From positions 300,390,001 to 300,454,000 of the forward strand of contig OZ024741.1 in NCBI GenBank assembly GCA_964016885.1: a DNA stretch of 64,000 nucleotides, written 5' to 3'. Below, one piece after another: positions 1-64,000 of the stretch. How positions within the stretch are numbered: the stretch's first letter is position 1; each line of letters opens with the position of its first letter. Under the pieces are notes generated by a model that had not been told where the DNA came from, did no database searches, and worked only from the letters and a program-made list of their open reading frames with translations. The position numbers and the translations under genes were made by a program. The DNA is from Eledone cirrhosa (lineage: Eukaryota).

Positions 1-49
1 ACAGTCGAGTTTGCAATTTTCAACTGTTGAAAATTGCAAACTCGACTGT
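1..49. repeat. Perfect 24-bp inverted repeat with a 1-nt spacer (may extend past the window start)
   Basis: 1-24 acagtcgagtttgcaattttcaac is the exact reverse complement of 26-49 gttgaaaattgcaaactcgactgt. Confidence 0.95.
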
Positions 50-61
50 CACCACATATCA

Positions 62-100
62 TGAACCTGAAGATTGCGAAAGCATGAAAGTACTTGTTCA
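62..100 (+). ncRNA. Minimal type-I hammerhead ribozyme (Penelope/retrozyme type)
   Basis: Stem I TGAAC/GTTCA; core CTGAAGA; stem II TGC-GAAA-GCA; GAAA; palindromic stem III A-GTAC-T; H17=U. Confidence 0.8.
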
Positions 101-264
101 ATTAACACTTAGAATTTAATATTCTATGATACTATTTCATTATAATACCATATTATATATATTTTAAAGGATTGAAAATAAAACGAGTAAATCAGACAAA
201 GTTGGAATTCCTCTTATTAATATAATCTTCTATACACAATCATACACACACGTGTATATTTACC

Positions 265-274
265 TATCTATATC

Positions 275-316
<42 letters not shown>

Positions 317-341
317 AGTGTGTATACATGTATATTATCTA

Positions 342-383
<42 letters not shown>

Positions 384-879
384 TGAGTCTTGCTTGCTCC
401 GCTTATCTCAATTTTATAGTTCTGGTATGTCAAATTAATACCATAGAACAACCACTGTATCATAGACACCCTATATATTTCCAGGGGTACTTAGTACCTG
501 TGGGTATATTGATCTATTTTTATGTATATATATATATATATATAGTTATGTAATAAACAACATAAGATAATTATTTCATTTACCAGTGGTTTTTTGAAAG
601 CAACCAAAATTGCCTTCATTCATCAGAATGAAAAAATCCTGGTGTCTTTATTGACAGTGGACTTGAAAAAAAAAATTATAACAGATATGAAAGTGAGGCG
701 GGCGAGAAAAAAAAAGGGGGGGGGCATAATAATAAATAAGAATATATAACAACACACACGTACACACACACACGCACACACGCACACACACTCACATATA
801 CACACATATATGCATATGCATATATACATATATACACGCATATATACAGATATATATATATATACACAGAGATACATAT

Positions 880-913
<34 letters not shown>

Positions 914-1125
914 CCATCATAAAAACACCAACAGACACATATATATATATATACATATATATATACATGTACACACATACATATATATATAAATATACAT
1001 ATATATATATACATATATATACATACACATACATACATATATATACACACACACATACATACACACATATATACACACATGCATACGTACTCACATATAA
1101 AAGGATACATATGCATACACACAAA
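265..1125. repeat. Compound (TA)n/(TG)n/(CA)n microsatellite tract with short embedded unique units
   Basis: Direct reading of dinucleotide runs at 265-380, 521-544 and about 750-1125. Confidence 0.9.
574..633 (-). ncRNA. Decayed type-I hammerhead ribozyme
   Basis: Minus strand reads TTTCATT CTGATGA a TGAAGGCAAT..GTTGCTTTCA aaaa ACCACTGGT A AATGAAA. All three stems are present but G12 of GAAA is lost. Confidence 0.6.
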
Positions 1126-1523
1126 TAAGAATAAATAATCATAATAGGCCGTCAAATACAAATAAGCAAATAAAAAATAAGGATTAAGAAAATAAAAAAT
1201 AAAAAATATTATTAAGATGACAGCGATACAAGACAGCAAAATTTAAAATAAAAATAAAGATATTAATAATAATAATAATGTTTTTTTTTTTCTTTATTAA
1301 CCACAAGGGTTTACATAAAGTAGACATTAAGGACAGTACAGGACAATACAGTACGGTAAAAATGGGCATTTTTGCGTGTAAAAAAAAACAGAGGATGTAA
1401 TAAAATAGCAAAGAAAAATTCCCCAATAACTTCCGAGGGACATTTGTGGAGAAAGACCATTAAAAGATCACAGTGACCCTGACCACCAGGGCAAGTGCCC
1501 TCTCCCTGTTTTCCACCTTTAAT

Positions 1524-4500
1524 TTACAGACACATACTCAGAGAAGGCCCATTCATTCGGGCCATACTTGCTCCTCTCACCCATCTTTCAACAAAATGCT
1601 GGGAAGAGAGCACTTCCCTCTCTACCCTGATTTTCCTTTTCAAATGAAATTTAAAAAAGTTAATCAGGGCATCAGCGAAGAGGTAAGTGCTTATCTTCAG
1701 CCCTTTCAAACGTGTCCACCATACTATCTCTTTCGCCATGGGCCGCAGACAGATAAAAACTGCCTGCCCTTCCCGGCTAAAGGAAGGGGGCGGGGCAATC
1801 CTCACGATGGACTCAGCTGATAGCTGGATCCGTCCTACACGTGACAGCAGGTGTTCGACATAAACCCACAAGTCAGCAATGCTCGGACACTGGACGAGTG
1901 CGTGCAGGACGGTTTCGTCGCCCTCTGCGCATCTTGGACATGCCCGGCTGACGGCACCTCCATGCCTGTAGAGTTTATCCCGAACTGGCAAAGCTCCCCC
2001 GAAGCACTGCCAGGCCAGTGATTTCTGGAAGTTGTCCATAGGCTCCGGCCCGAAAGTCCTTCCGAAGAGTTTGGCTAGTTGATTTTCGTCGACGCCTAGG
2101 GTTTCTCCAAGTACGTCGTCGCTCTTACCCTCCACTAATCCCCTATAGAACGCCAAGGTGGAGTTTCCACCGATCACATTGCCCGATTGGTCGAGGGCTG
2201 TGAGCGCCTGAAGACATTCCAGTCTCCAAGCGCTCCCTCTCGGTCTTCGCTTGACCCAGGACTGCAGCTCCGTCAAGGAGACGAGCTGGGGAAAAACGCG
2301 TCTAGAAAACGGCGACCACACCTGATCACCGTCGAGGAAGAGGTGGAGATGTCGTAGCCTGAGCGCGTGTCTGCGCATCATCAGCCACGGCATGCCCAGC
2401 CCTCCACGTAGCGGGTGTTGACAGCAGATGGGCCGCCTGACCATCGGAGCGCGTCCCTTCCCCAAGAAGTGAAAGAGCAAACGCTCCAGCGCAGTCAGGC
2501 GGGGCTTAGGACAAGGTACGACGGTCAGGCGGTAGTAGATGACGGACGCGATGTACGCGTTAGCCACCTCCGCTCGACCTTTCAGGGATAGCTTCCTCTC
2601 GGCCCATTTCTGGGTGAGAGAAGCCACCCTGCTCGTCACCTCGTCCCAGATTGTGTCCGTCTGGAGGTCTGGACCGAACCAGACCCCTAGCAATTTAACC
2701 GGTCCGTCGGTCCAGCGCCCGACGACGCTGTTGGACGGCATGGACCTGCCTCTCCAGGTGCCGAGCTGCAGGCCCACTGACTTTTCCTGGTTGATCAATG
2801 CTCCTGTCACAGCTTCGTATTCTCTTAGTGGAGTGCCGATCGCCTCGATGTGTTTGGCGTTCGACACCACTACGGTGACATCGTCCGCATATGCTGACAC
2901 GGATCTTCCGCATCCTAGTTCGCGCGGGACCCCCTCAACGTCTCCAGTTTGTGCAGTTATGGCTCGAGAGTCAATACGTACAATAGGGACGAGAGGGGAC
3001 ATCCTTGGCGGACCGAGCTCATGATGTTGAACGGTTCCGAAAGGTGACCGTTCACTCTCACTACAGAGCAGATGTCGCTGTGCATGGCAGCGATCCAGCC
3101 TCTGAAGACGGGCCCAAAGCCAGCCGCCCTCAGGACTGCCGCTAGGTAACGATGGTCGACCCTATCGAAGGCTTTCGACTGATCTAAATTGATCAAAAAC
3201 GCACCCGTGTGAGGTTCCCTAGCTACCCTCTCTACGATGTATCGCATGAGGTGGAGGTTGTCGTGGTTGGTTCTGTCGAGAATGGCGCACGTCTGTGCCT
3301 CTCCCACCAGTCCACCAACGACAAGCGCCAACCTCTTTGCTAGCACCTTGGCCAAAATCTTGAACTCTGTGTTTAGCAGAGTTATGGGCCTAAAATTATC
3401 TATGTTATCCCCCTTGTTCGGATCCTTCTCAGCAGCGCCACCGCTCCTCGGCTCACAGAGCTGGGAATTCTCCCGTTCTGTTTGCCAGTTGCAGTAGACG
3501 TCCGCCAAGAGGCCTCCGAACAAGTCTGGCATTTGTACGTAAAGTTCATAGGGCAGACCATCCAAACCAGGCGATTTACCCCTTGTGCAGCAAGTCATTG
3601 CCTCCCGTACTTCAGCGGTTGTTATCGGCTTTTCGCAACACTCAGCCTCATTGGCCGAAAGACGCGGCAGTCCGTCGAGGTAAACACTAAAGTCCATCCC
3701 TCGATCCGTCCCGCCACTCCCCCCGAACAGTTGAGCGAAGTGTCGCTGAAAAGCTTCACACATTTTCCCGGGATCGAGTAGCATGCACCCGTCGTGGTCC
3801 ACCAAAGACCGGATCGTGGCTTTGTTGCTACGACGCGCCTCCGCCACTCGGGCCCATTGAACGGCTTTCGTCCCCTCGTGTCTGAGAGCACGCACCCTAG
3901 CTCTGACAATGCAGCCTTCGTGCTTTGCATTGAAGAATTGGTCAAGGGCCAATTTCGCCGCAAGTACGTCGGTCGCGATGCCTTTGCTAAGCGCCTCGTC
4001 TAATTTTCTATCGAATTCTCCCTCTGCTCTATTTTTCTCTATTGCTAAAGCCTTACTAAACCTAATGGACTCTATTCTAATTGCTCTTTTCAGAGCAAAC
4101 CACCACTTGTTGTTGACGATAGCCCCCGTCAACGCCCGCTTAACTAGTTCGCTAATCCGGTCTCTGTAGGCCTTGCGCGCTGGTAAGGACGCGTTTAGCT
4201 TCCAGTAGCCGGGTCCTCGTCTATGAAGCCTATCTAAATCAAGCACACAGATCACGAATTTGTGGTCCGTGTAGCTGACTATCTTGAATTGTGGACAGCC
4301 TATGCTAGACCTATCTATTTCCCTACAAAATACTCTATCTAGATATGATCTGGATGACCCTATGCGATTTGACCAAGTCCACATTGGTACATTCGGGAAA
4401 TCCATTCGGTACCTGTCAGACAGTTCAAAACGCCTGAGAAGGTTGGTGAGACTCTTGCACCCTCCTTCTCTATCCACTAATCCCACACAATCCCAGCGTG

Positions 4501-4942
4501 CATCTAAGATCCCGTTCCAGTCGCCCACTAACACTAAAGAGCGGGACGTTCCAAGAAAGGTCTCGAGACGCCGGAAGAAATCAGGCCGCCCTGATCCTGT
4601 CGGGGCATAGACGGCCACTAACCTGAAAGATTGCCCGTCTCCGCTGGTCACGTCCAGCACCAGCAACTTACCTTCTGGGTCCAGGAAGATGGCCCGTATG
4701 GCAAGATCCAAACCTCTCCGAAAAAGCACAGCAACTCCTCCCCCCGATCCCGGACGGCTGGGAGATGCGTACACATCGTAGCCGCCGAAGATCGGTGCGA
4801 AGGCCCGTGCTTCGGAGATTGTGGTCTCGCTGATGGCCACTACATCTATGTTTAGTGACCTGAGGTCGTTGAGCAGGTGGCCCTGCTTCCATGACGACCC
4901 CAAGCCACGCGCATTTATGCTGCCTATTCTGAGTGAGGTCAT
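1524..4942 (-). pseudogene. Tx1 ORF2 (APE-RT-zinc finger), disrupted
   Basis: Near-identical to the intact 43648-47067 ORF. It has a premature TAA at 2957, a frameshift near 2935, and a compensated +1/-1 pair near 3425-3485. Confidence 0.9.
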
Positions 4943-4974
4943 GTTGAAAAGGAGTGGAAAAGATGGGAAAGTCC

Positions 4975-6984
4975 ACTTGCCTTACTTCTCGTAGGGGAAG
5001 GCCGGTTTTTCCATCCTTTTCACTGCTTGTGGCCTCCTCGGGAAGGATGTCCTTATAAATCCTCCTGGAGAGTGCTTGTCGGAAGTCTCCAATGTCTTTG
5101 GGGAATTTTTGTTTTAGTGTCATGTACGTTTTCTGTGTGATGCGAGAGATTTGTATGTGTGGAGGTGGTGTGAATTTTTGGGTTGTTGTGTAGTCTTTTT
5201 CTGTGATGCTGGTGTTGTGTTGGATGTAGTGTAATAATTGCTTGTTGTTCAAATTTAATGCTCTGTAGTGTGTATCGTTTTGGTTATTTTGTTTTGTTTG
5301 CGTCTGTTGTGGGTTAGTTTCTGTTTCGCATTTTGGTGACTTTTGTGGTGTAGGTGATGGTGGTGTTGGGGTTAATGATGGTGATGGTGTTGGTGTTTGG
5401 GTTGATGGGGTTGGTGATGCTGGTGTGGATGGTGGCATATATGTCCTAACTTTTATGTTTGTTAATTTATTTGTTTCCCTCTGTATTTTGTTTTTGGAGG
5501 CGGAAAGAAGAGAATTTTTTCTTTTTTGGTTTCTTTTTTTTTCCTGATACCGTTTCCCACCCCTCGTCGTCACAATCTGTCTCCAGTTGTGATAGGCCGG
5601 GGAGTGGAAAATCCTCCACAGGCGTTAGTTTTGGTTGTGGCGTGGTGGATGGTGTAGGCGCTGGTGCTAGTTCTGAAGCGTTGGGTGGTGGTGGTGTTGG
5701 TTTTGCTGGTGGTGGTGGTGTTGGTTTTGCTACTGTTGCTGGGGTTGTTGCTGTTATAGTTGCTTCTGTTGTTTCTGCTACAGTTGTTGCTGCCATCTCT
5801 GCTACTGGTGGTGTTGATGGCTGTGTCACTGGGGTTGGTAGGAGAGGTGGCTTCAACCTTTTAGCCTGAGGGCAGAAAGCCCTTAGGTGGGTTCCTTCAC
5901 CACAAACAACACACCTAGGCCTTCTGCCCTCGACAATTACGGTGAGGTGGCTGCCGTCAGTGAGGTCTATTACCTCTGGGATCTCCTCAATTTTTTGGGT
6001 CCGCTTCGATCAGGAACTCCATCCCAGATCCGGACCAGTTCTCCTGCTTTTCTTTTGCTATTGCTATTATCTTTGTGTTTGCTTCGATGCCGGCGAGGAC
6101 GGCCGCTATTAGCCAGGGAATTTCGATGGCCGGTGGAACGTGGGTCACCCTGATCTTTACGAGTCTCTGGCCACAATAGCTTGGGACGAGTGTGAAATCG
6201 TCACTTCTTAATGGGGCCATGGAGTGTTCTCTAGCCTCCTCTGGTGTTTCAAAGAACACGTCCACGGTTCCATACTTCTGCCCACGTCTGATGTGGATTT
6301 TTCATGCCCACACATGTCCCAAAGCTTTTTGGATTTGGGACTCGGATGCCCGTTCCACTCGGCGCGAGTTTACATTTATTGTTCGATACGACACGGTGCA
6401 TGGGCGCCGATGCTCCATTTTATTAGGTGGGGGGTGAGGCTGACCCTGTACCCATCTTTCTTTACCATTTGTTTGGCATTTTCTAATTCCTCCTGAGTTA
6501 CCGTAAAAGCTTCGCACTGTTTTGCTACTCTGGCAAAACTCAGGGTGGTTTTAAATGTCATTATTGTTGTTGTTGCTATCGTTATTTTTTTATTATTAAT
6601 TTTAGTTTCAGTTGTGGTGGTGGTGACGTCAGTGAAGTTCGGTTTGGGAGAGTCCATTTTGGTTGAAAATATTTCGACATCACGAGTTGAACTATTTTTT
6701 CCCTTTGTTTCTGTTGTCGCGGTGGTGGTGGGTGTGGTAGTTGTCGTGGTGTTGGTGGGGGTGGTGGTTGTCGCGGTGGTGGTGGTGGTGGTGCCGGCTT
6801 TAACACCTGCAGTCATTGGTAATGGCGGGAAATGAATGTCTGCCTGAGACAAATTTAAAATATTGCTAGTGCTTAAATTGTTTTTGTTGGCAGATGTATA
6901 ATCATTTACAATGGTGGTGTCGGTGTGAGGTGTTAATTTGTGAGAAAGGCTTTCAGCTGCTTGGTGCAGTGGTGAATTAGCCAT
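4975..6984 (-). pseudogene. Tx1 ORF1 (low-complexity N-terminus, conserved core, CCHC knuckle CVVCGEGTHLRAFC), frameshifted
   Basis: ORF pieces 6376-6984, 6302-6517, 5987-6265, 5467-5856 and 4668-5573 are collinear with the copy B ORF1. Confidence 0.8.
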
Positions 6985-7193
6985 TTTTTTTCAAATAAAT
7001 TTTTTGATAATCATAAAAGTTTAAATTTTGGGCACAAGGCCCCAATCTTTTTGGGTGTCCTTTTCGGAAAACCATGTTTGTGCACTTATATATAGTTAAC
7101 AATAAAAATTTTCCATAAATGGCAATTTTTAACAAACGGAAATAACAAACCTTTGCGGAGCTCACGATGATACGATTTACTACGTAGGTCGCC

Positions 7194-7267
7194 AATAATA
7201 ATAATAATAATTATAATTATAATAATAATAATAATAATAATAATAATTATTATTATTATTATTATTA
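7194..7267. repeat. (AAT)n switching to (ATT)n microsatellite
   Basis: Direct reading. Confidence 0.9.
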
Positions 7268-7312
7268 CCAAGCCAACAGAAAACTGAATTCAGTGTTCTG
7301 TCTGTGGACAGA

Positions 7313-8101
7313 CAGAAAACTGAATTTAGAGATCCACAGACATGGAACTGGTTGAAAAGAGGAGACCTTAAAAAGGCTACAGAAGGAATGTTAATGGCTG
7401 CGCAGGAGCAGGCCCTCAAAACGAAGTGGTTGAAACACCACATTTACAAGGAGGAGGCTAGCCCACTGTGCAGGATCTGTGGGGAGAGAGAGGAGACTGT
7501 GGCTCACATTGTATCCGAGTGTAAACACCTGGCCCAGACTCACTATAAGGGCTGGAGACATGATGTGATGGGCAGGGTGATCCACTGTCACCTATGCAAA
7601 GTAAACAATTTACCACATACTGAGAAGTGGTATGAGCATAAGCCAGAGGCGTTAATAGAAAACGATCAGGTGAAGGTGCTGTGGGAATTAGGATACAGAC
7701 GGACAAGAAACTGGAACACAATAGACCTGACCTGGTGGTTTTGGACAAAGAAAAAAGATCGTGCCTGATTGTGGATGTGGCCTGCCCATTCGACACGAGA
7801 GTGCAAGAGAAGGAGAGGGAGAAAATTAAGCGATACCAGGACTTAAAGTGGGAGGTAAAAAGGATTTGGAACTGCCATGAAGTCAAAGTGATCCCGATTG
7901 TCATAGGCGCACTAGGGACTATCTAAAAAAGTTTCCAGGGACGGTTAAAGAAAATTGCCCCCTTCACGCTTTTTGGAACGCTTCAAAAGGCATGCTTGCT
8001 GGGAACAGCAAGAACCCTTCGATACGTCCTGAATATCTGAGGCTGCAGGTATTCATCTCAACAAACTTTCCAGTTAACTAACATCAATGACTGAGACTCA
8101 A
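7313..8101 (+). mobile_element. R4/Dong-type RLE retrotransposon, family 1, 3' fragment
   Basis: CRICGEREETVAHIVSEC zinc finger, RHD and PDLVV..DVACP RLE motifs. The 3'UTR matches the copies at 28604 and 48753. Confidence 0.9.
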
Positions 8102-8123
8102 ATAGTAATAACAAAACAAATAA

Positions 8124-8975
8124 TGACAAAACTTTAACCCATCAGTGGTTGGCATCCTCTGGACTGAAATCGAAGACTGAAGGACTGATTATATCAGCAC
8201 AAGATCAGTGTCTGCCAACAAAAAATTACCAAGCCAACATAATAAAAAATGGATGCAGCCCATTATGCCGTGTATGTAAAAAACAACCAGAGACCATTGA
8301 CCATATAATTTCAAAGTGCAGTCCTATAGCTCTACCGAATACCTAAACAGGCATGACAGAGCTGCACAATACATACATTGGATAATGTGTAAGCATTTTG
8401 ACCTGCCCCATCAAAAGAATTGGTGGGAGCATCAACCACCTCCCATACTTGAATAAGATCACATCTCAATCTTGTGGAACTTTAGCATTCAAACAGACCG
8501 AAAAATAGATGCAAATAGACCTGATATAATATTGAAGGACTTTAAAAAGAGAGTATGCCTGCTAATTGATATGGCCGTTCCAATAGACAAGAATGTATCT
8601 ATAAAAATATTTGAAAAATTGAGCAAGTATAAGGACCTGGAGATAGAAATTGGAAAAATGTGGAAATTGAGAACTAAAACAATACCAGTGGTTGTAGGCG
8701 CTCTAGGAATGATACCTAAGGGGTCTAATGATTACTTATCGAAAATCCCAGGAAGCCCGCGTATAGGAGAAATACAAACGATAGTACTAATGGGAACTGC
8801 CCATATACTAAGGAAGATTCTGTCAATATAAGTACATCACACGTCTAAACACTAAAGATGCATGTGTGAGTATGTATGTTCTTTCTTGAACATGGCGGAC
8901 CTTGTTGTCTCTTGAGGTCACTGGTTGTGACTTGGTGATAACTCGTATGAACCTAAAGCAAGATAAATGCAGCTG
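8124..8975 (+). mobile_element. R4/Dong-type RLE retrotransposon, family 2, 3' fragment
   Basis: AQDQCL..CRVC..ETIDH..C and RPDII..DMAVP..EKLSKYKDL motifs; matches 52279-54010; followed by (TAA)n. Confidence 0.9.
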
Positions 8976-8987
8976 TAATAATAATAA

Positions 8988-9484
8988 TGCAAAGTAAACA
9001 ATTTACCACATTCTGAGAAGTGGTATGAGCATAAGCCAGAGTCGGTGATAGAAAACGATCAGGTGAAGGTGCTGTGGGATTTTAGGATACAGACGGACAA
9101 GAAACTGGAACTCAATAGACCTGACCTGGTGGTTTTGGACAAGGAAAAAAGATCGTGCCTTATTGTGGATGTGGCCTGCCCATTCGAATCGAGAGTGCAA
9201 GAGAAGGAGAGGGAGAAAATTAACCGATACCAGGACTTAAAGGGGGAGGTAAAAAGGATTTGGAACTGCCATGAAGTCAAAGTGGTCCCGATTGTCATAG
9301 GTGCACTAGGTACTATCTCAAAAAGTTTCCAGGGATGGTTAAAGAAAATTGGCCCCGCCACGCTTTTTGGAACGCTTCAAAAGGCATGCTTGCTGGGAAC
9401 ATCAAGTACCCTCCGATACGTCCTGAATGTCTGAGGCTGCAGGTAGTGGCTTGATATTAATTTCAACAAACTTTCCAGTTAACT
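8988..9484 (+). mobile_element. RLE family 1, 3' fragment
   Basis: ORF 9045-9434 is the RLE domain; it is followed by a partial family 1 3'UTR. Confidence 0.9.
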
Positions 9485-9832
9485 TTCATCAACAGGTATC
9501 CAGAAAATTAGGATGTTTCACCTCGAAATATTTTTGGAGGTCTGGTGTACAAGCGCTAACGCACGTGGTTTTCCAGCTCACTAGCTATCCCCATACTCAT
9601 GGTGCTATAAATAACAGCCGTTTATATGGGATTAAAATTTAGCTCAACAAAAGGAGCCGTAATATTATATTATATTTAGAGTTATAAACTCAAACAGTCC
9701 TTTACAATTAATTAGCTAGTTTACGATAAATAGCTAGTGAGCTGGAAACCACGTGCGTTAGCGCTTGTACACCAGACCTCCAAAAATATTTCGAGGTGAA
9801 ACATCCTAATTTTCTGGATACCTGTTGATGAA
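9485..9832. repeat. Long inverted repeat (about 103-bp arms at 9485-9588 and 9730-9832)
   Basis: The arms are reverse complements with one indel. Confidence 0.9.
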
Positions 9833-10267
9833 CACAGAAAATGGAATCTTTCACTTTTTTATACTATCGTTGCGAAACTTATTTGGGTTTTGAAATTTAA
9901 ATTTGTCTGCGGAACAGGTTTGGATTTTGAAATTTAAATTTGTCCAGGTATCACGGTTATTGCCAATATGGGTTTGTTTTTATTGATTTATTATTTTAAA
10001 TCGAGACAGGCAAACTATATTTATTTTAATTAGTATATTTCATTCTAGCTAACTTGGTCATTTACAATACAAACACTGATGTGTTTATCATATATTAATT
10101 TATATTAACTTGTATTTCACGGCTCAGAAATGCTTCTTTCTTTGAGCTAATGGACTGTTTGAGTTTATAACTCTAAATATAATATATATATACATATATA
10201 TATATATATATGCATATATATATATAGAGTAACTGGGCATTTGAAAACACTGCTACCTAGAATCGAT

Positions 10268-10360
10268 ACGTATCTGAGGACCTTGCGATTTCAGAGTCAG
10301 GTTCGATCATTGAATCGATGGTACCTCGAGCTGGTCGCCAGAGAAACGATTGTAATATGT
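10268..10360 (+). ncRNA. Type-I hammerhead ribozyme with extended stem II, inside a ~170-bp unit (10227-10397) between (TA)n runs
   Basis: Stem I ACGTAT/ATATGT; CTGAGGA; long imperfect stem II (cttgcgat../..gtcgccag); GAAA-C-GATT-G-T-A, giving a GUA cleavage triplet. Confidence 0.65.
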
Positions 10361-10397
10361 CTAATACATGTTATTCGTCGCAATACTGATTCTCCGT

Positions 10398-10398
10398 T

Positions 10399-10462
<64 letters not shown>

Positions 10463-10491
10463 CATACATACATACATACATACATACATGC

Positions 10492-10522
<31 letters not shown>

Positions 10523-10584
10523 CATACATACATACATACATACATACATACATACATACATACATACATACATACATACATACA

Positions 10585-10614
<30 letters not shown>
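10398..10614. repeat. (TA)n + (TACA)n microsatellite
   Basis: Direct reading. Confidence 0.95.
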
Positions 10615-10615
<1 letters not shown>

Positions 10616-11172
10616 TATGATATGGGTCAGGGAGAAGAAAGCATGCACAGTAGTGGAAATTAGCTGCGCAGCAGATGCCAATATAATATCAAAGATTAGT
10701 GAAAAGGAGAATATTTATGCAGAACTGATGAGAAATCTGCAGATACTCCACCTTGATTACACCTTCAGATTTATGCCTGTGATTATTGGGGCACTGGGGT
10801 ATATTAGTAACTGCCTCAATACAAATATTGAGAAGCTAGGTTTCATAGGAACAGAAAGAACACAACTAGCTACGAAATTACAAGTACAATCCATTAAAGG
10901 AACAGTAAAAATATGTAAAACATTCCAAAGATTTTGCATCTAATAACTGCATATACACATGTACAGATGCAAAGCATATACACATGCACACATACAACTC
11001 AAAACATACACATCCACACATACAATAACATCCATATCTACACATGCATGCATACATACATATTCTACCCAGTTGATGTTGTGTAAATTCCAATGAGAGA
11101 GTCTTGTGTCTATGTTAGAAACCGACTCTCTCTCTATTGGTAAAACTTTGTGAAATTATAAAAGCAGACGAA
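10615..11172 (+). mobile_element. RLE retrotransposon, family 3, short 3' fragment in (TACA)n
   Basis: [27 protein letters not shown]....PVIIGALG is an RLE C-terminus. The 3'UTR has a hairpin at about 11091-11139 and is followed by acatacatatac. Confidence 0.8.
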
Positions 11173-12001
11173 CATACATATACAAACCCTATATACATAC
11201 ATATTTACGAGGCGAATCTAGAAAATTAATAATCTTGTGTGGATGTGTAGATTGAGCAAATTGCACTGATTTCGAATTAAGTTAAGAGCAAAAATGATCG
11301 ATTTATACGTATAATCCAAACGTCATACATATTTGAGTAATCTGCTCTCAGATGTACATAATCAAATTTCCTCGGGGAAAGTATATTATATTTTATTGAC
11401 AGATTCTAATGTGTTGTAGTATTGAAGATGTTTCGTTCGAATATCAAGTATTCTCAATAATGTCTATCCTATTATTTCTGGAATATTTCGTTTATAAGTT
11501 TTTTCTACGTCACATTTAATGTTTAGAAATGACTACATTTATTTCAGCACCTTCCAATTGTTCCTAGATGTCATTCTTATTAGTCGGCTGGGACATGGAG
11601 ATATCTGGTTCCAATGTAAACCGGCCACCTTTATAGTTTTGCTGCTTTCCTGCTTTACTAATTCGTTTTGTTTAAGTAGACGCAGCTGTAAGCTCGCATT
11701 TAATATTCATTTGATTCGGAGCCTACTAACTAAAATGATATAAAATGTCTTCCTAGACGATGCAACAATATATTCTAGATCACAGATTGTGCATTCCTTT
11801 AAATTTTGTATTTCTAGGAATATTTTACAGCTAGTCTCTTAATTCACTTGGACAACTGAACTACTCTAATGAAATATTCTTTTTTTTCATAATTAGGCTA
11901 TAACATTATATACATTTCTGAATGAATGTGTGTATGTATGTATGTATGTATGTATGTATGTATGTATGTATGTATGTATGTATGTATGTATGTATGTATG
12001 T

Positions 12002-13795
12002 CTTTGCTCACTTTAAAAAATATCTTCAAGCGCAGGCATTGCACGATAGAATTAATTAATAATTATTAATAATGGTATATCATGTATGTATGTTTTCTCT
12101 TTCTCTTAATTTCGAGTATATTTTTTTGACCGGCCACCTTCCTGGTGGCAAGGTTGTAAAAGAAAAGAAATTGTCATCCCTTGAATCGCAAGAATGTTTT
12201 GCAAATTTTGAAGGTGCCAGCTATCGCAGCCATTTGTAGACTATGAATTAGGGAGCTGCGTTTTTTGTCCGCAAATCCAAGTTCAGTCAAACTTTGGTCC
12301 AAGCGGGTTGGTATATAACCCGTAGCACCAATACTGATGGGTATGAAGCTAAAGGTGTATATTGGATACTGGATTTGTAAACTCCTCATCAATGGTCCGT
12401 AGATGTCCTCCTTCTCCTGTATTATTCTGACAACGTTTACATCAAGTGGGCAGCTGATTTCCACAACAGAACACGTTTTCAATGTGTGGTCCCAAACTAC
12501 AATATCAGGCCGGTTGTGCTTTAATTTGGTGGCAGTTTTTATTTTCAGGTTCCACCAGTATTCCTTAGTGCCATCTGTCTCAATATATTCTTCCTCGTTT
12601 GTTGTTAATTTTGTTTTCCGAAGTGCGTTCCAGATGGTTCTAGCTATCCCATCGTGTCTCATGGGGAGGTAGTAGCGAGATGACATTCTTTCGCAGCTGG
12701 CAACAATGTGGCTTACATCCTCGATCTTTGTTTTACATAGCCTACATTTATTGTCAGCTGCTGGCCCTCCTCTTTTGTGCAGCAGATATTTGGTAGGGAG
12801 TTCTTGTTCCTGTATTGCATATAGATATCCCTCAAGGTGTGATGTCATAAACTTGTCGGAACTCCATGCCAGGCTTTTTGAGTGGTTTATTCCCTCTATG
12901 GTCTGTGTTTTACGCCTCAAGTATCCATGCACAACTTTTTCTGTAAATTGGTCAATTTTTTTATTTTGTTTGAACATTGAATAGGATCTTCCGATTTCTC
13001 TGGGTGAGAGATTTATATCAGGCTTTATTCCATATCTCTCCTCCAGATCAGTCGCTATTCTAATGATATTTCTTTTTTCATGCTCATAAACCTGGGAAAG
13101 ATGGTTGCCAACCTTTTTCCTCTGTTGAAGGTGTTGCTTCAGTGTTACTATCCGGGTCTCATATGTTGTTAATATTGATTTTAGACCCCGGCCACCTTCC
13201 TTGCGTGAGAAGTATAGCCTATCCACATCACCATTGATGTTAAAGTTCCCAGTAACACTGAGAAGTTTTCGAGTTCTAACATCCATCTCACTTAGTTTTT
13301 GCAATGACTAGTTCAGTAGGCCAAATGTTGGCGTTAGAATTGGCACAGCATAAGTATTGTGGGCAATGTATTTGGTGTATGCTGACAGTTCTGATGACCA
13401 TATTTTCTTTACTCTTCTGAGGTATTCAGTTCTGGTTCTCTCCTTATTTATGGGTCCATCATATCTGACATTCTCATCCTGTCCAAGATATCTGTAGTTG
13501 TCACCTGACTGCAGAGGTTGTATTGTCAGACCGTTCATCTCTAGATTTCTAGAGGAGGGCACAGCTCTTCCACGTTTTACTGCCAAATATGCACACTTGG
13601 ACTCACCAAATTTCATTTTGATGTCGGTTGAAAATTGTGTAATGAGGTCCAATTGTTTCTTGATGTCATTGATATTTGGCCCATACAACTTCAGGTCATC
13701 AACAAAGAAAAGATGGGAGATGCTTCTGGGCCCACTTCTTTGTCCACCTTCTTTCCTGAGTAGGTAAGATAGTGGATTCAGTGAGAGAACGAAGA
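12002..13795 (-). mobile_element. RLE retrotransposon, family 4, 5'-truncated, flanked on both sides by (ATGT)n
   Basis: HLFFVDDLKLY, YRYLG, AIQEQ, CRLC..IEDVSHIVASC, RHD and RPDIV..VEISCP motifs; one premature TAG at 13308-13310. Confidence 0.9.
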
Positions 13796-13919
13796 TGTAT
13801 GTATGTATGTATGTATGTATGTATGTATGTATGTATGTATGTATGTATGTATGTATGTACAGTATGGATGTATGTATGTATGTGCGTGTGTGTGTGTATG
13901 TGTCTGTGGAGTCTAACTC

Positions 13920-14523
13920 TACGCTCTATCAGTGTTTTATACGGTATGAAATGTCCCATACACTCGTTCATTGGCCACTTTTAGCATGCGAATGGCGGCA
14001 ACACCCAATCTTTGTTCTCGATGCTTCAATGTTAAGCAGCCATACTGTAAAACACAGGTAGCAGTTGCTTGAAAGAGGGTCCTTTCCATTTTGTCTGGAG
14101 GTCTAGACTTCAACATCAGAGATAACTACAGATGGTACTTCAAGCCTTATCAATGCGTGTATTTACATCACATTTGCAGCTAGAAATTTTGCTATCCAAA
14201 TAACTAAATTCTTCAACACAGTTGAGAAGGGTGCCGGATAAGGTTTTGATTATTCCATTTCGATTTAAGCTTATGTATTTTGTTTTGTCTGAGTTAACAA
14301 GGAAACTAATGCCTTTGGCTAAATGTTCAAGGCAATGGAGAAGGGCTTGGCTTATTAGATCTGCGTGTAGTACTAAATCATCAGCATATCTGCATCTGTG
14401 ATTTTTGTGTTAGGATATCTATTACGTCTTAGTGAATGTAGTGTGAATCCATTGTCTTTCATAGTATCGACAGACATTCTGAGAACCTACTCCAAGCAGA
14501 TGATGAAGATATAGATTGCTAAA
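13920..14523 (-). pseudogene. Decayed RTE-clade LINE RT fragment
   Basis: Manual minus-strand translation gives LAIYIFIICLE*VLRMSVD..GFTL..RNRYPNTKITDAD.ADDL..LVNSDKTK..VEEFSYL, typical of RTE RT domains 4-7. Confidence 0.65.
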
Positions 14524-14533
14524 TTATTATTAC

Positions 14534-14720
14534 TGAATTGGCAGTATCGGTAGAGGGTCGGACGCCATGCCTTCCAGCATAGTTACGTCCCTTTACGAAA
14601 CCGAGTTCAAATCCCGCCGTGGTTGACTTTGCCTTTCATCCTTACGGAGTCGATAAAATAAAGTACAAGTAATGCACTGGGTAATTGCTCGCCTTGTGCC
14701 TAAAGTAGAAACAATTATTA
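14534..14720 (+). mobile_element. tRNA-derived SINE (MetaSINE-like core)
   Basis: A-box-like TGGCAGTATCGG, B-box GAGTTCAAATCC, core GCCTTTCATCC..GTCGATAAAATAAAGTAC and an (ATT) tail; several copies in the window. Confidence 0.8.
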
Positions 14721-15442
14721 CTTTATAGCATTCCTGCAAGAAATTCAAAGAATTATGTATCTCCATCGAGGAGATTGTATTAATTAATATGTGATTTAAG
14801 AACATGAAATATTCATAGAATACTTTTTAATATTGAATTCCCTTGAGATGTGCAATTTTGGATTTAGTGGGAAACAAAGCGTTCCACGGGATATTATTTA
14901 TTGTGAGAAAAGCATGAACTGCTGAATGGCATATCAAATATTTTGAAGAATATGTGGCAGTCTGCCTAAAAAACAAATCAATATTTCTTTATGTATTGTA
15001 AACATATGTGCGATTTCTTATGACGAAAATACTTTCCAATTATATTTTCTCAATTATTTCACAAAACTACGTAATTAAAGTTTGTTTTCCAATAATTTCA
15101 AAGCGTTGCATCGAAACACATGCCAATACACACAAATAATTACACATATACCGACATATATGTATATACGTATATATGTATATACGTATATACATACATA
15201 CCCACACACACACACACACACATATATATATCTGTATAGTATGTGTATGTGTACCTTTGCATAAATAAACACATACATGCTTACACGCACACCTATAAAT
15301 AAAAGGAAAACTATATATCATACAGGTGAATTTCATTTGACATAATTTCATTTCATGTCTTGCTTTGAAAGCTACCGATTATATTATATAGTATAATACA
15401 TACGGATGCAGATTTACGCAGCCATATATACACACGCAAGTA

Positions 15443-15495
<53 letters not shown>

Positions 15496-15548
15496 TTTCT
15501 GAATTTGTTTAGCAAGATTCTTTATCTGAAAACGTGTATTGAAACCGA

Positions 15549-17033
15549 TATTGTTATACTTTGGGAGGGTCATGTTGCCAATAAGAAACACAAGCACCAG
15601 ATACTTTCACTTCAATTTATTATAATAAATTTATAAATTTAGGAATTTATAAATTTCCGGTTGGTTGGTTGGTTCCACAACCAGATGCTTGTTTATATAT
15701 TGTCAAAGTTCTTTCGTCACACATTGTGTGACCTCTTCAGTGACTGGGGATTCTTTTCTTTGTTTTTGTACCTCTCCTTTGTTCTGTCCTACGCCATCTT
15801 GTTTCTGTGTGTGTGTTGTGTGCTCAGTCTGCGCATGCGCCACATCCGGGTGTCTGTGTGTGTTTATATTCGTTTATTTATTTGTTTATTTACATGTTAC
15901 TGGTTGGTTGTTTGTTCTATGTGCGTGTGTATTTTCATTGTGTCCTTAATTGTAAGTTGTGATGTTGCTGTTCCACTCATGTTTTCTATTTAATTTGGTT
16001 GGAGTTCATTTATGTTTATTGCCTCTGTGATTTGTCTAAACATTGCGTCTTTTCTGTGAGTAGATTTTTTTATTTCTATGTTCTCTAATTTACCCTTATG
16101 TTCTTTTTTAGCATGTTGGTAGAGTACAGATGATTCTTTACTATCTTGAAGGTTTCGCCAGTGTTCATTTATACGTTCCCCTACACTAAGAGCTGTCTCA
16201 CCTATGTACACTATATTTTTATCTCTACATTGTCCTTCAGTACATCTTATGCTATATACTACATTTCTAGTTTTACTGTTAATATGGGGGCTTAATTTAC
16301 AGATTATACATTTCTTATCTATACAGGGAGGTCTTTGAAAAGGGTATGTATTTATTGCTAATAAGTGTTTTTATGGAGGTACCTGGTTTTTCTACTATCT
16401 TGATATTGAGTTTATGTTTATCTAGGGCCCTTCTAAATGTGTAAGCTAATTCATCTCTAGGTGTTGTATCGATGAACATTACACTCTGGGATTTATTGCT
16501 ATCATACCATGAGTTTATTCTATTAGTCTTATTCCTAGTTTTTTCTATTCTATTCCAAAATTTGCTCCTATACAAGGGGCAGGTCCCATTTGTGTCATTA
16601 TTTCCCATTTTTTCCCATTTGGTTCTGCCTCCTCTATACACTCTGATTTTATCTCTCTGATTGTAACCAGAGAACTGCATACGGTGGATGAGATGTTGTA
16701 TGTGTCTCTCTAGTTCTTCGGGGTTGCACATGCGGGACACGTTTCTCATCTCCCGTACCAAATCCGCAATCAGTATGTTGGTTTTGGTCTGGTCGGAAAC
16801 AGCTGGGTTTCGGAGGATCAGATATTTGGAAGTGATGGGTTTGGCATAATGGGAATGGAGGATTTGTTTTTTGTTATTAATGGTATCTAACCAGAGCTCT
16901 GTCTCTAGTACAGGTAATCTATGGTTGGGGTGTTTGCTTGGGTAGTCTAAAGTAACTCTAATACTCTGGTGGATGGAGTTAGCTATTTGCTGGATGCTTT
17001 CCATTGTGTTTTTCTCTAATTCCTGACTGTTGC
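15549..17033 (-). mobile_element. Penelope-like element (RT thumb + GIY-YIG), left arm of an inverted dimer
   Basis: LPVLETELW, QFSGY, VMFIDTTP and YIGETA..R.NEH..RQITEA motifs; reverse complement of 17217-18678. Confidence 0.88.
15702..15744 (-). ncRNA. Minimal type-I hammerhead in the Penelope pLTR
   Basis: GTCA CTGAAGA g GTCACAC-AAT-GTGTGAC GAAA GAAC T T TGAC. Confidence 0.8.
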
Positions 17034-17035
17034 CC

Positions 17036-18678
17036 ATGAGGAGGGAGCAGCCATTGGTGTTAGCATTGCAGCGACATAGCTAACTTATTCATGGTATGGT
17101 GGGACAGTAGACTTAGACTTAAACTTAAAGAACAATTAGAAGACCCCTTAACCCTGATAATGTACTCCCGCTACGTTGATGATATAAACATCGTAGGTAA
17201 AACACCCCCACTAGAGAACAGTCAGGAATTAGAGAAAAACACAATGGAAAGCATCCAACAAATAGCTAACTCCATCCACCAGAGTATTAGAGTTACTATA
17301 GACTACCCAAGCAAACACCCCAACCATCGATTACCTGTACCAGACACAGAGCTCTGGTTAGATACCATTAATAACAAAAAACAAATCCTCCATTCTCATT
17401 ATGCCAAACCCATGACTCCCAAATATCTGATCCACCGAAACTAAGCTGTTTCGAACCATACCGAAATCAACATACTGATTGCGGATTTGGTACGGGTGAT
17501 GAAAAACATGTCCCGCATGTGCAACGCCGAAGAACTAGAGAGACACATTCAACACTTCATCCACCGTATTCAGTTCTCTGGTTACAATCAGAGAGATAAA
17601 ATCAGAGTGTATAGAGGAGACACAACCAAATGGGAAAAAATAGTAAATAATGACACAAATGGGACCGGCCCCTTGTATAGGAGCAAATTTTGGAATAGAA
17701 TAGAAAGAACTAGGAATAAGACTAATAGAATAAACTCATGGTATGATAGCAATAAATAACAGAGTGTAATGTTCATCGATACAACCCCTAGAGGTGAATT
17801 AGCTTACAAATTTAGAAGGGCCCTAGATAAACATAAACTCAATATTAAGATAGTAGAAAGACCAGGTACCTCCATAAAAACACTTATTAGCAATAAATAC
17901 ATACCCTTTTCAAAGACCTCCCTGTATAGATAAGAAATGTATAATCTGTAAATTAAGCCCCCATATTAACAGTAAAACTAGAAATGTAGTATATAGCATA
18001 AGATGTACTGAAGGTCAATGTAGAGATAAAAGTATAGTGTACATAGGTGAGACAGCTCGTAGTGTAGGGGAACGGAACGGATAAATGAACACTGGCGAGA
18101 CCTTCAAGATACCAACATACTAAAATAGAACATAAGGGTAAATTAGAGAACATAGAAATAAAAATAGAATGTACACACAGAAAACACGCAATGTTTAGAC
18201 AAATCACAGAGGCAATAAACATAAAAGAATTACAACCAAAATTAAATAGAAAACATGAGTGGAACATCAACATCACAACATACAATTAAGGACAAAATGA
18301 AAACACACACGCACATAGAACAAACAACCAACCAGTAACATGTAAATAAACAAATAAATAAACGAATATAAACACACACAGACACCCGGATGTGGCGCAT
18401 GCTCAGACTCGGCACACAACACACACACAGAAACAAGATGGCGTGGGACAGAACAAAGGAGAGACACAAAAACAAAGAAAAGAATCCCCAGTCACTGAAG
18501 AGGTCACAGAATGTGTGACGAAAGAACTTTGACAATATATAAACAAGCATCTGGTTGTGGAACCAACCAACCAACCGGAAATTTATAAATTCATAAATTT
18601 ATTATACTAAATTGAAGTGAAAGCAACTGGTGCGTGTGTTTCTTATTGGCAACATGACCCTCCCAAAGTATAACAATA
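17036..18678 (+). mobile_element. Penelope-like element, right arm (5'-truncated, disrupted)
   Basis: GAAIG.. and MYSRYVDDI RT motifs, then thumb, Cys linker and NVVY/YIGET GIY-YIG; pLTR with a hammerhead. Confidence 0.88.
18491..18533 (+). ncRNA. Minimal type-I hammerhead in the Penelope pLTR
   Basis: GTCA CTGAAGA g GTCACA..TGTGAC GAAA GAAC T T TGAC. Confidence 0.8.
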
Positions 18679-18703
18679 TATATATATATATATGCATATG
18701 TAT

Positions 18704-18781
<78 letters not shown>

Positions 18782-18807
18782 GTATATATATATACTGTAT
18801 ATGTATG

Positions 18808-18849
<42 letters not shown>

Positions 18850-18872
18850 ATTCTATAGTAGGAAAACAGAAT

Positions 18873-19059
18873 ATAATTGTTTCTACATTTGGCACAAGGC
18901 CAGCAAATACCCAGTGCATTACTGGTACTTTATTTTATCGACCCCGTAAGGATGAAAGGCAAAGTTAACCTCGGCGGAATTTTAACACAGAAAGGCAAGG
19001 ACCGTAAAAGGACCGTCAAAGCATGGCGTCCGACCCTCTACCGATACTGCCAATCAACC
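18873..19059 (-). mobile_element. tRNA-derived SINE (same family as 14534)
   Basis: Reverse complement of the SINE consensus seen at 26153. Confidence 0.8.
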
Positions 19060-19154
19060 AATACAGGTAAATTTCATTTGAAATAATCTCTATTCATATC
19101 TCCAGCTTCCAAACCAATCGAATATATTATATACCGCATATATAGATAGATATT

Positions 19155-19790
<636 letters not shown>

Positions 19791-20656
19791 TTTACTGTTG
19801 AATGTTTATCTATGTATATATAAATTATTTTTAGTAAATTATTTTTAATATTTCATCAATAGTTATATGGAAAACAAATATGAATATTTCAAGCTAGATA
19901 ATAATATTTCTTATATTTGTAATAAGTGGTGGTTGTATTTATTTTCTTTCTCACACAGTGTTATTGTTCTATTTTGTTCAGAACAGAAAAAGACTACATA
20001 TGCAATATTCAATTAATATTTTGGAAAATAGTCATACTATGAAAAATTAATTTCAATTATTCTAATATCGTGTGCAAAATAGGTACGTATTTGGAGGTAC
20101 GCCAGAAATTAATTTATTTCCTCAAGGGATATGTGTGTTATTAGTGCTCCCTTTAAATCACATCGAAATAATCGAGGTTTGCATTACACTGTTTAGTTGT
20201 AAGCATGTGCTTTGGTGTATTACATATTTGCAGTGATATCACGATACAACTGTCCAAACTCTCGGAGTTAAACTGTCATTATCTATTATTTACAATATCT
20301 GGAGGATATGAGTATATATTCCTTTATAGTTTGAATACGTGTTATCTTTTCAACTGTGTTATAATAGTCAATTATTTTCGCAGTCAACAGTCGCTACTGC
20401 TCATTGTCCTTTGTCTGCTGAGAAGGGTTAATGTGTTGTGACTTGGCTAGACCTTCGTGTCAGAGATAGGTCAAACATATATACATATGTGTGTGCGTGC
20501 GCGCGCGCGCGCGCGTGTGTGTGTGTGTGCCAGTGTGTGTGTGTGTGTGTGTTTGTGCGTGTGTGTGTGTGCGTGTCTATGTATATAATCAAAGTACATC
20601 CAGTGGTGTCTCCCAAAGGGTTTCATGTGTAGAGCTTTCCATACGATATAGTTATC

Positions 20657-20900
20657 TAATTGTTTCTACATTTGGCAGAAGGCCAGCAATTATCCCAGTG
20701 CTTTAGTTGATCGACCCCGTAAGGGTGAAAAGCAAAGTTGACCTCAGCGGGATTTGAACTCAGAGCATAAAGAGGCGTAACTCTATGCTGCAAAGCATGG
20801 CTTCCGATCCTCTACCGATACTGCCAATCCACTAAAAATATAGTTATATAGCTGTTTCTACTTTTGGCACAAGGCTAGCAAATACCAAGTACATTACTGG
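20657..20900 (-). mobile_element. SINE copy (20657-20832) plus a partial 3' end (20851-20900)
   Basis: Same family: gtttctac..ggcacaagg..cgaccccgtaagg..gatttgaactc..ctaccgatactgccaa. Confidence 0.75.
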
Positions 20901-21388
20901 TTAAAGAGGAACGTTTTGTGATTATTGGACATTTCTCTTATTTTCTACAGGGCAATTTTCCGTGTTTAAGTTGTAAATCGTTTTGCTCAAACTCAGTTAA
21001 GCAGAACTAAGATGAAATATATTGGGAAATATAGGGGAAACATGTAAAGCAGAGATAGATTTATTAATAGACTGCAAGAGATTGAGTAAATGATATAAAA
21101 GAATTGCAGGAGCTATGTCACGTTGTCCCGATTATATCTGCTACTACAAAATAGAAACCACAGTAACACACGTTTCAAATGTTATCTGATTCCCGTGACC
21201 TATAATCAATTGCATTCCTTCCACTTATTCCTTTGACTAAACGTTGGATATATTTTTCAGATACATACGTCTGTTTATCAACAATAACATTGTCATTAAT
21301 AACAGCGACATACTTTGAACACCTCTGATTTATGTGGGAAATACGAACTCGAGAACAGATGAAATCCCAAGTTCAAAAGGCGAATATT

Positions 21389-21640
21389 CAGGTAGTTTAA
21401 ACATGCTCGTGAAATTAATGTGCAAGTAACTGAGCCCTCCATAGGCCTCTCTGCCCAACCCTCATTTTCTTCAGCGTGACACTGTTGCTGATAAAGCTAG
21501 CCGTTTGTATCATAAGTACAACTTACTGAGTTGTCTGGATCAACGTGAAATAAGCTGTTTTGGTCAAGGCACAACGCTCCGCCGGTAATCAAACTCAAAC
21601 AATAGAATCACGAGCTTAACATTCTAACCACTAAGCTACG
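21389..21640 (-). mobile_element. Second tRNA-derived SINE family, decayed
   Basis: Minus-strand head GCGTAGCTTAGTGGTTAG (A box) and GAGTTTGATTACC (B-box-like), followed by GTTGTGCCTTGACCAA. Confidence 0.55.
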
Positions 21641-22584
21641 CACCACCCCGTATGAACAGCATACTCTTGTAAACATAAATATATTCACTTAAACATTTAC
21701 GCACAAATATAAGTGTGAAGAAGCGCAAGGGTATCCTAACTCGTATATTATTATATCTATGAATAGGATATGTCTATTGCCTTATACACAGATCAATATC
21801 TTTGTATTCAATAGCAAATGTGGAATATTTTTCAGTATGCTATCAGTTTGTATTATCGTATTAAGAATGGTATCAATTTAATTACACCATTTTGATGAGT
21901 AATGGCTTCTCGTTTGGCACTCTCAACATAGATTATTGTGTTTATCATACGAAACTGATGACACGATATGGTTTTCATGACGTACCGTACATTTGTAATT
22001 ATATCAGCATTGTTTCAATCGTTATAGCTTATTTTCCAATATGGGATATATATTTCCAATAGCTACGGTAACAATATGTGTCTGCAAGCACTTTATCAAT
22101 TGAATATATCTGCATATGGATAACCGTTTGCTACGGATAATATTAAACGCTACATTGGATGCAAATTCAGGCTTCATATTTCGACATAAAAAGAAATAGA
22201 TATGTTTCAATGAAAATGACGTGATAGTTCATAGAAACATGCATGAACATACATATGCGTAAGAAGTAGACTCGCACATATGATACAATGCATGGGTAAG
22301 CTTATCACAAAATAAACTTTTTCTACTTTAATAAGCGTACAATTTGATTAACCATAGACACATAACATTATCCAGTGCCTCCACAGAAACCCTCATCATA
22401 TCCTTTAATATTCCATTAATTAAATGTTGCGATAGATGTAACCCTTAAATTAATTAGGAGATACAAATTGCTTTATTTTGAAAGAAGACTTACTAACAGT
22501 AACACGTACACAGAAAGCGCAAATTTTTGTACTCATTATTATTGCTATCATCATCATCATCGTTATAACTATTATTATTATTAT

Positions 22585-22634
<50 letters not shown>

Positions 22635-24630
22635 TTAGTATTGTTGTTGTTGTTGTTGTTGTTGTTATTGTTGTTGATGCTGTTGTTGTTGTTCTTGTTC
22701 TTGTTTTTGTTTTTGATGATGGTGATGTTCTTTTTATTGCTGTTTCTGTTGTTCTTGTTGTCTTTGTTATTGTTGATGTTGCTGGTGGTGGTAGTGGTGG
22801 TGTTCTTCTCTCGTCTGTTGCTGTTGTTGTTGTATTGATTGTCATCTTCAACGGCAGCTGTGTTCTTACAATCGCGTAAGTTTTTAAAAAATTATCAGAT
22901 TACTTTGAAAATTGGATTTTATATTTTTTTATATATTGTTTTGTTTATTCATGACAATAACAGAATGGTCATCTTATCGGTTGTATTTCCTCTGTTAGAG
23001 ATACGAATGTCCCCATGTTTTCAAACATACTATTTTTGAGTAGAAAAATGTTCAAATGTATTCTTGACTAGCGGCCTCCCAGCTTTAGCCCCGGTCTGTA
23101 TTGCGCTCAAATCTATTCATTAGGCATCTATTGGTATCTATTATAAAGCCCATTTTTCATAAAATAAAAAAATATTAAAAGATATTTAAATATTCCATGA
23201 CAATTTAAAAATTTTATTTAGAATATCTAAATACAGAAGTAATAACGAAAATAATAGAAAAATGTATTATAGACACGAGTACCTGTGTGCTAGAAAGAGT
23301 AGTACCCCCCCCCCCTCATTCCATTTTCGGACAATGTCGATGGCGAGCATATCGGAAGTCAGATTAGTTCAAAACACACAAAAAATCCTTAATTATTATC
23401 AATTCTATTTATTGTTATTAGTGATCAACGTATAAACAAACTTCCTTTTTATACGGAAATCCATTGAACGGTGTACAATGCCCCGTCATTCATCGCACTA
23501 ACTCTATTGCAAACAATAGCTTTTCGTGAGTCATAAGGACGAAATCGTTTAGTGGCATTCTTTCTTTTAGCACTTCGTATGAAAAAGTCTTTTTATTATT
23601 GTCAATTGTTTACCACCCATCCATTTTATGTCTTCTAAGATGTCCTATATCTAAATATGACTGCTGCCTTCTAATATTTCTCTTTGACAGACACATTAAC
23701 TCTCCTTGAAGATATTCGCAGTCAATTAATACATTGTTGTGTTCAAGGACAAGTTCTGTTTGTAGTCATACTACCTTATTGCCTGCTTACATTCTGAATT
23801 TTTACACTTTCACCAATGTAACACTGTAGTAACTTTTTTATGTTTCCAGTTCTAATAATGATTTTGAGCAAGAATCTGGCATTCAGAAACCACATATCAC
23901 ACCATATACTTCCGCATAGGGAAATAATCAAATCCAGAAAATCAATACGGGACCGAGAAAGGCTTGTTCACTTTCAAGTAACCGAGTTTCTGGTTATTAC
24001 TCGTTTCTAAGTTGGTTTTACTTATTAGGACTCTGTTGCTTTATACTATATGCAGACATATGTAGCTGTGAACAACATATCCATGCCGATCTGTTAACCT
24101 AACAAAATCCATATCTTGGCAGTAATGACTTGGTGTGATTTGTAGAATATATTCTAAATCAAACAATATTGACATTCAACCGACACTTAGAAATTTCGAA
24201 CCAATGAACAAGTGTCTAATTTTTTTTCTCATTCTCTTATATCGCTTACTCTCACAAATTCACTGCATCCATTCAAGATCCCATTCAATTCACCAACTAA
24301 TAAAAGTCTCTGGTTTGTATCGGGTTATGTATCTAAACATCTAAAGAGATCCCTAAAGAACGGATCCGTCTGATCTGCGACAAGTGGTGTTCGACAAAAT
24401 GTTCACTCGATCACTTAAAGTGTTGTGTGCAACATGGTTAAGTTACTACGCGTAAATCTCAAATATGTCTGGTTAACGGCGAAAGTAATAATTCTAGAAT
24501 AAAGGAATGGGAGGTGGGAAAAGATGCAAAGGGGGAGAATATATGAAATTATCTAACAATAGAAGCACTAAAATTCACAACCCTCGTAACATAAATTACT
24601 TAAAAGACGAAATGTTAACTTAACGCGGAA

Positions 24631-24986
24631 ATAATGGTCTCTGATTTAGGCACAAGGCCTACACTTTGGGGTTGGAGTGGAAAGTCGATTAAAAAGGAAT
24701 CCAGTGCGTTCCTGGTACTTTATTCTATCGACTATTAATAAAAAAAAAATGAAATATTAACTTAACACGAGAAATAATGATTTCTACTATAGGCACATAT
24801 CCAGCAATTTGGAGGGAGGGAAAAGTCGATTAAATGACGCCAGTGTATTAGTGGTGCTTTATGTTATCAGTTCCATCAGGATGATAGGCAAAGCTAACCC
24901 CGGCGGAACTCGAACTCAGAACATAAAGGACCATAACTCTATGCTGCAAAGCATGGTGTCCGATACTCTACCGATTCTGCCAATCC
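24631..24986 (-). mobile_element. Two SINE copies (partial at 24631-24735; near full at 24773-24986)
   Basis: ggcacaaggcc..gtcgatta..ggtactttattctatcgac; aggcaaagctaaccccggcggaactcgaactc..ctaccgattctgccaa. Confidence 0.7.
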
Positions 24987-26152
24987 AATGCCTTAACAGG
25001 AGAAATAATAAAAACAAATCCCACATCGCCAAACACTAATGCTTTCCACACTCCAGAAACATAGTTATGCACCTGCTTGTACAGTAGAAAATTGGATAAA
25101 CTGTTGAATTCATAGCGAGAAATAACGTTATTCCTGACATTATTATGTCAATAGCTACTGTTTAATTCTCTATTTACAAGAGTGTGCATTTTTTGTCACT
25201 TGTCACAAAGAAAGCACTCACTCGTAAGATGCATCTCGCAAATGTCACTGTGACAAGCACAACTTTGATTGATGTAACGAAGTGCAGTTTTAGATGATGT
25301 CACTATATAGATCTGTGTCGGTTTTTATGAGGAGATTCATCAAATTCGTATTTATTCGCGTCTATATGAAGGAATATAGTTCTAAACAGTAATTGTTATT
25401 ATGAAACTTTATAAGAATACGTTGATATATAATTAATGTGCACATTTCATTATCCCAATATATATTCGTAAGAAATGATTACAACAGCATATAAAACAAT
25501 GAATGAAATGATAAAAAGAAGATTTTCCATAGAAACATGATTAGTTTTTAATGTAGTTTCAGCTAATGATTATTATGAATATAAGAAAGCTGAATGGAAA
25601 TTTTGTTATGTGACTGTTTATTTTTGATTAATCTGCGACTTATTTAGTTTCTGTTTATGTCTAATGAGTTATATTTGTCTAGCACTGCACACTGTTGGTC
25701 GTCATCATTTACATGATCAATGACAAAAGCAAACATTTTGGTGAGCAGATTCAACAATACCTTCAATTGCGTATGCAGCAATAATGAAGGCCCTGGGTTG
25801 GTCCATGATATTCTTGTATGATTCGTTTTAGGCAACGTCAGCTCTCCACAGCTTCCTTGAATGTGAATACTTCCAGTTTGCTTCCAATTCATGCAGGCAG
25901 ATGAGATAATACATTAGTTAACGTTGCTGACATGCAAAAATGTAAGAAAGAAAGCTATTAAATCTTTGTGAAATTTCTCTCGCATGGCACAACTAAACAT
26001 GTCCTCATATGCACCCTTCGGCCGGGAAATATCACAGACACAGCCCACATACTCTCTCTCATCCTTCCATACTCGGAATATTTCAATGCAGCAGTGTTTT
26101 CGAATAATGTGAAATTCTAGTATACATTTTGAACTTCTATCATTATTTATTC

Positions 26153-26340
26153 GGTGAATTGGCAGTATCGGTAGAGGGTTGGACGCCATGCTTTCTAGCA
26201 TAGTTACGTCTTTTTAGAGTCTGAGTTCAAATCCCGACGAGGTTAATTTTGCCTTTCATCCTTACGGGGTCGATAAAATAAAGTACCAGTAATGCACTGG
26301 GTAATTGCTGGCCTTGTGCCTAAAGTAGAAACAATTATTT
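26153..26340 (+). mobile_element. tRNA-derived SINE (MetaSINE-like core)
   Basis: A and B boxes, the core and an (ATT) tail, as in the copy at 14534. Confidence 0.8.
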
Positions 26341-28603
26341 ATTACATAACGGTAATCCTTGGAATTACCTAGGATAACAAAAGGTGTCCAATATAAGTTA
26401 TATACACAGTAATACAATTGAAAGCGTTATAGATATAATTATATTCGTAAAACTACTAACCACTCGCAGATAAAAGAGCAGCCACCATGTGTACTCCGTT
26501 TCCATCTATTTCAAATTGACTTAATACTAATCATTATTCGTGAAAAGACAATATGAATCTCGGTTGTCGGGGCAGGTGTAAAAATTCTGGTTATGATAAA
26601 GTTATTTGTATCTTTCAAAGCTACATTTAAAAATCAGCTAATCTGTTACAAGTTCCACATCATCACCTTCACAAATATGTTTGTGTTTTACATAAATATT
26701 ATTAGCTATTAGCTCATCATTTGGTATACAAAATACTGCGAGAGTCATTGCTCTGCGAGGCGTCTACGCCCTTCCTTACACACTCCGTTTAACTCGCCGT
26801 ACATGCGTTCAATTTTCTTAATAGAAACACTTTCTTTAGCTTTGAAATTCCATTTCTACCGGCAGTTTAACACCACTGTTCATTGTACATCTCCCACGCC
26901 TCGTCGAAAACAACGCAATTTTGCTACTGATTATGGGCGAATTTGAGGACGATATTATAGAATTTTGGGACCTAGTGTGAGATATTATCTTCTGTTACCC
27001 TTAGAATACCATAAATGTGTCGGATTAACAGTGCTTCAGTATTTATTCCTGTTCTGTAACTTCTCAGGCGCATTTTTCGAAATCTGTAAATAAATTACTC
27101 ATTCAGTACTGATGTAAATTGTTCCCCACTTTCTCTCCTCTTCTCTGGAAGAAATTGCTTATTTACTGTACTAGAGAGGGGATGTTCTGTGCTGGTTTTA
27201 GAATGCCCACATTACACATTGTTTCAAGACGGCGCTCAAACGATTCGATCAGAATTTAAGAGCTCACTTATATTTTTCTTCTCTTTAATCATCAGAATAC
27301 AAAACCGTACAATATTAGCTCGAAAAGATTATATGGCCAACTGAATTATTGCTGGTTTTTTTTCTTTTTCTTTTGGTATTCCCTTCCACACAAATATAGA
27401 TGTAACTACTAGTGTGCGCCACCAGTTTTAGCCTTTTTTTACAATTTGGCCTAAACACAACTCTAAATTACTACTTAGTTTTCCCTAGGTGATTATTACT
27501 TGCATATCTAATGTGTACATAAGAGAGAATGAGTATTTGGTAGTATCTCTAGAATTAGTATCTCTCTATGTGACAGCGACGAAAAATGACCCACGGAAAA
27601 TAATAATTACTACTTCAAAGCAAATATACTAAACTCAACGCGACGCCATCGGAGAAAAATAGACCCTTGTTACCCCTTCCCTCAACATGTTACAGAATAT
27701 GCCATCAGTTATATATCAATATCATTACTAAATTTTTTCTTCCTACATAACCTATTGTATTGAGCCCTACATTAAAGCACCAATGAGTGTGTAGATGTAT
27801 TATGCCACCAAACGGCTTACGACTTTGTTTTGCGAAAACTAAACTTCTGGTTATAGAGAGATCTGTGACAACACCCACCATTTCAGGATTTCGTATGGAG
27901 TGCTGGCAAATATGCAATTTGAATAGTGCCATAACTGCGCCAAATAATTTGTACACAACTGAGATATTCATGCCCAGCAGCTGTCAATAATCGTTGTTTC
28001 AGTGAGACAAATCATATTTTGTCATTTGTCCACTCTTTTCACCATTTAGCAGGAGGCGAGTGTGTGTATGTGTGCACATGTATAAGTAAGTGTGGGTTCG
28101 TGTTTGTGTGTGAATGTGCATCAATAAGTATGTGTATGTCTGTATGTGTACATTATTCTACGTTTATTTTTTGTTAGGTTGTCTTGATTTTGATGCCCAA
28201 AGCATTATTCTAATCGTTAAATAAATTAATACAATATCTGTCAAAAAAGTAATTATTTCTTGCTTTTGAACCCGTATCTGGCTCAACGTAATTAATGTTT
28301 TTGTTGGTTTCTGTGTTTTTTGCATTTAATTCATATTTTTGTGTCTAATAATTTTACTATAAATGTATACAATATGAAATCATATAAAAATATAGAAAAT
28401 TAGCATGTGTGGAGATATATTCAAGTTGTTCTCGAAGGAAAGCATAAGAATTAATTTCCAAATGAAAAAGTTATTTTTTCATTTCCTGCCCTCCTTCTCA
28501 TCCTCATCTTCATCTTCTTCTTCTTCTTATTATTATTATTAGTATTTTTATTATTATTATTATTATTAGTATTTTTATTATTATTATTATTATTAGTATT
28601 ATT

Positions 28604-31600
28604 CCTTGAATCTCAGTCATTGATGTTGGTTAACTGGAAAGTCCGTTGGAATGAATATCAAGCCACTACCTGCAGCCTCAGATATTCAGGACGTATCGGA
28701 GGGTTCTTGCTGTTCCCAGCAAGCATGCCTTTTGAAGCGTTCCAAAAAGCGTGAAGGGGCCGATTTTCTTTAACCATCCCTGGAAACTTTTGGAGATAGT
28801 CCCTAGTGCGCCTATGACAATCGGGATCACTTTGAGTTCATGGCAGTTCCAAATCCTTTTCACCTCCCACTTTAGGTCCTGGTATCGGTTAATTTTCTCC
28901 CTCTCCTTCTCTTGCACTCTCGTGTCGAAAGGGCAGGCTACATCCACAATCAGGCACGATCTTTTTTCTTTGTCCACAACCACCAGGTCAGGTCTATTGT
29001 GTTCCAGTTTCTTGTCCGTCTGTATCCTAAAATCCCACAGCACCTTCACCTGATTGTTCTCCATCACCGCCTCTGGCCTATGCTCATACCATTTCTCAGA
29101 ATGTGGTAGATTGTTTACTTTGCACAGGTGCCAGTGGATCACCCTGCCCATCACATCGTGTCTCCAGCCCTTATAGTGGGTCTGGGCTAGGTGTTTACAC
29201 TCGGACACAATGTGAGCCACAGTCTCCTCTCTCTCTCCACAGATCCTGCACAGTGGGCTAGCCTCCTCCTTGTAGATATGGTGCTTCAACCACTTCGTTT
29301 TGAGGGCCTGCTCCTGCGCAGCCATTAGCATTCCTTCTGTAGCCTTTTTGAGGTCTCCTCTTCTCAACCAGTTCCATGTCTGTGGATCTCTAAATTCAGT
29401 TTTCTCAAAGAAGGTACTATGAAGGGGTTTTCCCTTAAGGCTGCTCTTCCTCCTTGATGTTATTTCTTCCCTGGACATCCCCTGGCCTACTGTCCCCTCC
29501 TTCAGTACAGTTCTGAGCATTGGCTCCTTACTATAGGTCACGTATTTGTATAGGTTGTTTTTCTCCATCTGAACACAGTCCTCTATGCTGATAAGACCTC
29601 TTCCACCCTCAGATCTCCTTAGGTAGAGTCTATCGACATCACTCCTCTTGTGGAACATGTTGTAGATAGTCAATAGCTTCCTAGTCTTCCTATCCATTTC
29701 TTTCTGTTCAGCAACATTCCATCTCAGAATTCCCGCACTGTACCTAATAATAGACACAGCTCGGGAATTTACTGCGCTTATGGCATTTCTGCTGTTCAGA
29801 TGTGACTTCAATACGCTCCTTACTCTCCGAATGTATTCAGTTCTTAACAATTCCTTCATTTTTTTGTTCTTTATGCCATCAGCCTCCAGAACGCCCAAAT
29901 ACTTGTATCCTTCCTCAGAGTCAATTTCCTTTATCATCTCACCTGTTGGTATCTGGATCCCGTTACTTCTGCTCAACCTACCCCTCTTCATCACAATGAC
30001 TCCACATTTACAAATACCAAACTGCATACATATATCACTGCTGAAAATACGGACAGTGTCAACAAGCACATCCAACTCCTTCTCACTTTTCCCGAAGAGC
30101 TTAAGATCGTCCATGAAGAGGAGGTGATTGATGGTAAGCTCTCCCCTTCTCAACTTGTATCCTGCTCTCACTTTTCGCAGCATAATGGTCAAGGGCATCA
30201 GGGCAAGGACAAACAACAGAGGGGACAGGCTATCTCCCTGGAAGATACCTCTCTTGATCTTCACGCTTCCCAAGGATACTCCAGTTGATGTCAACTCTGT
30301 CTCCCAGGACCCCATACTCCTGCCTAGCAACTGTCTGATGTTATCTGCCACCCTGAAGATCTCCAGGCTTTTGGTGATCCAGGAATGAGGCACCATGTCA
30401 AATGCCTTTCTGTAGTCTATCCATCCCATGGCAAGATCAGTGTGTCTCCTCCTGCAATTCCCCATTACCATCTTATCAATAAGCAACTGGTCCTTTGTAC
30501 CACGTGACTTCTTCGGCATCCTTTCTGTTCGTCCGGTAACAAGTTGTTTGTGTGGAGGTGATGGTAGATTTCCTCAGACACAATGCTCGTCAACAGTTTC
30601 CACATTACGGGCAGACATGTGATAGGTCTATAGTTGGTAGCATCATTACCCTTGATTCGGTCTTTCATTATCAGAACTGTGGTACCTTTTGTCAACCACT
30701 CTGGCACCTCACCCGACACCAAGCAGTCATTGAACATGGCCGTCAGCTTCGGGTGGAGGGATGTTAAATGTTTAATCCAATACCCCTGCACACCATCTGG
30801 GCCTGGTGATTTCCAGTTGGTTAGTTTTTTGGCTTGCCCCTTAAGAGTTTCAACTGTGATACTCAAATCAGTCTGTTGCTGTGCCTGCTCACCGATCTCC
30901 CTCTGTACTGTCTCAATCCACCCTGCCTGGGCATTGTGTCTAACATCCTGCTCCCATATTCCTCTCCAGAATGTTTTAGTTTGCTCCGCCCCAGGGATCA
31001 AGTCGTTGCCTCTTTCTTTGCCCTCAAGCTGTCCAAACAGCATCTTCTAGTTGTTGTCGAACATGCGGTTCTGTTTATACTGACTGACTCTGTTCTCGTA
31101 TCGCCTGATTTTTGCACTCTTTGCTACAATGCGTTGCTTCAATTCCTCTATGATAATATTTAGCTTTTTACTCCTAGTTTTGTATTTTATTTCCAGTCTA
31201 TTTTTAGTGCCTATGTTTTTTAGTGTCCCATTCAGTAGTGACTCAAGCTTTCCTATGTCATTTCTCATTTCCCCGATTTGCCCACTCAGTCGCCTCTTCC
31301 ACCACGGCTCTGCTCTTTCTTGTCTGTTGTTTCCTCTCGCTTTTATACCAAGTAGTTTCCTCACCGTATTTGCTGTTGCTCTGAGGATATTGTTGCACTG
31401 GTGAAGGCTCCTCGCCTCAAGGTATGGGATGACTTTGTTTACCTTAGCTGTTGTTTCTTTTAACTTTTTCCTGTCTACAAATCTTAGGTTCATAGGTCTC
31501 CCACTATCATTGTTCAATTCATCTACCACTAAATTTAGGATGTCAACCGAATCTTGTCCTAGCCCGTCAGCATTCATCCCCTCAGTGGCCGTATCTCTGT

Positions 31601-33141
31601 TCCAGGTATTATTTATCTCAGTACTCAGATCATTGTCTGCTTCGGGTGGTTCCTCCGTTCTCAGGACCTCCTCACCTTCATTTCCCACCGGCTCGCTTGT
31701 CTGGCATACTACACCCGCCATCTCCAAGCCATTCTCTCTGCTCAGTTCCTCCAGTTCCAGCTCGCTTATCCACCCATTAGTTCTTATTACCCGAGCCTGC
31801 CCGGCCAATTTTTGTTCATCTAATTTAAATAAACCAATCTCGTTCCAGATGTTATGCATCCGTCTCCTGTAGCCCCTCTCCTTGGGGTTACTTTTCAGGT
31901 AGCATTGCATAACAGTTCTATTCAATTCTTTCGTCCAGTTGGTTCTGGCCCCTTTCCTTCTTCTCCTTCCTCCAACATCAGCAGTATTTGGTTGACAGTC
32001 AGGTTCCTGCTGCTGAGCCAGGGGGCACCTGTTGGGTGAGAGTCTGTCACATGACGTTCTAGTCTCCATTTCACCGTTATTCGAACTGTTTATGTTCGAT
32101 ATTTAAACACTCTTATCGAGGATTGGCGAATGTATATTTACATAGCCATCTGTGGATCCGCCATCCCACTTGGCCCTTGTGTGGCATTATCACCACGATG
32201 TATACGAACACACATAAACAAACAAACACACAGGCAGAAAGGGCCCCAAAAATGAATAAGCATAAGTTTCATTGTAATGTAGTGTTCGAATGTCTGACTT
32301 AGTTTTATTTTTTAAGTTTTACTTTTTCCCCCCTCTTCTCTGTCCGTCCGCCTGCTTCTCTCTTCATTCTTATTTTCTTTACGTTTTTGGGGTTTCTTTT
32401 TTTTGTTTTTGTTTTTCTCTGTTTGTTTTTCTCGTTTTTTGCTGTTGTTGCTGTGCTGCTTTAGTTTTGTTGTTTGTTTTTTCTTTTTTCTTTTGGGTCT
32501 ATCTATATATTTTGATGCCTTCCTCTTTGTTAGTAGTAGGAATTCTATAATGTGGAAATAGCAGCCAGCAGGGAAGTGGGAGACTGGCGGCGCCAGCGAT
32601 ACTGAGACAGTGGTGGTGGTGATGTCGATACCGAGGCAGCGGTGGCGGTGATGTGACCGTATTACTGTAGTGATGGTGCTGTAGCGGAGTCAAGGGGTGG
32701 CGGCGGCGGTGATGGGATAGTGGTGGCAATGATGGCCGTAGTGAGCGGTGGCGGTGAAGGTGAAAATGTGTCGTTATCTGGCTGTTGTGTTTAGTGTACA
32801 CAGATGATGGGGTGGGTGGTGTATCTAGTTTCTGGTGTTGGTGAGTTTAGCTGTCCTATATAGTGTAGCCAGAGGAGAGGAGGGGAGGGGTTCTTCTTCC
32901 ATTTATAGCCATTTTTTTTTTTTTTTTTTGGATATACAGTGTACAATACAAAGTTGAATATTTGAATATTTGAGCCTTATAACAATATATTTTGGGTCCG
33001 AATTTTTTGGGGCTCAAGCCGGGTGCTTTACGTAGCATTTGTACTAAGAGTTGTTATTTCACAAATGGTTTAAATATGTTAAAAATTCAAAACTTACGGG
33101 AGCGATTTCATGACCTCCGTCACCTCGTGCGTCTTCTTCCC
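28604..33141 (-). mobile_element. R4/Dong-type RLE retrotransposon, family 1, full-length copy 1 with a ~1-kb 5' extension
   Basis: Flanked by (TAA)n on the sense strand. The single ORF has an N-terminal W..ELN..VMQCY..GYRRRM..W domain, RT, CCHC and RLE. Confidence 0.93.
28678..32069 (-). pseudogene. RLE family 1 ORF (about 1130 aa when reconstructed): RT, zinc finger and PD-(D/E)xK endonuclease
   Basis: KSPGPDG, NYRPITCL, IDYRKAFD, GIFQGDSLSPLLF, FMDDLK and YKYLG motifs. There is a stop at 31047 and a 1-nt deletion near 30510 relative to copy 4. Confidence 0.9.
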
Positions 33142-33212
<71 letters not shown>

Positions 33213-33219
33213 GTTATTA

Positions 33220-36200
33220 CTTTTTGAGTCTCAGTCATTGATGTTAGTTAACTGGAAAGTTTGTTGAGATGAATATCAAGCCACTACCTGCAGCCTCAGA
33301 TATTCAGGACGTATAGGAGTGTTCTTGCTATTCCCAGCAAGCATGCCTTTTGAAGCGTTCCAAAAAGCGTGAAGGGGCCAATTTTCTTTAACGATCACTG
33401 GAAACTTTTTGAGATAGTCCCTAGTGCGCCTATGACAATCGGGATCACTTTGACTTCATGGCAGTTCCAAATCCTTTTTACCTCCCACTTTAAGTCCTGG
33501 TATCGGTTAATTTTCTACCTCTCCTTCTCTTGCACTCTCGTGTCGAATGGGTAGGCCACATCCACAATCAGACACGATCTTTTTTCTTTGTCCATAACCA
33601 CCAGGTCAGGTCTATTGTGTTCCAGTTTCTTGTCCGTCTGTATCCTAAAATCCCACAGTACATTCACCTGATCGTATGGCTTATGCTCATACCACTTCTC
33701 AGAATGTCGTAAATTGTTTACTTTGCATAGGTGCCAGTGGATCACCCTGCCCATCACATCATGTCTCCAGCCCTTATAGTGAGTCTGGGCTAGGTGTTTA
33801 CACTCGGATACAATGTGAGCCGCAGTCTCCTCTCTCTCTCCACAGATCGTGCACAGTGGGCTAGCCTCCTCCTTGTAAATGTGGTGTTTCAACCACTTCG
33901 TTTTGAGGGCCTGCTCCTGCGCAGCCATTAACATTCCTTCTGTAGCCTTTTTAAGGACTCCTCTTTTCAACCAGTTCCATGTCTGTGGATCTCTAAATTC
34001 AGTTTTCTCAAAGAAGGTACTATGAAGGGATTTTTCCTGAAGGCTGCTCTTTCTCCTTGATGTTATTTCCTCCTTGGACATCCCCTGGCCTATTGTCCCC
34101 TCCTTCAGTACAGCTCTGAGCATTGGCTCCTTACTATCTGAACACAGTCCTCTTTGCTGATAAGACCCCTTGCACCCTCAGACCTCCTTAAGTAGAGTCT
34201 ATCGACATCACTCCTCTTGTGGAACATATTGTAGATAGTCAATAGCTTCCTAGTCTTCCTATCCATTTCTTTTTGATCAGCAACATTCCATCCCAGAATT
34301 CCCGCACTGTACCTAATAATAGACACAACTCTGGAATTTACTGCACTTATGGCATTCCTACTGTTCAGATGTGACTTTAATACGCTCCCTACTCTCCGAA
34401 GGTATTCAGTTCTTATCAATTCCTTCATTTTTTTGTTCTTGATGTTATCAGCCTCCAGAACGCCCAAATACTTGTATCCTTCTTCAGAGTCAATTTCTTT
34501 TATCATCTCACCTGTTGGTATCTGGATTCCGTTATTTCTGCTCAACTAACCCCTGCTCATCACAATGACTCCACACTTACTAATACCAAATTGCATACAT
34601 ATATCATTCCTGAAAATACGGACAGTGTCAACAAGCACATCCAACTCCTTCTCACTCTTTCCGAAGAGCTTAAGATCGTCCATAAAGAGGAGGTGATTTA
34701 TGGTAAGCCCTCCCTTTCCCAACCTGTATCCTGCTCTCACTTTTCGCAGTACACTGGTCAGGGGCATCAGGGCAAGGACAAACAACAGAGGGGACAGACT
34801 ATCTCCCTGGAAGATACCTCTCTTGATCTTCACGCTCCCAAGATTTCTCCAGTTGATGTTAACTCTGTTTCCCAGGACTTCATACTTTTGCTTAAGAACT
34901 GCCTGATGTTATCTGCCACCTTGAAGATCTCCAGGCTTTTGGTGATCCAAGAATGAGGCACCATGTCAAATGCCTTTTTGTAGTCTATCCATCCCATGGC
35001 AAGACCAGTGTGTCTCCTCTTGCAATTCCTCATTACCATCTTATCAATAAGTAACTGGTCCTTTGTACCACGTGACTTCTTTCGGCATCCTTTCTGTTCG
35101 TTGTTTGTGTGGAGGTGATGGTAGATTTACTCAGACATAATGCTTGTCAACAGTTTCCACATTACGGATAGACATGTGATAGGTCTATAGTTGGTAACAT
35201 CATTACCCTTGATTCGGTCTTTCATTATCAGAACTGTGGTACCTTTCGTCAACCACTCTGGTACCTCAACTGACATCAAGCAGTCATTGAACATGGTTGT
35301 CAGTTTCGGGTGGAGAGATGTTATGTTTTTAATCCAATACCCCTGCACACCATCTGGGCCAGGTGATTTTCAGTTGGTTAGTTTTTTGGCCTGCCCCTTA
35401 AGAGTTTCTACTGTGATACTCAAATCAGTTTGTTGGCGTGCCTGTTCACTGATCTCCTTCTGTACTGTCTCAATCCACACTGCCTGGTCATTATGCTTAA
35501 CACCCTGCTCCCATATTCCGCTCCAGAATGTTTTAGTTTGTTCCGGCTCAGGGGTCAAGTCGTTGCCTCTTTCTTTCCCTTCAAGCTGTCCAAACAGCAT
35601 CTACTGGTTGTTGTCGAACATGCGGTTCTGTCTATACTGGCTGACTCTGTTCTCGTATTGCCTGATTTTTGCACTTTTTGCTACAATGCGTTGCTTCAGT
35701 TACTCTATGATAATATTTAGCTTTTTCCTCCTAGTTTTGTACTTTATTTCCAGTCTATTTTTAGTGTCAATGTTTTTTAGTGTCCATTCAGTAGGGACTC
35801 AAGCTTTCCAATGTCATTTCTCATTTCCCTGATTTGACCACTCAGTCGTTTCTTCCACCAAGGCTCTGCTCTTTCTTGTCTGTTGTTTCCTCTTGCTTTT
35901 ATACCAAGTAGTTTCCTCACCGTATTTGCTGTTGCTTTGAGGATATTGTTGCACTGGTGAAGGCTCCTCGCCTCAAGGTATGGAATGACTTTGTTTACAT
36001 TAGCTGTTGTTTCTTTTAACTTTTTCTGTCTACAAATCTTACGTTCATAGGTCTCCCACTATCATTGTTCAATTCATCTACCACTAAGTTTAGGATATCT
36101 ACCAAATCTTGTCCTAGCCCGTCAGCATTCATCTCCTCAGTGGCCGTATCTCTGTTCCAGGTATTATTTATCTCAGCATTCAGATCATTGTCTGTTTCGG

Positions 36201-38103
36201 GTGGTTCCTCCGTTCTCTCGACCTCTTCACCTTCATTTCCCACTGGCTCGTTTGCCTGGAATACTCCACCCTCCATCTCCAAGATAATCTCTCTGCCCAG
36301 TTCCTCCAGTTCCAACTCGCTTATCCACCCATTAGTTCTTATTACCCGAGCCTTCCCGGCCAGTTTTTGTTCATCTAATTTAAATGGACCAATCTCGTTC
36401 CAGATGTTATGCATCCTTTTCCTATAGCCTTTCTCCTTGGGGTTACTCTTCAGGTAACATTGCATAACAGTTCTATTCAATTCTTTCGTCCAGTTGGTTC
36501 CCGGTCCCTTTCCTTCTTCTTATTCTTCCGACACCAGCAGTATTTGGTTGAGAGCCAGGTCCCTGCTGCTGAGCCAGGGAGCACCTGTTGGGTGAGAGTC
36601 TGTCACATGACATTCTAGTCTCCATTTCACCGTTATTCGAACTGTTTAGGTTCGACATTCAAACACTCTTATCGAGGATTGGCGAATGTATGGTTACATA
36701 ACCACCGGTGAATTACTTGTCTCTGGTGGTTTCGTCACTCCACGTGACTTTTGTGTGGCATTATCACGCTGTAGACGAACCCAAACAAACAAACAAACAG
36801 GCAGAAAAAACCCCAAAATTGAATAAGCATAAGTTTCATTGTAATGTATTGTTTGAATGTCTGACTTAGTTTTTCCCTTCCCTTCTCTGTCCGTCCGTTT
36901 CTTTTTCTCTTCATTTTTATTTCCTTTACGTTTTTTTTGTTGTTGCTGTGCTGCTTTGATTTTGATTTTTGTTGTTTTTTTTATTTGATTTTGACCGGGT
37001 CATCAATTCAGTCTATTTATATATTTTGATGTTTTCCTCTTTTAGTGGGAATTCTACAATGTAGCAGCGGATAGCGGGAGAGAATAGCGGCGGTAGTGAT
37101 ACTGAGGCAGCGGCAGCGGGGTGGAGGGTGGCGGTGCTGTGCCAGCAGCAACTAGCAGGAGGTAGTGGGAGGGAATAGCGGCGGTAGCGATAGTGAGGAA
37201 GCGGTGGTGGTGATGTGGTCGTATTACTTTGTTAAAACTAAAACTTGATTTTGATTATTGTTTTTTTATTTGTTTTTTTTTTGATCGGGTCATCAATTCA
37301 GTCTATTTATATATTTCGATGTTTTCCTCTTTTAGTGAGAATTCTACAATGTAGCAGGGGGTAGCGGGAGAGAATAGCGGCGGTAGTGATATTGAGGTAG
37401 CGGCGGCGATGGCGGTGCTGTGCTAGCAGCAACTAGCAGGAGGTAGTGGGAGAGAATAGCGGCGGTAGCGATAGTGAGGCAGCGGTGGTGGTGATGTGGT
37501 CGTAGTACTGTAGTGATGGTGTTGAAGTTGGAGTAGAAATTTGAGTCGACTTGACCAGAGTTTTCATCGTGGTAGTGGTGTTGGAATTGGTGGTGAAATG
37601 ATCTTTAGTGAAATTATCGTTAGTCGCGTGTATGTGTTGACATTTATTGGAATTAAACATTTTGTTAAAACTAAAACTTGAGGCAATAGTAATAGTAATT
37701 ATTATTATTATGTTGAGATTGGTGGTGGTGGTGGTGGTGAAATTGCCGTTATCGGGCTGTTGTGTTTAGTGTACACAGAGGGGTGATGGGGTAGGTGGTG
37801 TATCTAGTTTCTGATGTTGGTTAAATTGCTGTTATTTGGCTGTTCTATATAGTGTAGACAGAGGGGGTTTCCTTCCATTTATAACCATTTTCTTTTTGAA
37901 TATAAAATGTATAATACAAAATTGAATATTTGAGCGATATAACAATATATTGTGGATCCGAATTTTTTGGGACTCAAGCTGGATGTTTTATGCAACATTT
38001 GTACTAAGAATTGTTATTTCACAATTGATTTAAATATGTTAAAAAATCAAAACTTTCGGGAGCGATTTCTCGACCTTCTATCCACCATCTGTGTCTTCTT
38101 CCC
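33220..38103 (-). mobile_element. RLE family 1, full-length degenerate copy 2 with 5' extension
   Basis: Collinear with copy 1 including the extension; many stops and frameshifts; (TAA)n flanks. Confidence 0.9.
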
Positions 38104-38114
38104 TTATTCTTCCC

Positions 38115-38179
<65 letters not shown>

Positions 38180-38187
38180 ATTATTAT

Positions 38188-41100
38188 TACCTGCAGCCTC
38201 AGATATTCAGGACGTATCGGAGGGTTCTTGCTGTTCCCAGCAAGCATGCCTTTTAAAGTGTTCCAAAAAACGGGGCTGGACTAATCTTCTTTAACCATCC
38301 TTGAAAGCTCTTTGGGATAGTACCTAGTGCGCCTATGACAATCAGTACGACCTTGTCTTCATGGCAGTTCCAAATCCTTTTTACCTCCCAATTTAAGTCC
38401 TGGTATCGGTTAATGTTCTCCCTCTCATTTTCTTGTACTCTCGTGTCAAATGGGCAGGCTACATCTACAATCAGGCACGATCTCATTTCTTTGTCCAAAA
38501 CCACCAGGTCAGGTCTATTGTGTTCTAATTTATTGTCCGTCTGTATCCTAAAATACCATAGCACCTTCACCTGATCGTTTTCTATCACCGACTCTGGCTT
38601 ATCCTCATACCAATTCTCAAAATATGGTAAATTGTTTACTTAACATAGGTGCCAGTGGATCACCCTGCCCATCACATCATGTCTCCAGCCTTTATAGTGA
38701 GTCTGGGCTAGATGTTTACACTTGGATACAATGTGAGCCACAGTCTCCTCTCTCTCTCCACAGATCCTACACAGTGAGCTAGCCTCGTCCTTGTAGATAT
38801 GGTGTTTCACCCACTTCGTTCTGAGGGCCTGCTCTTGCGCAGCCATTTGCGTTCCTTCTGCAGCCCTCTTTTTAAACAGTTCCGTGTCTGTGGTTTTCTA
38901 AGTTCAGTTTTCTTAAAGAAGGTACTATGAAGGGATTTTTAATGAAGGTTGCTCTTCTTCCCTGTTGTTATTTCCTCCTTGGACATCCCCTGGTCTATTG
39001 TCTTCTACTTCAGTACAATTTTGAGCATTGGCTCCTAACTGTCAATCACGTATTTTTACAGGTTGTTTTTCTCCATCTGAATACATTCCTGTATGCTGAT
39101 AAGACCTCTTCCACCTTCAGATCTCTTTAAGTAGAATCTATCGACATCACTCCTCTTGTGGAACATGTTGTAGATAGTCAATAGCTTCCTAGTCTTCTTA
39201 TCCATTTCTTTTTGTTCAGCAATATTCCATTTCAGAATTCCCGCACCGTACCTAATAATAGACACAGCTCGGGAATTCACTGCGCTTATGACATTCCTAC
39301 TATTTCGATGTGATTTAATACGCTCCTTACTCTCCTTAGATACTCAGATCTTATCGATTCCTTCATCCTTGATGTCATCTGCCTCCAGAACACCTAAATA
39401 TTTGTATCCTTCTTCAGTGTCAATTTTCTTTTTTCATATCACCTGTTGGTACCTGGATTCCGTTGCTTCTGCTTAATTTGCCCTCTTCATCACTAGGACA
39501 CCACACTTCTTAATACCAAATTCCATATCTATATCATTACTCAAAATACGGACAGTGTCAACAGGTACATCCAACTCCTTCTCACACTTGCCAAAGAGTT
39601 TAATATCGTCCATGAAGAGGAGGTGGTTGATGGTAAGCTCTCCTTTTCCCAACTTGTATCCTGCTCTCACTTTTCGCAATATAACGGTATCACGGCAACG
39701 ACAAACAGCAGAGGGGACAAAGTATCTCCCTGGAAGATAGCTCTCTTGATCTTCACGCCACCCTAGGATTCTCCACCCGATGTTACCTCCATTTCCCAGG
39801 ACTTCATTCTTTTGCTCCACAACTGTCTGATGTTATCTGCCACCTTGACGATCTCTAGGCTTTTGGTTATCCAAGAATGAGTTACCATGTCGAATGCTTT
39901 TTTGTAATCTATTCATCCCATGGCAAGACCAGTGTGTCTCCTCTTGCAATTCCTCATTACCATCTTATCAATAAGTAACTGGTCTTTTGTACCACGGGAC
40001 TTCTTTCGGCACCCTTTCTGTTCGTCCGGTAACAAGTTGTTTATGTGGAGGTGATGGTAGATTTCCTCAGACACAATGCTTGTTACGGACAGACATGTGA
40101 TAGGCCTAATGTTGGTAACATCATTACCCTTGATTCGGTCTTTCATTGCCAGAACTGTGGTACTTTTTGTCAACCACTCTGGTATCTCATCCGACATCAA
40201 GCAGTCATTGAACATGGCTGTCATTATCGGGTGGAGGGATGTTATATTTTTCCTCCAATACACTTGCACACCATCTGGGCCTGGTGATTTCCAGTTGGTT
40301 AGGTTTTTGGCCTGCCCTTTAAGAGTTTCAACTGTGATACTCAAATCAGGTTGTTGGTGTGCTTGTTCACTAATCTACTTTTGAACTGTTTCAATCCACT
40401 CTGCCTGACTATTATGTTCCACATCCTGCTCCCACATTCCTCTCCAGAATGTCTTAGTCTGTTCCGCCTCAGCAAACAAGTCGTTGCCTCTTTCTTTCCC
40501 TTGAAGCTGTCCAAACAACATCTGTTTGTTGTCAAACATGCGGTTCTGTCTATACTGACTCACTCTGTTCTCATATCGCCTATTTCCCCCTAGTTTTGTA
40601 CTTTATTTCAAATCTATCTTTAGTGCCTGTATTGTGTTTTGTAATGTCCCATTTAGTAAGGACTCAAGCTTTCCAATGTCATTTCTCATATCCCTGATTT
40701 GACCACTCAGTCGTTTCTTCCAACAAGGTTCTGATATTTCTTGTTTGTTGTTTCCTCTCGATTTTATGCCAAGTAATTTCCTCACCGCATTTGCTGTTGC
40801 TTTGAGGATATTATTTCATTGGTGAAGGTTCCTCGCCTCAAGGTATGGGATGACATTGTTTACCTTAGCTGTTGTTTCTTTTAACTTTTTCCTGTCTACA
40901 AATCTTAGATTCATAGGTTTTCCACTATCATTGTTCATTTCATCTACCACTAAGTTCAGAATATCAACCAAATCTTGTCCTAGCTCGTCAGCATTCATTT
41001 CCTCAATGGCCGTATCTTTGTTCCAGATGTTATGTATTTCACCATTCAGATCATTGTCTATCAACCTCTTCACGTTCATTTCCCACTGGCTCGTTTGCCT

Positions 41101-41272
41101 GACATACTCCACTCTCCATTTCCAACTGAATCTCTCTGCTCAGTTCCTCCAGTTCCAACTTGCTTATTCATCCATTAGTTCTTATTACCCGAGCCTGCCC
41201 GGCCAATTTTTATTCATCTAATTTAAATAGACCAATCTCGCTCCAGATGTCATGCATCCGTCTCCTATAGCC
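38188..41272 (-). mobile_element. RLE family 1, older degenerate copy 3 (5'-truncated)
   Basis: Fragmented ORFs are collinear with copy 1; (TAA)n flanks. Confidence 0.88.
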
Positions 41273-41514
41273 TTATTATTGTTATTATTATTATTATTAT
41301 TGAATGCCATGGTTGACGGAGGCTCGGCTCTGTAAGGTATAGTAATTTTTAACCGTTAAAACAATTGTAAATTGTTTAAAACTTGAACCAAATTGTTGAT
41401 AAAGACACCCTCCTCCTCGTGAGAGGGGTCTTTCTGTCCGTTATTTGGCCCTTCGGGGTTAAATAACCAGTTATTGGGGTTTTGTACCCAAAATTTCATT
41501 TTAAACAAAAAAAC

Positions 41515-43612
41515 ATGGCTACCAAAAAGAAATTTCATACGTCACTCCCACTCATTCCGTCTTCTTCTTCCTCAATCATCACTACAGCAGAGAGAAGATT
41601 GTCTCTCTCCCTCCCTTCTTTAAATGTGTCTCTCTCCCTCCCTTCTCTTTCGCAAGCGACGAAAGAAAAGAAAAGTCTCGTGCAAAGCGTGCAAGGTTTC
41701 TCCACGACGACGACGACAGCGACGAAACAGGTGTGCGGGAAATACGAAAACCCAGTTCATTCGTCTGACGTCAGGAATAATAGCAGTAGCAGCCGTAATA
41801 ACAACAGCAACAGTGACAATGAAAACAACAGTAGCAGCCGCAACAGCATCACCAGCAGCATAAACAACAACAGCATTAGCAGCAGCAACACCAACAACAA
41901 CCACAGCAACAGCGGCGGAGGCAGTAGTCGTAGTACCTGCAGCAACAACAAAAGTACCAGCAGCTCTGACGACAACAACAACAGCAGAGAAAAACCAATC
42001 TCATTTGCAGGTATTGCGAAAAACCTGGAAACAATCCTCATAACAAATGAGGAATTAGAGGAAGCGAAGAAGATGGTGACAAAGAACGGACACCGAGCAA
42101 TCTGCAAGGCAGCGAAAAATTTTTTCGAAACCCAAGAGCACTGTACGGTCACGTACCGTACAGTAAGTACAAAATCCCGTAGGGTGGAAAGAGCCACAGA
42201 GGCCCAAATACAAAAAGCCTTGGGGTCTGTGTGGCAGAGGAAAACGCACATCACCCGAGGCAAAAAAATACGCCACCGTAGACGTACTTTTTGCCACACC
42301 CCAGGAGGCAAAGGCCCAATCAGTAGTGACCCTAAGGAGCGAGGAAATGGTGTTGGTGCCCTCCTACTGCGGGCAAAAAATTGTGAGGGTCAAACTGACC
42401 CACGTCCCTCCCGGAATGACCCCTTCTTGGCTGGCCGCGTCTGTCCTCGTCGGAATCGAGGACAAAACAACTGTACTGCAAGTACAGAAAAAAGTAAGAG
42501 AAGATTGGGTCGGCTCCTCCATTGAGATGCTAATCCAAACCAACCAGGAGTGCATCGAAGCTATCCCGGATGTGATAGACTTCGATAACGGCACTCAACT
42601 GCCCATAAGTGTTGAGGGCAAACGCCCGAAATGCTTTCGCTGTGGATCGAAGACTCACCTCAGGGCCTTCTGCAACGAGAAGACCATGAGAAAGGAGAAA
42701 ACCCCCCTCCTCCCGAATCCGGTTCCACGGCTACCAGCAACAGGACAAGCGGCAACCAGGAATGATAGGTCCGTGGCACCCATACCCACTCCACGGAAAT
42801 CAAAGACAGCAGCAGCAGTGGAAATATTAACAACAACAACAGCAATACCAAATGCAGCTGCAACAGAGACTCCAGTGCAAACATCACCAACAACAACAAG
42901 TGAAAGAGTGGAGCTGGTACCCCTCCCCGACCTTACAGAATCAGACATGGAGTGTGAGGTGGGAGAGGGATGGCAAAAGGTCTCAAGAAGGCACAAACGC
43001 AGAAGCAGCGCATCGTCGCCTTTGAAAAGGGAGGAAAGAAATGAGAAAAGGGTAAAGTCTACTGCAAAGAGACCCACAGCAGCAACACCACCAACACCAT
43101 CACCACCCACACCAGCACCACCATCACCACCGGCAACAACCCCACCGCCAACAACACCTTCAACACCACCACCACAAGCACCAACATCGCAAACACAACA
43201 ACAAAACACACACACCCAGCAACAACGACAAGAAAATAGCAGAACCACACCCCACCCCCAGAAAAACAAATGCACGGCAATAAACACACACAACAAGAAA
43301 CTAATGACTTACATAATTGAACACACAGACATTTCACAACAGGACTACATAATACCAGCACCAATCAAAACGCCAACTAACATAAGACTGCTAAAAATAG
43401 CACAGAAACAATACACAAACATTAAAACGAAATTCCCCAACGCAGTTGGTGATTTCAGGGACCTAGGAGGAACCATTAATCGAAGAGTATATTCAGACAT
43501 TCTCTTAGAAGAGCCGACGACCAGCCGAAGGGACGATTCAACGGTCCCTTCACCAGACGATCAAGTGAAAAGGGATGTAAAAACCATCCCTCCTCTACCA
43601 AAAGTACGGTAA
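41515..43612 (+). pseudogene. Tx1 ORF1 with one +1 frameshift in an A7 run (42262-42268); CCHC knuckle CFRCGSKTHLRAFC
   Basis: Removing one A restores GKKYATVDVLF, which matches copy A GQKYGTVDVFF, and joins the two ORF pieces. Confidence 0.82.
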
Positions 43613-43647
43613 GTGGTCTTTCCCATCTTTTCCACTCTATTTTAAAC

Positions 43648-46600
43648 ATGACCTCACTCAGAATAGGCAGCATAAATGCGCGTGGCTTGGGGTCGTCATG
43701 GAAGCAGGGTCACCTGCTCAACGACCTCAGGTCACTAAACATAGATGTAGTGGCCATCAGCGAGACCAGAATCTCCGAAGCACGGGCCTTCGCACCGATC
43801 TTCGGCGGCTACGATGTGTACGCATCTCCCAGCCGTCCTGGATCCGGTGGAGGAATTGCTGTGCTTTTTCGGAGAGGTTTGGATCTCGCCATACGGGCCA
43901 TCTTCCTGGACCCAGAGGGTAAGCTGGTGGTGCTGGACGTGACCAGCAGAGACGGGCAAGCTTTCAGGCTAGTGGCCGTCTATGCCCCGACAGGAGCAGG
44001 GCGGCCTGATTTCTTCCGGCGTCTGGAGACCTTTCTTGGAACGTCCCGCTCTTTAGTGTTAGTGGGCGACTGGAACGGGATCTTAGATGCACGCTGGGAC
44101 TGTGTGGGATTAGCGGATAGGGGTGGAGGGTGCAAGAGCCTCACCAACCTGCTCAGGCGTTTTGAACTGTCTGACAGGTACCGATTGGATTTCCCGAATG
44201 TGCCAATGTGGACTTGGACAAACCGCATAGGGTCATCCAGATCATATCTAGATAGAGTATTTTGTAGGGAAATAGATAGGTCTAGCATAGGCTGTCCACA
44301 ATTCAAGATAGTCAGCTACACGGACCACAAATTCGTGACCTGTGTGCTTGACTTAGATAGGCTTCATAGACGAGGACCCGGCTACTGGAAGCTAAACGCG
44401 TCCTTACCAGCGCGCAAGGCCTACAGAGACCGGATTAGCGAACTAGTTAAGCGGGCGTTGACGGGGGCCATCGTCAACAACAAGTGGTGGTTTGCTCTGA
44501 AAAGAGCGATTAGAATAGAATCGATTAGGTTTAGTAAGGCTTTAGCAATAGAGAAAAATAGAGCAGAGGGAGAACTAGTTAGAAAATTAGACGAGGCGCT
44601 TAGCAAAGGCATTGCGACCGACGTGCTTGCGGCGAAATTGGCCCTTGACCAATTCTTCAATGCAAAGCACGAAGGCTGCGTTGTCAGAGCTAGGGTGCGT
44701 GCTCTCAGACACGAGGGGACGAAAGCCGTTCAATGGGCCCGAGTGGCGGAGGCGCGTCGTGGCAACAAAGCCACGATCCGGTCTTTGGTGGACCACGACG
44801 GGCGCATGCTACTCGATCCCGGGCAAATGTGTGAAGCTTTTCAGCGACACTTCGCTCAGCTGTTCGGGGGCAGCGGGGGGCCGGGTAGAGGGATGGACTT
44901 TAGTGTCTACCTCGACGGACTGCCGCGGCTCTCGGCCACTGAGGCGAAGTGTTGCGAAAAGCCGATAACAGCCGCTGAAGTACGGGAGGCAATGACTGGC
45001 TGCACAAGGGGTAAATCGCCTGGTTTGGATGGTCTGCCCTATGAACTTTACGTACAGATGCCAGACTTGTTCGGAGGCCTCTTGGCGGACGTCTACTGCA
45101 ACTGGCAACAGAACGGGAGAATTCCCAGTTCTGTGAGCCGAGGAGCGGTGGCACTGCTGAGAAAGGATCCGAACAAGGGGGATAACATAGACAATTTCCG
45201 GCCCATAACTCTGCTAAACACAGAGTTTAAGATTTTGGCCAAGGTGCTAGCAAAGAGGTTGGCGCTTGTCGTTGGTGGTCTGGTGGGAGAGGCGCAGACA
45301 TGCGCCATTCCCGACAGATCCATCCACGACAACCTCCACCTCATGCGATACATCGTAGAGAGGGTAGCTAGGGAACCTGGCACGGGTGGGTCCTTGATCA
45401 ATTTAGATCAGTCGAAAGCTTTCGATAGGGTCGACCATCGTTACCTAGCGGCAGTCCTGAGGGCGGCTGGCTTTGGGCCCGTCTTCAGAGGCTGGATCGC
45501 TGCCATGCACAGCGACATCTGCTCTGTGGTGAGAGTGAACGGTCACCTGTCGGAACCGTTCAACATCATGCGCTCGGTCCGCCAAGGATGTCCCCTCTCG
45601 TCCCTCTTGTACGTATTGACTCTCGAGCCATTACTGCACAAACTGGAGACGTTGAGGGGAGTCCCGCGCGAACTAGGATGCGGAAGATCCGTGTCAGCAT
45701 ATGCGGACGATGTCACTGTAGTGGTGTCGAACGCCAAACACATCGAGGCGATCGGCACTACACTAAGAGAATACGAAGCGGTGACAGGAGCAATGATCAA
45801 CCAGGAAAAGTCAGTGGGCCTGCAGCTCGGCACCTGGAGAGGCAGGTCCATGCCGTCCAACAGCGTCGTCGGGCGCTGGACGGACGGACCGGTTAAATTG
45901 CTAGGGGTCTGGTTCGGTCCGGACCTCCAGACGGACAAAAACTGGGACGAGGTGACGAGCAGGGTGGTTTCTCTCACCCAGAAATGGGCGGAGAGGAAGC
46001 TATCCCTGAAAGGTCGAGCGGAGGTGGCTAACGTGTACATCGCGTCTGTCATCTGCTACCGCCTAACCGTCGTACCTTGTCCTAAGCCTCGCCTGACTGC
46101 GCTGGAGCGTTTGCTCTTTCGCTTTTTGTGGAAGGGACGTGCTCCGATGGTCAGGCGGTCCATCTGTTGTCAACACCCGCTGCGTGGAGGGCTGGGCATG
46201 CCGTGGCTGATGATGCGCAGGCACGCGCTCAGGCTACGACATCTCCACCTCTTCCTCGACGGTGATCAGGTGTGGTCGCCGTTTGCTAGACGCGTTTTTC
46301 CCCAGCTCGTTTCCTTGACGGAGCTGCAGTCCTGGGTCAAGCGAAGACCGAGAGGGAGCGCCTGGAGACTGGAATGTCTTCAGGCGCTCACAGCCCTCGA
46401 CCAATCGGGCAATGTGATCGGTGGAAACTCCACCTCGGCGTTCTATAGAGGATTAGTGGAGGGGAAGAGCGACGACGTACTTGGGGAAACTCTAGGCGTC
46501 GACGAAAATCAACTAGCCAATCTCTTCGGAAGAACTTTCGGGCCAGGGCCTATGGACAACTTCCAGAAATCTCTGGCCTGGCAGTGCTACCGAGGAGCCT

Positions 46601-47067
46601 TGCCAGTTCGGGATAAACTCTACAGGCATGGAGGTGCCGTCAGCCGGGCATGTCCGAGATGCGCGCAGGGCGACGAAACCGTCCTGCACGCACTCGTCCA
46701 GTGTCCGAAAATTGCTGACTTGTGGGTTTATGTCGAACACCTGCTGTCGCGTTTAGGACGGATCCAGCTATCATCTGAGTCTATCGTGAGGATTGCCCCG
46801 CCCTCCTCCTTTAGCCGGGAAGGGCAGGCAGTTTTTATCTGTCTGGTGGCCATGGCGAAAGAGATAGTATGGTGGACACGTTTGAAAGGGCTGAAGACGA
46901 GCACTTACCTCTTCGGTGATGCTCTGATTGACTTTTTCAAATTTCATTTGAAAAGGAAAATCAGAGTAGAGAAGGAAGTGCTCTCTTCCCAGCATTTTGT
47001 TGAAAGATGGGTGAGAGAAGCAAGAATGGCCCGAGTGAATGGGCCGACTCTGAGTATATATCTGTAA
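43648..47067 (+). CDS. Tx1 ORF2: APE endonuclease, reverse transcriptase and C-terminal zinc finger (1139 aa, intact)
   Basis: SINARG/ISET/GDWN/YLDR/YTDH APE motifs; KSPGLDG, FRPITLLN, DQSKAFD, RQGCPLS and AYADD RT motifs; CPRC..ETVLHALVQC. Confidence 0.95.
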   Translation: MTSLRIGSINARGLGSSWKQGHLLNDLRSLNIDVVAISETRISEARAFAPIFGGYDVYASPSRPGSGGGIAVLFRRGLDLAIRAIFLDPEGKLVVLDVTSRDGQAFRLVAVYAPTGAGRPDFFRRLETFLGTSRSLVLVGDWNGILDARWDCVGLADRGGGCKSLTNLLRRFELSDRYRLDFPNVPMWTWTNRIGSSRSYLDRVFCREIDRSSIGCPQFKIVSYTDHKFVTCVLDLDRLHRRGPGYWKLNASLPARKAYRDRISELVKRALTGAIVNNKWWFALKRAIRIESIRFSKALAIEKNRAEGELVRKLDEALSKGIATDVLAAKLALDQFFNAKHEGCVVRARVRALRHEGTKAVQWARVAEARRGNKATIRSLVDHDGRMLLDPGQMCEAFQRHFAQLFGGSGGPGRGMDFSVYLDGLPRLSATEAKCCEKPITAAEVREAMTGCTRGKSPGLDGLPYELYVQMPDLFGGLLADVYCNWQQNGRIPSSVSRGAVALLRKDPNKGDNIDNFRPITLLNTEFKILAKVLAKRLALVVGGLVGEAQTCAIPDRSIHDNLHLMRYIVERVAREPGTGGSLINLDQSKAFDRVDHRYLAAVLRAAGFGPVFRGWIAAMHSDICSVVRVNGHLSEPFNIMRSVRQGCPLSSLLYVLTLEPLLHKLETLRGVPRELGCGRSVSAYADDVTVVVSNAKHIEAIGTTLREYEAVTGAMINQEKSVGLQLGTWRGRSMPSNSVVGRWTDGPVKLLGVWFGPDLQTDKNWDEVTSRVVSLTQKWAERKLSLKGRAEVANVYIASVICYRLTVVPCPKPRLTALERLLFRFLWKGRAPMVRRSICCQHPLRGGLGMPWLMMRRHALRLRHLHLFLDGDQVWSPFARRVFPQLVSLTELQSWVKRRPRGSAWRLECLQALTALDQSGNVIGGNSTSAFYRGLVEGKSDDVLGETLGVDENQLANLFGRTFGPGPMDNFQKSLAWQCYRGALPVRDKLYRHGGAVSRACPRCAQGDETVLHALVQCPKIADLWVYVEHLLSRLGRIQLSSESIVRIAPPSSFSREGQAVFICLVAMAKEIVWWTRLKGLKTSTYLFGDALIDFFKFHLKRKIRVEKEVLSSQHFVERWVREARMARVNGPTLSIYL

Positions 47068-47326
47068 ACTAAAGGTGGAAAACTGGGAGAGGGCACTTGC
47101 CTTGGTGGTCAGGGTCATTGTGGCTTTTTACTGGGCTTTCTCCACAAATGTCCCTCCGAAGTCTCCCCCCTATTGGGGAATTTTTCATTGTTATTTTCAT
47201 TGTTATTTTTGTTACATCCTCTGTTTTTGTTTTTTACACGCAGAAATGCCCATTTGTACCGTCCTGCATTGTCCTGCACTGTCCTTAATGTCTACTTTAT
47301 GTAAACCCTTGTGGTTAATAAAGAAA

Positions 47327-47382
<56 letters not shown>

Positions 47383-47384
<2 letters not shown>

Positions 47385-48727
47385 AGTTGCATTTATCTTG
47401 CTTTATGTTCATACGAGTTATCACCAAGTCACAACCAGTGACCTCAAGAGACAACAAGGTCCGCCATGTTCAAGAAAGAACATACATACTCACACATGCA
47501 TCTTTAGTGTTTAGACTTGTGATTTACTTTTAATCAGGCACGATCTTTTTTCTTTGTCCAGAACCACCAGGTCAGGTCTATTGTGTTCCAGTTTCTTGTC
47601 CGTCTGTATCCTAAAATCCCACAGCACCTTCACCTGATCGTTCTCCATCACCGCCTCTGGCCTATGCTCATACCATTTCTCAGAATGTGGTAAATTGTTT
47701 ACTTTGCACAGGTGCCAGTGGATCACCCTGCCCATCACATCATGTCTCCAGCCCTTATAGTGGGTCTGGGCTAGGTGTTTACACTCGGATACAATGTGAG
47801 CCACAGTCTCCTCTCTCTCTCCACAGATCCTGCACAGTGGGCTAGCCTCCTCCTTGTAAATATGGTGTTTCAACCACTTCGTTTTGAGGGCCTGCTACTG
47901 CACAGCCATTAACATTCCTTCTGTAGCCTTTTTGAGGTCTCCTCTTCTCAACCAGTTCCATGTCTGTGGATCTCTAAATTCAGTTTTCTCAAAGAAGGTA
48001 CTATGAAGGGATTTTCCCTGAAGGCTGCTCTTTCTCCTTGATGTTATTTCCTCCTTGGACATCCCCTGGCTTACTGTCCCCTCCTTCAGTACAGTTCTGA
48101 GCATTGGCTCCTTACTATCAGTCACGTATTTGTATAGGTTGTTTTTCTCCATCTGAACACAGTCCTCTATGCTGATAAGACCTCTTCCACCCTCAGATCT
48201 CCTTAGGTAGAGTCTATCGACATCACACCTCTTGTGGAACATGTTGTAGATAGTCAATAGCTTCCTAGTCTTCCTATTCATTTCTTTTTGTTCAGCAACA
48301 TTCCATCTCAGAGGAAGAAGAAGGAAAGGGGCCAGAACCAACGGGACGAAAGAATTGACTAGAACTGTTATGCAATGTTACCTGAAAAGTAACCCCAAGG
48401 AGAGGGGCTATAGGAGACGGATGCATAACATCTGGAACGAGATTGGTATATTTAAATTAGATGAACAAAAATTGGCCGGGCAGGCTCGGGTAATAAGAAC
48501 TAATGGGTGGATAAGCGTGCTGGAACTGGAGGAACTGAGCAGAGAGAATGGCTTGGAGATGGAGGGTGTAGTATGCCAGACAAACGAGCCAGTGGGAAAT
48601 AAAGGTGAAGAGGTCGAGAGAACGGAGGAACCACCCGAAGCAGACAATGATCTGAATACTGAGATAAATAATACCTGGAACAGAGATACGGCCACTGAGG
48701 AGATGAATGCTGACGGGCTAGGACAAC
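47383..48727. mobile_element. Chimera: family 2 3'UTR (-), family 1 internal fragment (47531-48311, -) and an inverted family 1 N-terminal fragment (48312-48727, +)
   Basis: Each part matches 52279-52415, 28950-29730 or 31555-31968 respectively. Confidence 0.85.
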
Positions 48728-48752
48728 AATTATTATTATTATTGTTGTTATT

Positions 48753-51700
48753 CCTTGAATCTCAGTCATTGATGTTGGTTAACTGGAAAGTCCGTTGGAT
48801 TGAATATCAAGCCACTACCTGCAGCCTCAGATATTCAGGACGTATCGGAGGGTTCTTGCTGTTCCAAGCAAGCATGCCTTTTGAAGCGTTCCAAAAAGCG
48901 TGAAGATGCCGATTTCCTTTAACCATCCCTGGAAACTTTTGGAGATAGTCCCCAGTGCGCCTATGACAATCGGGATCACTTTGACTTCATGGCAGTTCCA
49001 AATACTTTTCACCTCCCACTTTAGGTCCTGGTATCGGTTAATTTTCTCCCTCTCCTTCTCTTGCACTCTCGTGTCGAACGGGCAGGCCACATCCACAATC
49101 AGACACGATCTTTTTTCTTTGTCCATAACCACCAGGTCAGGTCTATTGTGTTCCAGTTTTTTGTCCGTCTGTATCCTAAAATCCCACAGCACCTTCACCT
49201 GATTGTTCTCCATCACCGTCTCTGGCCTATGCTCATACCATTTCTCAGAATGTGGTAAATTGTTTACTTTGCACAGGTGCCAGTGGATCACCCTGCCCAT
49301 CACATCGTGTCTCCAGCCCTTATAGTGGGTCTGGGCTAGGTGTTTACACTCGGACACAATGTGAGCCACAGTCTCCTCTCTCTCTCCACAGATCCTGCAC
49401 AGTGGGCTAGCCTCCTCCTTGTAGATATGGTGCTTCAACCACTTCGTTTTGAGGGCCTGCTCCTGCGCAGCCATTAGGATTCCTTCTGTAGCCTTTTTGA
49501 GGTCTCCTCTTCTCAACCAGTTCCATTATCTGTGGATCTCTAAATTCAGTTTTCTCAAAGAAGGTACTATGAAGGGATTTTCCCTTAAGGCTGCTCTTCC
49601 TCCTTGATGTTATTTCCTCCTTCGACATCCCCTGGCCTACTGTCCCCTCCTTCAGTACAGTTCTGAGCATTGGCTCCTTACTATAGGTCACGTATTTGTA
49701 TAGGTTGTTTTTCTCCATCTGAACACAGTCCTCTATGCTGATAAGACCTCTTCCACCCTCAGATCTCCTTAGGTAGAGTCTATCGACATCACTCCTCTTG
49801 TGGAACATGTTGTAGATAGTCAATAGCTTCCTAGTCTTCCTATCCATTTCTTTTTGTTCAGCAACATTCCATCTCAGAATTCCTGCACTGTACCTAATAA
49901 TAGACACAGCTCGGGAATTTACTGCGCTTATGGCATTTCTGCTGTTCAGATGTGACTTCAATACGCTCCTTACTCTCCGAATGTATTCAGTTCTTAACAA
50001 TTCCTTCATTTTTTTGTTCTTTATGCCATCAGCCTCCAGAACACCCAAATACTTGTATCCTTCCTCAGAGTCAATTTCCTTTATCATCTCACCTGTTGGT
50101 ATCTGGATCCCGTTACTTCTGCTCAACCTACCCCTCTTCATCACAATGACTCCACATTTACCAATACCAAACTGCATACATATATCACTGCTGAAAATAC
50201 GGACAGTGTCAACAAGCACATCCAACTCCTTCTCACTTTTCCCGAAGATATTAAGATCATCCATGAAGAGGAGATGATTGATGGTAAGCTCTCCCCTTCC
50301 CAACTTGTATCCTGCTCTCACTTTTCGCAGCATAATGGTCAAGGGCATCAGGGCAAGGACAAACAACAGAGGGGACAGGCTATCTCCCTGGAAGATACCT
50401 CTCTTGATCTTCACGCTTCCCAAGGATACTCCAGTTGATGTCAACTCTGTCTCCCAGGACCCCATACTCCTGCCTAGCAACTGTCTGATGTTATCTGCCA
50501 CCCTGAAGATCTCCAGGCTTTTGGTGATCCAGGAATGAGGCACCATGTCAAATGCCTTTCTGTAGTCTATCCATCCCATGGCAAGATCAGTGTGTCTCCT
50601 CCTGCAATTCCCCATTACCATCTTATCAATAAGTAACTGGTCCTTTGTACCACGTGACTTCTTTCGGCATCCTTTCTGTTCGTCCGGTAACAAGTTGTTT
50701 GTGTGGAGGTGATGGTAGATTTCCTCAGACACAATGCTCGTCAACTGTTTCCACATTACGGACAGACATGTGATAGGTCTATAGTTGGTAACATCATTAC
50801 CCTTGATTCGGTCTTTCATTATCAGAACTGTGGTACCTTTTGTCAACCACTCTGGCACCTCACCCGACACCAAGCAGTCATTGAACATGGCCGTTAGCTT
50901 CGGGTGGAGGGATGTTAAATGTTTAATCCAATACCCCTGCACACCATCTGGGCCTGGTGATTTCCAGTTGGTTAGTTTTTTGGCCTGCCCCTTAAGAGTT
51001 TCAACTGTGATACTCAAATCAGTCTGTTGCTGTGCATGCTCACCGATCTCCCTCTGTACTGTCTCAATCCACCCTGCCTGGGCATTGTGTCTAACATCCT
51101 GCTCCCATATTCCTCTCCAGAATGTTTTAGTTTGCTCCGCCCCAGGGATCAAGTCGTTGCCTCTTTCTTTCCCCTCAAGCTGTCCAAACAGCATCTTCTG
51201 GTTGTTGTCGAACATGCGGTTCTGTTTATACTGACTGACTCTGTTCTCGTATCGCCTGATTTTTGCACTCTTTGCTACAATGCGTTGCTTCAGTTCCTCT
51301 ATGATAATATTTAGCTTTTTCCTCCTAGTTTTGTATTTTATTTCCAGCCTATTTTTAGTGCCTATGTTTTTTAGTGTCCCATTCAGTAGTGACTCAAGCT
51401 TTCCTATGTCATTTCTCATTTCCCCGATTTGCCCACTCAGTCGCTTCTTCCACCACGGCTCTGCTCTTTCTTGTCTGTTGTTTCCTCTCGCTTTTATACC
51501 AAGTAATTTCCTCACCGTATTTGCTGTTGCTTTGAGGATATTGTTGCACTGGTGAAGGCTCCTCGCCTCAAGGTATGGGATGACTTTGTTTACCTTAGCT
51601 GTTGTTTCTTTTAACTTTTTCCTGTCTACAAATCTTAGGTCCATAGGTCTCCCACTGTCATTGTTCAATTCATCTACCACTAAATTTAGGATGTCAACCG

Positions 51701-52256
51701 AATCTTGTCCTAGCCCGTCAGCATTCATCTCCTCAGTGGCCGTATCTCTGTTCCAGGTATTATTTATCTCAGTATTCAGATCATTGTCTGCTTCGGGTGG
51801 TTCCTCCGTTCTCAGGACCTCTTCACCTTCATTTCCCACTGGCTCGCTTGTCTGGCATACTACACCCGCCATCTCCAAGCCATTCTCTCTGCTCAGTTGC
51901 TCCAGTTCCAGCTCGCTTATCCATCCATTAGTTCTTATTACCCGAGCCTGCCCGGCCAATTTTTGTTCATCTAATTTAAATAAACCAATCTCGTTCCAGA
52001 TGTTATGCATCCGTCTCCTGTAGCCCCTCTCCTTGGGGTTACTTTTCAGGTAACATTGCATAACAGTTCTATTCAATTCTTTCGTCCAGTTGGTTCTGGC
52101 CCCTTTCCTTCTTCTCCTTCCTCCAACATCAGCAGTATTTGGTTGACAGTCAGGTTCCTGCTGCTGAGCCAGGGGGCACCTGTTGGGTGAGAGTCTGTCA
52201 CATGACGTTCTAGTCTCCATTTCACCGTTATTCGAACTGTTTATGTTCGATATTTA
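48753..52256 (-). mobile_element. RLE family 1, copy 4; complete ORF region with one frameshift, lacks the 5' extension
   Basis: ORF 49407-52220 (937 aa) plus 48827-49516, with a +1 indel near 49526; (TAA)n flanks. Confidence 0.93.
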
Positions 52257-52278
52257 ATTCGATATTATTATTATTATT

Positions 52279-54010
52279 TGCATTTATCTTGCTTTATGTT
52301 TATACGGGTTATCACCAAGTCACAACCAGTGACCTCAAGAGACAACAAGGTCCGCCATGTTCAAGAAAGAACACACATATTCACACATGCATCCTTAGTG
52401 TTTAGACTTGTGATGTACTTATATTGACAGGATCTTCCTTAGTATATGGGCAGTTCCCATTAGTACTATCTTTTGTATTTCTCCTATACGCGGGTTTCCT
52501 GGGATTTGCGATAAGTAGTCGTTAGACCCCTTAGGTATCATTCCCAGAGCGCCTACAACCACTGGTATTGTTTTAGTTCTCAATTTCCACATTTTTCCAA
52601 TTCTATCTCCAGGTCCTTATACTTGCTCAATTTTTCAAATGTTTTTATAGATACATTCTTGTCTATTGGAACAGACATATCAATTAGCAGGCATACCCTC
52701 CTTTGAAAGTCCTTCAATATTATATCAGGTCTATTTGCATCTATTTTTCGGTCTGTTTGGATGCTAAAGTTCCACAAGATTGAGATGTGATCTTTTTCAA
52801 GTATGGGAGGTGGTTGATGCTCCCACCAATTCTTTTGATGGGGCAGGTCAAAATGCTTGCACATTATCCAATGTATGTATTGTGCAGCTCTGTCATGCCT
52901 GTTTAGGTATTCGGTTGGAGCTATAGGACTGCACATTGAAATTATATGGTCAATGGTCTCTGGTTGTTTTTTACATACACGGCATAATGGGCTGCACCCA
53001 TTTTTTATTATGTTGGCTTGGTAATTTTTTGTTGGCAGACACTGATCTTGTGCGGATATAATCAGTCCTTCAGTCTCCGATTTCAGTCCAGAGGATGCCA
53101 ACCACTGATGGGTTAAAGTTTTGTCAACATCAGGATTGTTAGCTCGCTCTGGGTATTTTCCATACAGAGGCTTTTCTTGCCATTTCTTACCCAGTTTCTG
53201 TAGCAGTTCTTTCTTTGCAGTTACTTTTACCTGCTTTGCTTTTTCTGTGTTTTCCATTTCAGCAGTAAATGGGACTTCTGAAATTTGTAGTCCATTACTG
53301 TATCTTTGTGCATCTTTTGTAATGGAATATGATCTTTTGGTGCTTTCGTGTTTCAAAACGAGTTTGATCATCCAATCATGTGATTCCCTTAGATATGTGG
53401 ATAATCCAATTGTTGCAGTTTTCAACGCAATGTCTAACTGGATTAACCCACGTCCCCCTTCTTTCCTAGGGAGATATATTCTATCTATGTCTGCCTTAGG
53501 GTGATGCATTCTGTGCATGGTTAAGAATTTTCGGATTTTTGTATCGAGCCTACGGATCTCTGTGCTTGACCAGTTGATGACATTGTAACTGTAGGTTACT
53601 ACTGGTATGGCAAGCGTGTTTATGGCATCGATCCTATTCCTTGCATTCAATTCCGTTCTTAAGATTGCTCTGACTCTGCGGTAACATTCCTTCCTTATCC
53701 TTTCCCTCATTGTCGAGTGCTTGATTCCGTCTCCTTCACAAACACCTAGATATTTGTAAGTTTGTTCTTGATCAAGCTCTCTTATCACGTTCCCCCGATC
53801 AAGATTAATGTCTGAACTGTTCAGCAGCTTTCCTCTGGTGAACGTTGCTTTGGCGCATTTATCCAGTCCAAACTCCATTTTAATGTCATCACTGAACTGC
53901 TTCACAGTGGATAATAGCCCTTGCAATTGTTCATCATTTTTTGCAAATAGTTTCAGGTCATCCATGTAGAACAGGTGATTAATGGTTTTGTCATAGACTC
54001 TATATCCATA
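52279..54010 (-). mobile_element. RLE family 2, 5'-truncated
   Basis: HLFYMDDLKLF, YKYLG, AQDQ, CRVC..H..C, RHD and RPDI..IDMSVP motifs; frameshift near 52595; (TAA)n flanks. Confidence 0.92.
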
Positions 54011-54012
54011 TT

Positions 54013-54077
<65 letters not shown>

Positions 54078-54107
54078 GTTGCTGTTGTTGTTGTTGTTGT
54101 TGTTGTT

Positions 54108-56820
54108 CAGTCTTTCAAGGCGTGGTTCACTTCGCTCACTGTTATTCAACCTTTTACATTGAAACGTTGATATCGTTTTGAAGCCAGTATCCTTGTGAGC
54201 TGGTTCATTTAGCCTCACTTGAACCCCTTAGAGGCCCTTTGAAACACGCACTTCATTTTCCAAGAAAATTAAGATGATAGACAAAACCTTTTCGTCAACT
54301 AAATAGAATCGTGGGCTGTCCATAGAGTGAAACAGCCAAAATTCTGAAAACATTAACAGCAGCAGCAGCATCTACAAGAACAGAATCATCATCATCAGCA
54401 ACAGTGACCAAAATTTATGTCGTGAAAATATAGCCGGCTATCCAGGTCTGCCAATGTTTACCTTGCTGAATGCTGCCACCCAATGACGGAAACAACGGAA
54501 ACTAAAATCAAAATGAACACACTCAGCAGCAACAATGTAAATGAGAACAACATGACTACAACAGAAACAAATGAAACAAAAAATAATACTAACAATAACA
54601 ACAGCAACGGCAGCGACAACAACAACAATGAGAATAACAACAACAACAACACAAACGCAAAACCAAATATTTCTTTTGCGAAAGCGGAGAACAAGAACGA
54701 AACGATTGAGCCAGGAACAACTGAATAAGGCCAGACGAATGGTGAAGAAAAATGGCTACAGGGTCTACCTCACTCCTCCATCAAACACCATGAAACATCG
54801 GCGGCTATGTACGGTATCACACCGTAGAATTAGCACGAAAACACGCCGAGTGGAGCAGGCATCCGAGTTTTAGATCCGAAAGGCTTTGGGACATGTTTGG
54901 GCTCAGAAAGCCAACATCATACGTGGACGAAGATATGGGACCGTGGATGTGTTCTTTGCAACACCACAACAATCCAGAGAGCACTCTATAGCTCCACTAA
55001 AGAGCGACGAGCTCACACTAGTCCCAAGTTACTGCGGATAAAGATTCGTGAGAGTAAAGGTGACCCAATTCGCTGGCTGATGTGTGCCGTCCTCGCCGAC
55101 ATCAAGGACAACACAAAGGTCATCGAGGTGATAAAAATAAAACTGGAGAACTGGCCCGGATCTGGAATGGAGCTCCTGATTGTGACGAGAAGGAGGTTGG
55201 AAAACTGGATCTGTGAAAAAAGAAACCAGAAAAGAAAGGAACATCCCCCCCCCCAAAAAAAAAATAGAGGGCGAAACAAACAAGAAAACAAGAAAGTTAA
55301 GACTGCTATGCTACCACCACCACCCACATCAGCATTATCAGCTCCATCGAGACAAATACTATCATCACCGTCATCAACCCCAACACCACCATCACCAAGA
55401 CCATAAAAAAACACCAACAAGCGAAACAAACAAACACAACAAAGCAACCAAACTGAAATACACTACACAGCATTAAACTTGAACAATAAACAATTATTAA
55501 ACTACATCAAACACAACGCTAGCATCACAGAGAAAAAATACACAACACCCCAAAATTTCACACCACTCTCACACATACAATTCACAAGTATCACACAGAA
55601 AATATAACCAAACCTAAAGTTATAATTCCCCAAGGACATCGGATTTCTCCGGCAAACACTTTCCAGGAGGATATATAAAGACATTCTTCAGGAGAGGGCC
55701 AGAAACAGTCAGAAGGACGGGAAAAACATCCTTCCTCCACAAAAACAGAGGTAAGTGGTCTTTTCCATCTTTTGCCACTCCTTTTCAACATGTCCTTACT
55801 CGGAATAGGCAGCATAAATGCATGTGGGAGGAAAACCTGTTCAATGACCTCAGGTCAATGAACATAGATGTGGTGGCCATCAGCAAGACCAGAATTTCCG
55901 AGGCGCATGCTTTCGCACCCATCTTCGGCAGTTACTATATGTACGCATCTACAAGCCGGCCGGGATCGTGAGGCCGAGTCGCCGTGTTGTTTCGGAGAGG
56001 CCTGGATCTCATGATACGAACCATCTTCCTGGACCCAGAAGGTAAGTCGGTGATGCTGGACGTGACCAGCAGCAAAAGCGATGCTTTAGGTTTGTGGCTG
56101 CTTATGTCCCGACAGGGGCAGGACGGCCTGACTTCATTAGGCCATTGCAGACCTTCCTAGGAACTTTAATATAATTTGGCGATTGAAACGGATCTTGGAT
56201 GCCCGCTGGGATTGTGTGGGATTAACGGATAGGGGAGGAGAGTGTAAAAGCTTCGCAAACCTGCTCAGATGTTTCCAACTGTCTGACAGGTACAGACTGG
56301 ATGTTCCGAATGTGTTTATGTGGAAATGGACAAACCGCATCGGATCATCCAGATCGTCTCAGGTAGAGTATTTTGTAAGACGGTCGTTAGTTCTAACATA
56401 GGTTGTCCCCAATTGAAGATAGTCAACTACACGGACCAAAAATTATTGAACTGGGTGTTCGAATTAGTTAGACATCATAGACAGGGACCAGTACACCGGA
56501 AGCCAACCGCGTCGCCGACAACGCGCAAAGCCTACAGAGACCGGATTAGCGAACTAGTTAGGTGGGCGTTGACGGGGTCAGTCATCAACAACAAATGGTG
56601 GTGGGCCCTGAACAGGGTGATTAGAATAGAATCCATTAGGTTTAGTAAGGCGTTAGCAATAGAGAAAAATAGAGCAGAGGGAGAACTAGTTAGGAAACTA
56701 GACGATGCGCTTAGTAAAGGCATTGCAATCGATTGGCTGTCGGCAAATTTTTATAAGCAAAGCAGGAAGGATGCGTTGTCAGAGCTAGGGCACCTGCTCT
56801 CAGACACGAGAGGAAGAAAG
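54108..56820 (+). mobile_element. Tx1 copy C: decayed 5'UTR, ORF1 and 5' part of ORF2 (3'-truncated)
   Basis: SFAK..ARRMVKKNGYRV..CTVSHR..IRKALGHVW. ORF2 starts at ATG 55790 and aligns to the copy B APE region. Confidence 0.85.
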
Positions 56821-56847
56821 CTGTTGCTGTTGTTTTTGTTGTTGTTA

Positions 56848-57750
56848 TTTTTACTTTGGTGCTCGTTTGCGACAGAAGGTTGGTTCACATCGGCTCCAGA
56901 AGGTTGGTTATTTTCAGTTGTTTCAAAGTGGAATTTTTTCACTGTATATGTTTCATTCAAAGACGACTGAAAAATATTTGGGCTTTTGAGACCGAATACT
57001 TGAGTTTCTTTTTTTTTTAATTTCTTTTCTTCAATGTTACAGCCTCTGTCGTGCGACAGAGTTTGTAACATTGAGAGGAAAAATCCTGTCCGCACCAACA
57101 CCACCATTATAGATAATGTTACTACCAACAGCGCAACTGATAACAATAACAATAACAACCCTAACAACGATACTAGTAACACCAACAACAACATGAACAA
57201 AGACAGCACCAACACGGCAGCAAATAGGAGACAAATAAAAGCAACAACAACACCAAAACTAGCTGCAACAGTAACAACAATACCAACAACAAGAAAGCTC
57301 GAAAGAACAACGACAACACTACCAACAACAGCAGCAATGACAACAATGTGATTGTAAATGGCACTGTGAACAAAGAGAAGCATTATTTCGCTGCTGTAAC
57401 TAAAAAAAGGTGATGTTTTAGCATGTACCTTAGTGAAAAGAACTCATGGAATCTTACAAAAAAGAGCAAACCGGGACCAACTTAATCGTCCCGGCAGAAG
57501 CCATAGAGACCCTGGAGATGCATTTCAGTGCAGACTCACAAGGTGGCGATCACTCTGCAAGCAGATATTGAATCTGCGCAGAAATGCATCAGAGATAACA
57601 CGGAGTACACAGTGAGGCGCAGACAATATGACACCATATTGGTGCTATTTAAGTCAGAAGACCTCGCTGTCTAACACTCAGTGGTCCTTTGCAAAGCCAG
57701 CAAGGTCATCATATACCTCTTCCACGTGGGAATACGAACAGTTCGAGTTT
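56848..57750 (+). mobile_element. Divergent Tx1-type 5'UTR and ORF1 N-terminal fragment (copy D)
   Basis: An N/T-rich tract is followed by FAAVTKK and ..YTVRRRQYDTILVLFKSEDLA.*HSV..YLFHVGIRTVR, matching the ORF1 core IRRGQKYGTVDVFF..EEAREHS..PSYCGQRLVK. The leader motif is also present. Confidence 0.6.
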
Positions 57751-57754
57751 ACAT

Positions 57755-60500
57755 TTCCTGATGAAATTATTGAGAAGATGAGCGGAATAATTCTTTTAAA
57801 AAAGTGTTTTATAATGTATATAAAGAACTTAAAGTATTACCGGTTTCGATGTATTATTAAAATTCATCTTATCATATGTTGAGTATTACAATTAAAAAGA
57901 ATTAATAAGAATTAAAAACTAAAAATTAAAGATTTAAAATTAAGTGTTGGAGTAAGTTTTTTCCCATCTTCCTTGCTCAGAAGTGGACTGGAGATTCATT
58001 ATAAAACTCTTTGTTAAAAGAATTGTCCCTCTCATTTTTTCAATAATGTCATCTTTTCAAAAATGTGACTTAGATGAATCAAAGAAAGGGAAAAAAAAGG
58101 AAAAACAGACCCTAAAATATATTTTCTGTGCTATTTCCAACTTCACCTTTTCTCTATATCTCCTAATAAAACTAGTTAAGAACATTCAATACAAAAAGCA
58201 TCGTAATAGAAAAAACACCTTCTTAAACAAACTTAACTCCTCTATTAAGGGATTCAAAACAAGTAGTAAAATTATTGTGCATGCGGACAAAACTAATAAC
58301 ATATACAGCCTAGATTATGATACATATAGAAAGTTTATATATGGTGGACTACATAAGAGCTACAAGTAAACTACTATGAAAAACCTAGAAGATATTAATA
58401 TAGAAGGCCATAATATAGTGTCCAAACTAGGACTTCAGAGACATACACAACCATACACCCCAAACCCCCCTAGATTCTCTCTGAAGGACCATAAGGAGGA
58501 TTTCATTAGTAATCCCTCGATTAGACTAATCTGCCCTTCCAAGTCTAATATTGGCATTATCAGTGAGAACATTTTAGACAAAATCATCCCACAGATTAAA
58601 CAATGGGGAAATACGGGTGAAGTTATTCAATGGTTTAAAGATATCAAGGAAAACAAAAATAAAAAATGTATTCAATTTGATATCAATTCATACTACACCT
58701 CTATTTCCCCTATCCTATTAAATAAGGCAATAATTATGGCTATGAACAATAGTGACCTGACTAGACCCCAGATTGATGTCATACTTGCGGCCCGTAAAAT
58801 CGTAATCACTTTTGAGGACCAGTTATCGACCCGCAAGGATACGCATAGCAACTTCGACATAACCATCTAGTGACTCGGCACAGGTCACTGATTTGGTGGG
58901 CCTATACTTACTAAACGAAATCCATAAGGACCTTCCATACCTCAACAGTGGTTTGTACCGCGATGATGCACTTCTCCTTATAGACTATAAAAAATTTAAT
59001 ATAGAAAGAACTAGAAAACGATTGCACAAGACTTTCAAAAACTATAACCTAAGTATCACCATAGACAAAAACACTAAAAACGTTAACTTCCTAGATGCCA
59101 CCCTTTACCTAGACTCTAAGATATATACACCATTCCATAAACCTAACGAAAAACTGATTTACCAAGTCTAACCACCCTAGATCAATATTAAGCTCTATCT
59201 CTAAAGGAATATCCAATAGAATCTCTAATCTATCTTATGACGAAACCGTATTTAGCAAAAACTCACAATACTATAATCATGCATTAGCTAGATCAGGCCA
59301 TAATAATGAGATCGAGTTCCTACCAATAAAAACACATAGTTACAACATTATTTCGCACAATATGTCCATGAGGAAAACTAGTAATAAGAATAATAGTAAT
59401 AAGAATAATAACCACACACACACTAGTACGAATGGTGGCAACAAACGTAACCCACACCAGGGAGGACACCAAGATACCAAAAACAAAAATAGAAGAAGAA
59501 ATAATACATTTTTCAACCCCCCTTTCAATCTAAACGTCTCTTCCAACCTACCTAAGGCTTTCTTCTCACTCCTAGATAAAAACTTCCCATCTGGCCAAAA
59601 GTACCATAGTCTTATGAATAAAAACACCATTAAAATCTTCTACTCTACCACGCCTAACATAGCATACCACATAGCTAGTAGCAATAACAGAAAAATTAAT
59701 ACTTCCAACAAACTAAAGCACAGCAGGGTGTAAACCTTCAAAACAACGTAATACCTGCAAACCCTAATATCAATAGTAATAATAGTAATAGCACTAGTGA
59801 AAGCAATAACGCTAGGAGCGACTACCCCTATAGCCATAATGCAATACCTAGCAACCAGACTTCTGCACAACATAATAACCGGCAGGTTAACATCCAAAAT
59901 AATTGTAACTGCAGATCTAATAGAACCTGCCCTTTAGATAAAAACTGCTTAATCAAGGACATCATATACTCATGCACCGTCAGAACTAGCAACTCTTCTG
60001 AAACCTATATAGGCTCTACTTCGAACTGCTTCAAAACCAGATACAATTCACACCTCCATTCTTTCAAAAAACACAGTCTAGCCAACTCGACTTCACTATC
60101 TGGCTACATACACTATCTAAAAACTAGAAATAGATCTTATACACTGCAATGGGAAGTGATAGGTAAGGCGGCATCGTACAAACCACCTAATAAATTGTGT
60201 AACCTCTGTCTACTAGAGACTCATACTATAATCTTCTCAAACCATAACCTCCTTAATAAAAAATCGAAAGTGTTTGCGTCGTGCCAGCACCGCTTCCGGC
60301 ACTCCTTCCAAAACTTTAAACCCAATATATAACAATGTCGGACTTGAACCCATCACACCTTACCCCACAACTCGACACTCTCTGATCCACCCTATCTCGA
60401 CACAAATCATTCCATCTATCTATAACTTTATATCCTAGAAATATCCCCATAAACACCTACTTTTAATATAACTACTTTCAATTACTTATAATTATACAAT
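57755..60500 (+). mobile_element. Penelope-like element, probably Naiad clade, disrupted
   Basis: ADKTNNIY, RLICPSKS, QWGNT.EVI.WF, FDINSYYTSI, GLYRDD, NFLD and FNPPF motifs. Manual translation of 59901-60332 gives CNCR..CPL..C, IIY..YIGST..FKTRY..H, CNLCL.E and CQH. Confidence 0.85.
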
Positions 60501-61789
60501 GATACAATACGGTCTATATAAACTTTAAATACTAGATACGGTAATGAATTATTTTTGCATTTGTAATTAAATGTATGGAGTGATAACATTGGATATATAT
60601 AAGATTAATTTATTAACATAAGAGATCTGTCTAACTTGTATGTAGGGTGCTGCAATGAATTATGTATGGATTATATATGAATTATATATGCAAGTATAAC
60701 TTGATGGATTGATTAATGACATTGTAAATGGGGCATGTATTTGTCTGCCCTAGAGATGTATTTTGTTTTGCCATGCAAACAGCCATACGCTGCTCCATAA
60801 CTTGCCAGGGGTTATGTAGACAAAATTCTAATAGGGCCCCTGATATGTTCTGAGAGTAGACTGCATTTACAGTGAACTTTGATATAAAGGTATGGCACTT
60901 TGCAAGGAATATTCAATTGTAGCACTATATAATAGGGAGTAATCAACTTAATATAGATACCTTCAGTACATCATGATAGAGTAGACTGTATTTGGAAACT
61001 AGATATAAATGTATAACCGTCTATATAAGGGACTCAATTGAGGGGCCATATAATGTATGTTAGAACAACTTGGTTATGAGATTCGACTAGTTACCTCCCC
61101 TTACGCATTAACTCCCCTTAATTACACACATACTTCCGGGTAATAAACGGCTGTAAATTCTCGCAGCAGAATCAACCTATTCTATAAACTTGGATTAAAT
61201 AACACTGAGCCTGAATACGCTAAACTAATTTATTTTAATGTATCAAACATTCAATACGGAATCATCGTTACTTATGTGATGGAGGTAGAAACTATATCTT
61301 ACTTTTTCTGAATGTGAAAATGATGGTGGATACGAAAACCATAACTTTCTTTTGCTTCTTTTTATTTTTATTTTTCTGCACACATACTTTTTTGTTCTAT
61401 ACAAAAAGTACCTTACCACTACAACCACCATAATAATCTTGCTTACCCGCTTAAAGTGCTTGCATTACGTGTAACGCCCTGCCACACAATAATAGTATAA
61501 AAATGAGACACACTTGCATGCTCCACGTGTAACTAACGCATACACTACCTACTAGACCTGACTATCAAACTATCCTCTTGCATTATTTGTGCTATCTGCC
61601 GAATGTATTTTAATTTTTATTTTGATTTTAATTTTGATTTTGATTTTGATTTTGAATTTGAATTGATGTACAAAAATAGTATAGTATAATATATGCCACT
61701 CCACTGTACATCAATATATATATATATATATGTATCTGTATGTCTCTTGCGTTGGAAAGGAGGTCAATTATGTGTACAAACATTGAAAA

Positions 61790-61840
61790 ATGGTCCGAAG
61801 AAATCAAGCCTAGGTTTGAATGAAACAATTGTAAGTGAAT
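61790..61840 (+). ncRNA. Decayed hammerhead-like motif in a short unit between (TA)n runs
   Basis: CCGAAGA; stem II TCAAGCC-TA-GGTTTGA; GAAA; palindromic stem III A-CAATTG-T; A17; stem I eroded. Confidence 0.5.
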
Positions 61841-61872
61841 AAATGCTTTGAACATAGCTTTGATACTTGTGA

Positions 61873-61920
<48 letters not shown>

Positions 61921-63854
61921 TGTTTGTGCCTCTGCGTGTACGTAGGTGTTAAGATATGTACATGTGTCTTTTATGCGTGTCTGTGCGTGTCTGTTTGTGC
62001 TTTTGTGCTTTTGTGCACTTGGACATTTTATGCGTTTCTTTTTGCAGGAACGTATATGTATTTTTAAATGATTCTTGTTACCACTAAAAATCTTTGGTAT
62101 GTATATCTACTTATTCCGTCTGATAATTTGGTTGAAACTTTTGAACCACATTAACTAAATATTTAGGCGGTTGGTGTGTGGATGTAGTTTATGCTATTTA
62201 TTACTATGGCTAATAATATCTGAAAATGTTATGCTGCTATCTGACTGACTTAATTCCTTTCCCATCAATCTGTGGTGTATTTATTTTGTCTGTTTCTCCA
62301 ATGTATCAACTATTTTTTGTTTAACTAATTTAACTTTTTCAATGGTTTAAAAGAAACCTATGGTGTATTGTTTCAGTACAAAAGCAGCATTCGCAAATAA
62401 CAAAATAAATACTCTTTTCAGATGCCATTGATATACATATTGACATTGTATCTTCATAGCTTACTGAGCATTGATACAACCATCAGAAACAACGATCAAA
62501 CTACCAAATTCAACAAATTTGAAGTCATCCAATTTGTGGCTTGTGAACAGAACATGAGTTCTGCCTGTGGGGTACAAATCATTACCAATACCAATCCATT
62601 TCAGAACAAACAATAATAGTAAACTTTATGGCAACAATATAAGAGACAGCACTTCGTACCAATGAGAATAATTATAGGCAAAACGTTTTGCTTCTCACAA
62701 ATGCTCTTTTGTAAAATACTGGACCTAGTTCACACATTTATATTATTTGATGATAGCTGGAAACGTTTGAATATAAATCACTATGATATAACTGAACCGA
62801 TTATGTCAGATACTATTATTCACTCACTATAACGCATAACATCTTGTTACGCAGCATTTATTCGACAATCTCTTGTTCAATACAACATAAATATATAATA
62901 AATATAGGTAATGGTAAAAAGTATGTAACTCCTGATGGGGTCTTAGATGCGCCGTCCTGACATGTGCTCTGTCTATGATATTTGAAACCTGAAAGATCCT
63001 ATTCTTCACGAGGGCTGAGTACAGACGATTTCTCCGGATGGGAAATGATAAAGAGATATAGGAAGAACGATTTCGATTACTGAAATGGTTATATATTTAT
63101 TGATGACGGAAGGATAACAGGCAACGTTGACAACGGTGAGATTAGAACGGAAAATGCAATGAGTTGGAGCAAATAGCGAGACATCTTTAGAACGACACCC
63201 TGACAACATCGAGATATAATATAAGTGATAAACTGAAAAGTGTTTAAGCAATCCTCGTAAACATAGATTCTTGTTTTCAAGGGAAACACTCACTCCTAGA
63301 ACTTTACAACACAGGTCTTCCTAAATATTTGGATGACCGGATTAAAGATAGAAAGGTAATTCTAACATCAGTTGTACACATTCAACATAGGCGTTGTTGT
63401 TATAAAGTCATAATAGAGCGCCATGCTTTGATTTAAAACGAGGCGAGGCTGTCCCAGATTCTGTACGTTTATGATTTAAAGAATAAAAAGAAAACGAAAT
63501 CATCCGCTGCATTCAAATTTTCCGGGACAATCGAGCTCACAATTGAATAATTCTTAGAGCAAATGGGTATATATATATCCATCAAAATGTATGTTTCCTT
63601 GTGTTTGATTGGATGATACACACGTGTTCTGGGGTCCAATAAGATTAGAAAATCGATTAAAGATATTGATCATTTTTCTCAATTCGTATTTTCTGGTATG
63701 TTTGCATGCCTCCAAATTAATATATTTATATACGTTGTTGCAATTTTGGCTGCCGACTCTGTATTTACACATATACTTCAGCTGATAGCGCACCTCCTAC
63801 CATATATATATAATAAAAAAGGACAAATGGTTACTCCTTCATTACGTTTATTGG

Positions 63855-63943
63855 TTGGTGACGTGCGTTTCGATATTGATCAGCTCAAGATTCGATCTGT
63901 ATCGATCTAGCCCGACTCCGTGATCAATAGCTCGTCGGACATC
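63855..63943 (-). ncRNA. Decayed hammerhead with extended stem II, in a short unit between (TA)n runs
   Basis: Minus strand reads CCGACGA G c TATTGATCA..TGATCAATA t C GAAA CG-CA-CG T C, giving a GUC triplet; stem I is weak. Confidence 0.55.
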
Positions 63944-64000
63944 TGTTGTAGTAATGACAGAATATATATATATATATATATGTGGTCTTTGATTTCCTAC

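Follow-up and report, generated by a model that had tools for sequence, protein, structure and literature searches.

The TAA-repeat-specific Dong elements of the R4 clade are described from Bombyx mori and as DongAg and DongBg (PMC3812793 and PMC3774820, accessible text), and in Octopus vulgaris, Dong-R4 families are reported to occur in abundance and to have been active recently (PMC13282606, accessible part). Microsatellite-targeting Tx1 elements include Kibi in (TC)n, Koshi in (TTC)n and crocodilian Tx1 in (TTCC)n or (TTTC)n (available portion of PMC4494074). TRAS1 nicks a T^A step, and TRAS1 and SART1 of Bombyx mori face opposite ways (PMC7265360, available text). Full-length copies of melanogaster-type R1 have exact 5' junctions that derive from target sequence carried on the RNA, and truncated copies have target-site duplications (TSDs; PMC2718515, in part). 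During L1 templated insertions, the growing cDNA leaves its RNA, pairs with nearby DNA and duplicates it (bioRxiv 10.1101/2024.08.27.596794, accessible part).

We analyzed a window of 64,000 nucleotides from Eledone cirrhosa (contig OZ024741.1, positions 300,390,001 to 300,454,000), in which elements with an RLE endonuclease and Tx1-like LINEs with an APE endonuclease occur together with AAT/ATT repeats. The features of the array at 28,604-57,750 were as follows:

28604..33141, minus strand: RLE-A copy 1, full length, with a 5' region of about 1 kb beginning GGGAAG
33142..33219, plus strand: (TTA)23 tract linking the 5' end of RLE copy 1 with the 3' end of copy 2
33224..38103, minus strand: RLE-A-type copy 2, full length, older, 88% identical to copy 1, ORF broken
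38115..38189, plus strand: (TTA)21 tract
38188..41272, minus strand: RLE-A-type copy 3, 5'-truncated, 85-86% identical to copy 1
41273..41301, plus strand: head-to-head ATT tract joining an RLE 5' end and a Tx1 5' end, not a tail of either element
41302..47328, plus strand: Tx1-like LINE (Tx1B), full length, young
47329..47383, plus strand: (ATT)18 tract joining Tx1 and RLE tail to tail, 3' end to 3' end
47384..48312, minus strand: chimeric RLE fragment, an RLE-B 3' end (47387-47547) fused to an RLE-A internal piece (47532-48312)
48316..48726, plus strand: inverted RLE-A 5' piece, most likely the 5' part of the RLE insertion at 47384-48312
48753..52257, minus strand: RLE-A copy 4, 5'-truncated, 98.3% identical to copy 1, with a 948-aa open frame
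52277..54012, minus strand: RLE-B, the second RLE family, 5'-truncated, young
54022..54107, plus strand: (TTA)18 then (TTG)n tract
54108..56825, plus strand: old Tx1-like copy without its 3' part, 72-78% identical to the young families
about 56850..57750, plus strand: old Tx1-like 5' fragment with an ORF1-like start, typed by eye from ORF1-like motifs alone

In this array, in agreement with the preliminary description, the minus strand carries all six RLE insertions and the plus strand all three Tx1-like copies, and most neighboring elements are separated by runs that read (TTA)n on the plus strand. That description set the array within a (TAA)n tract; ATT-type runs are present, but there is no single long tract, as perfect ATT runs total 312 of 29,147 bases and the remainder is mostly element DNA. 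Element ages are mixed inside arrays. RLE-A copy 1 is flanked at both ends by (TAA)n on its sense strand, and its single RT+CCHC+RLE ORF is broken. The Tx1B copy has an ORF1 that starts at 41515 and is frameshifted, an ORF2 of 1,139 aa (43648-47067; APE, RT and zinc finger) and an AATAAA close to its 3' end. The 5' flanks of the two old Tx1 copies, 54108 and 56850, are (TTG)n-like; for the 54108 family, all seven relatives retrieved carry ATT runs at the 5' end or a few bases away, and the 56850 fragment has weak 5' similarity to Tx1A (z 5.1).

At 1,279-9,492, where the plus strand reads (AAT)n, both orientations are reversed, as had also been described, with one Tx1 copy on the minus strand and three RLE fragments on the plus strand:

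1279..7194, minus strand: Tx1A copy, full length, with (ATT)n on the sense strand at each end
7195..7267, plus strand: (AAT)n tract turning into (TTA)7 at 7247, adjoining a fold-back RLE 5' junction
7314..9492, plus strand: three RLE fragments (A, B, A), each 5'-truncated and separated from the next by a TAA-type run

The flip to (TTA)7 at 7247-7267 is a local departure, located beside the fold-back 5' junction of a plus-strand RLE element. The fragment at 48312, previously regarded as the sole exception, is inverted, but it is most likely a twin-primed 5' inversion of the 47384-48312 insertion, which does not break the polarity; RLE 5' inversions like it were also present at loci L208 and L310. 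Further departures occur at 7247-7267, 54108 and 56850.

RLE-A and RLE-B proteins are 38-41% identical, and their ORF contains RVT_1, CRIC..H....C (CCHC), RHD, PD..D.ACP and KINRY motifs, with a PD-(D/E) endonuclease. In the PDB, R2 proteins match best, the RLE part aligning weakly, and relatives include lepidopteran proteins of about 1,200 aa (33-35% identity). R2 carries an N-terminal zinc finger/Myb domain, unlike the R4/Dong clade; no Pfam family for an N-terminal zinc finger or Myb was found on the 948-aa frame, and none is visible in the translations. Both families have R4/Dong-clade architecture and a TAA target, and we refer to them as Dong/R4-like, a putative placement. Like Dong, they have a single ORF with RT, CCHC and RLE, (TAA)n on the sense strand and a TAA|G 5' junction, as in the Dong junction primer (PMC3774820, accessible text); unlike Dong, two families co-exist here and have a common 5' region of about 1 kb. 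For an HDV-like 5' ribozyme of the Dong type, no Rfam ribozyme turned up in the window, and a home-made descriptor picked out a single weak, G-U-rich match in RLE-B and nothing at either of two RLE-A 5' ends. Derivation of the RLE 5' region from Tx1 was considered and rejected as weakly supported (z 3.7 and 5.7 in 2 of 10 RLE/Tx1 comparisons).

The Tx1-like ORF2 matches Pfam Exo_endo_phos, RVT_1 and zf-RVT with catalytic motifs present, has L1 ORF2 as its best PDB match (E 1e-52) and accompanies an ORF1 of about 698 aa. ORF counts were at least 41/48 for ORF2 and at least 27/48 for ORF1, both undercounts because the start finder missed variants. We label these elements Tx1-like, a putative placement, from their architecture and target specificity. 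Closer relatives share 40-44% identity, and the family was detected in three other organisms or samples (four contig sets searched); among distant relatives, none of 16 (of 80, from metagenome contigs) had an ATT run at its flanks, most ending near the ORF. Tx1 families cover 9.4 of 200 randomly chosen kb, a small sample. Like Kibi, Koshi and crocodilian Tx1 in the available portion of their description, these L1-group elements combine ORF1 with an APE-RT-zinc finger ORF2, target a simple repeat and form tandems around a duplicated target. Unlike Kibi and Koshi, they target (ATT)n, as read on their sense strand, and duplications reach 30-160 bp. An AAT/ATT-targeting Tx1 was not found in the literature searched, with Repbase and Kojima and Fujiwara 2004 outside its coverage.

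We then counted polarity at 384 element ends from 294 loci other than the array under study. Each search contributed the best 30 of 40 scored hits, which over-represents young copies. Of the 384 ends, 332 touched an AAT/ATT run, and not one of the 332 lay on the wrong strand: sense strands read (TAA)n for the Dong/R4-like RLE elements and (ATT)n for the Tx1-like APE elements. Runs were present at the 5' ends of 60/61 full-length Tx1 copies and just 4/22 truncated ones; several of the 18 run-less truncated ends, which were checked in part, are internal deletions or subfamily switches. RLE 5' ends had a TAA run in 79 of 105 cases (24/33 full length, 55/72 truncated) and never one on the opposite strand. 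Tabulated against flank strand in this sample, orientations are therefore neither random nor mostly lacking a 5' run, the two outcomes that the preliminary description had named as counting against it.

Tx1 and RLE neighbors joined at ordinary ends across a tract were antiparallel in 80 of 80 cases, and 227 of 230 inter-element tracts obeyed the polarity. Of the three tracts that broke it, two were 5' inversions of RLE elements and the third a mislabelled SINE, and two apparent same-strand Tx1/RLE pairs likewise came down to a 5' inversion and a mislabelled SINE. In a random control (20 × 10 kb), all three young element ends encountered followed the polarity. Chance is excluded as its source. 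Insertion in random orientation, with selection or deletion later leaving the observed arrangement, is extremely improbable: wrong-strand ends are absent even among copies more than 99% identical, the junction phase is exact at 57/57 Tx1 5' ends (ATTATT|GAAT), and this analysis yielded no evidence in its favor.

A very improbable and largely refuted view is that the repeats are mere 3' tails, TAA made by RLE and ATT by Tx1, with clustering and polarity as by-products. It accommodates the 3' ends, of which 190/196 touch a run (counted as 82/88 Tx1 ends in (ATT)n and 107/108 RLE ends at a TAA run, the latter with none on the other strand; the rest are mostly short or interrupted), as well as the 18 of 22 truncated Tx1 5' ends without a run. 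However, 31 head-to-head tracts between RLE and Tx1 5' ends belong to neither element's tail, which shows that the AAT repeat is a target, expected-strand runs lie at the full-length Tx1 and RLE 5' ends counted above, and interrupted tracts existing beforehand are reused.

Two non-LTR groups sit in one AAT/ATT microsatellite in fixed opposite orientations, for which we consider opposite-strand nicking a reasonably probable explanation. The orientations are likely fixed and opposite because the Tx1-like APE would nick the AAT strand and the Dong/R4-like RLE the TTA strand, each nick priming reverse transcription, with the nicked strand deduced from the general TPRT model. The earlier proposal of two unrelated endonucleases on one microsatellite thus stands for the endonuclease types and the opposite orientation, while opposite-strand nicking is what we infer. 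As with TRAS1 and SART1, two elements enter one repeat oppositely and a T^A nick by an APE domain is proposed; unlike that pair, in which both are APE elements with a telomeric target in the available account, one APE and one RLE element here enter interstitial, dispersed microsatellites, which they probably share at hundreds of loci or more.

Tx1 would nick at the T^A step of the AAT strand, often at a tract edge, a position that fits 6 of 7 distinct marked Tx1 junctions when 3'-end microhomology is allowed. RNA-target pairing may set polarity as well. That it does so mainly, with either strand nicked and only the strand pairing with the RNA 3' repeat able to prime, seems to us improbable. 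Such pairing would be consistent with the 3 of 7 distinct marked 3' junctions at which the last bases of the element (TC or ATC) also occur in the target, and with each family terminating in repeats of its own sense strand. Against this, marked spacers meet the Tx1 3' end without an added tail, and the specificity of TRAS1/SART1 follows swapped endonuclease domains (PMC7265360, available text). An ATA interruption after three ATT units (7 loci) was dropped as a marker of an RNA-borne tail, and it too counts against pairing: rates were similar after 2, 3 and 4 units (34 hits in total), and the 7 copies differ in 3' haplotype.

After opposite-strand nicking, full-length Tx1 5' ends would be completed through annealing, not free joining, because they are exact and follow a pure ATT run; the RNA would carry a few target repeats in front, giving that run. 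Exact full-length 5' junctions, together with TSDs in truncated copies, are also a feature of melanogaster-type R1. In six full-length copies the 3' run is interrupted and the 5' run pure, which fits an RNA leader but would also follow if the interruption had entered at the 3' end. RLE 5' ends would instead join within the tract at variable junctions, and TAATAA|GGGAA was observed at only 18/42. No long duplication was seen with them beyond a single candidate, L163, in a search around RLE elements (77 rows; 20 loci, both ends present in 19); the remaining flagged rows are the element's own 3' end. A 16-17-bp duplication at L430 is clearer than the 19-bp one at L184, which lies inside periodic sequence and is ambiguous. 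Each insertion leaves a run to its left and right, which keeps the site open to further insertion.

In two Tx1 arrays, unique spacers of 30-160 bp were duplicated (30, 36, 50 and 51 bp in the first, where a motif from the spacer occurs 8 times and nowhere else in 3.0 Gb; 127, 127, 140 and 160 bp in the second), and their right end is always the 5' end of the next copy. At four first-array junctions and one second-array junction, the joined copies show 19-23 differences within the 5' third and are therefore separate insertions. Identity over at least 2,000 5' columns was found in 11/25 adjacent pairs versus 2/1,045 different-locus pairs, compared with 4/25 versus 56/1,045 for 3' columns (private changes ignored in both); sharing between neighbors is thus strongly 5'-biased although the 3' third is less diverse. 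These haplotypes, alike in 5' but not 3' parts, suggest cDNA switching onto the downstream copy. Where a resident copy lies downstream, the cDNA would anneal to it and synthesis would copy the resident 5' part and spacer, a route that we somewhat favor as the origin of the 30-160 bp duplications and 5'-chimeric neighbors.

DNA recombination clearly acts in these arrays, as illustrated by crossover-type hybrids (C2b_29165 and C2c_16451), an RLE triple whose 3' part matches the upstream neighbor, as in crossover, and three whole-unit duplicate pairs (C2d, C4a and L442). In L442, the 571-bp spacer carries a copied 469-bp RLE fragment; an origin as an insertion duplication was rejected because the copies differ at 4 sites only. 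These cases favor an account in which targeting is real and the long spacers and 5'-shared neighbors arise purely by unequal crossover, tract slippage and gene conversion, without cDNA switching. We nevertheless regard that account as unlikely: crossover cannot yield varied spacer lengths with one fixed right end, sharing is 5'-biased despite the less diverse 3' third, the two copies of array C1b have their 5' part in common and the first of them lacks an upstream donor, and in one 3'-truncated copy the middle segment is foreign, with the first 1,445 columns resembling the downstream copy and the remainder other copies. Among 13 chimeric Tx1 copies, the 3' part is identical to that of the upstream neighbor in 3, and in 8 it is not identical or the neighbor is absent; one of these 8, C2arr_9949, differs from its upstream neighbor at only 2 shared sites. 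Those 8 could alternatively reflect duplication followed by cDNA replacement of the 3' part, or several crossovers with donor loss.

Array growth has several routes, namely repeated insertion, unequal crossover and local duplication. The earlier notion of self-expanding arrays holds in that insertion regrows the target, but it is incomplete, as unequal crossover and whole-unit duplication between repeats supply further copies. R1 arrays similarly form tandems through repeated insertion into a duplicated target and later unequal exchange (PMC2718515 and bioRxiv 10.1101/158386, accessible parts); unlike R1, with TSDs of about 14 bp (33 nt in one array), the spacers here are 30-160 bp with a fixed right end and 5'-chimeric neighbors. 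As in L1 strand switching, 5' inversions, most likely by twin priming, occur and cDNA is proposed to pair with nearby DNA; unlike the rare somatic L1 events (22 cases in the available text), the pattern here seems to be a frequent way for arrays to grow in the germ line.

Completion of the 5' end by non-LTR retrotransposons is a long-standing open step, and naturally marked spacers and distinguishable neighbors make a homology-directed route directly testable in these arrays. Polarity itself is already precedented by Dong and by TRAS/SART of the R1 clade, and is to that extent less surprising. Two unrelated nucleases with a probably opposite strand choice in one three-letter repeat offer a system in which to ask whether enzyme or RNA sets orientation. 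More tentatively, the Tx1-like LINE might routinely finish by a cDNA switch to a downstream copy, so that arrays would rescue incomplete cDNAs into full-length recombinants, duplicate up to hundreds of flank bases and seed targets; with RLE elements entering from the other strand, mixed clusters would result in which tail-to-tail neighbors could transcribe mutual antisense. Copying from neighbors by one element would likely help piles grow, and the element pair may account for some of the clustering that repeats show in cephalopod-like genomes.

Two groups of retrotransposons share the array at 28,604–57,750: six minus-strand insertions of RLE type (restriction-like endonuclease) and three plus-strand Tx1-like copies, with most neighbours set apart by short (TTA)n runs. 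Tract strand and element orientations are both reversed at 1,279–9,492, so that the opposite polarity of the two groups and its joint switch at 1.3–9.5 kb, as claimed in the preliminary description, were both confirmed. Its 29-kb array in a (TAA)n tract holds up as an array of elements with runs between them but not as one tract, since perfect ATT runs make up 312 of 29,147 bases, and the inverted fragment near 48312, there taken as an exception to the polarity, is in fact the 5' part of one RLE insertion, inverted at 48,316 and found in the same form at two loci elsewhere in the genome (L208 and L310). The RLE open reading frame carries RT, CCHC, RHD and PD-(D/E) motifs and is closest among solved structures to R2 proteins, while Tx1-like ORF2 carries APE, RT and zinc-finger domains and is closest to L1 ORF2. 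We take the RLE families to be Dong/R4-like and the APE LINEs to be Tx1-like, putative names based on architecture and target. Identity among the window copies ranges from 98% down to about 72%, so the pile accumulated over time. The repeat landscape and a single short match to an Octopus sinensis protein indicate that the genome is probably that of a cephalopod. Other features of the window are as follows.

9485–9588 and 9730–9832: near-perfect 104-bp inverted repeat, like a small DNA transposon, which directly truncates the last RLE fragment at its 3' end
11922–13883, minus strand: truncated copy of RLE-C, a third RLE family, with (ACAT)n on the sense strand at both ends
14534–14714, 18877–19059, 20660–20832, 24847–24996 and 26152–26334: SINE of about 180 bp, present at many other loci
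15380–18837: 1.65-kb inverted duplication (90% identity) that looks like another mobile element; its 254-aa frame at 16315–17079 had no match in a Pfam search
47384–48312: RLE-B 3' end fused to an internal piece of RLE-A with a 16 bp overlap, possibly a template switch between RNAs of the two families
57956–60332, plus strand: possibly a Penelope-like element, with broken frames and, read by eye, a GIY-YIG-like segment at the end; a Pfam search of the frames gave no match

The 3.0-Gb genome was searched with element ends stripped of their flanks, each search scoring 40 of 466–1,601 candidates and yielding the best 30 loci, so young copies are over-represented. At 294 loci outside the window, with duplicate junctions removed and a run defined as at least three units, 332 of 384 ends among these best-scoring hits touched a run and none lay on the wrong strand. 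Orientation relative to the flanking strand, which the preliminary description had proposed to tabulate, is thus not random in this genome sample.

Table. Repeat read on the element's sense strand at Tx1 and RLE ends (294 loci, best-scoring hits)
Tx1 3' ends: 82 ATT, 0 TAA, 6 without run
Tx1 full-length 5' ends: 60 ATT, 0 TAA, 1 without run
Tx1 truncated 5' ends: 4 ATT, 0 TAA, 18 without run
RLE 3' ends: 107 TAA, 0 TTA, 1 without run
RLE full-length 5' ends: 24 TAA, 0 TTA, 9 without run
RLE truncated 5' ends: 55 TAA, 0 TTA, 17 without run

Among best-scoring hits at 334 loci, the rule was kept in 227 of 230 inter-element tracts, the other three being two RLE 5' inversions and one SINE mislabelled as RLE. 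In 31 of the tracts at these loci, an RLE 5' end faces a Tx1 5' end; here the run serves neither element as a tail and is therefore a target. Twenty evenly spaced 10-kb samples contained eight runs of at least five units; three of these adjoin the end of a young Tx1 or RLE copy, and all three are oriented as expected. In an older Tx1 family (typified by the copy at 54108), 7/7 loci fetched had an ATT run at the 5' end. The further proposal that antisense read-through links the two groups is addressed by 49 tail-to-tail Tx1/RLE tracts (334 loci, best-scoring hits), which establish only that the geometry exists. Overall, the polarity is confirmed and its initial interpretation partly supported.

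The 180-bp SINE shares Tx1 polarity in all 35 tracts that include it (334 loci, best-scoring hits) and, compared by eye, its 3' end looks like that of Tx1, suggesting that it is likely mobilised by a Tx1-like LINE. L032, L034, L112, L188 and L329 share a host repeat in which (AC)n lies beside an interrupted (AAT)n run; it has RLE inside at some loci and Tx1 at others, in opposite orientations, and is apparently empty in L329. RLE-C copies in L161 are followed by (ACAT)n, and this family is probably an RLE aimed at that different microsatellite.

Dong is described as targeting TAA repeats (PMC3812793, PMC3774820), although it is classed as APE-type in the former and within the R4 lineage in the latter (for clade background, see PMC4640811). 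Reported Tx1 targets are (TC)n, (TTC)n and (TTCC)n/(TTTC)n (PMC4494074), and TRAS1 and SART1 are reported to insert into a shared repeat in opposite orientations (PMC7265360). Recent activity of Dong-R4 and L1-Tx1 families has been described in Octopus vulgaris (PMC13282606). In the literature searched, outside Repbase, Kojima and Fujiwara 2004 and the Dong paper, we found neither an AAT-targeting Tx1 nor an APE element and an RLE element sharing a microsatellite.

During target-primed reverse transcription, the nicked strand is the complement of the element's sense strand, so the nick that primes synthesis would be in the AAT strand for Tx1 and in the TTA strand for RLE. Among Tx1 3' junctions, seven distinct ones lie in interrupted, readable spacers; if overlap with the final bases of the element is allowed for, six of them are consistent with a T^A nick and the seventh with C^A. 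T^A nicking is familiar from L1, and it has also been reported for the TRAS1 APE domain (PMC7265360). Three of the seven junctions share two or three bases with the element's end, so pairing of the RNA 3' end with the target may contribute to orientation alongside the nick. 5'-truncated Tx1 and RLE copies also occur back to back without a tract (L174:4155, L041:1116, L258:1165 and L020:2985–3019), reflecting either loss of the DNA between head-to-head neighbours or a single event in which both elements primed from opposite strands.

Among best-scoring hits, the full-length 5' junction of Tx1B, a young family, is ATTATT|GAAT in 57/57 cases, following at least six units (one exception, a 17-nt run), while RLE 5' junctions are variable (TAATAA|GGGAA in 18/42). 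Six full-length Tx1 copies have a pure 5' run despite an interrupted 3' run, whereas the truncated copy L430 has the interruption on both sides, repeated over 16–17 bp. This parallels melanogaster-type R1, in which full-length RNA carries annealing target sequence and truncated copies have TSDs (PMC2718515), and suggests that Tx1 RNA likely has a putative leader of target repeats. An Rfam search of the window found no ribozyme, and a descriptor scan gave one weak, G-U-rich hit in RLE-B and none in two RLE-A 5' ends. Several full-length RLE 5' junctions carry a repeat of the element's first 5–6 bases (38090–38115; L066, L120 and L208), and a splice-donor-like GGTAAGT near 43595, at the end of Tx1 ORF1, occurs in all ten copies compared. 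The 5' regions of RLE-A and RLE-B (32106–33141; L167:2630–2950) are about 74% alike over 340 bp while their proteins are only 38–41% identical, which suggests exchange of 5' regions.

Tandem growth by double insertion and unequal exchange is already known (PMC2718515; bioRxiv 10.1101/158386); we found no 5'-chimeric arrays like those of Tx1 here in the literature searched outside Repbase, Kojima and Fujiwara 2004 and the Dong paper. One Tx1 array consists of ten copies arranged head to tail, nine of them full and one 3'-truncated, separated by spacers of 30, 36, 50 and 51 bp that were all cut from one interrupted tract, with all eight genome matches to the spacer motif inside that array; spacers in a second array measure 127, 127, 140 and 160 bp. 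In both, the right end of the spacer is always the first base of the next copy and the left end varies. Five spacer junctions in the two arrays connect copies differing at 19–23 sites in the 5' third, which are therefore separate insertions with long duplications; for RLE, 77 rows and 20 further loci gave one candidate long duplication. Assembly duplication could account for identical pairs, but not for the divergent copies or the spacers of different length.

Haplotypes were compared among 48 full Tx1 copies, ignoring private changes. Identity over at least 2,000 5' columns was found in 11/25 adjacent pairs versus 2/1,045 pairs from different loci, and identity at the 3' end in 4/25 versus 56/1,045. 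DNA recombination is plainly active in array growth: an RLE triple shows the crossover pattern, L442 is a whole-unit duplicate with an RLE fragment copied along, and, among 13 Tx1 copies having at least 1,400 5' columns in common with the downstream neighbour, three have the same 3' part as the upstream neighbour, the pattern expected of unequal crossover. Two of the 13 are identical to the downstream neighbour, and the remaining eight lack an upstream neighbour's 3' part. Similar chimeras would result from duplication followed by cDNA replacing a 3' part. Switching of L1 cDNA onto nearby DNA has been described (bioRxiv 10.1101/2024.08.27.596794), and, although the recombination in these arrays counts against it, cDNA switching offers the simplest reading of the eight chimeras and the fixed right end: Tx1 cDNA primed upstream would anneal to the copy lying downstream, whose 5' part would then be copied by DNA synthesis together with the spacer.

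Follow-up and report, generated by a model that had tools for sequence, protein, structure and literature searches.

Retrotransposons of the R4/Dong clade, Bombyx Dong among them, carry one ORF with a Myb/SANT-like N-terminus, a reverse transcriptase (RT) and a restriction-like endonuclease (RLE) and insert into (TAA)n (PMC7998251), and Bombyx Dong self-cleaves at its 5' end via an HDV-like ribozyme (PMC3774820). For Octopus vulgaris, Dong-R4 and L1-Tx1 are both given as recently active (PMC13282606), and the microsatellite-targeting Tx1 families Kibi and Koshi combine two ORFs with APE-RT (PMC4494074). In mammalian L1, similar 5' UTRs recur across non-monophyletic families, 11 replacements have been described in mouse and the UTRs contain tandem repeats (PMC3600994). 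Chimeras across the RLE/APE divide are represented by the R2/R1 hybrid SIDEs at a common target locus, and foreign 5' ends are also added when R2 jumps templates in vivo, to tRNA or U12 RNA (PMC3414825). Further background is found in PMC4640811, PMC4494074 and PMC5786205.

The window, the whole stretch of 64,000 nt analysed here, belongs to the 3.0 Gb genome of Eledone cirrhosa and contains retrotransposons nested in TAA/TTA arrays. One of them shares with Bombyx Dong the single ORF with RT and restriction-like endonuclease and the (TAA)n target (PMC7998251), and has a putative Myb/SANT-like region at its N-terminus. Bombyx Dong has its 5' ribozyme (PMC3774820); here, searches detected no canonical ribozyme, and the ancestral UTR is preceded by a module of 0.9-1.7 kb. 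As in mammalian L1, 5' UTR recruitment, UTR sharing between non-monophyletic families and tandem repeats are encountered; unlike in L1, where the donors described are other L1 families or unknown, the probable donor is an APE-type Tx1 element and the acceptor an RLE element, and exchange appears to have taken place between families at 36-41% amino acid identity (PMC3600994). Whereas SIDEs are non-autonomous and place an R2 ribozyme 5' on an R1 3' end, the elements described here have intact ORFs and a 5' part that probably stems from an APE element (PMC3414825). The Tx1 elements of this genome likewise resemble Kibi and Koshi in their two ORFs, APE-RT and microsatellite target but differ in that this target is TAA/TTA (PMC4494074); the label Tx1 is a provisional one that was taken over from the first-pass annotation and fits the domain order.

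The RT in the single ORF of copy 1 is matched by Pfam RVT_1, CCHC, RHD and PD..D..K endonuclease motifs are present at the C-terminus, and the best PDB matches of the element protein are R2 proteins. The N-terminal region, with a W-x-N motif, was spotted by eye and can be aligned with relatives, no Pfam match being obtained there. Intact ORFs of 1141 aa and 1216 aa exist among the element copies, and at one locus (L227) the intact 1141-aa ORF has the leader upstream. (TAA)n precedes 29 of 30 extension loci, and 3' (TAA)n arrays are present as well. Domain motifs, R2-like PDB matches and target fit R4/Dong, an assignment made from motifs and target. The element is a young, high-copy R4/Dong-type retrotransposon inserting in (TAA)n. 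Its parts and its neighbours are compiled in Table 1. Also present in the window are pieces of another RLE-type element, the third and a more distant one, in which RT and zinc-binding domains were matched (12174-13925, minus strand). At 47532-48726, the 3' end of a family 2 element harbours a family 1 fragment that is rearranged and partly inverted.

Table 1. Dong-type and Tx1-type features of the window (positions within the window).
Feature	Position	Strand	Remark
(TAA)n target array	33142..33219	-	directly 5' of copy 1; same context at 29/30 loci
Copy 1, RLE element	28580-33141	-	1042-nt extension (32100..33141) begins right after array 33142-33219
Putatively Tx1-derived leader, likely internal promoter	32913..33141	-	profile and pairwise comparison with Tx1 A/E/F
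Conserved block of leader with GTAAGT donor-like site	33092-33103	-	
Second block of leader	32950-32974	-	A-run then precedes ATG
Upstream ORF, 18 codons	32856..32912	-	opened by ATG aligning with Tx1 ORF1 start
Low-complexity body, ACC-rich then A-rich	32300..32855	-	in part common to family 2
Conserved stretch, ends in pyrimidine tract	32196..32299	-	copy 1
Ancestral Dong 5' UTR remnant (3' part)	32100..32195	-	old form aligns with 5' UTRs of relatives
Copy 1 ORF (single), split over three frames	28678..32102	-	putative Myb/SANT-like N-terminal region, RT, CCHC knuckle, RHD, PD..D..K endonuclease
3' UTR of copy 1 and 3' (TAA)n	28527..28677	-	
Same module on copy 2	36660..38104	-	older subfamily, internal duplications
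Dong family 2 copy, 5'-truncated	52264..54010	-	full-length copies elsewhere bear the same module
Tx1 copy B (APE-RT)	41302..47330	+	leader a more distant relative of the module
Tx1 copy A leader	6971..7193	-	among the closest sampled leader types

A search with the first 402 nt of the extension yielded 1681 candidates; 40 were scored, and 30 loci, among them the window itself, were fetched. All 30 run into the start of the RLE ORF, their 5' ends agree to within 2 nt, and in 10 of the 30 a tandem duplication affects positions 149-771 of the extension. The reverse search from the ORF start (30 loci fetched of 40 scored, 8 of them overlapping with the extension-based set) retrieved the extension upstream, whole or 5'-truncated, at 30 of 30 loci, and the linkage to RLE ORFs in many copies foreseen by the first-pass annotation was thereby observed from both sides. 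Among 101 module copies, a count that includes overlapping loci, 93 reach an RLE ORF (73 of family 1, 20 of family 2), 8 have no ORF start in reach, and none was seen to lead into Tx1 ORF1; for the old variant, 28 of 30 fetched loci lead to the family 1 ORF. Tx1 leaders stand after (TTA)n in 131 of 131 cases, in contrast to the (TAA)n before 29 of 30 extension loci, which is the placement expected if Dong inserts the module and which bears out the RLE polarity noted earlier. A shared extension of 1-1.4 kb without TAA spacer had also been described; this holds for copy 1, while that of copy 2 (~1.44 kb) contains a short internal TAA run. Since copies 1 and 2 show 88.5% identity across the ORF region (79% over 498 nt of leader and body) and fall in different subfamilies, a tandem segmental duplication is excluded. 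In this R4/Dong-type retrotransposon, the extension constitutes the 5' UTR.

For comparison, Tx1 leaders were gathered upstream of Tx1 ORF1 cores in 1.3 Mb of fetched DNA. Pairwise, the window leader reached z values of 4-5 against Tx1 A and B, as did A against B, and its local alignment with Tx1 copy B scored 49 against a shuffle mean of 27, with 0 of 300 shuffles reaching 49. The first-pass annotation had derived the leader from this parallel with copy B, and the motifs it quoted are indeed found in both; the B match is nevertheless mostly fortuitous. The match of TGACGGAGG to copy B is confined to the youngest subfamily and absent from the old one, and CCCAAAAT, which was paired with copy B, does not fall where the two leaders align, homology residing in a block ~20 nt further on.

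Profiles of the module and of the Tx1 leaders matched each other reciprocally and end to end (E=0.0016 and 0.0015; reversed decoys <6 bits). When the ATG end was dropped, young copies fell to 7-9 bits and an older variant stood out; a search with it as query yielded 1298 candidates, the 30 loci fetched being 91-100% identical to it. Against these old copies, a Tx1 profile of all families without the ATG end gave E=2e-7. A profile made from the leaders of Tx1 families A/E/F only, with module and ATG end both excluded, matched the old form at E=7e-12 (44.8 bits), as compared with at most 4.9 bits for reversed decoys and 15.3 bits for true Tx1 B leaders, these two sets being the controls. The alignment is collinear and nearly gap-free across ~190 nt. 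The next-best scores, 26.2 bits and 12.5 bits, went to a decayed leader of Tx1-like type at window 56893-57012 and to a palindrome matched in reverse, respectively. With B left out, all 30 old copies scored at least 15 bits (median 33), comparable to held-out A, E and F leaders (4-31 bits), and B, C and D leaders stayed below 7 bits in the leave-out profile test; omission of A, E or F lowered the old-copy median to 4.0, 3.6 and 9.3 bits, respectively, the score being sensitive to which leaders train the profile.

Copy 1 of the window scored 6.0 bits against the A/E/F profile (E=5.4). The compared leaders are AT-rich and ~50% identical: the old form shares 47-53% with the Tx1 A/E/F leaders and the young and window copies 40-46% (copy 1: 40-45%), while the A/E/F leaders are 45-56% identical among families. 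The window copies in turn are 65-68% identical to the old form (copy 1: 65-66%). On profile evidence, the first ~215 nt of the extension are homologous to Tx1 A/E/F leaders, which are the closest ones sampled, copy B being a more distant relative; by the same measure the window copy has drifted and is tied to Tx1 solely via the old form. The proposal that a single-ORF RLE element captured a leader thus gains support for a Tx1-type leader through the old subfamily, with families A/E/F rather than B as its nearest relatives. Copy B was rejected as donor, the A/E/F profile fitting the old module far better than the B leaders. A donor search for the leader after (TTA)n returned 15 matches at 9 loci, none leading to Tx1 ORF1 (8 lead to the family 1 ORF and 1 is cut by the locus edge), and a pattern search at the ATG returned 11 loci, with Tx1 sequence after the module in none; no Tx1 family with exactly this leader was found in these 9 and 11 loci. 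As separate observations, a palindrome is conserved ~50-70 nt before the ATG in Tx1 A/E/F leaders, with one arm kept in the Dong module, and a decayed Tx1-type leader with a low-complexity ORF1 start lies at window 56850-57400 (plus strand).

The Tx1-type element itself has two ORFs with APE and RT. Its copies A (window 1200-7193) and B (41302-47330) are 94% identical in ORF2, with unalignable leaders and divergent ORF1s, and at least 7 Tx1 leader types exist in the genome; on this basis, Tx1 itself appears to swap 5' modules. Tx1 and Dong neighbours are mostly arranged head to head (80 of 95 junction records, duplicates included). Two same-strand fusions of Tx1 ORF2 to Dong without TAA spacer were encountered, one of them single-copy (L191:199-4037) and the other at L157:2260-2702, both with fusion points near Tx1 position 4900-5040; the 5' end of the L191 fusion is interrupted by another insertion, which makes its origin unreadable.

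Behind the leader, the aligned ATG opens an upstream ORF whose commonest length is 18 codons in families 1 and 2 and 27 in the old form, and the SFA block and core of Tx1 ORF1 are absent after the module, where this uORF of 18-27 codons stands instead. The Thr/Pro-rich and Lys-rich tracts of the extension body had been likened to Tx1 ORF1. Position and composition would suit such a relic, but in comparisons with 7 Tx1 ORF1 regions (nhmmer, tblastx) the matches were no better than those of reversed decoys, and the relic is not supported beyond low complexity. GTAAGT is present at +45 in most copies (113 counted), and in 110 of 113 copies of family 1 the ancestral UTR is immediately preceded by a pyrimidine tract with an acceptor-like CAG, the remaining 3, window copy 1 included, having CAT instead. 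A search for the spliced junction in genomic copies gave 0 matches. From the donor-like and acceptor-like sites, a splice-based role is possible.

The ancestral 5' end was approached through 80 related metagenome loci, of which 28 with long ORFs were examined; at their contig starts, the Tx1 and module leader profiles found a match in 0 of 28. The 5' end of the relative L273, which adjoins (TAA)n without a gap, is formed by an RNA motif present in L259, L260 and L268 as well. The same motif recurs complete in family 2 at +950, right behind the module, with scores of 87-96 for L259, L260 and L273 (0/200 shuffles). Four of its helices hold across 7 sequences with both-sided changes in 6 pairs; a fifth drawn helix, 26% paired, was dropped. 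The old form of family 1 keeps just the 3' part, which scores 53-58 against the 5' UTRs of L259, L260 and L268 (0/200 shuffles), and RNAalifold detected covariation in 3 of 37 pairs of the ORF-proximal region of family 1. The module stands upstream of the ancestral Dong UTR. Neither Rfam nor a descriptor, the latter of unproven sensitivity and negative in the 28 relatives too, detected an HDV-like ribozyme. Family 2 5' ends fall at the ancestral motif at 5 loci and at a control site at 5 loci; this lack of excess fits no cleavage now and does not thereby show earlier cleavage. As Bombyx Dong self-cleaves at its 5' end (PMC3774820), the L273-type motif, unclassed by Rfam, may be a processing element.

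Two further kinds of 5' end were noticed among the relatives. Right after (TAA)n, L261, L263, L264, L267, L269, L274, L277, L280 and L291 carry a second conserved 5'-terminal RNA motif, a candidate self-cleaving RNA, which shares a hairpin core with that of L273 type and may form a loop pseudoknot; no Rfam family was obtained for the 8 scanned of those 9 loci. tRNA-like heads are seen on the metagenome Dong relatives L307 (84-168), L278 and L288, with a tRNA-Gly called by ARAGORN in L307 (1 of 3 loci) and A- and B-box patterns in L278 and L307. These heads possibly represent parallel Pol III promoter capture, or adjacent SINEs.

Family 2 was traced upstream from the truncated element (52264-54010) at 20 of 40 scored loci; 4 of the 20 reached the 5' end, all 4 with the same module. 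The family 1 and family 2 ORFs show their 36-41% identity over long alignments and 49% in the RT core, and the deepest split of a quick, provisional protein tree separates the two families, while their modules are 74-77% identical at the nucleotide level. In a module tree of 20 non-redundant copies, the family labels interleave: starred branches enforce 3 of the 4 changes needed, and none of 200 bootstrap trees gets by with a single label change. The label of L185 is based on an odd offset, yet L185 is nested in a family 2 group. This interleaving points to repeated exchange, with several transfers of the module between the two distantly related Dong families as the likely history. Three label changes could also stand for one gain with later replacements, and the order of changes is left unfixed by a tree that lacks a true root. 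Fixed in the 5' UTR of family 2 is a fragment (L147:3700-3770) that matches the 3' end of another repeat, which we take to be SINE-like.

Taken together, we give a probability of roughly 70% to the reading that the extension is a Dong 5' UTR whose first ~215 nt were captured from Tx1, serve as internal promoter and passed between Dong families several times. A Dong ancestor would have gained the Tx1 leader either by an RT template jump onto a short Tx1 5' RNA, as R2 template jumps are known in vivo (PMC3414825), or by recombination with a genomic Tx1 copy, routes that are likely because both elements crowd the same TAA arrays. The single-copy fusion of Tx1 to Dong on one strand at L191 speaks for this account. 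The direction from Tx1 to Dong is suggested by the 28 relatives without the leader and by L273, which starts with the motif found at +950 in family 2. The leader would then act as internal promoter and be copied along with every full-length insertion, and the likely gain for Dong would be that it no longer relies on read-through transcription. The scenario requires that self-cleavage ceased at the old 5' end, as the promoter would otherwise be cut off each new copy, and later swaps between Dong families would have followed the same routes as the first capture.

The competing explanations differ in which part of this account they replace. Convergence, in which Dong and Tx1 leaders came independently to share a host core-promoter layout (motifs at +40 and -50 with an AT-rich spacer between them, then A-run and ATG), is unlikely, even though it has the strongest claim among the rivals: identity is just ~50% in AT-rich DNA, the score of the young copy comes largely from the A-run and ATG end, and the donor searches did not turn up the exact donor family. 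Nearly gap-free collinearity over ~190 nt is difficult to reconcile with it, the old module matches the A/E/F profile far better than do true Tx1 leaders of types B, C and D, and similarity to Tx1 drops with time, being higher in old than in young copies, where convergence would have it rise. Slightly less probable still is that a Tx1-derived piece was captured without being a promoter and was kept as U1 site, as uATG-removing intron, for RNA stability or as passenger while read-through transcription continues. The promoter role is a prediction from sequence, and the prevalent GTAAGT at +45, together with the pyrimidine tract and CAG in 110 of 113 family 1 copies, would suit this alternative; the genomic copies, however, contain no spliced junction, and a 5'-end position kept exactly over three subfamily ages and spread to family 2 is hard to explain for a passenger.

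Improbable, in our view, is a third source, a host gene or other element, that gave the leader to both, or a transfer from Dong to Tx1. The mosaic UTR of family 2, with its fragment of another repeat's 3' end, demonstrates that sequences of several origins are taken up, but in Tx1 the leader runs up to the start of a working ORF1 and has split into several families, whereas the same ATG in Dong opens just 18-27 codons, and Dong relatives are without the leader (0/28). An independent Tx1 insertion or local duplication adjoining a Dong copy, finally, could draw on the frequent, mostly head-to-head adjacency of Tx1 and Dong copies; it is refuted by an identical junction and 5' end at dozens of unlinked loci with Dong polarity, in line with what the first-pass annotation had argued.

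Capture of a Tx1 leader followed by exchange between Dong families hence remains our preferred reading. A wider version, for which we see the chances as evenly balanced, holds that an RLE lineage left read-through and ribozyme processing for its own Pol II promoter, taken from a microsatellite-sharing APE-type LINE, and that the cassette moved repeatedly between deeply diverged Dong families and fed their expansion. Our literature search found no description of the module or of an autonomous Dong with Tx1 leader; subscription papers, Repbase/Dfam and supplementary repeat libraries lay outside this search and may hold one. The accessible portions of the octopus repeat papers PMC13282606, PMC8967140 and PMC9115989 name Dong, the first two also Tx1, and describe no such UTR. 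While 5' UTR recruitment as such is already known, the case presented here would be one of cross-clade leader capture by autonomous elements.

In practical terms, repeat libraries may misassign such 5' ends. rDNA-targeting R2 uses a host promoter, and microsatellite-targeting RLE elements are without one; the leader described here bears on how the latter get transcribed. The genome offers a dated series of old, middle and young module, two recipient families and several donor-type leaders, which makes promoter capture across the RLE/APE divide directly testable. Recruitment of 5' UTRs, described in L1 for swaps inside one clade, would also cover autonomous elements belonging to different clades.
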